From Eledone cirrhosa (lineage: Eukaryota), in contig OZ024742.1 of the NCBI GenBank assembly GCA_964016885.1, positions 346,952,001 to 347,016,000 on the forward strand: a stretch of 64,000 bases of DNA. The letters run 5' to 3'. This document shows, piece by piece, positions 1 to 64,000 of the stretch; position 1 is the stretch's first letter, and the number at the start of each line of letters is the position of its first letter. The position numbers and the translations under genes were made by a program. The notes under the pieces are model-generated. The model ran no database searches. It was given only the letters and a program-made list of their open reading frames with translations, and was not told the DNA's origin.

Positions 1-184
1 TAAAGGCGCCTTGGCTTCAAGAATGTTTTCTGTCTGAAATAAGTATAAAATTATTAAGTATGTCGAAATTCACCTAAAATATAATTAAAATACTATGATA
101 AAATTGCGTTTCAAAACACAGCACTTAGAGCGGCCATTATTTTCAGAACAACCTAATAGTAGAGCAAATTTTATCTGTGTACCA

Positions 185-545
185 CAGTAAATATACTGTA
201 AACATTTGAATTAACCAATCTGTTTTGATATATTTTCTGCTAAATCATGGATGCCAAAAGATGATGTTGCAAATTTTTATGATCAGTCTGCTAATAATGT
301 CTACTAAGATTTAATACTGCAAATTTTAACAGTGTTCAGCGGTGAATATACTATAAACATTTGTATTAAGAAATCTGTTTTGTTTTATAACTTTTTTTTT
401 TTCTGATTAATCATTAGAAAAAGCTAAGAGTTAATACTGCAAATTTTAACAATGGTAACTATATTGTAAATATTTAAATTAATAAATTTGTTTTTAGTTA
501 TTTTCTGCTAATTCATTTCAACATGTTAAAAGTTAATTACTGAAA
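185..545. repeat. Degenerate AT-rich tandem repeat, about 3 copies of a ~120-150 bp unit
   Basis: Blocks recur by eye: 'aatatactgtaaacatttgaattaa..aatctgttttg' (~190, ~345, ~460) and 'ctaagatttaatactgcaaattttaac' (~304, ~424). Boundaries are approximate. Confidence 0.45.
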
Positions 546-1730
546 GAAGTAAAATAATAAAAATGCTAAAAGAATCGTATTTGACATGGAAGGTGATGGA
601 AAGTCAGTAGTAATGTGTGGTTATGTTAATGATAAAACTGTCTGTCACGATTTTGTCTCAACGAATAACATTAACAACATCTTTGAAGGAAGTTAATTAA
701 ATCTTTCAGAATTATCCATTTTAATAGCTTCACCAATAAAAATTAACAATTGACATATGTTTAGTAGAAAACTGTGAACATAAATTTCATTTCAAAGCAG
801 ACGATAGGTTTTTTGTGGGGATGGTGGTGAAAATAATAAAACTCCGTTAGAGAATTTAAACAAAAATAGCAAGTAAATATATATTTTGAACATTCACATA
901 TCTTTTGAAAAGTACTTCAGAATTTGAAACCTGTTAATTATTCATAATTTGTCTCTATATAATTAAGATAATATTGTTTTCTTCATTTTTTTCCCGGTTG
1001 ATTTGTATAAAGAAAACCGCCATTTGTCAGCCCACCCACCCCGTTGCAAGTGGCTTAGTCGTGGTTTCAGTACTTGAATCAGGTGACGAGTTGTATTCGT
1101 GAGATAAAACACTATTTTCTACTAGAAGTTGTGTCAGGCAGATAGTATCAGCAATGGAATGAATGACCAATGGAAACATATATTTGGTTTGATCTGATGA
1201 TAGACTCCATTTTAAGCTATACATATTGAGACCTAATACTCCTTGCTTTATCGTTCCTGTTCCTCTCATTTATGACATTTATAGTCCTTTCCTCTACTTT
1301 CCTATACAGATCTGCCATTCTTTACCCCTTCCCCCCTTTTTCATTATTTAATTTCGTTTTTATCTGTTTTTCCTATTTCCATTATTGTATAACTTCTGTT
1401 TGTGAAATATAGATGACAATATGTTTATGTATAACAGATAACAAAATAAAATTTTCCTAAATTAATGGATTAAGCAAACCTTCCCCGACCCTCAAAAAAT
1501 ATGAAAGGTTGTTGACAATATATAAATAGTTATATAAATCTCAGTTTTTCATAGAAAGGGAAAGGAAAAGGCCCTTAACTCATAATGGGGTCGTAGGAAC
1601 GTTGTCCTGACATATAACATGTCTTGAGTATTAAAAACCTGGTAGAATACAGCCCTTTCAAAGGCTGACCGTAACTGATTTCTTCTGAAGTGTGAGAGAG
1701 ATCATGAGAGAGATATGGATAAAAAGAGAT

Positions 1731-1862
1731 AACTGGTATTTTATTTATGGTCTACGAAAGAATTAAAGGCAAAGTTGGTGAGATTTGAACTCAGAGCATA
1801 GTAGTCCCGAACAAATACTTAGGTATTTAATTAAACACCGTAACGGCTCTGTCAATTCCGTG
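1731..1862 (-). mobile_element. Degenerate tRNA-derived SINE copy (same family as 2454-2647)
   Basis: The reverse complement contains 'ctgagttcaaatct..aactttgccttt..ataaaataccagtt', colinear with the + strand copy at 2528-2595. It includes a B-box-like GTTCAAAT. Confidence 0.65.
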
Positions 1863-2254
1863 TCTTACCTGCCAATTCCCCGTCTCTTGTGGATTGGAGG
1901 TTAAAAAGTACTTCAGCCTGTTTTAACTGTGATGTTTTAACTATGCTTGTAAATTTTAATATGGCCTCGGGTGTGATTAAAAGTCATTTGTCATCAAAAC
2001 AAGGAATTTTCGATGTTTTCAACGATGTTTCTCGAACAGCAAAAATGTCAAAAACGAGAGACTGTCAGAGATTAAAAGCAGATTTCATCTTCCCAAGCGG
2101 CTGAATAAAATGTTCAAAAGACATGACAACATACAAAGCCGCAAATTATTCAGCCCACCAGAAATCTAAGTTAGTTGATAACGTTGAGCGGACAGTTATG
2201 AAAATGTCTTCGTTTGATTATAGAAATCGCTGAAAAATTGTTCTTTTACTTCCG

Positions 2255-2420
2255 TTTTTCCACGCTTGCGTGAATTGGACAGGTCCTTCTCAGCGCGGCA
2301 TCTCTCCACGCATCGTATTCCTTCATCATTTCCTCCGTGAGTCTCAGTGATTTGAGGTCAGCTCTCACAAGCTCCGCCCAGGTCTTCCTTGGTCTACTTC
2401 TACTGCGGCTTCCTTCCACT
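2255..2420 (-). mobile_element. 3' fragment of an RTE-clade-like LINE (ORF C-terminus)
   Basis: Minus strand translates as VEGSRSRSRPRKTWAELVRADLKSLRLTEEMMKEYDAWRDAALRR, matching the G.R.RGRP.K.W...V..D......D...WR pattern at RTE-type LINE C-termini. Confidence 0.6.
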
Positions 2421-2453
2421 GGTTTTTTCTGATATATCCGCTAATATTGTTAA

Positions 2454-2647
2454 GGGCGGTCGATTAGCAGTATCGGTAGAGGGTCAGACGCCATGCTTTG
2501 CATCATAGAGTTACACCCCTTTACGTTCTGAGTTCAAATCCTGCCGGGGTTAACTTTGCCTTTCATCCTTACGAGGTCGATAAAATAAAGTACCATAATG
2601 CACTGAGGTAATTGCTGGCCTTGTGCCAAAAGTAAAAACAATTATTA
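2454..2647 (+). mobile_element. tRNA-derived SINE (resembles abundant octopus SINEs)
   Basis: GGCGG start, Pol III B-box GTTCAAATCC at 2532-2541, AT-rich tail, and a second diverged copy at 1731-1862. Family assignment is from recall. Confidence 0.7.
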
Positions 2648-2873
2648 AGCATGTTTTCAAAACTGAAGAATTCTAAATTTGCCAACCCAGGTTGATAAAT
2701 CGAGGGACATGAAAATGAAAAGAACAGTTGTTTGATGAAATAATCATACAGAGAACTTGAAAAACATACGAGAAGACAAGATATTAAACCATGACCAAGT
2801 ATTTGGAAAAGGTTAAGTAAGATGTTGAAGGAGTTCTTATATTGGAATTTATACAAATAGAGCGGCGTCTTTA

Positions 2874-3070
2874 ATAGAAAATGAGAAAGGTTTTGCGTCA
2901 CATAACACAGCATGTTTGATATAAAATGTGAAAGGTTTTGTGCCACATACCACAGCATGTTTGATATAAAATTTGAAAGGTTCTGTGTCACATACCACAG
3001 CATGTTTGATAGAAAATGTGAAAGGTTCTGTGTCACATAACACAGCATGTTTGATAGAAAATGTGAAAGG
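2874..3070. repeat. 45-bp minisatellite, ~4.4 copies
   Basis: Unit ATAGAAAATGTGAAAGGTTCTGTGTCACATAACACAGCATGTTTG repeated with few substitutions. It explains the 15-aa periodic ORFs on the minus strand. Confidence 0.9.
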
Positions 3071-3227
3071 TCACCAAACAAATATATCTACCGTATATAC
3101 ATGTGTAAAGGTCATAAAAATTTGACGCATATTTTTTGCCCCAAAATCTGAAGTTTTCTACATATCTCGTAATAGTGCTTCACAGAAAACAGATCGATAT
3201 TTACGAGACGAGATTATCGCATACATA

Positions 3228-3425
3228 CGAGGGTAAGCAGGAAAGTCCATAGGCTGACCAAGATACTATCATGGAATGACCAAATGAGGTTTATTTTTCA
3301 ACATAGTCCCTGGAAAGAAACAATGTGGTTATTAATAAGAAGAGGTGAAATTAATGCATGCAATATTTCACAGCTCTAGCATCACTCTTGCATGGTCAGC
3401 CAATGAACTTTTCAGCTGACCCTCG
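3228..3425. mobile_element. Tc1/mariner-type non-autonomous MITE (198 bp)
   Basis: 33-bp TIRs: CGAGGGTAAGCAGGAAAGTCCATAGGCTGACCA versus the reverse complement of the right end CGAGGGTCAGCTGAAAAGTTCATTGGCTGACCA (5 mismatches). TA on both sides (3226-3227, 3426-3427). Confidence 0.8.
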
Positions 3426-3674
3426 TAAATGCTATGATGAGGGGGTGAATGTTTCAACTGTGTATGTTTTCATGTTACAATACGTTAGGTTACAGATTTC
3501 TTTAAATTCATTAACAAGAACTATAACAAGTGTGATGCAAAATATATCACACGATTATTTATTATATAAACTAGACTATACAGTATAAGAAACTCTCAGG
3601 AGAGCTGGACAACAGAAGGTCTACAGAGAAGAAACCCCAACCAGGTGAGTGTTTCGGCCCATAACTTATATATA

Positions 3675-3690
3675 TGTGTGTGTGTGTGCC

Positions 3691-3780
<90 letters not shown>
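3675..3780. repeat. (TG)n microsatellite
   Basis: Directly visible. Confidence 0.95.
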
Positions 3781-3784
<4 letters not shown>

Positions 3785-3812
3785 TATATCTAGCGATATA
3801 TATATAATATAT

Positions 3813-4236
3813 ATCGCTTCCCTATGTCTCACCATCCAAAGTCTCGCTACCCTAAGTCTCGCTTTCCTTGTCTCGCTTCCCTAAGCCTCACCTCCCAATG
3901 TCTCGCCTCCCAATGTCTCGCTTCCCTAAGTCTCGCCTCCCAATGTCTCGCTTCCCTAAATCTCCCTCCCCTAAGTCTCCCTTCTTTATGTCTCGCTTCT
4001 CTATCTCTCGCCATCTTAAGTCTCGCTACCAAAAATCTCGTTACCCTATGTCTCGCCATCCTAAGACTCGCTTCCCAAAGTATCGCTTCCCCAAATCTCG
4101 CTACCCTAGGTCTTTCTTCCCAATCTCTAGCTACCCTAATTCTCGACTCCCAATGTCTCGCCTTCCTAAGTCTCGCTACCCTAAGTCTCGCTACCCTAAG
4201 TTTCGCCTCCCAATGTCTCGCTTCCCTAAATCTCGC
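3813..4236. repeat. 15-bp minisatellite (consensus ~TCTCGCTTCCCTAAG), ~28 copies
   Basis: 15-nt periodicity; translates as SRFPK/SRLPM/SRYPK pentapeptide repeats. Confidence 0.9.
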
Positions 4237-4473
4237 AAGATCATGGCTCTATACTTTCCTCATCGAAATTTCCTCCCACTCACTATCTTTCTCTTAGTCA
4301 CTCTCCCCCCCCCTCTCTCTCTCTCTCTCTCGTTCTCTTATACTTTCCTAAAGGACTTTTTATAGCCAGAATATCAGGACCATTAAATGTTATTGTTGTT
4401 GTTATTGTACTTTAGTTCTTGTCGGTATGTAATCATCCAGCATGTTGCTGTAGTCTTCTAACTTCTAATCACA

Positions 4474-4552
<79 letters not shown>

Positions 4553-4556
4553 CATG

Positions 4557-4604
<48 letters not shown>

Positions 4605-4608
4605 CATG

Positions 4609-4674
<66 letters not shown>

Positions 4675-4703
4675 CATACATATATATGTACATATATATA
4701 TAC

Positions 4704-4752
<49 letters not shown>

Positions 4753-4777
4753 TATATACATATATATATATATATAC

Positions 4778-4824
<47 letters not shown>

Positions 4825-4833
4825 CATACATAT
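4474..4833. repeat. Compound (TA)n microsatellite with CA/TG interruptions
   Basis: Directly visible. Confidence 0.95.
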
Positions 4834-4896
4834 CATTATATGTGTGGATGTGTATTTTTTAACACAATAGATACACGCATTCACATGCATACATAT

Positions 4897-5470
<574 letters not shown>

Positions 5471-5862
5471 TTCTATCTATCTATGTCACTCTCTATATAT
5501 CTATATTTCGTTTACTTAGACCTTTGTAAAGGAATTTTTATACTCAAAATATGCCGCTACTCAACTGATTGAGAAAAAAACATATTTTTAATAATAAATT
5601 ACCTTCCAACATCCAGTTATTTTTTTGTTCTGCTTCTCTTGAAAGTATTGTTTCATGATTCTGTGTTGTGTGTGAAGCAAGAAAACAGGAGAAATACGAA
5701 AAAATTATTCTTTCGAGTTATTTGGACTTTGGATTTTTGTTTTTGGTATTCGTTTTCTTCTTTAGCAATGTGAATATTATATGTGTGTGTATGTGTATAC
5801 ATATATTTATATATGTGTGTCTGTATATATATATGAGTGAGTGTGTGTATGTATATTACATA

Positions 5863-6090
5863 TCATCATCATCAACATCATCATCACCGTTTTACTCCGT
5901 TCTTCCACGCTAGAATGGGTTAGACGGGTTGTCCTGTTGTGGCCAGTGTCCATCGACTGACCTTGTCTTGCTCATACAGGAATTGATTCTGGTTCCATTT
6001 CTACAGCTGGATGCCCTTCCTAACACCAACCTCCTTTTACAGTGAGTGCTGGGTGCTTTTTTTTTTTTTTTTACGTGGCACCTCCACGTC
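5863..6090 (-). mobile_element. Probable SINE or RTE-related retroposon remnant with (ATG)n tail
   Basis: The (CAT)n run at 5863-5886 reads as a 3' tail on the minus strand. The body has 'ctacagctggatgcccttcctaacaccaacc', which I recall from cephalopod retroposons; not verified by search. Confidence 0.45.
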
Positions 6091-6108
6091 CACTTTACAG
6101 TGGGATGG

Positions 6109-6110
<2 letters not shown>

Positions 6111-6168
<58 letters not shown>
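6111..6168. repeat. (TA)n microsatellite
   Basis: Directly visible. Confidence 0.95.
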
Positions 6169-6173
<5 letters not shown>

Positions 6174-6690
6174 CTTTACCCTTTCTAGCAGTCTCTTTCT
6201 CTGTTAGCCTCTTCCTCACCCTTCACTCACTCATTCTCTGTCACTACCTCTCCTCCTCCTCTTTCTTCCCGTTTGACCTGTGTGTAATTCTTTTCTCCCG
6301 CACGCTTGGCCAAGCTGGTCCGAATTTTTTCTCTCTCTCGTCTACAATTTCACACAACTTATGTTTACCGAATTCGCAGACCAGACCCCTTCTTCCTCCC
6401 GTTAGACCTGTGCGAAATTCCTTCCTTGCTCACATTTCAACCAGGTTTGATCGTCTTTATTCTCTCGTTCACGATTTCACCAAATTTAAATTCATAGAAA
6501 TCTGGGACTTGTCTCTTTCTTCCTCACTTTCTGTTGCTTCACCATTTTGTTTGTTTACCCTCGCGTCCCCTTTATTTACGTGTCCCAACGACTTTTTTTA
6601 GCCGTTGCTCGCACCAACCGGAGGTATATGGTCTTTAAAGCGATGAAATGCCTATGATGGTTGGAAGATCACTGATGAAGGACAAACTTT

Positions 6691-6695
<5 letters not shown>

Positions 6696-6739
<44 letters not shown>
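6696..6739. repeat. (TA)n microsatellite
   Basis: Directly visible. Confidence 0.95.
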
Positions 6740-6741
<2 letters not shown>

Positions 6742-7031
6742 AGCCCGCTTGTGTATAAAACTATGAGATTATATACAAGTTTCTACATAACCTGGAATTT
6801 ATTTATCCCAAATTGTAAAAATCTTATAACGAAACGGCCGTCTGGAAGAAATGAGATATTTATTTAATAATGTCTCATATAAAATAATACAACCAATTAT
6901 CCCCGAAATACTGATTAGTTAGCACCCCAAACACTAAATTGGGATAATACTTAAGTATATCCTAATGTTTGTTGAGTGAGATGGAGTTGGTCGGAGTATC
7001 GCTTAAGGCTTTCTCTGTTTATGTATTGAAT

Positions 7032-7203
<172 letters not shown>

Positions 7204-7264
7204 GTGTGTTTGTGCATAGAACAATAAAAAACAGAAGTCAGGCTTAGGTAGGTAGTTAGTTCAT

Positions 7265-7361
7265 TGTTTTACGATCGTTTCGACTAGTATGGTAGGGGTT
7301 AAGTTACTACCCAGTACTAGTCTCGAAATCCCTCTTCAATCAGTCGTCTTCCTCAGAAACA
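7265..7361 (-). ncRNA. Type I hammerhead-ribozyme-like motif (probable remnant of a second Penelope-like family)
   Basis: Minus strand: UGUUU-CUGAGGA-A-GAC...GUC-GAAA-CGAUC-GUA-AAACA. Stem I UGUUU/AAACA, palindromic stem III ACGAUCGU, cleavage triplet GUA, enlarged stem II. Confidence 0.6.
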
Positions 7362-7713
7362 CGATTGAACAGGGAAATTCGAGACTAGAAATAGGTAGTA
7401 ACTTAAAAATTATGTTTTTACTGGGGTTGTCCGTTCCTCAATCCCAGCTAAAACATAATTTTTCGTCCGTACCCCAGCATCCAGGACGGAAATGTAACCT
7501 TTTACTCAATGTTGCTGCCTGGTGAGATCACGAGAATGGTTAAATAATCAAGTAACCATGATCACCATTGAAATAAATATCACAGCTTTATAAATAAAGA
7601 AGTCTTTAACATCTACAACTTCACACTTTCCTCATTCTAATTATATTCCGTTGTCCTTATTTTGAAGACGTAACATGACGTCGAGTGCTTGAATTGAAAT
7701 CCCTATCTACCGT

Positions 7714-7732
7714 ATGTATATATATATGTGTG

Positions 7733-7793
<61 letters not shown>

Positions 7794-7810
7794 TAGATAG
7801 TGATGCAATT

Positions 7811-7864
<54 letters not shown>
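7714..7864. repeat. (TA)n microsatellite with short interruption; left flank of the Penelope-like element
   Basis: Directly visible. Confidence 0.9.
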
Positions 7865-7870
<6 letters not shown>

Positions 7871-8544
7871 GGAACCAGTAAGACCCCGACAGCTGAGCTC
7901 AAGCCGTTTCGACGGCTAATTCTGGACTAAATGAAAATTTATCCTGGTATTTAAATAGCCGATCTTCTCAAGGGGTAATTCCATATATGGTCAAAGTGAT
8001 TGTCAAAAATCAGTAGTAATTCTGTGGTTGCAAATTAGTAGGGGAGATGGTGGCTAAACCTGCCAGTAGGAGAAAGAGGGGAGGGGGTGGAATAGCCCCA
8101 ATCAAGCGTTTGTAGTGCCAGCTACAGCTGGGCATGAGGTCAAAGAAGATACAGGGGAGGGGGAGGGGGAGGAAGTCGGAACGGTAGGTAGAACAATGGG
8201 GGGTAGAAATATATAGGAAAGAAAAAATACTGAGAGTGAAGAAAAGCAAATAAGTGTAAAGAAAAACAAATGAGTGTAAAGAAAAAAGTAAAGTAAATTA
8301 AATTCTACGACCTAGGTCTCTAGCTATTGTTAGTCTAGAATAAATAAATAAATAAAGAAAGAAAGAAGTAAAGAAAGAAATAAAGAAATAACGAAATAAG
8401 TAAAAGAACTAGGTGGGACGGATTAGGCAAGGACCCTTTTAAGAGGTATAAGTACGTAAATGATACGGTGACGGGTCAACAAAGGGGGCCAAAATACTAA
8501 AGAGACTACCACGAAATAAACAATAAAGGTTTCCATCCCGGGCA
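7865..8544 (-). repeat. Left arm of 680-bp inverted repeat (PLE 3' end / pLTR)
   Basis: Reverse complement of 10663-11342; I spotted only 3 substitutions. Confidence 0.9.
7883..7976 (-). ncRNA. Type I hammerhead ribozyme (U3-A8 core variant) in PLE pLTR
   Basis: Inverted copy of 11231-11324. Confidence 0.75.
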
Positions 8545-9102
8545 CAATTCCAGCAACCACCCAGTGCAGCAAAGTGAACTAATACGAGATAATAATTCTG
8601 AGTCCCGAGAAAAATATATACTAATGCTAACTCTAAAAGATCTAAAACAAGCTACATGAAAGTTCGTACGAAGTAAAGGTAGAATACGGAAGAATAAATT
8701 CAGAATCCACCCCGCCCAAAAGAAAAGCGAAGAAAGAAATACTGAAACGAAAAAATAAGGCATAAGTGCCACTAAGAAATATAGAGGGCACAGAGAATAG
8801 TGGGAGCGGTCGGAAAAAGGGGACAAGTATCCGGGGTCTAAACCAACTGCTATAAAGGGCGGAGTCCGCCAAATCTATCCTAGACTAGGGGAGGGGGTAG
8901 GGGTACTAAGGCTACAAGGGGCCAAAGGGCAGCCTCGGGTGGGCGAGAAAAGACGCCGACAAAGGAGAAGAGCTGGGGTAGAAGGACTAAGGAGAGAGGG
9001 GGGAAGGAAGGAAATAAAGGAAGCGATAAAAGAATACAAAGAAGATCTTACGTCTCCCTTGGCAAGCAGGGGTTACCCATTGCAAAATCGGCAAGTGGGG
9101 TG

Positions 9103-10662
9103 TTATAGCCCTAGTCTACCCCCCCCCCCCGGGTCATTATGGGGTTTGAGGGCGAGGTAAGTCCTACGCAATCTATGTTTACATGCAGTAACCAGTTCAT
9201 CTTTCTTGTTTAGGAGTTGGTCCGTCGAAAACAGCATTTGTAAAGTTTCCTCCGAGCATAAATTGCACGGACGGCGTCCTCCCGTGTAAGAATTGGCTCT
9301 GGACAGTAATCTCCAAGTGAGATCATAGGTGATGTTATTGTCCTTGAGGTCCCATATGTGGCCCGAAAGTGTAGTGGCGTGACGCCGGGCCGGGTTTCGG
9401 AAGGTATGTCTATGTTGGTATAGCCGGGTCTTGAAGTCACATGCGGTAAGTCCTTTATAGGCTTTGTTGGAGGTATCCGTCCTCACGTTGCACTGGTAGA
9501 TCACATTACGGTCTCTGCATCTATTGTCGAGTGGGCAAATAGATCTATCCGGGCAGTTACACCTCCTGGTCGGTTCTCCACTGCTATTTAGGTTATTTCT
9601 GCCATCAGGGTTGAGTTTTTTGTTGTTAGAGGAGACGATGTTTTGTGCGAAGTTTGGTGTAGTGCTGTAAGAGAGTTTGATGGTATTTTTGTTAATTATG
9701 TTGTGGTAGCGGTGTTGTAATGGGAAGTGTTTTTCAATGAGCCTAAAGAATAGTTTCCCGATGGGAGTTGTCACCTCTACGTTGTGGGGAGGATTGAACC
9801 ATGTTACATTGCGTGAGCGGCGGTGTCTCCTGCTGGTTCCGCTAATGGGAGCTGGACAGTAGGATATTTCCTCCCGGAAACCACTCCGCTTGAGGGCCTG
9901 GTTGTAATAAGGCGCATGTTCATCGAATATCCGCTCATTAGCTGACAAACGGGATATGCGGAGGGAGATGTTTTTGACCAGGTTGTTTGTGATGTTCCTA
10001 GGATGGTTTGATCGGCGGTGGATGTAGTGCAGATTGTCATTAGGTTTCCTGTATGGGTAGTACAGGTCGTTTTCGAGGTCGAGGGTCACGTCCAGGAAGT
10101 TTACTCTGGTCAGGGACGTTTGTATGGTTATTTTAAATCCCCAGTCGCGGAAGAATCTGATTAATTGTTTCCGGACCCGATCTGTACTACTGGGGTTGTA
10201 CCCTTTAAGGGTAAGGAGCCCATCATCACGGTACAATCCACCACCGAATGCAGGAAACATATCAGTGAGTTTGGCTATTAGGAATAATCCTATAAGATCT
10301 GTGACCTCCGCCGAATCTGTGGCGCCCATGCTGATGTCGAAGGGTGAGTCGGGAGCTCTTTTTATCCATTTAGAGTCGTCAAAGAGTAAGACTGTCTTCC
10401 TGGCGTGGAGGATGATTTTTCTTTCCTGGTCGGTGATGGGCACAAGTGTTTCGGCGAAGTCCAAGGCGGCAGTAAGTAGCGGTAAGGTGATTGAAGCATA
10501 GTAGCTCTCTATGTCGAACTGTATGAATTTAGTTTCTCGTTTATCCTCCATATTGCTGAACCAGGAGATTACTTCCTGGGTGTTGATCCATAGGCTAAGT
10601 TGGGTGTGTTGCTTGACTTTTGGTATCACGCGGTCTAGGATTTTTTTGCTGATTCTTCCTAT
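9103..10662 (-). CDS. Penelope-like reverse transcriptase + GIY-YIG endonuclease, N-terminally truncated at the inversion junction
   Basis: The frame is open from the junction (IGRISKKILDRV...). RT motifs FDIESYY, MGA..SA, YRDDG and FLDV; WFNPP; CxCx5Cx5C linker; VIY...YKG...R...H GIY-YIG; CNLC and CKH. No ATG start, so probably non-functional in cis. Confidence 0.85.
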   Translation of the reverse strand: MGRISKKILDRVIPKVKQHTQLSLWINTQEVISWFSNMEDKRETKFIQFDIESYYASITLPLLTAALDFAETLVPITDQERKIILHARKTVLLFDDSKWIKRAPDSPFDISMGATDSAEVTDLIGLFLIAKLTDMFPAFGGGLYRDDGLLTLKGYNPSSTDRVRKQLIRFFRDWGFKITIQTSLTRVNFLDVTLDLENDLYYPYRKPNDNLHYIHRRSNHPRNITNNLVKNISLRISRLSANERIFDEHAPYYNQALKRSGFREEISYCPAPISGTSRRHRRSRNVTWFNPPHNVEVTTPIGKLFFRLIEKHFPLQHRYHNIINKNTIKLSYSTTPNFAQNIVSSNNKKLNPDGRNNLNSSGEPTRRCNCPDRSICPLDNRCRDRNVIYQCNVRTDTSNKAYKGLTACDFKTRLYQHRHTFRNPARRHATTLSGHIWDLKDNNITYDLTWRLLSRANSYTGGRRPCNLCSEETLQMLFSTDQLLNKKDELVTACKHRLRRTYLALKPHNDPGGGGRLGL

Positions 10663-11415
10663 TGCCCGGGATGGAAACCTTTATTGTTTATTTCGTGGTA
10701 GTCTCTTTAGTATTTTGGCCCCTTTTGTTGACCCGTCACCGTATCATTTACGTACTTATACCTCTTAAAAGGGTCCTCGCCTAATCCGTCCCACCTAGTT
10801 CTTTTACTTATTTCGTTATTTCTTTATTTCTTTCTTTACTTCTTTCTTTCTTTATTTATTTATTTATTCTAGACTAACAATAGCTAGAGACCTAGGTCGT
10901 AGAATTTAATTTACTTTACTTTTTTCTTTACACTCATTTGTTTTTCTTTACACTTATTTGCTTTTCTTCACTCTCAGTATTTTTTCTTTCCTATATATTT
11001 CTACCCCCCATTGTTCTACCTACCGTTCCGACTTCCTCCCCCTCCCCCTCCCCTGTATCTTCTTTGACCTCATGCCCAGCTGTAGCTGGCACTACAAACG
11101 CTTGATTGGGGCTACTCCACCCCCTCCCCTCTTTCTCCTACTGGCAGGTTTAGCCACCATCTCCCCTACTAATTTGCAACCACAGAATTACTACTGATTT
11201 TTGACAATCACTTTGACCATATATGGAATTACCCCTTGAGAAGATCGGCTATTTAAATACCAGGATAAATTTTCATTTAGTCCAGAATTAGCCGTCGAAA
11301 CGGCTTGAGCTCAGCTGTCGGGGTCTTACTGGTTCCTATTATCCACTCTACTACCTCAAGTATTGAGTACTTTGGTGCGTTATGGTCCACCTGGTTCCTT
11401 ACCACATTTCCTTCG

Positions 11416-11417
<2 letters not shown>
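10663..11417 (+). repeat. Right arm of inverted repeat (second 5'-truncated PLE 3' end, with 75-bp tail)
   Basis: 10663-11342 mirrors 7865-8544; 11343-11417 is unique tail running into (TA)n. Confidence 0.9.
11231..11324 (+). ncRNA. Type I hammerhead ribozyme (U3-A8 core variant) in PLE pLTR
   Basis: Stem I ACCCC(11231-35)/GGGGU(11320-24); core UUGAGAA(11236-42); stem II GA(U)CGGCUA/UAGCCGUC; GAAA(11297-300); stem III ACGGC/GCUGU with palindromic UGAGCUCA loop; GUC cleavage triplet 11317-11319. Confidence 0.8.

Positions 11418-11459
<42 letters not shown>
11417..11459. repeat. (TA)n microsatellite; right flank of PLE
   Basis: Directly visible. Confidence 0.95.
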
Positions 11460-11461
<2 letters not shown>

Positions 11462-11562
11462 CAAGAGATGTCAACATGAATGTACCTGTTATTTTTATCT
11501 AAAGACGTTTTTTCCCAATTCCAACCCATCCGTCCCCTCAAGCTATCTTATTTCTCATTCTT

Positions 11563-11598
11563 TCTTCTGATGAAGGACTAGCGTCCGAAACATTAAGA
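11563..11598 (+). ncRNA. Degenerate minimal hammerhead motif
   Basis: CUGAUGA-A-GGAC-UAGC-GUCC-GAAA-CAUUAAGA. Core boxes and a 4-bp stem II are present; stem III is imperfect. Confidence 0.45.
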
Positions 11599-11757
11599 CC
11601 CTCTCTCTTCCTGCTATATTAAGGGTTAACCTAATATATCACTTCCATATACTGTACATATTGTGTTGTTATGTCTTTTTACCTTTTACATATATGAAAA
11701 TGAGGCTTTTTTTAATGAAAAATGAGATGTCCTACACGAGTGAAAGTTTAACGTAAA

Positions 11758-11932
11758 GAAATCGAAAATGCAACTGGAGTCTTTTTAAGAATAGTTATTT
11801 GTTTCTCGCATCTGTGAAACAAACCACAAACCATCCATCTCAATTCTACTTTTGAAAAGCATAAGAACTGTGAAACCGGTAAAGGAAACAAATAAATATT
11901 CTTTAAAAGACTCCAGTTGCATTTTCGATTTC
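11758..11932. repeat. 48-bp near-perfect inverted repeat with 79-bp spacer (MITE-like)
   Basis: 11758-11805 GAAATCGAAAATGCAACTGGAGTCTTTTTAAGAATAGTTATTTGTTTC versus the reverse complement of 11885-11932 (2 mismatches). No clear TSD. Confidence 0.7.
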
Positions 11933-11937
11933 GTTTC

Positions 11938-12038
<101 letters not shown>

Positions 12039-12461
12039 CTTGAATACACATTTCCTGTATATAAAGGGTATACATGCGGCATACTATTTTTACAAAGAGG
12101 GTTAAAGATGTGAGAGATATACATAGGTTTCTGAGGATCTATGAAATAATTTTGACATAATCATTTCCGTGAGATGAGTGTCATTCTGTCGGATAATGGC
12201 CATGTGTGCAGTCAAATTAGACACTTTGCTTAACAGTTCTATATCTATATCTATATCTGATTGAGCTGTGAATTAGCCAGCCAGGGTATATTGTAGGAAA
12301 GGTATTTCTCCTTGATATATAGAAAGAGTTTCATGTAAATTTTATTTCTATAATTTCAGAATAACTTATTTTCTTAGAGGTTCCAATTAGCCAGGGCTTA
12401 GATTTAATTTCCTTATCTTTTCATATCCTTGGAATATACGGCAGAGCCAGATTTATTGTTT

Positions 12462-12605
<144 letters not shown>

Positions 12606-12846
12606 ATATTAAATAAATGGAAACTATATTTATAAAACCATATTTATTCTATTATATATATTTCAAGGGTACCAAAATTTTGCTATCATCAGATAAAATA
12701 CGAAGTGTGTTTTATAAATTTTGACATAACCAAGGAGAATATACATTAACGGTTCAAGTTATCCTTGGATAGTGAAGGGAAAATAGAAGAAAAGTAAGAT
12801 ATTTCAAATTATTAAGATGAGTATGCAAATGAGGTTTAGGTATAAG

Positions 12847-13248
12847 TGTAGCAGTGAATGAAATGTATTTTCCTTCTGCGGCGGAATGGTGTTACGGAGG
12901 TAAGTTGGCTGAAGTGTGAGCCAATCGAAACCTTCGGTGCACTAATTGGACTGTCCAGAACTACGTCACCAGGTGAGCGGAGGTAACCAAGAGAGACATT
13001 AGTCTACACGCACCTCTCTTATCGACAAGACCAGGCTACACTCATCGCTGCTAACAACATCTCCATCTTGCAATGAAGCGGACCAAACTACATCCTACAC
13101 ATGTAGATACGACCTGTACCTAATGTATCCGTTCAACATGTACGACTAATAAATAGAGTTACAACATCGATAATGGATTTAGTCAATGTTCTAAATGCCT
13201 TCTGATTTCTATTATGTATACCAAGAATTGACCCTAAAACCCGTTATA
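12847..13248 (+). repeat. LTR 1 (402 bp, left boundary of array)
   Basis: Similarity to internal copies begins exactly at TG 12847. CCAAT ~12921, AATAAA 13148-13153; ends GTTATA two bases before the PBS. The 3' end is inferred from the PBS. Confidence 0.85.
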
Positions 13249-13250
13249 AA

Positions 13251-13265
13251 TGGTGACCCGAACGT
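13251..13265 (+). promoter_or_regulatory. Primer binding site, tRNA-Trp-like (repeated in every unit)
   Basis: TGGTGACCCGAACGT versus the complement of the eukaryotic tRNA-Trp 3' end TGGTGACCCCGACGT (13/15). Confidence 0.75.
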
Positions 13266-13890
13266 TTAAGGACATCAACACAGAAGAAACCACATCTTTC
13301 CGTTGCAACGAACACATCAACATTTCGCATCCCCCCCCCCCCAAAAAAAAACAAAGCCACTCGCCTTTTCTCGGGGTATGTACGCGATTAGCTTGAGTCC
13401 TAATATGTATTTGATATATTGTCTTATTGTTACTAAATCTGCACATCACACCTTCACTTTCTAACATCACCGAACACATGCGTTAATACAAAAATCTTAT
13501 TTTTTCCTCTCAATTTCTGATTGGGCGACGCTATAAAAAAAACAAAAAAAAAAACAAAAAAAAAACTGTTGGCGCCGATAGCCAGTCAGAGCAAGATGGC
13601 CGACTTCCGTCTTCTTCAGCTGTTTTCCCGCCAAAATGACGGAGGCAACGCCATTTTGAAAAGTACACAAAAAGAAAAAAAAAAAAAAGAAAATAATAGG
13701 ACAAAGATAAATCATAATTTTTTTTTTTAAAGCTTGACGTTTTTCCCTCCAACATTGTTTTTGATATATTTTTCTTTTTCTGTCTTTCACTCGGATTATA
13801 TTTTTTCTTGGCCTGAATTTTCACTTTTGTCTCGGTGACAAGTGCAGAGTTGTCCTTTCTTTGCCCTTTGCTTTTACATCAGTATACACA

Positions 13891-14799
13891 ATGGGTAGCA
13901 CTTCATTGCCACCGTTTACCGGTGACGTCACTGTCTGGTTCGCCCAGATAGAAGCACATTTCACAGCGAATAACATCACCAGTGACCACAGACAGTTAAA
14001 TCTCCTGTTAAGCGCTTTTCCAGCGTCATTGACGTCGGTCGTCAAAGACTTAATTACAGATCCTCGCCCTGGGGCCACCTATGAGAGCGTGAAGCTCGAA
14101 GTGTTGCGGCGGACCACATTGTCCGCAGAAAAAAAATTTCAGACGCTCGTCAATGACGAACATTTGGGTGATCGGACGCCCACACAACTACTGCGTCGGA
14201 TGAGAGAGCTGGCGGAAGATGCCCCAGCTGACAGTGCCCTCCTTAGACAGCTTTTTGTCTCAAGGCTACCCCCCGGAGTTCAGGCGATCTTAGCGCCCAT
14301 GATGGAGGCTGCTCCTGTCGACCAGCTAGCGGCTTCGGCCGACAGGGTTATGAGTGTCATCGGACACCCAGCCTCATTTGCCCCCTTCCAGGCACCTCAG
14401 CCACCGGCTGCGGTCAATCCGTTCTCTCCTGCCTCCTTCCAGGCACCCCAGCCACCGGCTGCGGTCAATCCGTTCGCTCCTGTCTCCTTCAATGCATCCC
14501 AGCCGCCGACTGCGGTCGCTTCCTTCACTCCAGCGGCTGCCAGTTATACCGACCAGTCACTTGCAAATGCAGCAATGCTGCAAGCAATAGAGCAGCTAAC
14601 CAAGGAAGTGAGAAAACTAAGCACTCACAGGGCTCATTCGCCCAGACGCCGTTTCCAGAGCCGTTCACCCTCGCCACGACGCCGTCACACAGGCAGTTCA
14701 GGTTTGTGTTACTACCACAGCCGTTTTGGCGCAGCAGCACGCTCCTGTAAACAGCCTTGTACATTTTCGGACCAGGGAAACAGATTTCAGGAGACCTGA
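13891..14799 (+). CDS. gag: Gag, copy 1 (302 aa from first ATG)
   Basis: N-terminal LPPF...WFAQIEAHF and [14 protein letters not shown] capsid-like motifs; C-terminal C-X2-H-X9-C-X3-C ([18 protein letters not shown]). Confidence 0.9.
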
Positions 14800-17700
14800 G
14801 CACGGCACAGTCTCCTCTGACCCTCCCTAATAACCGTGTGTTTTTCATCACAGACACTGAGTCGCAAGCACGTTGTCTGATCGACACCGGCGCGGCTTGT
14901 AGCATTTGGCCGCTAAAACTTCTCAAAGAGAAGCCCCAACTCTCAACCGTCTCTCTGCAAGCAGTAAACCAGTCACCGATCCCCACGTACGGTCAGATTT
15001 CTCGTTCTTTGAACCTGGAATTGCGTAGAGATTTCACGTGGATCTTCACTGTTGCTGATCTGCCTTACCCCATCCTAGGCTCAGATTTCCTGCACCACTA
15101 TAACTTGATAGTGGATATGCGCAGACGCCGGTTGTTGGATGCCAACACAGAACTGTCTGTGCCGGGTACCAGATCGACTGTCTCGTCGGTCAGCCCGGTC
15201 TTCTTTATCGCTGCTACAGAAAATCCTTACCAATCACTTTTGCATTCCTTCCCGGAATTAACAAATTTGAATTTTGTGATGAGTGAGCCTACTCACTCCA
15301 CCAAGCACCACATTGAAACATCCGGAGCTCCTGTGTTTTCGCGCCCTCGCCGTTTCTCTGCTGAGAAACTGAAGGCCGCAAAGGCTGAATTCAATCACAT
15401 GCTGCAGCTCGGGATCATTCGCCCATCCTCAAGCCCGTGGGCCGCACCCTTGCATTTGGTACCAAAGCGTTCCGGTGATTGGCGTCCCACTGGGGACTTT
15501 CGCCGGTTAAATGCAATGACGGTACCCGACCGCTACCCGATACCACACATACAGGATTTTGCATCTTCGCTGCATGGATGCAACATATTCTCCAAATTGG
15601 ATTTGGTCAAAGCATACCACCAAATCCCGGTGAACCCGGCAGACATACCTAAAACTGCAGTAACAACTCCATTTGGAGCGTTTGAATTTTTGACCATGCC
15701 TTTCGGTTTGCGAAACGCAGCCAGCACGTTCCAACGATTTATGGATGAAGTTGTGCGCGATTTAGACTTCGTGTACAACTACATCGACGACATTCTTGTG
15801 GCAAGTGCCTCACCTGAGGAACATGTCAATCACCTCCGTCTCCTGTTCGAGAGATTTCAAAAATACCAAGTGAGAATTAATCCGGCAAAATGTGTTTTCG
15901 GTGCTTCCTCACTTGTCTTCTTGGGCCATGTCATCAGCCCAGAAGGAATTTCGCCACTACCTGATAAAGTGAAAGCGGTACAAGACCTCCAACCACCCAC
16001 TTCACTTCGTCAACTACGACATTTCCTTGGGCTACTGAACTATTACAGGCGCTTTATCCCACACTGTGCGGATCTCCTGTCTCCTCTGTCCGACCTGTTA
16101 CGTAACAGGAAAAAGAAGAACGATTCCATTTCATTGGACACGAATCAGCTAAAAGCCTTCGACGAAGTGAAGCGGAAGCTTGCGGAGACATCACTGCTTG
16201 CACATCCTGTGTCTGGTGCCCAGTTTTCACTGGTTGTTGATGCATCAGGCACAGCTGTAGGTGCAGTACTGCAACAACATCACCAACAACAGTTACAACC
16301 TCTTGCCTACTTTTCTAAACAGCTGAAGCCTGCAGAAACACGGTATAGCACATTCGGCCGTGAACTCTTGGCTATGTACCTTGCAGTGAAACACTTTCGG
16401 CATTCACTGGAGGGTCGCCAATTTGTTATATACACTGACCACCGTCCGCTTACGTTCGCACTGCGTTCTAAGCCGGACAAATATTCACCTCGCGAAACTC
16501 GCCACTTGGACTTCGTTTCGCAATTTACCAGCGATATCCGACACATCTCTGGTGAACAGAATGCGGCGGCAGATGCACTGTCTCGCCTCCCAATTAATTC
16601 CCTGTCATCGCCAGCGGAAATCGACCTCCAACGAATGGCCACAGAACAACCACCTCTGGATACTTTGGACCTCTCGTCTTCTGAATTTGCAACTGGCAAA
16701 TTTGCATATCTGCCTGTGCCCACTTCGGACACACAGATTATCTGCGACACCTCGACAGATGCACCTCGCCCTCTAGTGCCAGTGACTCATCGTCGAGCAG
16801 TTTTCGACACCTTGCACGGTCTGGCACACCCTGGAATATCGACCACAGTGAAGCTCATTTCGGCTAGATTCTTCTGGCCTAATATGAGGCGTGACATCAC
16901 TGCCTGGACACGTTCCTGCCTATCCTGCCAAAAGTCAAAGGTGCACAAACACATCCGCGCACCCCTTGGAACTTTCAGCACTCCAGACGCTAGGTTCAGC
17001 CATGTCCATATAGATCTTGTCGGACCATGGCCGGTCAGCCGAGGATTTACATACCTCCTGACCTGCATAGATCGCTTCACACGTTGGCCTGAGGCCATTC
17101 CTTTAAGTGACATTTCGGCGGAATCTGTGGCGCGAGCTCTAGTATCGGGTTGGATATCGCGTTACGGAGTTCCAGCCACTATCACCACTGACCGCGGTGG
17201 ACAATTTGAGTCACACCTTTTCCGAGAGCTTTCAAGGATCCTGGGAATGCAACGCATTCGAACGACCAGCTACCATCCAGCTTCTAACGGAATGATTGAA
17301 CGCTTCCACCGCCAATTGAAAGCCGCACTGCGCGCTTATCCGGATCAGCAGCGGTGGAGCGAATATGTACCAATTGTCCTCCTGGGCTGTCGTGCAGCCA
17401 TCAAGGAAGATCTAGGCTACTCCCCCGCCGAGTTGGTTTACGGAGTGCCTATATCTCTGCCTGGTCAGATGTTAGCTCCATTGGACCTACCAGCAACAGA
17501 CCCAGCTCTGTATGTGAGCAGACTGCAATCATATTTCAGCAATCTTCCGCCTATGCACCCTCGCCAACAGACAATCAAATCTTCGGTCCCGAAAGACATT
17601 GCTTCATGGACCCACGTCTTTTTACGAAAGGACGCCGTGAGAGCTCCTCTCATGCCACCTTATACCGGTCCCTATCGCGTGCTTGAGCGCACAGATAAGC

Positions 17701-17936
17701 TATTCACCTTAGACATTGGGGGTAAAAAAGAGACTGTGTCCATTGACAGGGTAAAACGGGCCTATACAGACACTCTCACACAAGAGCCCCATTTTCCCCC
17801 CACATACACCTGGCATCAGCCAAGCCACAATACACATATAACATCGCACACACCTACACCTACATATGTCACCACCACACGTAGCGGTCGGCGAGTACAT
17901 TGGCCCAAGAAGCTTTGCAAGACTCTTTATATATGA
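14757..17936 (+). CDS. pol: Pol polyprotein PR-RT-RNaseH-IN, copy 1 (likely expressed by -1 frameshift from gag)
   Basis: Protease DTGA; RT MPFGL..A and YIDD; RNase H DASG..RELLA..TDH..ADALSR; integrase H-H-C-C, D,D(35)E and GPY motif. Uninterrupted. Confidence 0.95.
14775..14839 (+). promoter_or_regulatory. Predicted -1 ribosomal frameshift signal (G GGA AAC + stem-loop/pseudoknot), present in every unit
   Basis: X XXY YYZ heptamer in the gag frame at 14775-14781; pol is in the -1 frame. Stem AGGAGAC(14789-95)/GTCTCCT(14810-16); loop GCACGG(14800-05) is complementary to CCGTGT(14834-39). Confidence 0.75.
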
Positions 17937-18145
17937 ACTATGTTATTTACAGCAATCTTCTTGGAGTTTGCTCCGCCCTTGTATTTGTATTAAATGTATG
18001 AACTAAGGTGAACATTACACTATTTCTGACTTTCCTGTAATATGAACATTTCTTTATCAGTGATATATTTTATTGTGTTTACTATTATATAGTACTTTTT
18101 CTTTCATTCAACTGCTACCCTTATTTCTCTGTCGGCTGTAAGCCT

Positions 18146-18158
18146 AAGCAGGGGGTGA
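18146..18158 (+). promoter_or_regulatory. Polypurine tract (before each internal LTR)
   Basis: AAGCAGGGGGTGA immediately precedes the LTR-initial TG. Confidence 0.75.
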
Positions 18159-18560
18159 TGTAGCAGTGAATGAAATGTATTTTCCTTCTGCGGCGGAATG
18201 GTGTTACGGAGGTAAGTTGGCTGAAGTGTGAGCCAATCGAAACATTCGGTGCACTAATTGGACTGTCCAGAACTACGTCACCAGGTGAGCGGAGGTAACC
18301 AAGAGAGACATTAGTCTACACGCACCTCTCTTATCGACAAGACCAGGCTACACTCATCGCTGCTAACAACATCTCCATCTTGCAATGAAGCGGACCAAAC
18401 TACATCCTACACATGTAGATACGACCTGTACCTAATGTATCCGTTCAACATGTACGACTAATAAATAGAGTTACAACATCGATAATGGATTTAGTCAATG
18501 TTCTAAATGCCTTCTGATTTCTATTATGTATACCAAGAATTGACCCTAAAACCCGTTATA
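18159..18560 (+). repeat. LTR 2 (shared by copies 1 and 2)
   Basis: Preceded by PPT, followed by PBS; near-identical to LTR 1. Confidence 0.85.
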
Positions 18561-19207
18561 AATGGTGACCCGAACGTTTAAGGACATCAACACAGAAAAA
18601 AACCACATATTTCCGTTGCAACGAACACATCAACATTTCGCATCCCCCCCCCCCCCCCCAAAAAAAAAACAAAGCCACTCGCCTTTTCTCGGGGTATGTA
18701 CGCGATTAGCTTGAGTCCTAATATGTATTTGATATATTGTCTTATTGTTACTAAATCTGCACATCACACCTTCACTTTCTAACATCACCGAACACATGCG
18801 TTAATACAAAAATCTTATTTTTTCCTCTCAATTTCTGATTGGGCGACGCTATAAAAAAAACAAAAAAAAAACAAAAAAAAAACTGTTGGCGCCGATAGCC
18901 AGTCAGAGCAAGATGGCCGACTTCCGTCTTCTTCAGCTGTTTTCCCGCCAAAATGACGGAGGCAACGCCATTTTGAAAAGTACACAAAAAGAAAAAAAAA
19001 AAAAAGAAAATAATAGGACAAAGATAAATCATAATTTTTTTTTTTAAAGCTTGACGTTTTTCCCTCCAACATTGTTTTTGATATATTTTTCTTTTTCTGT
19101 CTTTCACTCGGATTATATTTTTTCTTGGCCTGAATTTTCACTTTTGTCTCGGTGACAAGTGCAGAGTTGTCCTTTCTTTGCCCTTTGCTTTTACATCAGT
19201 ATACACA

Positions 19208-20116
19208 ATGGGTAGCACTTCATTGCCACCGTTTACCGGTGACGTCACTGTCTGGTTCGCCCAGATAGAAGCACATTTCACAGCGAATAACATCACCAGT
19301 GACCACAGACAGTTAAATCTCCTGTTAAGCGCTTTTCCAGCGTCATTGACGTCGGTCGTCAAAGACTTAATTACAGATCCTCGCCCTGGGGCCACCTATG
19401 AGAGCGTGAAGCTCGAAGTGTTGCGGCGGACCACATTGTCCGCAGAAAAAAAATTTCAGACGCTCGTCAATGACGAACATTTGGGTGATCGGACGCCCAC
19501 ACAACTACTGCGTCGGATGAGAGAGCTGGCGGAAGATGCCCCAGCTGACAGTGCCCTCCTTAGACAGCTTTTTGTCTCAAGGCTACCCCCCGGAGTTCAG
19601 GCGATCTTAGCGCCCATGATGGAGGCTGCTCCTGTCGACCAGCTAGCGGCTTCGGCCGACAGGGTTATGAGTGTCATCGGACACCCAGCCTCATTTGCCC
19701 CCTTCCAGGCACCTCAGCCACCGGCTGCGGTCAATCCGTTCTCTCCTGCCTCCTTCCAGGCACCCCAGCCACCGGCTGCGGTCAATCCGTTCGCTCCTGT
19801 CTCCTTCAATGCATCCCAGCCGCCGACTGCGGTCGCTTCCTTCACTCCAGCGGCTGCCAGTTATACCGACCAGTCACTTGCAAATGCAGCAATGCTGCAA
19901 GCAAAAGAGCAGCTAACCAATGAAGTGAGAAAACTAAGCACTCACAGGGCTCATTCGCCCAGACGCCGTTTCCAGAGCCGTTCACCCTCGCCACGACGCC
20001 GTCACACAGGCAGTTCAGGTTTGTGTTACTACCACAGCCGTTTTGGCGCAGCAGCACGCTCCTGTAAACAGCCTTGTACATTTTCGGACCAGGGAAACAG
20101 ATTTCAGGAGACCTGA
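19208..20116 (+). CDS. gag: Gag, copy 2
   Basis: As copy 1; variant QAKEQLTNE. Confidence 0.9.
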
Positions 20117-23100
20117 GCACGGCACAGTCTCCTCTGACCCTCCCTAATAACCGTGTGTTTTTCATCACAGACACTGAGTCGCAAGCACGTTGTCTGATCG
20201 ACACCGGCGCGGCTTGTAGCATTTGGCCGCTAAAACTTCTCAAAGAGAAGCCCCAACTCTCAACCGTCTCTCTGCAAGCAGTAAACCAGTCACCGATCCC
20301 CACGTACGGTCAGATTTCTCGTTCTTTGAACCTGGAATTGCGTAGAGATTTCACGTGGATCTTCACTGTTGCTGATCTGCCTTACCCCATCCTAGGCTCA
20401 GATTTCCTGCACCACTATAACTTGATAGTGGATATGCGCAGACGCCGGTTGTTGGATGCCAACACAGAACTGTCTGTGCCGGGTACCAGATCGACTGTCT
20501 CGTCGGTCAGCCCGGTCTTCTTTATCGCTGCTACAGAAAATCCTTACCAATCACTTTTGCATTCCTTCCCGGAATTAACAAATTTGAATTTTGTGATGAG
20601 TGAGCCTACTCACTCCACCAAGCACCACATTGAAACATCCGGAGCTCCTGTGTTTTCGCGCCCTCGCCGTTTCTCTGCTGAGAAACTGAAGGCCGCAAAG
20701 GCTGAATTCAATCACATGCTGCAGCTCGGGATCATTCGCCCATCCTCAAGCCCGTGGGCCGCACCCTTGCATTTGGTACCAAAGCGTTCCGGTGATTGGC
20801 GTCCCACTGGGGACTTTCGCCGGTTAAATGCAATGACGGTACCCGACCGCTACCCGATACCACACATACAGGATTTTGCATCTTCGCTGCATGGATGCAA
20901 CATATTCTCCAAATTGGATTTGGTCAAAGCATACCACCAAATCCCGGTGAACCCGGCAGACATACCTAAAACTGCAGTAACAACTCCATTTGGAGCGTTT
21001 GAATTTTTGACCATGCCTTTCGGTTTGCGAAACGCAGCCAGCACGTTCCAACGATTTATGGATGAAGTTGTGCGCGATTTAGACTTCGTGTACAACTACA
21101 TCGACGACATTCTTGTGGCAAGTGCCTCACCTGAGGAACATGTCAATCACCTCCGTCTCCTGTTCGAGAGATTTCAAAAATACCAAGTGAGAATTAATCC
21201 GGCAAAATGTGTTTTCGGTGCTTCCTCACTTGTCTTCTTGGGCCATGTCATCAGCCCAGAAGGAATTTCGCCACTACCTGATAAAGTGAAAGCGGTACAA
21301 GACCTCCAACCACCCACTTCACTTCGTCAACTACGACATTTCCTTGGGCTACTGAACTATTACAGGCGCTTTATCCCACACTGTGCGGATCTCCTGTCTC
21401 CTCTGTCCGACCTGTTACGTAACAGGAAAAAGAAGAACGATTCCATTTCATTGGACACGAATCAGCTAAAAGCCTTCGACGAAGTGAAGCGGAAGCTTGC
21501 GGAGACATCACTGCTTGCACATCCTGTGTCTGGTGCCCAGTTTTCACTGGTTGTTGATGCATCAGGCACAGCTGTAGGTGCAGTACTGCAACAACATCAC
21601 CAACAACAGTTACAACCTCTTGCCTACTTTTCTAAACAGCTGAAGCCTGCAGAAACACGGTATAGCACATTCGGCCGTGAACTCTTGGCTATGTACCTTG
21701 CAGTGAAACACTTTCGGCATTCACTGGAGGGTCGCCAATTTGTTATATACACTGACCACCGTCCGCTTACGTTCGCACTGCGTTCTAAGCCGGACAAATA
21801 TTCACCTCGCGAAACTCGCCACTTGGACTTCGTTTCGCAATTTACCAGCGATATCCGACACATCTCTGGTGAACAGAATGCGGCGGCAGATGCACTGTCT
21901 CGCCTCCCAATTAATTCCCTGTCATCGCCAGCGGAAATCGACCTCCAACGAATGGCCACAGAACAACCACCTCTGGATACTTTGGACCTCTCGTCTTCTG
22001 AATTTGCAACTGGCAAATTTGCATATCTGCCTGTGCCCACTTCGGACACACAGATTATCTGCGACACCTCGACAGATGCACCTCGCCCTCTAGTGCCAGT
22101 GACTCATCGTCGAGCAGTTTTCGACACCTTGCACGGTCTGGCACACCCTGGAATATCGACCACAGTGAAGCTCATTTCGGCTAGATTCTTCTGGCCTAAT
22201 ATGAGGCGTGACATCACTGCCTGGACACGTTCCTGCCTATCCTGCCAAAAGTCAAAGGTGCACAAACACATCCGCGCACCCCTTGGAACTTTCAGCACTC
22301 CAGACGCTAGGTTCAGCCATGTCCATATAGATCTTGTCGGACCATGGCCGGTCAGCCGAGGATTTACATACCTCCTGACCTGCATAGATCGCTTCACACG
22401 TTGGCCTGAGGCCATTCCTTTAAGTGACATTTCGGCGGAATCTGTGGCGCGAGCTCTAGTATCGGGTTGGATATCGCGTTACGGAGTTCCAGCCACTATC
22501 ACCACTGACCGCGGTGGACAATTTGAGTCACACCTTTTCCGAGAGCTTTCAAGGATCCTGGGAATGCAACGCATTCGAACGACCAGCTACCATCCAGCTT
22601 CTAACGGAATGATTGAACGCTTCCACCGCCAATTGAAAGCCGCACTGCGCGCTTATCCGGATCAGCAGCGGTGGAGCGAATATGTACCAATTGTCCTCCT
22701 GGGCTGTCGTGCAGCCATCAAGGAAGATCTAGGCTACTCCCCCGCCGAGTTGGTTTACGGAGTGCCTATATCTCTGCCTGGTCAGATGTTAGCTCCATTG
22801 GACCTACCAGCAACAGACCCAGCTCTGTATGTGAGCAGACTGCAATCATATTTCAGCAATCTTCCGCCTATGCACCCTCGCCAACAGACAATCAAATCTT
22901 CGGTCCCGAAAGACATTGCTTCATGGACCCACGTCTTTTTACGAAAGGACGCCGTGAGAGCTCCTCTCATGCCACCTTATACCGGTCCCTATCGCGTGCT
23001 TGAGCGCACAGATAAGCTATTCACCTTAGACATTGGGGGTAAAAAAGAGACTGTGTCCATTGACAGGGTAAAACGGGCCTATACAGACACTCTCACACAA

Positions 23101-23253
23101 GAGCCCCATTTTCCCCCCACATACACCTGGCATCAGCCAAGCCACAATACACATATAACATCGCACACACCTACACCTACATATGTCACCACCACACGTA
23201 GCGGTCGGCGAGTACATTGGCCCAAGAAGCTTTGCAAGACTCTTTATATATGA
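20074..23253 (+). CDS. pol: Pol, copy 2
   Basis: Intact 1059-codon frame with all motifs. Confidence 0.95.
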
Positions 23254-23475
23254 ACTATGTTATTTACAGCAATCTTCTTGGAGTTTGCTCCGCCCTTGTA
23301 TTTGTATTAAATGTATGAACTAAGGTGAACATTACACTATTTCTGACTTTCCTGTAATATGAACATTTCTTTATCAGTGATATATTTTATTGTGTTTACT
23401 ATTATATAGTACTTTTTCTTTCATTCAACTGCTACCCTTATTTCTCTGTCGGCTGTAAGCCTAAGCAGGGGGTGA

Positions 23476-23877
23476 TGTAGCAGTGAATGAAATGTATTTT
23501 CCTTCTGCGGCGGAATGGTGTTACGGAGGTAAGTTGGCTGAAGTGTGAGCCAATCGAAACATTCGGTGCACTAATTGGACTGTCCAGAACTACGTCACCA
23601 GGTGAGCGGAGGTAACCAAGAGAGACATTAGTCTACACGCACCTCTCTTATCGACAAGACCAGGCTACACTCATCGCTGCTAACAACATCTCCATCTTGC
23701 AATGAAGCGGACCAAACTACATCCTACACATGTAGATACGACCTGTACCTAATGTATCCGTTCAACATGTACGACTAATAAATAGAGTTACAACATCGAT
23801 AATGGATTTAGTCAATGTTCTAAATGCCTTCTGATTTCTATTATGTATACCAAGAATTGACCCTAAAACCCGTTATA
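23476..23877 (+). repeat. LTR 3 (shared)
   Basis: PPT-TG start; PBS follows. Confidence 0.85.
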
Positions 23878-24529
23878 AATGGTGACCCGAACGTTTAAGG
23901 ACATCAACACAGAAAAAAACCACATATTTCCGTTGCAACGAACACATCAACATTTCGCATCCCCCCCCCCCCCCCCCCCCCCAAAAAAAAACAAAGCCAC
24001 TCGCCTTTTCTCGGGGTATGTACGCGATTAGCTTGAGTCCTAATATGTATTTGATATATTGTCTTATTGTTACTAAATCTGCACATCACACCTTCACTTT
24101 CTAACATCACCGAACACATGCGTTAATACAAAAATCTTATTTTTTCCTCTCAATTTCTGATTGGGCGACGCTATAAAAAAAACAAAAAAAAAACAAAAAA
24201 AAAACTGTTGGCGCCGATAGCCAGTCAGAGCAAGATGGCCGACTTCCGTCTTCTTCAGCTGTTTTCCCGCCAAAATGACGGAGGCAACGCCATTTTGAAA
24301 AGTACACAAAAAGAAAAAAAAAAAAAAGAAAATAATAGGACAAAGATAAATCATAATTTTTTTTTTTAAAGCTTGACGTTTTTCCCTCCAACATTGTTTT
24401 TGATATATTTTTCTTTTTCTGTCTTTCACTCGGATTATATTTTTTCTTGGCCTGAATTTTCACTTTTGTCTCGGTGACAAGTGCAGAGTTGTCCTTTCTT
24501 TGCCCTTTGCTTTTACATCAGTATACACA

Positions 24530-25438
24530 ATGGGTAGCACTTCATTGCCACCGTTTACCGGTGACGTCACTGTCTGGTTCGCCCAGATAGAAGCACATTT
24601 CACAGCGAATAACATCACCAGTGACCACAGACAGTTAAATCTCCTGTTAAGCGCTTTTCCAGCGTCATTGACGTCGGTCGTCAAAGACTTAATTACAGAT
24701 CCTCGCCCTGGGGCCACCTATGAGAGCGTGAAGCTCGAAGTGTTGCGGCGGACCACATTGTCCGCAGAAAAAAAATTTCAGACGCTCGTCAATGACGAAC
24801 ATTTGGGTGATCGGACGCCCACACAACTACTGCGTCGGATGAGAGAGCTGGCGGAAGATGCCCCAGCTGACAGTGCCCTCCTTAGACAGCTTTTTGTCTC
24901 AAGGCTACCCCCCGGAGTTCAGGCGATCTTAGCGCCCATGATGGAGGCTGCTCCTGTCGACCAGCTAGCGGCTTCGGCCGACAGGGTTATGAGTGTCATC
25001 GGACACCCAGCCTCATTTGCCCCCTTCCAGGCACCTCAGCCACCGGCTGCGGTCAATCCGTTCTCTCCTGCCTCCTTCCAGGCACCCCAGCCACCGGCTG
25101 CGGTCAATCCGTTCGCTCCTGTCTCCTTCAATGCATCCCAGCCGCCGACTGCGGTCGCTTCCTTCACTCCAGCGGCTGCCAGTTATACCGACCAGTCACT
25201 TGCAAATGCAGCAATGCTGCAAGCAATAGAGCAGCTAACCAAGGAAGTGAGAAAACTAAGCACTCACAGGGCTCATTCGCCCAGACGCCGTTTCCAGAGC
25301 CGTTCACCCTCGCCACGACGCCGTCACACAGGCAGTTCAGGTTTGTGTTACTACCACAGCCGTTTTGGCGCAGCAGCACGCTCCTGTAAACAGCCTTGTA
25401 CATTTTCGGACCAGGGAAACAGATTTCAGGAGACCTGA
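24530..25438 (+). CDS. gag: Gag, copy 3
   Basis: As copy 1. Confidence 0.9.
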
Positions 25439-28400
25439 GCACGGCACAGTCTCCTCTGACCCTCCCTAATAACCGTGTGTTTTTCATCACAGACACTGAG
25501 TCGCAAGCACGTTGTCTGATCGACACCGGCGCGGCTTGTAGCATTTGGCCGCTAAAACTTCTCAAAGAGAAGCCCCAACTCTCAACCGTCTCTCTGCAAG
25601 CAGTAAACCAGTCACCGATCCCCACGTACGGTCAGATTTCTCGTTCTTTGAACCTGGAATTGCGTAGAGATTTCACGTGGATCTTCACTGTTGCTGATCT
25701 GCCTTACCCCATCCTAGGCTCAGATTTCCTGCACCACTATAACTTGATAGTGGATATGCGCAGACGCCGGTTGTTGGATGCCAACACAGAACTGTCTGTG
25801 CCGGGTACCAGATCGACTGTCTCGTCGGTCAGCCCGGTCTTCTTTATCGCTGCTACAGAAAATCCTTACCAATCACTTTTGCATTCCTTCCCGGAATTAA
25901 CAAATTTGAATTTTGTGATGAGTGAGCCTACTCACTCCACCAAGCACCACATTGAAACATCCGGAGCTCCTGTGTTTTCGCGCCCTCGCCGTCTCTCTGC
26001 TGAGAAACTGAAGGCCGCAAAGGCTGAATTCAATCACATGCTGCAGCTCGGGATCATTCGCCCATCCTCAAGCCCGTGGGCCGCACCCTTGCATTTGGTA
26101 CCAAAGCGTTCCGGTGATTGGCGTCCCACTGGGGACTTTCGCCGGTTAAATGCAATGACGGTACCCGACCGCTACCCGATACCACACATACAGGATTTTG
26201 CATCTTCGCTGCATGGATGCAACATATTCTCCAAATTGGATTTGGTCAAAGCATACCACCAAATCCCGGTGAACCCGGCAGACATACCTAAAACTGCAGT
26301 AACAACTCCATTTGGAGCGTTTGAATTTTTGACCATGCCTTTCGGTTTGCGAAACGCAGCCAGCACGTTCCAACGATTTATGGATGAAGTTGTGCGCGAT
26401 TTAGACTTCGTGTACAACTACATCGACGACATTCTTGTGGCAAGTGCCTCACCTGAGGAACATGTCAATCACCTCCGTCTCCTGTTCGAGAGATTTCAAA
26501 AATACCAAGTGAGAATTAATCCGGCAAAATGTGTTTTCGGTGCTTCCTCACTTGTCTTCTTGGGCCATGTCATCAGCCCAGAAGGAATTTCGCCACTACC
26601 TGATAAAGTGAAAGCGGTACAAGACCTCCAACCACCCACTTCACTTCGTCAACTACGACATTTCCTTGGGCTACTGAACTATTACAGGCGCTTTATCCCA
26701 CACTGTGCGGATCTCCTGTCTCCTCTGTCCGACCTGTTACGTAACAGGAAAAAGAAGAACGATTCCATTTCATTGGACACGAATCAGCTAAAAGCCTTCG
26801 ACGAAGTGAAGCGGAAGCTTGCGGAGACATCACTGCTTGCACATCCTGTGTCTGGTGCCCAGTTTTCACTGGTTGTTGATGCATCAGGCACAGCTGTAGG
26901 TGCAGTACTGCAACAACATCACCAACAACAGTTACAACCTCTTGCCTACTTTTCTAAACAGCTGAAGCCTGCAGAAACACGGTATAGCACATTCGGCCGT
27001 GAACTCTTGGCTATGTACCTTGCAGTGAAACACTTTCGGCATTCACTGGAGGGTCGCCAATTTGTTATATACACTGACCACCGTCCGCTTACGTTCGCAC
27101 TGCGTTCTAAGCCGGACAAATATTCACCTCGCGAAACTCGCCACTTGGACTTCGTTTCGCAATTTACCAGCGATATCCGACCCATCTCTGGTGAACAGAA
27201 TGCGGCGGCAGATGCACTGTCTCGCCTCCCAATTAATTCCCTGTCATCGCCAGCGGAAATCGACCTCCAACGAATGGCCACAGAACAACCACCTCTGGAT
27301 ACTTTGGACCTCTCGTCTTCTGAATTTGCAACTGGCAAATTTGCATATCTGCCTGTGCCCACTTCGGACACACAGATTATCTGCGACACCTCGACAGATG
27401 CACCTCGCCCTCTAGTGCCAGTGACTCATCGTCGAGCAGTTTTCGACACCTTGCACGGTCTGGCACACCCTGGAATATCGACCACAGTGAAGCTCATTTC
27501 GGCTAGATTCTTCTGGCCTAATATGAGGCGTGACATCACTGCCTGGACACGTTCCTGCCTATCCTGCCAAAAGTCAAAGGTGCACAAACACATCCGCGCA
27601 CCCCTTGGAACTTTCAGCACTCCAGACGCTAGGTTCAGCCATGTCCATATAGATCTTGTCGGACCATGGCCGGTCAGCCGAGGATTTACATACCTCCTGA
27701 CCTGCATAGATCGCTTCACACGTTGGCCTGAGGCCATTCCTTTAAGTGACATTTCGGCGGAATCTGTGGCGCGAGCTCTAGTATCGGGTTGGATATCGCG
27801 TTACGGAGTTCCAGCCACTATCACCACTGACCGCGGTGGACAATTTGAGTCACACCTTTTCCGAGAGCTTTCAAGGATCCTGGGAATGCAACGCATTCGA
27901 ACGACCAGCTACCATCCAGCTTCTAACGGAATGATTGAACGCTTCCACCGCCAATTGAAAGCCGCACTGCGCGCTTATCCGGATCAGCAGCGGTGGAGCG
28001 AATATGTACCAATTGTCCTCCTGGGCTGTCGTGCAGCCATCAAGGAAGATCTAGGCTACTCCCCCGCCGAGTTGGTTTACGGAGTGCCTATATCTCTGCC
28101 TGGTCAGATGTTAGCTCCATTGGACCTACCAGCAACAGACCCAGCTCTGTATGTGAGCAGACTGCAATCATATTTCAGCAATCTTCCGCCTATGCACCCT
28201 CGCCAACAGACAATCAAATCTTCGGTCCCGAAAGACATTGCTTCATGGACCCACGTCTTTTTACGAAAGGACGCCGTGAGAGCTCCTCTCATGCCACCTT
28301 ATACCGGTCCCTATCGCGTGCTTGAGCGCACAGATAAGCTATTCACCTTAGACATTGGGGGTAAAAAAGAGACTGTGTCCATTGACAGGGTAAAACGGGC

Positions 28401-28575
28401 CTATACAGACACTCTCACACAAGAGCCCCATTTTCCCCCCACATACACCTGGCATCAGCCAAGCCACAATACACATATAACATCGCACACACCTACACCT
28501 ACATATGTCACCACCACACGTAGCGGTCGGCGAGTACATTGGCCCAAGAAGCTTTGCAAGACTCTTTATATATGA
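25396..28575 (+). CDS. pol: Pol, copy 3
   Basis: Intact; private F>L (25993) and H>P (27182). Confidence 0.95.
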
Positions 28576-28797
28576 ACTATGTTATTTACAGCAATCTTCT
28601 TGGAGTTTGCTCCGCCCTTGTATTTGTATTAAATGTATGAACTAAGGTGAACATTACACTATTTCTGACTTTCCTGTAATATGAACATTTCTTTATCAGT
28701 GATATATTTTATTGTGTTTACTATTATATAGTACTTTTTCTTTCATTCAACTGCTACCCTTATTTCTCTGTCGGCTGTAAGCCTAAGCAGGGGGTGA

Positions 28798-29199
28798 TGT
28801 AGCAGTGAATGAAATGTATTTTCCTTCTGCGGCGGAATGGTGTTACGGAGGTAAGTTGGCTGAAGTGTGAGCCAATCGAAACATTCGGTGCACTAATTGG
28901 ACTGTCCAGAACTACGTCACCAGGTGAGCGGAGGTAACCAAGAGAGACATTAGTCTACACGCACCTCTCTTATCGACAAGACCAGGCTACACTCATCGCT
29001 GCTAACAACATCTCCATCTTGCAATGAAGCGGACCAAACTACATCCTACACATGTAGATACGACCTGTACCTAATGTATCCGTTCAACATGTACGACTAA
29101 TAAATAGAGTTACAACATCGATAATGGATTTAGTCAATGTTCTAAATGCCTTCTGATTTCTATTATGTATACCAAGAATTGACCCTAAAACCCGTTATA
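28798..29199 (+). repeat. LTR 4 (shared)
   Basis: PPT-TG start; PBS follows. Confidence 0.85.
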
Positions 29200-29846
29200 A
29201 ATGGTGACCCGAACGTTTAAGGACATCAACACAGAAAAAAACCACATATTTCCGTTGCAACGAACACATCAACATTTCGCATCCCCCCCCCCCCCCCCAA
29301 AAAAAAAACAAAGCCACTCGCCTTTTCTCGGGGTATGTACGCGATTAGCTTGAGTCCTAATATGTATTTGATATATTGTCTTATTGTTACTAAATCTGCA
29401 CATCACACCTTCACTTTCTAACATCACCGAACACATGCGTTAATACAAAAATCTTATTTTTTCCTCTCAATTTCTGATTGGGCGACGCTATAAAAAAAAC
29501 AAAAAAAAAACAAAAAAAAAACTGTTGGCGCCGATAGCCAGTCAGAGCAAGATGGCCGACTTCCGTCTTCTTCAGCTGTTTTCCCGCCAAAATGACGGAG
29601 GCAACGCCATTTTGAAAAGTACACAAAAAGAAAAAAAAAAAAAAGAAAATAATAGGACAAAGATAAATCATAATTTTTTTTTTTAAAGCTTGACGTTTTT
29701 CCCTCCAACATTGTTTTTGATATATTTTTCTTTTTCTGTCTTTCACTCGGATTATATTTTTTCTTGGCCTGAATTTTCACTTTTGTCTCGGTGACAAGTG
29801 CAGAGTTGTCCTTTCTTTGCCCTTTGCTTTTACATCAGTATACACA

Positions 29847-30755
29847 ATGGGTAGCACTTCATTGCCACCGTTTACCGGTGACGTCACTGTCTGGTTCGCC
29901 CAGATAGAAGCACATTTCACAGCGAATAACATCACCAGTGACCACAGACAGTTAAATCTCCTGTTAAGCGCTTTTCCAGCGTCATTGACGTCGGTCGTCA
30001 AAGACTTAATTACAGATCCTCGCCCTGGGGCCACCTATGAGAGCGTGAAGCTCGAAGTGTTGCGGCGGACCACATTGTCCGCAGAAAAAAAATTTCAGAC
30101 GCTCGTCAATGACGAACATTTGGGTGATCGGACGCCCACACAACTACTGCGTCGGATGAGAGAGCTGGCGGAAGATGCCCCAGCTGACAGTGCCCTCCTT
30201 AGACAGCTTTTTGTCTCAAGGCTACCCCCCGGAGTTCAGGCGATCTTAGCGCCCATGATGGAGGCTGCTCCTGTCGACCAGCTAGCGGCTTCGGCCGACA
30301 GGGTTATGAGTGTCATCGGACACCCAGCCTCATTTGCCCCCTTCCAGGCACCTCAGCCACCGGCTGCGGTCAATCCGTTCTCTCCTGCCTCCTTCCAGGC
30401 ACCCCAGCCACCGGCTGCGGTCAATCCGTTCGCTCCTGTCTCCTTCAATGCATCCCAGCCGCCGACTGCGGTCGCTTCCTTCACTCCAGCGGCTGCCAGT
30501 TATACCGACCAGTCACTTGCAAATGCAGCAATGCTGCAAGCAAAAGAGCAGCTAACCAATGAAGTGAGAAAACTAAGCACTCACAGGGCTCATTCGCCCA
30601 GACGCCGTTTCCAGAGCCGTTCACCCTCGCCACGACGCCGTCACACAGGCAGTTCAGGTTTGTGTTACTACCACAGCCGTTTTGGCGCAGCAGCACGCTC
30701 CTGTAAACAGCCTTGTACATTTTCGGACCAGGGAAACAGATTTCAGGAGACCTGA
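29847..30755 (+). CDS. gag: Gag, copy 4
   Basis: Same QAKEQLTNE variant as copy 2. Confidence 0.9.
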
Positions 30756-33700
30756 GCACGGCACAGTCTCCTCTGACCCTCCCTAATAACCGTGTGTTTT
30801 TCATCACAGACACTGAGTCGCAAGCACGTTGTCTGATCGACACCGGCGCGGCTTGTAGCATTTGGCCGCTAAAACTTCTCAAAGAGAAGCCCCAACTCTC
30901 AACCGTCTCTCTGCAAGCAGTAAACCAGTCACCGATCCCCACGTACGGTCAGATTTCTCGTTCTTTGAACCTGGAATTGCGTAGAGATTTCACGTGGATC
31001 TTCACTGTTGCTGATCTGCCTTACCCCATCCTAGGCTCAGATTTCCTGCACCACTATAACTTGATAGTGGATATGCGCAGACGCCGGTTGTTGGATGCCA
31101 ACACAGAACTGTCTGTGCCGGGTACCAGATCGACTGTCTCGTCGGTCAGCCCGGTCTTCTTTATCGCTGCTACAGAAAATCCTTACCAATCACTTTTGCA
31201 TTCCTTCCCGGAATTAACAAATTTGAATTTTGTGATGAGTGAGCCTACTCACTCCACCAAGCACCACATTGAAACATCCGGAGCTCCTGTGTTTTCGCGC
31301 CCTCGCCGTTTCTCTGCTGAGAAACTGAAGGCCGCAAAGGCTGAATTCAATCACATGCTGCAGCTCGGGATCATTCGCCCATCCTCAAGCCCGTGGGCCG
31401 CACCCTTGCATTTGGTACCAAAGCGTTCCGGTGATTGGCGTCCCACTGGGGACTTTCGCCGGTTAAATGCAATGACGGTACCCGACCGCTACCCGATACC
31501 ACACATACAGGATTTTGCATCTTCGCTGCATGGATGCAACATATTCTCCAAATTGGATTTGGTCAAAGCATACCACCAAATCCCGGTGAACCCGGCAGAC
31601 ATACCTAAAACTGCAGTAACAACTCCATTTGGAGCGTTTGAATTTTTGACCATGCCTTTCGGTTTGCGAAACGCAGCCAGCACGTTCCAACGATTTATGG
31701 ATGAAGTTGTGCGCGATTTAGACTTCGTGTACAACTACATCGACGACATTCTTGTGGCAAGTGCCTCACCTGAGGAACATGTCAATCACCTCCGTCTCCT
31801 GTTCGAGAGATTTCAAAAATACCAAGTGAGAATTAATCCGGCAAAATGTGTTTTCGGTGCTTCCTCACTTGTCTTCTTGGGCCATGTCATCAGCCCAGAA
31901 GGAATTTCGCCACTACCTGATAAAGTGAAAGCGGTACAAGACCTCCAACCACCCACTTCACTTCGTCAACTACGACATTTCCTTGGGCTACTGAACTATT
32001 ACAGGCGCTTTATCCCACACTGTGCGGATCTCCTGTCTCCTCTGTCCGACCTGTTACGTAACAGGAAAAAGAAGAACGATTCCATTTCATTGGACACGAA
32101 TCAGCTAAAAGCCTTCGACGAAGTGAAGCGGAAGCTTGCGGAGACATCACTGCTTGCACATCCTGTGTCTGGTGCCCAGTTTTCACTGGTTGTTGATGCA
32201 TCAGGCACAGCTGTAGGTGCAGTACTGCAACAACATCACCAACAACAGTTACAACCTCTTGCCTACTTTTCTAAACAGCTGAAGCCTGCAGAAACACGGT
32301 ATAGCACATTCGGCCGTGAACTCTTGGCTATGTACCTTGCAGTGAAACACTTTCGGCATTCACTGGAGGGTCGCCAATTTGTTATATACACTGACCACCG
32401 TCCGCTTACGTTCGCACTGCGTTCTAAGCCGGACAAATATTCACCTCGCGAAACTCGCCACTTGGACTTCGTTTCGCAATTTACCAGCGATATCCGACAC
32501 ATCTCTGGTGAACAGAATGCGGCGGCAGATGCACTGTCTCGCCTCCCAATTAATTCCCTGTCATCGCCAGCGGAAATCGACCTCCAACGAATGGCCACAG
32601 AACAACCACCTCTGGATACTTTGGACCTCTCGTCTTCTGAATTTGCAACTGGCAAATTTGCATATCTGCCTGTGCCCACTTCGGACACACAGATTATCTG
32701 CGACACCTCGACAGATGCACCTCGCCCTCTAGTGCCAGTGACTCATCGTCGAGCAGTTTTCGACACCTTGCACGGTCTGGCACACCCTGGAATATCGACC
32801 ACAGTGAAGCTCATTTCGGCTAGATTCTTCTGGCCTAATATGAGGCGTGACATCACTGCCTGGACACGTTCCTGCCTATCCTGCCAAAAGTCAAAGGTGC
32901 ACAAACACATCCGCGCACCCCTTGGAACTTTCAGCACTCCAGACGCTAGGTTCAGCCATGTCCATATAGATCTTGTCGGACCATGGCCGGTCAGCCGAGG
33001 ATTTACATACCTCCTGACCTGCATAGATCGCTTCACACGTTGGCCTGAGGCCATTCCTTTAAGTGACATTTCGGCGGAATCTGTGGCGCGAGCTCTAGTA
33101 TCGGGTTGGATATCGCGTTACGGAGTTCCAGCCACTATCACCACTGACCGCGGTGGACAATTTGAGTCACACCTTTTCCGAGAGCTTTCAAGGATCCTGG
33201 GAATGCAACGCATTCGAACGACCAGCTACCATCCAGCTTCTAACGGAATGATTGAACGCTTCCACCGCCAATTGAAAGCCGCACTGCGCGCTTATCCGGA
33301 TCAGCAGCGGTGGAGCGAATATGTACCAATTGTCCTCCTGGGCTGTCGTGCAGCCATCAAGGAAGATCTAGGCTACTCCCCCGCCGAGTTGGTTTACGGA
33401 GTGCCTATATCTCTGCCTGGTCAGATGTTAGCTCCATTGGACCTACCAGCAACAGACCCAGCTCTGTATGTGAGCAGACTGCAATCATATTTCAGCAATC
33501 TTCCGCCTATGCACCCTCGCCAACAGACAATCAAATCTTCGGTCCCGAAAGACATTGCTTCATGGACCCACGTCTTTTTACGAAAGGACGCCGTGAGAGC
33601 TCCTCTCATGCCACCTTATACCGGTCCCTATCGCGTGCTTGAGCGCACAGATAAGCTATTCACCTTAGACATTGGGGGTAAAAAAGAGACTGTGTCCATT

Positions 33701-33892
33701 GACAGGGTAAAACGGGCCTATACAGACACTCTCACACAAGAGCCCCATTTTCCCCCCACATACACCTGGCATCAGCCAAGCCACAATACACATATAACAT
33801 CGCACACACCTACACCTACATATGTCACCACCACACGTAGCGGTCGGCGAGTACATTGGCCCAAGAAGCTTTGCAAGACTCTTTATATATGA
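30713..33892 (+). CDS. pol: Pol, copy 4
   Basis: Intact 1059-codon frame. Confidence 0.95.
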
Positions 33893-34114
33893 ACTATGTT
33901 ATTTACAGCAATCTTCTTGGAGTTTGCTCCGCCCTTGTATTTGTATTAAATGTATGAACTAAGGTGAACATTACACTATTTCTGACTTTCCTGTAATATG
34001 AACATTTCTTTATCAGTGATATATTTTATTGTGTTTACTATTATATAGTACTTTTTCTTTCATTCAACTGCTACCCTTATTTCTCTGTCGGCTGTAAGCC
34101 TAAGCAGGGGGTGA

Positions 34115-34516
34115 TGTAGCAGTGAATGAAATGTATTTTCCTTCTGCGGCGGAATGGTGTTACGGAGGTAAGTTGGCTGAAGTGTGAGCCAATCGAAACC
34201 TTCGGTGCACTAATTGGACTGTCCAGAACTACGTCACCAGGTGAGCGGAGGTAACCAAGAGAGACATTAGTCTACACGCACCTCTCTTATCGACAAGACC
34301 AGGCTACACTCATCGCTGCTAACAACATCTCCATCTTGCAATGAAGCGGACCAAACTACATCCTACACATGTAGATACGACCTGTACCTAATGTATCCGT
34401 TCAACATGTACGACTAATAAATAGAGTTACAACATCGATAATGGATTTAGTCAATGTTCTAAATGCCTTCTGATTTCTATTATGTATACCAAGAATTGAC
34501 CCTAAAACCCGTTATA
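34115..34516 (+). repeat. LTR 5 (shared)
   Basis: PPT-TG start; PBS follows. Confidence 0.85.
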
Positions 34517-35157
34517 AATGGTGACCCGAACGTTTAAGGACATCAACACAGAAAAAAACCACATATTTCCGTTGCAACGAACACATCAACATTTCGCATC
34601 CCCCCCCCCCCCCCAAAAAAAAACAAAGCCACTCGCCTTTTCTCGGGGTATGTACGCGATTAGCTTGAGTCCTAATATGTATTTGATATATTGTCTTATT
34701 GTTACTAAATCTGCACATCACACCTTCACTAACATCACCGAACACATGCGTTAATACAAAAATCTTATTTTTTCCTCTCAATTTCTGATTGGGCGACGCT
34801 ATAAAAAAAACAAAAAAAAAACAAAAAAAAAACTGTTGGCGCCGATAGCCAGTCAGAGCAAGATGGCCGACTTCCGTCTTCTTCAGCTGTTTTCCCGCCA
34901 AAATGACGGAGGCAACGCCATTTTGAAAAGTACACAAAAAGAAAAAAAAAAAAAAGAAAATAATAGGACAAAGATAAATCATAATTTTTTTTTTTAAAGC
35001 TTGACGTTTTTCCCTCCAACATTGTTTTTGATATATTTTTCTTTTTCTGTCTTTCACTCGGATTATATTTTTTCTTGGCCTGAATTTTCACTTTTGTCTC
35101 GGTGACAAGTGCAGAGTTGTCCTTTCTTTGCCCTTTGCTTTTACATCAGTATACACA

Positions 35158-36066
35158 ATGGGTAGCACTTCATTGCCACCGTTTACCGGTGACGTCACTG
35201 TCTGGTTCGCCCAGATAGAAGCACATTTCACAGCGAATAACATCACCAGTGACCACAGACAGTTAAATCTCCTGTTAAGCGCTTTTCCAGCGTCATTGAC
35301 GTCGGTCGTCAAAGACTTAATTACAGATCCTCGCCCTGGGGCCACCTATGAGAGCGTGAAGCTCGAAGTGTTGCGGCGGACCACATTGTCCGCAGAAAAA
35401 AAATTTCAGACGCTCGTCAATGACGAACATTTGGGTGATCGGACGCCCACACAACTACTGCGTCGGATGAGAGAGCTGGCGGAAGATGCCCCAGCTGACA
35501 GTGCCCTCCTTAGACAGCTTTTTGTCTCAAGGCTACCCCCCGGAGTTCAGGCGATCTTAGCGCCCATGATGGAGGCTGCTCCTGTCGACCAGCTAGCGGC
35601 TTCGGCCGACAGGGTTATGAGTGTCATCGGACACCCAGCCTCATTTGCCCCCTTCCAGGCACCTCAGCCACCGGCTGCGGTCAATCCGTTCTCTCCTGCC
35701 TCCTTCCAGGCACCCCAGCCACCGGCTGCGGTCAATCCGTTCGCTCCTGTCTCCTTCAATGCATCCCAGCCGCCGACTGCGGTCGCTTCCTTCACTCCAG
35801 CGGCTGCCAGTTATACCGACCAGTCACTTGCAAATGCAGCAATGCTGCAAGCAATAGAGCAGCTAACCAAGGAAGTGAGAAAACTAAGCACTCACAGGGC
35901 TCATTCGCCCAGACGCCGTTTCCAGAGCCGTTCACCCTCGCCACGACGCCGTCACACAGGCAGTTCAGGTTTGTGTTACTACCACAGCCGTTTTGGCGCA
36001 GCAGCACGCTCCTGTAAACAGCCTTGTACATTTTCGGACCAGGGAAACAGATTTCAGGAGACCTGA
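35158..36066 (+). CDS. gag: Gag, copy 5
   Basis: As copy 1. Confidence 0.9.
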
Positions 36067-39000
36067 GCACAGCACAGTCTCCTCTGACCCTCCCTAATAA
36101 CCGTGTGTTTTTCATCACAGACACTGAGTCGCAAGCACGTTGTCTGATCGACACCGGCGCGGCTTGTAGCATTTGGCCGCTAAAACTTCTCAAAGAGAAG
36201 CCCCAACTCTCAACCGTCTCTCTGCAAGCAGTAAACCAGTCACCGATCCCCACGTACGGTCAGATTTCTCGTTCTTTGAACCTGGAATTGCGTAGAGATT
36301 TCACGTGGATCTTCACTGTTGCTGATCTGCCTTACCCCATCCTAGGCTCAGATTTCCTGCACCACTATAACTTGATAGTGGATATGCGCAGACGCCGGTT
36401 GTTGGATGCCAACACAGAACTGTCTGTGCCGGGTACCAGATCGACTGTCTCGTCGGTCAGCCCGGTCTTCTTTATCGCTGCTACAGAAAATCCTTACCAA
36501 TCACTTTTGCATTCCTTCCCGGAATTAACAAATTTGAATTTTGTGATGAGTGAGCCTACTCACTCCACCAAGCACCACATTGAAACATCCGGAGCTCCTG
36601 TGTTTTCGCGCCCTCGCCGTTTCTCTGCTGAGAAACTGAAGGCCGCAAAGGCTGAATTCAATCACATGCTGCAGCTCGGGATCATTCGCCCATCCTCAAG
36701 CCCGTGGGCCGCACCCTTGCATTTGGTACCAAAGCGTTCCGGTGATTGGCGTCCCACTGGGGACTTTCGCCGGTTAAATGCAATGACGGTACCCGACCGC
36801 TACCCGATACCACACATACAGGATTTTGCATCTTCGCTGCATGGATGCAACATATTCTCCAAATTGGATTTGGTCAAAGCATACCACCAAATCCCGGTGA
36901 ACCCGGCAGACATACCTAAAACTGCAGTAACAACTCCATTTGGAGCGTTTGAATTTTTGACCATGCCTTTCGGTTTGCGAAACGCAGCCAGCACGTTCCA
37001 ACGATTTATGGATGAAGTTGTGCGCGATTTAGACTTCGTGTACAACTACATCGACGACATTCTTGTGGCAAGTGCCTCACCTGAGGAACATGTCAATCAC
37101 CTCCGTCTCCTGTTCGAGAGATTTCAAAAATACCAAGTGAGAATTAATCCGGCAAAATGTGTTTTCGGTGCTTCCTCACTTGTCTTCTTGGGCCATGTCA
37201 TCAGCCCAGAAGGAATTTCGCCACTACCTGATAAAGTGAAAGCGGTACAAGACCTCCAACCACCCACTTCACTTCGTCAACTACGACATTTCCTTGGGCT
37301 ACTGAACTATTACAGGCGCTTTATCCCACACTGTGCGGATCTCCTGTCTCCTCTGTCCGACCTGTTACGTAACAGGAAAAAGAAGAACGATTCCATTTCA
37401 TTGGACACGAATCAGCTAAAAGCCTTCGACGAAGTGAAGCGGAAGCTTGCGGAGACATCACTGCTTGCACATCCTGTGTCTGGTGCCCAGTTTTCACTGG
37501 TTGTTGATGCATCAGGCACAGCTGTAGGTGCAGTACTGCAACAACATCACCAACAACAGTTACAACCTCTTGCCTACTTTTCTAAACAGCTGAAGCCTGC
37601 AGAAACACGGTATAGCACATTCGGCCGTGAACTCTTGGCTATGTACCTTGCAGTGAAACACTTTCGGCATTCACTGGAGGGTCGCCAATTTGTTATATAC
37701 ACTGACCACCGTCCGCTTACGTTCGCACTGCGTTCTAAGCCGGACAAATATTCACCTCGCGAAACTCGCCACTTGGACTTCGTTTCGCAATTTACCAGCG
37801 ATATCCGACACATCTCTGGTGAACAGAATGCGGCGGCAGATGCACTGTCTCGCCTCCCAATTAATTCCCTGTCATCGCCAGCGGAAATCGACCTCCAACG
37901 AATGGCCACAGAACAACCACCTCTGGATACTTTGGACCTCTCGTCTTCTGAATTTGCAACTGGCAAATTTGCATATCTGCCTGTGCCCACTTCGGACACA
38001 CAGATTATCTGCGACACCTCGACAGATGCACCTCGCCCTCTAGTGCCAGTGACTCATCGTCGAGCAGTTTTCGACACCTTGCACGGTCTGGCACACCCTG
38101 GAATATCGACCACAGTGAAGCTCATTTCGGCTAGATTCTTCTGGCCTAATATGAGGCGTGACATCACTGCCTGGACACGTTCCTGCCTATCCTGCCAAAA
38201 GTCAAAGGTGCACAAACACATCCGCGCACCCCTTGGAACTTTCAGCACTCCAGACGCTAGGTTCAGCCATGTCCATATAGATCTTGTCGGACCATGGCCG
38301 GTCAGCCGAGGATTTACATACCTCCTGACCTGCATAGATCGCTTCACACGTTGGCCTGAGGCCATTCCTTTAAGTGACATTTCGGCGGAATCTGTGGCGC
38401 GAGCTCTAGTATCGGGTTGGATATCGCGTTACGGAGTTCCAGCCACTATCACCACTGACCGCGGTGGACAATTTGAGTCACACCTTTTCCGAGAGCTTTC
38501 AAGGATCCTGGGAATGCAACGCATTCGAACGACCAGCTACCATCCAGCTTCTAACGGAATGATTGAACGCTTCCACCGCCAATTGAAAGCCGCACTGCGC
38601 GCTTATCCGGATCAGCAGCGGTGGAGCGAATATGTACCAATTGTCCTCCTGGGCTGTCGTGCAGCCATCAAGGAAGATCTAGGCTACTCCCCCGCCGAGT
38701 TGGTTTACGGAGTGCCTATATCTCTGCCTGGTCAGATGTTAGCTCCATTGGACCTACCAGCAACAGACCCAGCTCTGTATGTGAGCAGACTGCAATCATA
38801 TTTCAGCAATCTTCCGCCTATGCACCCTCGCCAACAGACAATCAAATCTTCGGTCCCGAAAGACATTGCTTCATGGACCCACGTCTTTTTACGAAAGGAC
38901 GCCGTGAGAGCTCCTCTCATGCCACCTTATACCGGTCCCTATCGCGTGCTTGAGCGCACAGATAAGCTATTCACCTTAGACATTGGGGGTAAAAAAGAGA

Positions 39001-39203
39001 CTGTGTCCATTGACAGGGTAAAACGGGCCTATACAGACACTCTCACACAAGAGCCCCATTTTCCCCCCACATACACCTGGCATCAGCCAAGCCACAATAC
39101 ACATATAACATCGCACACACCTACACCTACATATGTCACCACCACACGTAGCGGTCGGCGAGTACATTGGCCCAAGAAGCTTTGCAAGACTCTTTATATA
39201 TGA
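36024..39203 (+). CDS. pol: Pol, copy 5
   Basis: Intact; synonymous G>A at 36071 in the predicted pseudoknot. Confidence 0.95.
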
Positions 39204-39425
39204 ACTATGTTATTTACAGCAATCTTCTTGGAGTTTGCTCCGCCCTTGTATTTGTATTAAATGTATGAACTAAGGTGAACATTACACTATTTCTGACTTT
39301 CCTGTAATATGAACATTTCTTTATCAGTGATATATTTTATTGTGTTTACTATTATATAGTACTTTTTCTTTCATTCAACTGCTACCCTTATTTCTCTGTC
39401 GGCTGTAAGCCTAAGCAGGGGGTGA

Positions 39426-39827
39426 TGTAGCAGTGAATGAAATGTATTTTCCTTCTGCGGCGGAATGGTGTTACGGAGGTAAGTTGGCTGAAGTGTGAGC
39501 CAATCGAAACCTTCGGTGCACTAATTGGACTGTCCAGAACTACGTCACCAGGTGAGCGGAGGTAACCAAGAGAGACATTAGTCTACACGCACCTCTCTTA
39601 TCGACAAGACCAGGCTACACTCATCGCTGCTAACAACATCTCCATCTTGCAATGAAGCGGACCAAACTACATCCTACACATGTAGATACGACCTGTACCT
39701 AATGTATCCGTTCAACATGTACGACTAATAAATAGAGTTACAACATCGATAATGGATTTAGTCAATGTTCTAAATGCCTTCTGATTTCTATTATGTATAC
39801 CAAGAATTGACCCTAAAACCCGTTATA
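39426..39827 (+). repeat. LTR 6 (shared)
   Basis: PPT-TG start; PBS follows. Confidence 0.85.
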
Positions 39828-40458
39828 AATGGTGACCCGAACGTTTAAGGACATCAACACAGAAAAAAACCACATATTTCCGTTGCAACGAACACATCAA
39901 CATTTCGCATCCCCCCCCCGCCCCCCAAAAAAAAACAAAGCCACTCGCCTTTTCTCGGGGTATGTACGCGATTAGCTTGAGTCCTAATATGTATTTGATA
40001 TATTGTCTTATTGTTACTAAATCTGCACATCACACCTTCACTAACATCACCGAACACATGCGTTAATACAAAAATCTTATTTTTTCCTCTCAATTTCTGA
40101 TTGGGCGACGCTATAAAAAAAACAAAAAAAAAACTGTTGGCGCCGATAGCCAGTCAGAGCAAGATGGCCGACTTCCGTCTTCTTCAGCTGTTTTCCCGCC
40201 AAAATGACGGAGGCAACGCCATTTTGAAAAGTACACAAAAAGAAAAAAAAAAAAAAGAAAATAATAGGACAAAGATAAATCATAATTTTTTTTTTTAAAG
40301 CTTGACGTTTTTCCCTCCAACATTGTTTTTGATATATTTTTCTTTTTCTGTCTTTCACTCGGATTATATTTTTTCTTGGCCTGAATTTTCACTTTTGTCT
40401 CGGTGACAAGTGCAGAGTTGTCCTTTCTTTGCCCTTTGCTTTTACATCAGTATACACA

Positions 40459-41367
40459 ATGGGTAGCACTTCATTGCCACCGTTTACCGGTGACGTCACT
40501 GTCTGGTTCGCCCAGATAGAAGCACATTTCACAGCGAATAACATCACCAGTGACCACAGACAGTTAAATCTCCTGTTAAGCGCTTTTCCAGCGTCATTGA
40601 CGTCGGTCGTCAAAGACTTAATTACAGATCCTCGCCCTGGGGCCACCTATGAGAGCGTGAAGCTCGAAGTGTTGCGGCGGACCACATTGTCCGCAGAAAA
40701 AAAATTTCAGACGCTCGTCAATGACGAACATTTGGGTGATCGGACGCCCACACAACTACTGCGTCGGATGAGAGAGCTGGCGGAAGATGCCCCAGCTGAC
40801 AGTGCCCTCCTTAGACAGCTTTTTGTCTCAAGGCTACCCCCCGGAGTTCAGGCGATCTTAGCGCCCATGATGGAGGCTGCTCCTGTCGACCAGCTAGCGG
40901 CTTCGGCCGACAGGGTTATGAGTGTCATCGGACACCCAGCCTCATTTGCCCCCTTCCAGGCACCTCAGCCACCGGCTGCGGTCAATCCGTTCTCTCCTGC
41001 CTCCTTCCAGGCACCCCAGCCACCGGCTGCGGTCAATCCGTTCGCTCCTGTCTCCTTCAATGCATCCCAGCCGCCGACTGCGGTCGCTTCCTTCACTCCA
41101 GCGGCTGCCAGTTATACCGACCAGTCACTTGCAAATGCAGCAATGCTGCAAGCAATAGAGCAGCTAACCAAGGAAGTGAGAAAACTAAGCACTCACAGGG
41201 CTCATTCGCCCAGACGCCGTTTCCAGAGCCGTTCACCCTCGCCACGACGCCGTCACACAGGCAGTTCAGGTTTGTGTTACTACCACAGCCGTTTTGGCGC
41301 AGCAGCACGCTCCTGTAAACAGCCTTGTACATTTTCGGACCAGGGAAACAGATTTCAGGAGACCTGA
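40459..41367 (+). CDS. gag: Gag, copy 6
   Basis: As copy 1. Confidence 0.9.
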
Positions 41368-44300
41368 GCACGGCACAGTCTCCTCTGACCCTCCCTAATA
41401 ACCGTGTGTTTTTCATCACAGACACTGAGTCGCAAGCACGTTGTCTGATCGACACCGGCGCGGCTTGTAGCATTTGGCCGCTAAAACTTCTCAAAGAGAA
41501 GCCCCAACTCTCAACCGTCTCTCTGCAAGCAGTAAACCAGTCACCGATCCCCACGTACGGTCAGATTTCTCGTTCTTTGAACCTGGAATTGCGTAGAGAT
41601 TTCACGTGGATCTTCACTGTTGCTGATCTGCCTTACCCCATCCTAGGCTCAGATTTCCTGCACCACTATAACTTGATAGTGGATATGCGCAGACGCCGGT
41701 TGTTGGATGCCAACACAGAACTGTCTGTGCCGGGTACCAGATCGACTGTCTCGTCGGTCAGCCCGGTCTTCTTTATCGCTGCTACAGAAAATCCTTACCA
41801 ATCACTTTTGCATTCCTTCCCGGAATTAACAAATTTGAATTTTGTGATGAGTGAGCCTACTCACTCCACCAAGCACCACATTGAAACATCCGGAGCTCCT
41901 GTGTTTTCGCGCCCTCGCCGTTTCTCTGCTGAGAAACTGAAGGCCGCAAAGGCTGAATTCAATCACATGCTGCAGCTCGGGATCATTCGCCCATCCTCAA
42001 GCCCGTGGGCCGCACCCTTGCATTTGGTACCAAAGCGTTCCGGTGATTGGCGTCCCACTGGGGACTTTCGCCGGTTAAATGCAATGACGGTACCCGACCG
42101 CTACCCGATACCACACATACAGGATTTTGCATCTTCGCTGCATGGATGCAACATATTCTCCAAATTGGATTTGGTCAAAGCATACCACCAAATCCCGGTG
42201 AACCCGGCAGACATACCTAAAACTGCAGTAACAACTCCATTTGGAGCGTTTGAATTTTTGACCATGCCTTTCGGTTTGCGAAACGCAGCCAGCACGTTCC
42301 AACGATTTATGGATGAAGTTGTGCGCGATTTAGACTTCGTGTACAACTACATCGACGACATTCTTGTGGCAAGTGCCTCACCTGAGGAACATGTCAATCA
42401 CCTCCGTCTCCTGTTCGAGAGATTTCAAAAATACCAAGTGAGAATTAATCCGGCAAAATGTGTTTTCGGTGCTTCCTCACTTGTCTTCTTGGGCCATGTC
42501 ATCAGCCCAGAAGGAATTTCGCCACTACCTGATAAAGTGAAAGCGGTACAAGACCTCCAACCACCCACTTCACTTCGTCAACTACGACATTTCCTTGGGC
42601 TACTGAACTATTACAGGCGCTTTATCCCACACTGTGCGGATCTCCTGTCTCCTCTGTCCGACCTGTTACGTAACAGGAAAAAGAAGAACGATTCCATTTC
42701 ATTGGACACGAATCAGCTAAAAGCCTTCGACGAAGTGAAGCGGAAGCTTGCGGAGACATCACTGCTTGCACATCCTGTGTCTGGTGCCCAGTTTTCACTG
42801 GTTGTTGATGCATCAGGCACAGCTGTAGGTGCAGTACTGCAACAACATCACCAACAACAGTTACAACCTCTTGCCTACTTTTCTAAACAGCTGAAGCCTG
42901 CAGAAACACGGTATAGCACATTCGGCCGTGAACTCTTGGCTATGTACCTTGCAGTGAAACACTTTCGGCATTCACTGGAGGGTCGCCAATTTGTTATATA
43001 CACTGACCACCGTCCGCTTACGTTCGCACTGCGTTCTAAGCCGGACAAATATTCACCTCGCGAAACTCGCCACTTGGACTTCGTTTCGCAATTTACCAGC
43101 GATATCCGACACATCTCTGGTGAACAGAATGCGGCGGCAGATGCACTGTCTCGCCTCCCAATTAATTCCCTGTCATCGCCAGCGGAAATCGACCTCCAAC
43201 GAATGGCCACAGAACAACCACCTCTGGATACTTTGGACCTCTCGTCTTCTGAATTTGCAACTGGCAAATTTGCATATCTGCCTGTGCCCACTTCGGACAC
43301 ACAGATTATCTGCGACACCTCGACAGATGCACCTCGCCCTCTAGTGCCAGTGACTCATCGTCGAGCAGTTTTCGACACCTTGCACGGTCTGGCACACCCT
43401 GGAATATCGACCACAGTGAAGCTCATTTCGGCTAGATTCTTCTGGCCTAATATGAGGCGTGACATCACTGCCTGGACACGTTCCTGCCTATCCTGCCAAA
43501 AGTCAAAGGTGCACAAACACATCCGCGCACCCCTTGGAACTTTCAGCACTCCAGACGCTAGGTTCAGCCATGTCCATATAGATCTTGTCGGACCATGGCC
43601 GGTCAGCCGAGGATTTACATACCTCCTGACCTGCATAGATCGCTTCACACGTTGGCCTGAGGCCATTCCTTTAAGTGACATTTCGGCGGAATCTGTGGCG
43701 CGAGCTCTAGTATCGGGTTGGATATCGCGTTACGGAGTTCCAGCCACTATCACCACTGACCGCGGTGGACAATTTGAGTCACACCTTTTCCGAGAGCTTT
43801 CAAGGATCCTGGGAATGCAACGCATTCGAACGACCAGCTACCATCCAGCTTCTAACGGAATGATTGAACGCTTCCACCGCCAATTGAAAGCCGCACTGCG
43901 CGCTTATCCGGATCAGCAGCGGTGGAGCGAATATGTACCAATTGTCCTCCTGGGCTGTCGTGCAGCCATCAAGGAAGATCTAGGCTACTCCCCCGCCGAG
44001 TTGGTTTACGGAGTGCCTATATCTCTGCCTGGTCAGATGTTAGCTCCATTGGACCTACCAGCAACAGACCCAGCTCTGTATGTGAGCAGACTGCAATCAT
44101 ATTTCAGCAATCTTCCGCCTATGCACCCTCGCCAACAGACAATCAAATCTTCGGTCCCGAAAGACATTGCTTCATGGACCCACGTCTTTTTACGAAAGGA
44201 CGCCGTGAGAGCTCCTCTCATGCCACCTTATACCGGTCCCTATCGCGTGCTTGAGCGCACAGATAAGCTATTCACCTTAGACATTGGGGGTAAAAAAGAG

Positions 44301-44504
44301 ACTGTGTCCATTGACAGGGTAAAACGGGCCTATACAGACACTCTCACACAAGAGCCCCATTTTCCCCCCACATACACCTGGCATCAGCCAAGCCACAATA
44401 CACATATAACATCGCACACACCTACACCTACATATGTCACCACCACACGTAGCGGTCGGCGAGTACATTGGCCCAAGAAGCTTTGCAAGACTCTTTATAT
44501 ATGA
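41325..44504 (+). CDS. pol: Pol, copy 6
   Basis: Intact 1059-codon frame. Confidence 0.95.
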
Positions 44505-44726
44505 ACTATGTTATTTACAGCAATCTTCTTGGAGTTTGCTCCGCCCTTGTATTTGTATTAAATGTATGAACTAAGGTGAACATTACACTATTTCTGACTT
44601 TCCTGTAATATGAACATTTCTTTATCAGTGATATATTTTATTGTGTTTACTATTATATAGTACTTTTTCTTTCATTCAACTGCTACCCTTATTTCTCTGT
44701 CGGCTGTAAGCCTAAGCAGGGGGTGA

Positions 44727-45128
44727 TGTAGCAGTGAATGAAATGTATTTTCCTTCTGCGGCGGAATGGTGTTACGGAGGTAAGTTGGCTGAAGTGTGAG
44801 CCAATCGAAACATTCGGTGCACTAATTGGACTGTCCAGAACTACGTCACCAGGTGAGCGGAGGTAACCAAGAGAGACATTAGTCTACACGCACCTCTCTT
44901 ATCGACAAGACCAGGCTACACTCATCGCTGCTAACAACATCTCCATCTTGCAATGAAGCGGACCAAACTACATCCTACACATGTAGATACGACCTGTACC
45001 TAATGTATCCGTTCAACATGTACGACTAATAAATAGAGTTACAACATCGATAATGGATTTAGTCAATGTTCTAAATGCCTTCTGATTTCTATTATGTATA
45101 CCAAGAATTGACCCTAAAACCCGTTATA
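44727..45128 (+). repeat. LTR 7 (shared)
   Basis: PPT-TG start; PBS follows. Confidence 0.85.
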
Positions 45129-45775
45129 AATGGTGACCCGAACGTTTAAGGACATCAACACAGAAAAAAACCACATATTTCCGTTGCAACGAACACATCA
45201 ACATTTCGCATCCCCCCCCCCCCCCCCCCAAAAAAAACAAAGCCACTCGCCTTTTCTCGGGGTATGTACGCGATTAGCTTGAGTCCTAATATGTATTTGA
45301 TATATTGTCTTATTGTTACTAAATCTGCACATCACACCTTCACTTTCTAACATCACCGAACACATGCGTTAATACAAAAATCTTATTTTTTCCTCTCAAT
45401 TTCTGATTGGGCGACGCTATAAAAAAAACAAAAAAAAAACAAAAAAAAAACTGTTGGTGCCGATAGCCAGTCAGAGCAAGATGGCCGACTTCCGTCTTCT
45501 TCAGCTGTTTTCCCGCCAAAATGACGGAGGCAACGCCATTTTGAAAAGTACACAAAAAGAAAAAAAAAAAAAAGAAAATAATAGGACAAAGATAAATCAT
45601 AATTTTTTTTTTTAAAGCTTGACGTTTTTCCCTCCAACATTGTTTTTGATATATTTTTCTTTTTCTGTCTTTCACTCGGATTATATTTTTTCTTGGCCTG
45701 AATTTTCACTTTTGTCTCGGTGACAAGTGCAGAGTTGTCCTTTCTTTGCCCTTTGCTTTTACATCAGTATACACA

Positions 45776-46684
45776 ATGGGTAGCACTTCATTGCCACCGT
45801 TTACCGGTGACGTCACTGTCTGGTTCGCCCAGATAGAAGCACATTTCACAGCGAATAACATCACCAGTGACCACAGACAGTTAAATCTCCTGTTAAGCGC
45901 TTTTCCAGCGTCATTGACGTCGGTCGTCAAAGACTTAATTACAGATCCTCGCCCTGGGGCCACCTATGAGAGCGTGAAGCTCGAAGTGTTGCGGCGGACC
46001 ACATTGTCCGCAGAAAAAAAATTTCAGACGCTCGTCAATGACGAACATTTGGGTGATCGGACGCCCACACAACTACTGCGTCGGATGAGAGAGCTGGCGG
46101 AAGATGCCCCAGCTGACAGTGCCCTCCTTAGACAGCTTTTTGTCTCAAGGCTACCCCCCGGAGTTCAGGCGATCTTAGCGCCCATGATGGAGGCTGCTCC
46201 TGTCGACCAGCTAGCGGCTTCGGCCGACAGGGTTATGAGTGTCATCGGACACCCAGCCTCATTTGCCCCCTTCCAGGCACCTCAGCCACCGGCTGCGGTC
46301 AATCCGTTCTCTCCTGCCTCCTTCCAGGCACCCCAGCCACCGGCTGCGGTCAATCCGTTCGCTCCTGTCTCCTTCAATGCATCCCAGCCGCCGACTGCGG
46401 TCGCTTCCTTCACTCCAGCGGCTGCCAGTTATACCGACCAGTCACTTGCAAATGCAGCAATGCTGCAAGCAATAGAGCAGCTAACCAAGGAAGTGAGAAA
46501 ACTAAGCACTCACAGGGCTCATTCGCCCAGACGCCGTTTCCAGAGCCGTTCACCCTCGCCACGACGCCGTCACACAGGCAGTTCAGGTTTGTGTTACTAC
46601 CACAGCCGTTTTGGCGCAGCAGCACGCTCCTGTAAACAGCCTTGTACATTTTCGGACCAGGGAAACAGATTTCAGGAGACCTGA
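45776..46684 (+). CDS. gag: Gag, copy 7
   Basis: As copy 1. Confidence 0.9.
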
Positions 46685-49600
46685 GCACGGCACAGTCTCC
46701 TCTGACCCTCCCTAATAACCGTGTGTTTTTCATCACAGACACTGAGTCGCAAGCACGTTGTCTGATCGACACCGGCGCGGCTTGTAGCATTTGGCCGCTA
46801 AAACTTCTCAAAGAGAAGCCCCAACTCTCAACCGTCTCTCTGCAAGCAGTAAACCAGTCACCGATCCCCACGTACGGTCAGATTTCTCGTTCTTTGAACC
46901 TGGAATTGCGTAGAGATTTCACGTGGATCTTCACTGTTGCTGATCTGCCTTACCCCATCCTAGGCTCAGATTTCCTGCACCACTATAACTTGATAGTGGA
47001 TATGCGCAGACGCCGGTTGTTGGATGCCAACACAGAACTGTCTGTGCCGGGTACCAGATCGACTGTCTCGTCGGTCAGCCCGGTCTTCTTTATCGCTGCT
47101 ACAGAAAATCCTTACCAATCACTTTTGCATTCCTTCCCGGAATTAACAAATTTGAATTTTGTGATGAGTGAGCCTACTCACTCCACCAAGCACCACATTG
47201 AAACATCCGGAGCTCCTGTGTTTTCGCGCCCTCGCCGTTTCTCTGCTGAGAAACTGAAGGCCGCAAAGGCTGAATTCAATCACATGCTGCAGCTCGGGAT
47301 CATTCGCCCATCCTCAAGCCCGTGGGCCGCACCCTTGCATTTGGTACCAAAGCGTTCCGGTGATTGGCGTCCCACTGGGGACTTTCGCCGGTTAAATGCA
47401 ATGACGGTACCCGACCGCTACCCGATACCACACATACAGGATTTTGCATCTTCGCTGCATGGATGCAACATATTCTCCAAATTGGATTTGGTCAAAGCAT
47501 ACCACCAAATCCCGGTGAACCCGGCAGACATACCTAAAACTGCAGTAACAACTCCATTTGGAGCGTTTGAATTTTTGACCATGCCTTTCGGTTTGCGAAA
47601 CGCAGCCAGCACGTTCCAACGATTTATGGATGAAGTTGTGCGCGATTTAGACTTCGTGTACAACTACATCGACGACATTCTTGTGGCAAGTGCCTCACCT
47701 GAGGAACATGTCAATCACCTCCGTCTCCTGTTCGAGAGATTTCAAAAATACCAAGTGAGAATTAATCCGGCAAAATGTGTTTTCGGTGCTTCCTCACTTG
47801 TCTTCTTGGGCCATGTCATCAGCCCAGAAGGAATTTCGCCACTACCTGATAAAGTGAAAGCGGTACAAGACCTCCAACCACCCACTTCACTTCGTCAACT
47901 ACGACATTTCCTTGGGCTACTGAACTATTACAGGCGCTTTATCCCACACTGTGCGGATCTCCTGTCTCCTCTGTCCGACCTGTTACGTAACAGGAAAAAG
48001 AAGAACGATTCCATTTCATTGGACACGAATCAGCTAAAAGCCTTCGACGAAGTGAAGCGGAAGCTTGCGGAGACATCACTGCTTGCACATCCTGTGTCTG
48101 GTGCCCAGTTTTCACTGGTTGTTGATGCATCAGGCACAGCTGTAGGTGCAGTACTGCAACAACATCACCAACAACAGTTACAACCTCTTGCCTACTTTTC
48201 TAAACAGCTGAAGCCTGCAGAAACACGGTATAGCACATTCGGCCGTGAACTCTTGGCTATGTACCTTGCAGTGAAACACTTTCGGCATTCACTGGAGGGT
48301 CGCCAATTTGTTATATACACTGACCACCGTCCGCTTACGTTCGCACTGCGTTCTAAGCCGGACAAATATTCACCTCGCGAAACTCGCCACTTGGACTTCG
48401 TTTCGCAATTTACCAGCGATATCCGACACATCTCTGGTGAACAGAATGCGGCGGCAGATGCACTGTCTCGCCTCCCAATTAATTCCCTGTCATCGCCAGC
48501 GGAAATCGACCTCCAACGAATGGCCACAGAACAACCACCTCTGGATACTTTGGACCTCTCGTCTTCTGAATTTGCAACTGGCAAATTTGCATATCTGCCT
48601 GTGCCCACTTCGGACACACAGATTATCTGCGACACCTCGACAGATGCACCTCGCCCTCTAGTGCCAGTGACTCATCGTCGAGCAGTTTTCGACACCTTGC
48701 ACGGTCTGGCACACCCTGGAATATCGACCACAGTGAAGCTCATTTCGGCTAGATTCTTCTGGCCTAATATGAGGCGTGACATCACTGCCTGGACACGTTC
48801 CTGCCTATCCTGCCAAAAGTCAAAGGTGCACAAACACATCCGCGCACCCCTTGGAACTTTCAGCACTCCAGACGCTAGGTTCAGCCATGTCCATATAGAT
48901 CTTGTCGGACCATGGCCGGTCAGCCGAGGATTTACATACCTCCTGACCTGCATAGATCGCTTCACACGTTGGCCTGAGGCCATTCCTTTAAGTGACATTT
49001 CGGCGGAATCTGTGGCGCGAGCTCTAGTATTGGGTTGGATATCGCGTTACGGAGTTCCAGCCACTATCACCACTGACCGCGGTGGACAATTTGAGTCACA
49101 CCTTTTCCGAGAGCTTTCAAGGATCCTGGGAATGCAACGCATTCGAACGACCAGCTACCATCCAGCTTCTAACGGAATGATTGAACGCTTCCACCGCCAA
49201 TTGAAAGCCGCACTGCGCGCTTATCCGGATCAGCAGCGGTGGAGCGAATATGTACCAATTGTCCTCCTGGGCTGTCGTGCAGCCATCAAGGAAGATCTAG
49301 GCTACTCCCCCGCCGAGTTGGTTTACGGAGTGCCTATATCTCTGCCTGGTCAGATGTTAGCTCCATTGGACCTACCAGCAACAGACCCAGCTCTGTATGT
49401 GAGCAGACTGCAATCATATTTCAGCAATCTTCCGCCTATGCACCCTCGCCAACAGACAATCAAATCTTCGGTCCCGAAAGACATTGCTTCATGGACCCAC
49501 GTCTTTTTACGAAAGGACGCCGTGAGAGCTCCTCTCATGCCACCTTATACCGGTCCCTATCGCGTGCTTGAGCGCACAGATAAGCTATTCACCTTAGACA

Positions 49601-49770
49601 TTGGGGGTAAAAAAGAGACTGTGTCCATTGACAGGGTAAAACGGGCCTATACAGACACTCTCACACAAGAGCCCCATTTTCCCCCCCACATACACCTGGC
49701 ATCAGCCAAGCCACAATACACATATAACATCGCACACACCTACACCTACATATGTCACCACCACACGTAG
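46642..49770 (+). CDS. pol: Pol, copy 7 (C-terminal tail frameshifted)
   Basis: All catalytic domains intact. An extra C in the run at 49681-49687 changes the tail after the GPY module; S>L at 49031. Confidence 0.9.
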
Positions 49771-50044
49771 CGGTCGGCGAGTACATTGGCCCAAGAAGCT
49801 TTGCAAGACTCTTTATATATGAACTATGTTATTTACAGCAATCTTCTTGGAGTTTGCTCCGCCCTTGTATTTGTATTAAATGTATGAACTAAGGTGAACA
49901 TTACACTATTTCTGACTTTCCTGTAATATGAACATTTCTTTATCAGTGATATATTTTATTGTGTTTACTATTATATAGTACTTTTTCTTTCATTCAACTG
50001 CTACCCTTATTTCTCTGTCGGCTGTAAGCCTAAGCAGGGGGTGA

Positions 50045-50446
50045 TGTAGCAGTGAATGAAATGTATTTTCCTTCTGCGGCGGAATGGTGTTACGGAGGTA
50101 AGTTGGCTGAAGTGTGAGCCAATCGAAACCTTCGGTGCACTAATTGGACTGTCCAGAACTACGTCACCAGGTGAGCGGAGGTAACCAAGAGAGACATTAG
50201 TCTACACGCACCTCTCTTATCGACAAGACCAGGCTACACTCATCGCTGCTAACAACATCTCCATCTTGCAATGAAGCGGACCAAACTACATCCTACACAT
50301 GTAGATACGACCTGTACCTAATGTATCCGTTCAACATGTACGACTAATAAATAGAGTTACAACATCGATAATGGATTTAGTCAATGTTCTAAATGCCTTC
50401 TGATTTCTATTATGTATACCAAGAATTGACCCTAAAACCCGTTATA
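50045..50446 (+). repeat. LTR 8 (shared)
   Basis: PPT-TG start; PBS follows. Confidence 0.85.
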
Positions 50447-51093
50447 AATGGTGACCCGAACGTTTAAGGACATCAACACAGAAAAAAACCACATATTTCC
50501 GTTGCAACGAACACATCAACATTTCGCATCCCCCCCCCCCCCCCCCAAAAAAAAACAAAGCCACTCGCCTTTTCTCGGGGTATGTACGCGATTAGCTTGA
50601 GTCCTAATATGTATTTGATATATTGTCTTATTGTTACTAAATCTGCACATCACACCTTCACTTTCTAACATCACCGAACACATGCGTTAATACAAAAATC
50701 TTATTTTTTCCTCTCAATTTCTGATTGGGCGACGCTATAAAAAAAACAAAAAAAAAACAAAAAAAAAACTGTTGGCGCCGATAGCCAGTCAGAGCAAGAT
50801 GGCCGACTTCCGTCTTCTTCAGCTGTTTTCCCGCCAAAATGACGGAGGCAACGCCATTTTGAAAAGTACACAAAAAGAAAAAAAAAAAAAAGAAAATAAT
50901 AGGACAAAGATAAATCATAATTTTTTTTTTTAAAGCTTGACGTTTTTCCCTCCAACATTGTTTTTGATATATTTTTCTTTTTCTGTCTTTCACTCGGATT
51001 ATATTTTTTCTTGGCCTGAATTTTCACTTTTGTCTCGGTGACAAGTGCAGAGTTGTCCTTTCTTTGCCCTTTGCTTTTACATCAGTATACACA

Positions 51094-52002
51094 ATGGGTA
51101 GCACTTCATTGCCACCGTTTACCGGTGACGTCACTGTCTGGTTCGCCCAGATAGAAGCACATTTCACAGCGAATAACATCACCAGTGACCACAGACAGTT
51201 AAATCTCCTGTTAAGCGCTTTTCCAGCGTCATTGACGTCGGTCGTCAAAGACTTAATTACAGATCCTCGCCCTGGGGCCACCTATGAGAGCGTGAAGCTC
51301 GAAGTGTTGCGGCGGACCACATTGTCCGCAGAAAAAAAATTTCAGACGCTCGTCAATGACGAACATTTGGGTGATCGGACGCCCACACAACTACTGCGTC
51401 GGATGAGAGAGCTGGCGGAAGATGCCCCAGCTGACAGTGCCCTCCTTAGACAGCTTTTTGTCTCAAGGCTACCCCCCGGAGTTCAGGCGATCTTAGCGCC
51501 CATGATGGAGGCTGCTCCTGTCGACCAGCTAGCGGCTTCGGCCGACAGGGTTATGAGTGTCATCGGACACCCAGCCTCATTTGCCCCCTTCCAGGCACCT
51601 CAGCCACCGGCTGCGGTCAATCCGTTCTCTCCTGCCTCCTTCCAGGCACCCCAGCCACCGGCTGCGGTCAATCCGTTCGCTCCTGTCTCCTTCAATGCAT
51701 CCCAGCCGCCGACTGCGGTCGCTTCCTTCACTCCAGCGGCTGCCAGTTATACCGACCAGTCACTTGCAAATGCAGCAATGCTGCAAGCAATAGAGCAGCT
51801 AACCAAGGAAGTGAGAAAACTAAGCACTCACAGGGCTCATTCGCCCAGACGCCGTTTCCAGAGCCGTTCACCCTCGCCACGACGCCGTCACACAGGCAGT
51901 TCAGGTTTGTGTTACTACCACAGCCGTTTTGGCGCAGCAGCACGCTCCTGTAAACAGCCTTGTACATTTTCGGACCAGGGAAACAGATTTCAGGAGACCT
52001 GA
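51094..52002 (+). CDS. gag: Gag, copy 8
   Basis: As copy 1. Confidence 0.9.
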
Positions 52003-55000
52003 GCACGGCACAGTCTCCTCTGACCCTCCCTAATAACCGTGTGTTTTTCATCACAGACACTGAGTCGCAAGCACGTTGTCTGATCGACACCGGCGCGGCT
52101 TGTAGCATTTGGCCGCTAAAACTTCTCAAAGAGAAGCCCCAACTCTCAACCGTCTCTCTGCAAGCAGTAAACCAGTCACCGATCCCCACGTACGGTCAGA
52201 TTTCTCGTTCTTTGAACCTGGAATTGCGTAGAGATTTCACGTGGATCTTCACTGTTGCTGATCTGCCTTACCCCATCCTAGGCTCAGATTTCCTGCACCA
52301 CTATAACTTGATAGTGGATATGCGCAGACGCCGGTTGTTGGATGCCAACACAGAACTGTCTGTGCCGGGTACCAGATCGACTGTCTCGTCGGTCAGCCCG
52401 GTCTTCTTTATCGCTGCTACAGAAAATCCTTACCAATCACTTTTGCATTCCTTCCCGGAATTAACAAATTTGAATTTTGTGATGAGTGAGCCTACTCACT
52501 CCACCAAGCACCACATTGAAACATCCGGAGCTCCTGTGTTTTCGCGCCCTCGCCGTTTCTCTGCTGAGAAACTGAAGGCCGCAAAGGCTGAATTCAATCA
52601 CATGCTGCAGCTCGGGATCATTCGCCCATCCTCAAGCCCGTGGGCCGCACCCTTGCATTTGGTACCAAAGCGTTCCGGTGATTGGCGTCCCACTGGGGAC
52701 TTTCGCCGGTTAAATGCAATGACGGTACCCGACCGCTACCCGATACCACACATACAGGATTTTGCATCTTCGCTGCATGGATGCAACATATTCTCCAAAT
52801 TGGATTTGGTCAAAGCATACCACCAAATCCCGGTGAACCCGGCAGACATACCTAAAACTGCAGTAACAACTCCATTTGGAGCGTTTGAATTTTTGACCAT
52901 GCCTTTCGGTTTGCGAAACGCAGCCAGCACGTTCCAACGATTTATGGATGAAGTTGTGCGCGATTTAGACTTCGTGTACAACTACATCGACGACATTCTT
53001 GTGGCAAGTGCCTCACCTGAGGAACATGTCAATCACCTCCGTCTCCTGTTCGAGAGATTTCAAAAATACCAAGTGAGAATTAATCCGGCAAAATGTGTTT
53101 TCGGTGCTTCCTCACTTGTCTTCTTGGGCCATGTCATCAGCCCAGAAGGAATTTCGCCACTACCTGATAAAGTGAAAGCGGTACAAGACCTCCAACCACC
53201 CACTTCACTTCGTCAACTACGACATTTCCTTGGGCTACTGAACTATTACAGGCGCTTTATCCCACACTGTGCGGATCTCCTGTCTCCTCTGTCCGACCTG
53301 TTACGTAACAGGAAAAAGAAGAACGATTCCATTTCATTGGACACGAATCAGCTAAAAGCCTTCGACGAAGTGAAGCGGAAGCTTGCGGAGACATCACTGC
53401 TTGCACATCCTGTGTCTGGTGCCCAGTTTTCACTGGTTGTTGATGCATCAGGCACAGCTGTAGGTGCAGTACTGCAACAACATCACCAACAACAGTTACA
53501 ACCTCTTGCCTACTTTTCTAAACAGCTGAAGCCTGCAGAAACACGGTATAGCACATTCGGCCGTGAACTCTTGGCTATGTACCTTGCAGTGAAACACTTT
53601 CGGCATTCACTGGAGGGTCGCCAATTTGTTATATACACTGACCACCGTCCGCTTACGTTCGCACTGCGTTCTAAGCCGGACAAATATTCACCTCGCGAAA
53701 CTCGCCACTTGGACTTCGTTTCGCAATTTACCAGCGATATCCGACACATCTCTGGTGAACAGAATGCGGCGGCAGATGCACTGTCTCGCCTCCCAATTAA
53801 TTCCCTGTCATCGCCAGCGGAAATCGACCTCCAACGAATGGCCACAGAACAACCACCTCTGGATACTTTGGACCTCTCGTCTTCTGAATTTGCAACTGGC
53901 AAATTTGCATATCTGCCTGTGCCCACTTCGGACACACAGATTATCTGCGACACCTCGACAGATGCACCTCGCCCTCTAGTGCCAGTGACTCATCGTCGAG
54001 CAGTTTTCGACACCTTGCACGGTCTGGCACACCCTGGAATATCGACCACAGTGAAGCTCATTTCGGCTAGATTCTTCTGGCCTAATATGAGGCGTGACAT
54101 CACTGCCTGGACACGTTCCTGCCTATCCTGCCAAAAGTCAAAGGTGCACAAACACATCCGCGCACCCCTTGGAACTTTCAGCACTCCAGACGCTAGGTTC
54201 AGCCATGTCCATATAGATCTTGTCGGACCATGGCCGGTCAGCCGAGGATTTACATACCTCCTGACCTGCATAGATCGCTTCACACGTTGGCCTGAGGCCA
54301 TTCCTTTAAGTGACATTTCGGCGGAATCTGTGGCGCGAGCTCTAGTATCGGGTTGGATATCGCGTTACGGAGTTCCAGCCACTATCACCACTGACCGCGG
54401 TGGACAATTTGAGTCACACCTTTTCCGAGAGCTTTCAAGGATCCTGGGAATGCAACGCATTCGAACGACCAGCTACCATCCAGCTTCTAACGGAATGATT
54501 GAACGCTTCCACCGCCAATTGAAAGCCGCACTGCGCGCTTATCCGGATCAGCAGCGGTGGGGCGAATATGTACCAATTGTCCTCCTGGGCTGTCGTGCAG
54601 CCATCAAGGAAGATCTAGGCTACTCCCCCGCCGAGTTGGTTTACGGAGTGCCTATATCTCTGCCTGGTCAGATGTTAGCTCCATTGGACCTACCAGCAAC
54701 AGACCCAGCTCTGTATGTGAGCAGACTGCAATCATATTTCAGCAATCTTCCGCCTATGCACCCTCGCCAACAGACAATCAAATCTTCGGTCCCGAAAGAC
54801 ATTGCTTCATGGACCCACGTCTTTTTACGAAAGGACGCCGTGAGAGCTCCTCTCATGCCACCTTATACCGGTCCCTATCGCGTGCTTGAGCGCACAGATA
54901 AGCTATTCACCTTAGACATTGGGGGTAAAAAAGAGACTGTGTCCATTGACAGGGTAAAACGGGCCTATACAGACACTCTCACACAAGAGCCCCATTTTCC

Positions 55001-55139
55001 CCCCACATACACCTGGCATCAGCCAAGCCACAATACACATATAACATCGCACACACCTACACCTACATATGTCACCACCACACGTAGCGGTCGGCGAGTA
55101 CATTGGCCCAAGAAGCTTTGCAAGACTCTTTATATATGA
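51960..55139 (+). CDS. pol: Pol, copy 8
   Basis: Intact; private S>G at 54561. Confidence 0.95.
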
Positions 55140-55361
55140 ACTATGTTATTTACAGCAATCTTCTTGGAGTTTGCTCCGCCCTTGTATTTGTATTAAATGT
55201 ATGAACTAAGGTGAACATTACACTATTTCTGACTTTCCTGTAATATGAACATTTCTTTATCAGTGATATATTTTATTGTGTTTACTATTATATAGTACTT
55301 TTTCTTTCATTCAACTGCTACCCTTATTTCTCTGTCGGCTGTAAGCCTAAGCAGGGGGTGA

Positions 55362-55763
55362 TGTAGCAGTGAATGAAATGTATTTTCCTTCTGCGGCGGA
55401 ATGGTGTTACGGAGGTAAGTTGGCTGAAGTGTGAGCCAATCGAAACCTTCGGTGCACTAATTGGACTGTCCAGAACTACGTCACCAGGTGAGCGGAGGTA
55501 ACCAAGAGAGACATTAGTCTACACGCACCTCTCTTATCGACAAGACCAGGCTACACTCATCGCTGCTAACAACATCTCCATCTTGCAATGAAGCGGACCA
55601 AACTACATCCTACACATGTAGATACGACCTGTACCTAATGTATCCGTTCAACATGTACGACTAATAAATAGAGTTACAACATCGATAATGGATTTAGTCA
55701 ATGTTCTAAATGCCTTCTGATTTCTATTATGTATACCAAGAATTGACCCTAAAACCCGTTATA
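55362..55763 (+). repeat. LTR 9 (shared)
   Basis: PPT-TG start; PBS follows. Confidence 0.85.
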
Positions 55764-56403
55764 AATGGTGACCCGAACGTTTAAGGACATCAACACAGAA
55801 AAAAACCACATATTTCCGTTGCAACGAACACATCAACATTTCTCATCCCCCCCCCCCCCCCCCCCCCCCAAAAAAACAAAGCCACTCGCCTTTTCTCGGG
55901 GTATGTACGCGATTAGCTTGAGTCCTAATATGTATTTGATATATTGTCTTATTGTTACTAAATCTGCACATCACACCTTCACTTTCTAACATCACCGAAC
56001 ACATGCGTTAATACAAAAATCTTATTTTTTCCTCTCAATTTCTGATTGGGCGACGCTATAAAAAAAACAAAAAAAAAACTGTTGGCGCCGATAGCCAGTC
56101 AGAGCAAGATGGCCGACTTCCGTCTTCTTCAGCTGTTTTCCCGCCAAAATGACGGAGGCAACGCCATTTTGAAAAGTACACAAAAAGAAAAAAAAAAAAA
56201 AGAAAATAATAGGACAAAGATAAATCATAATTTTTTTTTTTAAAGCTTGACGTTTTTCCCTCCAACATTGTTTTTGATATATTTTTCTTTTTCTGTCTTT
56301 CACTCGGATTATATTTTTTCTTGGCCTGAATTTTCACTTTTGTCTCGGTGACAAGTGCAGAGTTGTCCTTTCTTTGCCCTTTGCTTTTACATCAGTATAC
56401 ACA

Positions 56404-57312
56404 ATGGGTAGCACTTCATTGCCACCGTTTACCGGTGACGTCACTGTCTGGTTCGCCCAGATAGAAGCACATTTCACAGCGAATAACATCACCAGTGACC
56501 ACAGACAGTTAAATCTCCTGTTAAGCGCTTTTCCAGCGTCATTGACGTCGGTCGTCAAAGACTTAATTACAGATCCTCGCCCTGGGGCCACCTATGAGAG
56601 CGTGAAGCTCGAAGTGTTGCGGCGGACCACATTGTCCGCAGAAAAAAAATTTCAGACGCTCGTCAATGACGAACATTTGGGTGATCGGACGCCCACACAA
56701 CTACTGCGTCGGATGAGAGAGCTGGCGGAAGATGCCCCAGCTGACAGTGCCCTCCTTAGACAGCTTTTTGTCTCAAGGCTACCCCCCGGAGTTCAGGCGA
56801 TCTTAGCGCCCATGATGGAGGCTGCTCCTGTCGACCAGCTAGCGGCTTCGGCCGACAGGGTTATGAGTGTCATCGGACACCCAGCCTCATTTGCCCCCTT
56901 CCAGGCACCTCAGCCACCGGCTGCGGTCAATCCGTTCTCTCCTGCCTCCTTCCAGGCACCCCAGCCACCGGCTGCGGTCAATCCGTTCGCTCCTGTCTCC
57001 TTCAATGCATCCCAGCCGCCGACTGCGGTCGCTTCCTTCACTCCAGCGGCTGCCAGTTATACCGACCAGTCACTTGCAAATGCAGCAATGCTGCAAGCAA
57101 TAGAGCAGCTAACCAAGGAAGTGAGAAAACTAAGCACTCACAGGGCTCATTCGCCCAGACGCCGTTTCCAGAGCCGTTCACCCTCGCCACGACGCCGTCA
57201 CACAGGCAGTTCAGGTTTGTGTTACTACCACAGCCGTTTTGGCGCAGCAGCACGCTCCTGTAAACAGCCTTGTACATTTTCGGACCAGGGAAACAGATTT
57301 CAGGAGACCTGA
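56404..57312 (+). CDS. gag: Gag, copy 9
   Basis: As copy 1. Confidence 0.9.
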
Positions 57313-60300
57313 GCACGGCACAGTCTCCTCTGACCCTCCCTAATAACCGTGTGTTTTTCATCACAGACACTGAGTCGCAAGCACGTTGTCTGATCGACAC
57401 CGGCGCGGCTTGTAGCATTTGGCCGCTAAAACTTCTCAAAGAGAAGCCCCAACTCTCAACCGTCTCTCTGCAAGCAGTAAACCAGTCACCGATCCCCACG
57501 TACGGTCAGATTTCTCGTTCTTTGAACCTGGAATTGCGTAGAGATTTCACGTGGATCTTCACTGTTGCTGATCTGCCTTACCCCATCCTAGGCTCAGATT
57601 TCCTGCACCACTATAACTTGATAGTGGATATGCGCAGACGCCGGTTGTTGGATGCCAACACAGAACTGTCTGTGCCGGGTACCAGATCGACTGTCTCGTC
57701 GGTCAGCCCGGTCTTCTTTATCGCTGCTACAGAAAATCCTTACCAATCACTTTTGCATTCCTTCCCGGAATTAACAAATTTGAATTTTGTGATGAGTGAG
57801 CCTACTCACTCCACCAAGCACCACATTGAAACATCCGGAGCTCCTGTGTTTTCGCGCCCTCGCCGTTTCTCTGCTGAGAAACTGAAGGCCGCAAAGGCTG
57901 AATTCAATCACATGCTGCAGCTCGGGATCATTCGCCCATCCTCAAGCCCGTGGGCCGCACCCTTGCATTTGGTACCAAAGCGTTCCGGTGATTGGCGTCC
58001 CACTGGGGACTTTCGCCGGTTAAATGCAATGACGGTACCCGACCGCTACCCGATACCACACATACAGGATTTTGCATCTTCGCTGCATGGATGCAACATA
58101 TTCTCCAAATTGGATTTGGTCAAAGCATACCACCAAATCCCGGTGAACCCGGCAGACATACCTAAAACTGCAGTAACAACTCCATTTGGAGCGTTTGAAT
58201 TTTTGACCATGCCTTTCGGTTTGCGAAACGCAGCCAGCACGTTCCAACGATTTATGGATGAAGTTGTGCGCGATTTAGACTTCGTGTACAACTACATCGA
58301 CGACATTCTTGTGGCAAGTGCCTCACCTGAGGAACATGTCAATCACCTCCGTCTCCTGTTCGAGAGATTTCAAAAATACCAAGTGAGAATTAATCCGGCA
58401 AAATGTGTTTTCGGTGCTTCCTCACTTGTCTTCTTGGGCCATGTCATCAGCCCAGAAGGAATTTCGCCACTACCTGATAAAGTGAAAGCGGTACAAGACC
58501 TCCAACCACCCACTTCACTTCGTCAACTACGACATTTCCTTGGGCTACTGAACTATTACAGGCGCTTTATCCCACACTGTGCGGATCTCCTGTCTCCTCT
58601 GTCCGACCTGTTACGTAACAGGAAAAAGAAGAACGATTCCATTTCATTGGACACGAATCAGCTAAAAGCCTTCGACGAAGTGAAGCGGAAGCTTGCGGAG
58701 ACATCACTGCTTGCACATCCTGTGTCTGGTGCCCAGTTTTCACTGGTTGTTGATGCATCAGGCACAGCTGTAGGTGCAGTACTGCAACAACATCACCAAC
58801 AACAGTTACAACCTCTTGCCTACTTTTCTAAACAGCTGAAGCCTGCAGAAACACGGTATAGCACATTCGGCCGTGAACTCTTGGCTATGTACCTTGCAGT
58901 GAAACACTTTCGGCATTCACTGGAGGGTCGCCAATTTGTTATATACACTGACCACCGTCCGCTTACGTTCGCACTGCGTTCTAAGCCGGACAAATATTCA
59001 CCTCGCGAAACTCGCCACTTGGACTTCGTTTCGCAATTTACCAGCGATATCCGACACATCTCTGGTGAACAGAATGCGGCGGCAGATGCACTGTCTCGCC
59101 TCCCAATTAATTCCCTGTCATCGCCAGCGGAAATCGACCTCCAACGAATGGCCACAGAACAACCACCTCTGGATACTTTGGACCTCTCGTCTTCTGAATT
59201 TGCAACTGGCAAATTTGCATATCTGCCTGTGCCCACTTCGGACACACAGATTATCTGCGACACCTCGACAGATGCACCTCGCCCTCTAGTGCCAGTGACT
59301 CATCGTCGAGCAGTTTTCGACACCTTGCACGGTCTGGCACACCCTGGAATATCGACCACAGTGAAGCTCATTTCGGCTAGATTCTTCTGGCCTAATATGA
59401 GGCGTGACATCACTGCCTGGACACGTTCCTGCCTATCCTGCCAAAAGTCAAAGGTGCACAAACACATCCGCGCACCCCTTGGAACTTTCAGCACTCCAGA
59501 CGCTAGGTTCAGCCATGTCCATATAGATCTTGTCGGACCATGGCCGGTCAGCCGAGGATTTACATACCTCCTGACCTGCATAGATCGCTTCACACGTTGG
59601 CCTGAGGCCATTCCTTTAAGTGACATTTCGGCGGAATCTGTGGCGCGAGCTCTAGTATCGGGTTGGATATCGCGTTACGGAGTTCCAGCCACTATCACCA
59701 CTGACTGCGGTGGACAATTAAAGTCACACCTTTTCCGAGAGCTTTCAAGGATCCTGGGAATGCAACGCATTCGAACGACCAGCTACCATCCAGCTTCTAA
59801 CGGAATGATTGAACGCTTCCACCGCCAATTGAAAGCCGCACTGCGCGCTTATCCGGATCAGCAGCGGTGGAGCGAATATGTACCAATTGTCCTCCTGGGC
59901 TGTCGTGCAGCCATCAAGGAAGATCTAGGCTACTCCCCCGCCGAGTTGGTTTACGGAGTGCCTATATCTCTGCCTGGTCAGATGTTAGCTCCATTGGACC
60001 TACCAGCAACAGACCCAGCTCTGTATGTGAGCAGACTGCAATCATATTTCAGCAATCTTCCGCCTATGCACCCTCGCCAACAGACAATCAAATCTTCGGT
60101 CCCGAAAGACATTGCTTCATGGACCCACGTCTTTTTACGAAAGGACGCCGTGAGAGCTCCTCTCATGCCACCTTATACCGGTCCCTATCGCGTGCTTGAG
60201 CGCACAGATAAGCTATTCACCTTAGACATTGGGGGTAAAAAAGAGACTGTGTCCATTGACAGGGTAAAACGGGCCTATACAGACACTCTCACACAAGAGC

Positions 60301-60449
60301 CCCATTTTCCCCCCACATACACCTGGCATCAGCCAAGCCACAATACACATATAACATCGCACACACCTACACCTACATATGTCACCACCACACGTAGCGG
60401 TCGGCGAGTACATTGGCCCAAGAAGCTTTGCAAGACTCTTTATATATGA
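57270..60449 (+). CDS. pol: Pol, copy 9
   Basis: Open frame; integrase TDRGGQFES changed to TDCGGQLKS (59706, 59720-59721). Confidence 0.93.
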
Positions 60450-60671
60450 ACTATGTTATTTACAGCAATCTTCTTGGAGTTTGCTCCGCCCTTGTATTTG
60501 TATTAAATGTATGAACTAAGGTGAACATTACACTATTTCTGACTTTCCTGTAATATGAACATTTCTTTATCAGTGATATATTTTATTGTGTTTACTATTA
60601 TATAGTACTTTTTCTTTCATTCAACTGCTACCCTTATTTCTCTGTCGGCTGTAAGCCTAAGCAGGGGGTGA

Positions 60672-61073
60672 TGTAGCAGTGAATGAAATGTATTTTCCTT
60701 CTGCGGCGGAATGGTGTTACGGAGGTAAGTTGGCTGAAGTGTGAGCCAATCGAAACCTTCGGTGCACTAATTGGACTGTCCAGAACTACGTCACCAGGTG
60801 AGCGGAGGTAACCAAGAGAGACATTAGTCTACACGCACCTCTCTTATCGACAAGACCAGGCTACACTCATCGCTGCTAACAACATCTCCATCTTGCAATG
60901 AAGCGGACCAAACTACATCCTACACATGTAGATACGACCTGTACCTAATGTATCCGTTCAACATGTACGACTAATAAATAGAGTTACAACATCGATAATG
61001 GATTTAGTCAATGTTCTAAATGCCTTCTGATTTCTATTATGTATACCAAGAATTGACCCTAAAACCCGTTATA
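60672..61073 (+). repeat. LTR 10 (shared)
   Basis: PPT-TG start; PBS follows. Confidence 0.85.
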
Positions 61074-61701
61074 AATGGTGACCCGAACGTTTAAGGACAT
61101 CAACACAGAAAAAAACCACATATTTCCGTTGCAACGAACACATCAACATTTCGCATCCCCCCCCCCCCAAAAAACAAAGCCACTCGCCTTTTCTCGGGGT
61201 ATGTACGCGATTAGCTTGAGTCCTAATATGTATTTGATATATTGTCTTATTGTTACTAAATCTGCACATCACACCTTCACTTTCTAACATCACCGAACAC
61301 ATGCGTTAATACAAAAATCTTATTTTTTCCTCTCAATTTCTGATTGGGCGACGCTATAAAAAAAACAAAAAAAAAACTGTTGGCGCCGATAGCCAGTCAG
61401 AGCAAGATGGCCGACTTCCGTCTTCTTCAGCTGTTTTCCCGCCAAAATGACGGAGGCAACGCCATTTTGAAAAGTACACAAAAAGAAAAAAAAAAAAAAG
61501 AAAATAATAGGACAAAGATAAATCATAATTTTTTTTTTTAAAGCTTGACGTTTTTCCCTCCAACATTGTTTTTGATATATTTTTCTTTTTCTGTCTTTCA
61601 CTCGGATTATATTTTTTCTTGGCCTGAATTTTCACTTTTGTCTCGGTGACAAGTGCAGAGTTGTCCTTTCTTTGCCCTTTGCTTTTACATCAGTATACAC
61701 A

Positions 61702-62610
61702 ATGGGTAGCACTTCATTGCCACCGTTTACCGGTGACGTCACTGTCTGGTTCGCCCAGATAGAAGCACATTTCACAGCGAATAACATCACCAGTGACCAC
61801 AGACAGTTAAATCTCCTGTTAAGCGCTTTTCCAGCGTCATTGACGTCGGTCGTCAAAGACTTAATTACAGATCCTCGCCCTGGGGCCACCTATGAGAGCG
61901 TGAAGCTCGAAGTGTTGCGGCGGACCACATTGTCCGCAGAAAAAAAATTTCAGACGCTCGTCAATGACGAACATTTGGGTGATCGGACGCCCACACAACT
62001 ACTGCGTCGGATGAGAGAGCTGGCGGAAGATGCCCCAGCTGACAGTGCCCTCCTTAGACAGCTTTTTGTCTCAAGGCTACCCCCCGGAGTTCAGGCGATC
62101 TTAGCGCCCATGATGGAGGCTGCTCCTGTCGACCAGCTAGCGGCTTCGGCCGACAGGGTTATGAGTGTCATCGGACACCCAGCCTCATTTGCCCCCTTCC
62201 AGGCACCTCAGCCACCGGCTGCGGTCAATCCGTTCTCTCCTGCCTCCTTCCAGGCACCCCAGCCACCGGCTGCGGTCAATCCGTTCGCTCCTGTCTCCTT
62301 CAATGCATCCCAGCCGCCGACTGCGGTCGCTTCCTTCACTCCAGCGGCTGCCAGTTATACCGACCAGTCACTTGCAAATGCAGCAATGCTGCAAGCAATA
62401 GAGCAGCTAACCAAGGAAGTGAGAAAACTAAGCACTCACAGGGCTCATTCGCCCAGACGCCGTTTCCAGAGCCGTTCACCCTCGCCACGACGCCGTCACA
62501 CAGGCAGTTCAGGTTTGTGTTACTACCACAGCCGTTTTGGCGCAGCAGCACGCTCCTGTAAACAGCCTTGTACATTTTCGGACCAGGGAAACAGATTTCA
62601 GGAGACCTGA
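61702..62610 (+). CDS. gag: Gag, copy 10
   Basis: As copy 1. Confidence 0.9.
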
Positions 62611-64000
62611 GCACGGCACAGTCTCCTCTGACCCTCCCTAATAACCGTGTGTTTTTCATCACAGACACTGAGTCGCAAGCACGTTGTCTGATCGACACCG
62701 GCGCGGCTTGTAGCATTTGGCCGCTAAAACTTCTCAAAGAGAAGCCCCAACTCTCAACCGTCTCTCTGCAAGCAGTAAACCAGTCACCGATCCCCACGTA
62801 CGGTCAGATTTCTCGTTCTTTGAACCTGGAATTGCGTAGAGATTTCACGTGGATCTTCACTGTTGCTGATCTGCCTTGCCCCATCCTAGGCTCAGATTTC
62901 CTGCACCACTATAACTTGATAGTGGATATGCGCAGACGCCGGTTGTTGGATGCCAACACAGAACTGTCTGTGCCGGGTACCAGATCGACTGTCTCGTCGG
63001 TCAGCCCGGTCTTCTTTATCGCTGCTACAGAAAATCCTTACCAATCACTTTTGCATTCCTTCCCGGAATTAACAAATTTGAATTTTGTGATGAGTGAGCC
63101 TACTCACTCCACCAAGCACCACATTGAAACATCCGGAGCTCCTGTGTTTTCGCGCCCTCGCCGTTTCTCTGCTGAGAAACTGAAGGCCGCAAAGGCTGAA
63201 TTCAATCACATGCTGCAGCTCGGGATCATTCGCCCATCCTCAAGCCCGTGGGCCGCACCCTTGCATTTGGTACCAAAGCGTTCCGGTGATTGGCGTCCCA
63301 CTGGGGACTTTCGCCGGTTAAATGCAATGACGGTACCCGACCGCTACCCGATACCACACATACAGGATTTTGCATCTTCGCTGCATGGATGCAACATATT
63401 CTCCAAATTGGATTTGGTCAAAGCATACCACCAAATCCCGGTGAACCCGGCAGACATACCTAAAACTGCAGTAACAACTCCATTTGGAGCGTTTGAATTT
63501 TTGACCATGCCTTTCGGTTTGCGAAACGCAGCCAGCACGTTCCAACGATTTATGGATGAAGTTGTGCGCGATTTAGACTTCGTGTACAACTACATCGACG
63601 ACATTCTTGTGGCAAGTGCCTCACCTGAGGAACATGTCAATCACCTCCGTCTCCTGTTCGAGAGATTTCAAAAATACCAAGTGAGAATTAATCCGGCAAA
63701 ATGTGTTTTCGGTGCTTCCTCACTTGTCTTCTTGGGCCATGTCATCAGCCCAGAAGGAATTTCGCCACTACCTGATAAAGTGAAAGCGGTACAAGACCTC
63801 CAACCACCCACTTCACTTCGTCAACTACGACATTTCCTTGGGCTACTGAACTATTACAGGCGCTTTATCCCACACTGTGCGGATCTCCTGTCTCCTCTGT
63901 CCGACCTGTTACGTAACAGGAAAAAGAAGAACGATTCCATTTCATTGGACACGAATCAGCTAAAAGCCTTCGACGAAGTGAAGCGGAAGCTTGCGGAGAC
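62568..64000 (+). CDS. pol: Pol, copy 10 (partial, runs off window)
   Basis: Colinear with the other copies through PR and RT; private Y>C at 62878. Confidence 0.9.

Follow-up and report, generated by a model that had tools for sequence, protein, structure and literature searches.

Tandems of LTR retrotransposons in which neighbouring copies share a single LTR are, according to published descriptions, frequent in plants and Drosophila; they also occur in yeasts and, as a megasatellite, in kangaroos. The kangaroo case, in which the kangaroo endogenous retrovirus (KERV) forms the megasatellite, was reportedly presented by Koga et al. in 2023. Recombination between LTRs is the mechanism proposed for the tandems of Drosophila, plants and kangaroos, and the conversion of an element into a satellite is usually inferred from dimers or else from arrays that are already old and homogenised. 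The array analyzed here, found in a window of 64,000 nucleotides (the whole stretch of DNA under study), is intermediate between those. For the CsRn1 clade of retrotransposons, the available part of PMC2582038 gives a CHCC gag knuckle replacing CCHC, a tRNA-Trp PBS, LTR ends of the form TGT...ATA or TGT...AAA, and gag and pol that are fused, in frame or overlapping in -1; the CsRN1 clade was present in nine of the 12 cephalopod species examined (PMC6238403).

Layout of the array and identity of the element

As assembled, 10 LTR-carrying units stand head to tail from 12847 to 64000 on the forward strand, nine of them complete (U1-U9, 5301-5322 bp) and the tenth (U10) partial, with 3329 bp up to the window edge, which bears out the unit count, orientation and lengths given by the first-pass annotation (Table 1). 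Across the array, self-BLAST returned diagonals about 5.31 kb apart with identities of 99.4-99.7%, and the LTRs start at 12847, 18159, 23476, 28798, 34115, 39426, 44727, 50045, 55362 and 60672. At all nine internal junctions an identical polypurine tract lies immediately 5' of a single LTR and an identical PBS immediately 3' of it; a spacer, a second LTR or an internal TSD was found at none of the nine. The alternation of LTR and internal region with one LTR per junction, which marks a shared-LTR tandem, was thus seen at 9/9 junctions, as had been claimed, and the argument that insertions made by integrase are unable to produce this layout holds. Non-element DNA precedes the first LTR only, all ten LTR copies in the window lie within the array and are 99.75-100% identical, and the array, which begins with the LTR at 12847, continues past the right edge of the window. 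The units diverge by about four substitutions per 5.3 kb (99.9% substitution identity). Fewer than 20 mutation events lie between them and almost every unit can be distinguished, the nine complete units falling into eight distinct types, with U2 letter-identical to U4 and the different U3 in between.

Table 1. Features of the array (coordinates are those of the window)
Feature	Position	Strand	Remark
Array U1-U10, LTR + internal	12847..64000	+	self-BLAST, LTR/junction positions; open at right window edge
First LTR, 402-404 bp	12847..13250	+	TGT...ATA or ...AAA; AATAAA at LTR position 302
Primer-binding site	13251..13268	+	first 9 nt = tRNA-Trp-type PBS of CsRn1-like elements, then diverges
Three-difference cluster in leader	13283..13296	+	U1 vs U2-U10
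Poly-C/poly-A run	13331..13351	+	C tract 9 to 23 between units; A14, T11, A8 runs constant
gag of U1, 302 aa	13891..14799	+	DUF7041 + CHCC knuckle C-x2-H-x9-C-x3-C
Candidate -1 slippery heptamer	14775..14781	+	gag frame, within gag/pol overlap; inferred from X XXY YYZ pattern
U1 pol frame (1061 aa between stops)	14751..17936	+	protease DTG, RT YIDD, RNase H, integrase HHCC, core, GPY; env absent
Polypurine tract	18146..18158	+	adjoins shared LTR
U2	18159..23475	+	same letters as U4
U3	23476..28797	+	pol codon 202 has the family-wide allele in this unit alone; conserved His598 likewise changed only here
U4	28798..34114	+	same letters as U2
U5	34115..39425	+	4-bp leader deletion in common with U6
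U6	39426..44726	+	4-bp deletion (as U5) + 11-bp deletion (as U9, U10)
U7	44727..50044	+	pol frameshift downstream of integrase core
U8	50045..55361	+	single private coding change
U9	55362..60671	+	three clustered integrase-core changes, residues 815, 819, 820
U10	60672..64000	+	ended by window edge within RT/RNase H

Pfam placed RVT_1 at residues 237-395, RNase H at 464-592 and integrase at 676-843 of the pol frame, with DTG at 43-48, and the best relative among solved structures was Ty3 Gag-Pol (E 4e-109). The order protease-RT-RNase H-integrase, together with LTRs, PBS and PPT, is that of Ty3/gypsy elements. The Gag knuckle is CHCC (P0001 315-332), with no CCHC, the LTR ends read TGT...ATA/AAA and gag and pol overlap in -1, all of which are features of the CsRn1 clade. 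Named protein matches at 48-61% were from flatworm, nematode and arachnid, several with a CHCC knuckle. Judged by its sequence, the element appears to carry the traits typical of CsRn1, a clade within Ty3/gypsy. The PBS agrees with the published tRNA-Trp motif over 9 nt and differs in the later letters; a sibling lineage with an identical LTR end, seen in public-run contigs, carries the published Trp-type form. A single metagenome match (n=1) to the LTR-end/PBS motif was rejected as a chance 22-nt match with no surrounding element. Among viral contigs seven pattern matches yielded no relatives, Rfam (positions 1-18600) gave no matches and ARAGORN (whole window) no tRNA. The left flank contains microsatellites and dispersed repeats, a long satellite being absent, and it resembles cephalopod genomic DNA in appearance.

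The gag frame encodes 302 aa in 10/10 units and the pol frame 1061 aa in eight of the nine complete units, whereas that of U7 has 1044 aa and shifts after residue 1017. The frames had been reported as both open and intact: openness was confirmed for gag in every unit and for pol through the integrase core, but intactness was not, as Phe stands at pol 202 in 9/10 units where Leu is found in 127/127 relatives spanning the site, and in several units residues with little or no variation among relatives are altered. Open frames do not equal intact proteins here, and 'intact' is too strong a term. Within the array, 10 of the 11 substitutions in coding sequence alter the amino acid (75.5% expected under neutrality; probability of at least 10, 0.21), as against 8/30 non-synonymous ones among the differences listed to organism B (Fisher p = 0.0003); therefore, the units have not been filtered for retrotransposition function, and no purifying selection is visible in within-array variation.

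Variant sharing and growth of the array

Four variants are common to two to four units, three of them in non-adjacent units. The first-pass annotation had suggested a concatemer, which might arise before integration in one step, by rolling circle of a 1-LTR circle or by read-through and repeated strand transfer, with conversion following later. Such an origin, put forward for plant tandems in the available parts of PMC11899658 and PMC7215508, would account at once for a single founder and one orientation. However, taken alone it predicts no shared variants, and in simulation the probability of two or more was 0.00015, compared to the four observed. All four gametes are present for two deletions that lie about 75 bp from each other, and after rooting the same holds for two further pairs. 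One conflict involves a slip of 11 bp within an A-rich repeat that may have recurred independently, and the U1 cluster is rooted solely by the fact that run X1 has no C>A row. Since the shared variants are scattered and the four-gamete test fails, the array would not be the product of a one-step rolling circle, and the units appear to have recombined repeatedly. Moreover, cDNA of 51 kb or more lies far above normal particle packaging, and a one-step concatemer requires later recombination anyway, which suffices to build the array; we consider this origin quite improbable. What stands of the concatemer is the unit of LTR plus internal region and, as a good candidate route, unequal crossing-over, whereas a one-step origin as sole cause does not agree with the four shared variants and the four-gamete failures.

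At 14692, 15222 and 17709 the units spanning the site agree with one another and differ from the main contigs of organisms A and B. Because of these common letters and of Phe at pol 202 in 9/10 units, every unit appears to descend from a single founder. On balance, the array is probably a real and very young macrosatellite in which this single insertion was enlarged by unequal exchange and conversion carried out by the host. Following this, one element would have integrated normally into a high-copy host repeat, and its 5' and 3' LTRs would have recombined across misaligned sister chromatids or homologues, giving a dimer in which one LTR is shared. The 5.3-kb units, which may serve as long homologous targets, would then have undergone unequal exchange and gene conversion again and again, so that ten or more units arose and new mutations were passed around among them; for this step the pattern is visible in the variants and the enzyme pathway is presumed. 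The outermost unit would retain the older left end. U1 is the only unit with a differing leader (edge effect). Under amplification as DNA by the host, and not via reverse transcription and integrase, harmful changes would therefore accumulate and spread with nothing to check them.

The identity of U2 and U4 around a different unit and the leader difference restricted to U1 were counted for host exchange, as were the single founder, the lack of a functional filter and the precedent of LTR-LTR recombination proposed for other tandems. Counted against it was that exchange offset by one unit would tend to make neighbours alike, whereas similarity did not rise significantly with proximity in the array (p = 0.10 in the Mantel test, p = 0.26 for adjacent pairs), and also that clustered mutations require an error-prone step, while plain crossing-over gives none. 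Three close pairs of mutations were detected (p = 5e-6), and clustered mutations are seen in U1/U2-10, U2/U4 and U9. In a toy simulation the observed scatter had a probability of 0.79-0.95 under multi-unit unequal exchange, 0.85 under circle re-entry and 0.19 under one-unit offsets, so that the first two were not separated.

In re-entry, 1-LTR circles or linear cDNA of the array or of its founder lineage would recombine singly into resident units independently of integrase. In the Tf1/Ty5-type model of single-strand annealing, each event adds one internal region and one LTR. An identical junction is produced in yeast, according to the accessible text of PMC11042837; any unit may reach any position, which fits the scattered sharing and the 'X-Y-X' order of U2-U3-U4, and error-prone repair at each entry would suit the clustered changes. 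Furthermore, U3 carries at 15354 the family-wide allele found in the main contigs of runs X1, X3 and X5. However, at 15222, which is 132 bp away, U3 has the array letter, which could equally reflect an old allele that was kept or a conversion over a short tract; at the other seven diagnostic sites the main haplotype of run X1 is present in no unit, so the donors would belong to one sub-lineage, and no selection for working proteins was seen, though these could be supplied in trans. Taken together, re-entry is rather unlikely. It is likewise unlikely that the array feeds itself, its own 1-LTR circles or cDNA re-entering by homology without integrase and error-prone repair leaving the mutation clusters. 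If true, this would be a natural animal case of integrase-independent growth of a retrotransposon into a macrosatellite, caught early enough for each event to be still readable, in which copies with impaired enzymes could be amplified.

Public runs and the assembled copy number

The public comparison used short-word contigs and RAD reads, which derive from haplotypes other than that of the array, and left out organisms C, D and E (shares 0.18, 0.14 and 0.08). The main contigs of run X1 differ at seven positions from every unit spanning the site and lack the array letters at eight sites. Given the seven differences and the absence of purifying selection in the array, the earlier proposal of a 'master source' finds no support in the samples examined. 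In run X1 the depth was 629 for the main LTR contig and 317-432 for the main internal contigs, a ratio suggestive of mostly two-LTR copies but confounded by the sibling lineage with the same LTR end (257), and contig depth in this run does not equal copy number; the 227-bp flank is a very high-copy repeat and hence gives no single-copy baseline. In RAD run X9 coverage of the element was thin and patchy, and no RNA run was among the matches listed (11 runs).

A looped single or double element, or the joining of haplotypes or loci, might have inflated the copy number during assembly, with which the eight sites in run X1, the lack of a piece bridging the left junction among the run X1 pieces listed and the identity of U2 and U4 would agree. 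By contrast, the nine complete units comprise eight types, the longest exact repeats in the array (7017 and 5113 bp) are shorter than typical long reads, the differences are mostly substitutions, some of them found in units far apart, and none of the 10 units deviates in the A14, T11 and A8 runs, unlike random consensus error; in addition, one 'private' letter is a genuine family allele. About four substitutions per 5.3 kb together with a longest exact repeat of 7.0 kb argue against an assembler loop, and an artefact is very unlikely.

The array among known tandems

Shared-LTR tandems are well described, and the array stands at the high end in copy number and youth; the layout itself is less unusual than the first-pass annotation implied. 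Such an array can multiply a sub-lineage without selection on proteins, and pipelines keyed to two LTRs and a target duplication would miscount it.

CsRn1, PwRn1 and AgCR, as far as the available part of PMC2582038 describes them, share with this element the CHCC knuckle, the start of the Trp-type PBS, LTR ends of the TGT...ATA/AAA form, ORFs that overlap in -1, a size of about 5.4-5.7 kb and LTRs near 400 bp. However, they are dispersed two-LTR copies with 4-bp target duplications, and the PBS of the array leaves the published motif after 9 nt. The yeast tandems of Tf1/Tf2 and Ty5 are, in the accessible text of PMC11042837, pairs derived from cDNA annealing into a resident copy, a possible route here. 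The Cassandra/TRIM arrays, in the part of PMC7215508 at hand, resemble the locus in their LTR-internal-LTR structure and in the near identity of their units, of which one array has up to 12, but consist of small non-coding elements in contrast to 5.3-kb units with gag and pol. For plant tandem LTR retrotransposons, the available portion of Morales-Diaz et al. (2025, PMC11899658) reports alternating LTRs and internal regions, shared LTRs, gypsy type and highly similar copies ascribed to one insertion, all as found here; the two loci detailed there are dimers and 66 Nipponbare loci measure about 4-87 kb, whereas the present array has at least 10 units with 99.9% substitution identity in an animal-type genome. 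In the same portion of that source, the KERV megasatellite likewise has a whole retroelement as its unit, with its structure kept, LTRs shared and LTR-LTR recombination proposed, but it concerns a retrovirus at marsupial centromeres, whereas the array described here is Ty3/gypsy, spans at least 51 kb and lies beside microsatellite-rich DNA.

Structure of the array and identity of the element

Comparison of the window with itself gave diagonals at steps of about 5.31 kb from 12847 to 64000 (99.4-99.7% identity), and ten LTR starts delimited nine complete units of 5301-5322 bp each and a partial tenth (U1-U10). At all nine internal junctions an identical polypurine tract directly abuts one LTR, followed by an identical primer-binding site (PBS), and unrelated DNA precedes the first LTR. 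Only one site varies among the ten LTRs (99.75-100% identity), and no further LTR copy was found within the window. The gag frame is open in all ten units and pol encodes 1061 aa in eight of the nine complete ones, with a frame shift after residue 1017 in U7. Unit count, single-LTR junctions and open frames were thus as described in the first-pass annotation.

The domain order of Pol (protease, RT, RNase H, integrase) is that of gypsy elements, env is absent, and of the solved relatives Ty3 Gag-Pol ranks best. Gag contains DUF7041 and a CHCC knuckle, pol and gag overlap in the -1 frame, the LTR ends are TGT...ATA or TGT...AAA, and the PBS resembles the tRNA-Trp type over its first 9 nt and then diverges from it. 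Since the knuckle, the -1 overlap and such LTR ends are traits listed, along with a Trp-type PBS, for CsRn1-like elements (PMC2582038), the element likely belongs to the CsRn1 clade, found in nine of 12 cephalopods examined (PMC6238403). The flank is rich in microsatellites and has a cephalopod-like look. The nearest proteins form a 186-member cluster at about 85% identity, with named matches at 48-61%.

The repeat at the left border reached a summed contig depth of about 607,000 in the public run X1 compared to about 350 for the element, which implies that the founder element had inserted into another repeat. The flank also holds what we take to be a Penelope-like element; its open frame had no match in a Pfam search and its relatives, mostly 38-44% identical, are about 700 aa long, indicating 5' truncation.

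Features within the window, with coordinates and strand
Feature	Position	Strand	Details
Minisatellite	2870-3071		45-bp unit, 4.5 copies
Minisatellite	3814-4236		15-bp unit, 28 copies
Presumed Penelope-like element	7865-11342	minus	young; adjoins TA microsatellites
Inverted arms around it	7865-8544 and 10663-11342		680 bp, 99.6% alike
Its open frame	10680-9103		525 aa; RT-like and GIY-YIG-like motifs by eye
Dispersed repeat	12620-12846		very high copy; directly left of array
PBS and leader	13251-13286		X1 and X3 contigs link identical LTR end to published Trp-type PBS and different leader
Leader poly-C run	13331-13351		9 to 23 bases among units, at the matching place in each
Coding region	14104-18158		family in organism B (run X5) at roughly 92-97% identity
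Repeat within gag	14379-14517		51-bp unit x2.7; encodes Pro/Ala-rich linker
Candidate slippery heptamer	14775-14781

Founder and exchange between units

At three positions (14692, 15222 and 17709) the run contigs of organisms A and B share a letter from which all covering units differ, and pol residue 202 is Phe in nine of ten units as compared to Leu in all 127 covering relatives (134 aligned). The letters common to the units, together with Phe202, show that they were copied from one sub-lineage, a single founder, and do not sample the family; part of this signal could arise if the window and organism A come from different populations or species.

Four variants, namely an LTR substitution (U2, U3, U4, U7), a 4-bp deletion (U5, U6), an 11-bp deletion (U6, U9, U10) and two gag substitutions that occur together (U2, U4), are common to two to four units, three of the four in non-adjacent ones. 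A one-step concatemer whose variants were shuffled later is improbable: alone, with 18 independent mutations, it gave two or more shared variants with a simulated P of 0.00015, against the four observed. The variant pattern is recombinant, as the two deletions occur in all four gametes, although the 11-bp slip could arise more than once. Once rooted on relatives, the codon-202 site likewise conflicts with the LTR site and with the leader cluster (13283..13296, three differences setting U1 apart), whose sole rooting is the lack of the C>A difference in X1 among the 40 of 284 entries listed.

The most likely origin, favoured with modest confidence, is one ordinary insertion, from which LTR-LTR recombination would have produced a dimer, followed by rounds of unequal exchange and conversion between units. 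In a toy simulation (1500 accepted runs per model) the observed scatter had P = 0.19 under mostly one-unit unequal exchange and 0.79-0.95 with multi-unit offsets. Circles or cDNA repeatedly entering the array without integrase, an unlikely but appreciable alternative, reproduced it equally (P = 0.85), so that the simulation did not discriminate between this route and multi-unit exchange. Adjacent units were not significantly more similar than distant ones in this ten-unit array. Mutations of one and the same unit group lie at most 20 bp apart in three pairs (p = 5e-6), a clustering that suggests a process beyond simple crossing-over, either error-prone repair synthesis or reverse-transcription errors.

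An artefact or inflated unit count is as improbable as the one-step concatemer. U2 and U4 are the sole identical pair among the complete units, two units differ on average by 4.0 substitutions (7.5e-4 per site, C/A run left out), and no exact repeat exceeds 7017 bp, the next longest being 5113 bp. Lengths of the A14, T11 and A8 runs are constant in all ten units, and hence the array sequence is not noisy; the seemingly private U3 letter at the position matching 15354 is that of the main contigs of X1, X3 and X5, unlike the product of random error. As far as sequence can tell, the array is probably not an assembly loop. The G-rich strand at the variable leader C run might promote recombination or slippage as a hot spot.

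Selection within the array and the family outside it

Within the array, ten of 11 coding substitutions are non-synonymous (unselected expectation 75.5% of possible changes, P = 0.21), whereas 22 of 30 coding differences from organism B are synonymous among those listed (30 entries with an organism-B letter from 40 of 284, one overlap entry dropped; Fisher p = 0.0003 for the non-synonymous shares). Purifying selection is lacking and the units have passed no filter for function. U9 is changed at integrase residues 819 (Phe in 123/123 relatives) and 820, and U3 at His598 (found in 112/122); the earlier term 'intact' therefore covers no more than the open frames.

The runs compared consist of short-word contigs or RAD reads and contain at best 0.82 of the words. 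X1 main contigs differ from every covering unit at at least seven positions (12985, 13393, 13785, 14692, 14769, 15222 and 17709, among 40 of 284 entries listed); thus, the runs seem to come from another individual than that assembled, or the array haplotype was lost as a minor variant. The main family haplotype of X1 is not that of the array, and loose contig ends at the LTR start mark other insertion sites (two contigs in X1, one in X3). The family is therefore dispersed there and seemingly not derived from the array, and the samples compared lend no support to the proposed role of the locus as a master source. Contigs joining the common LTR to the Trp-type PBS and different leader (depth 257 in X1, 76 in X3) represent a sibling or non-autonomous lineage. 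In organism B, coding differences are mostly synonymous, and most of the LTR and leader had no match at 90%.

Comparison with known tandems

Among sources covered mostly by title or opening of the abstract, subscription journals aside, no coding array of ten units with shared LTRs was found, either for a CsRn1-like element or in a cephalopod. Shared-LTR tandems as such are known: 266 candidates in rice are termed widespread (PMC11899658), most LTR families form them in Drosophila (bioRxiv 10.1101/158386), and Tf1 tandem formation is Rad52-dependent (PMC11042837). Five Gypsy copies were duplicated along with surrounding satellite in a 2026 centromere atlas (10.64898/2026.09.17.752431). Judged on sequence, the present array would rank high among such tandems in both copy number and youth, making it a good locus to test how such arrays grow. 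Cassandra reaches up to 12 units but is non-coding (PMC7215508), in contrast to the ten or more coding units here, and the nearest precedent, by its title and description in PMC11899658, is the KERV megasatellite.
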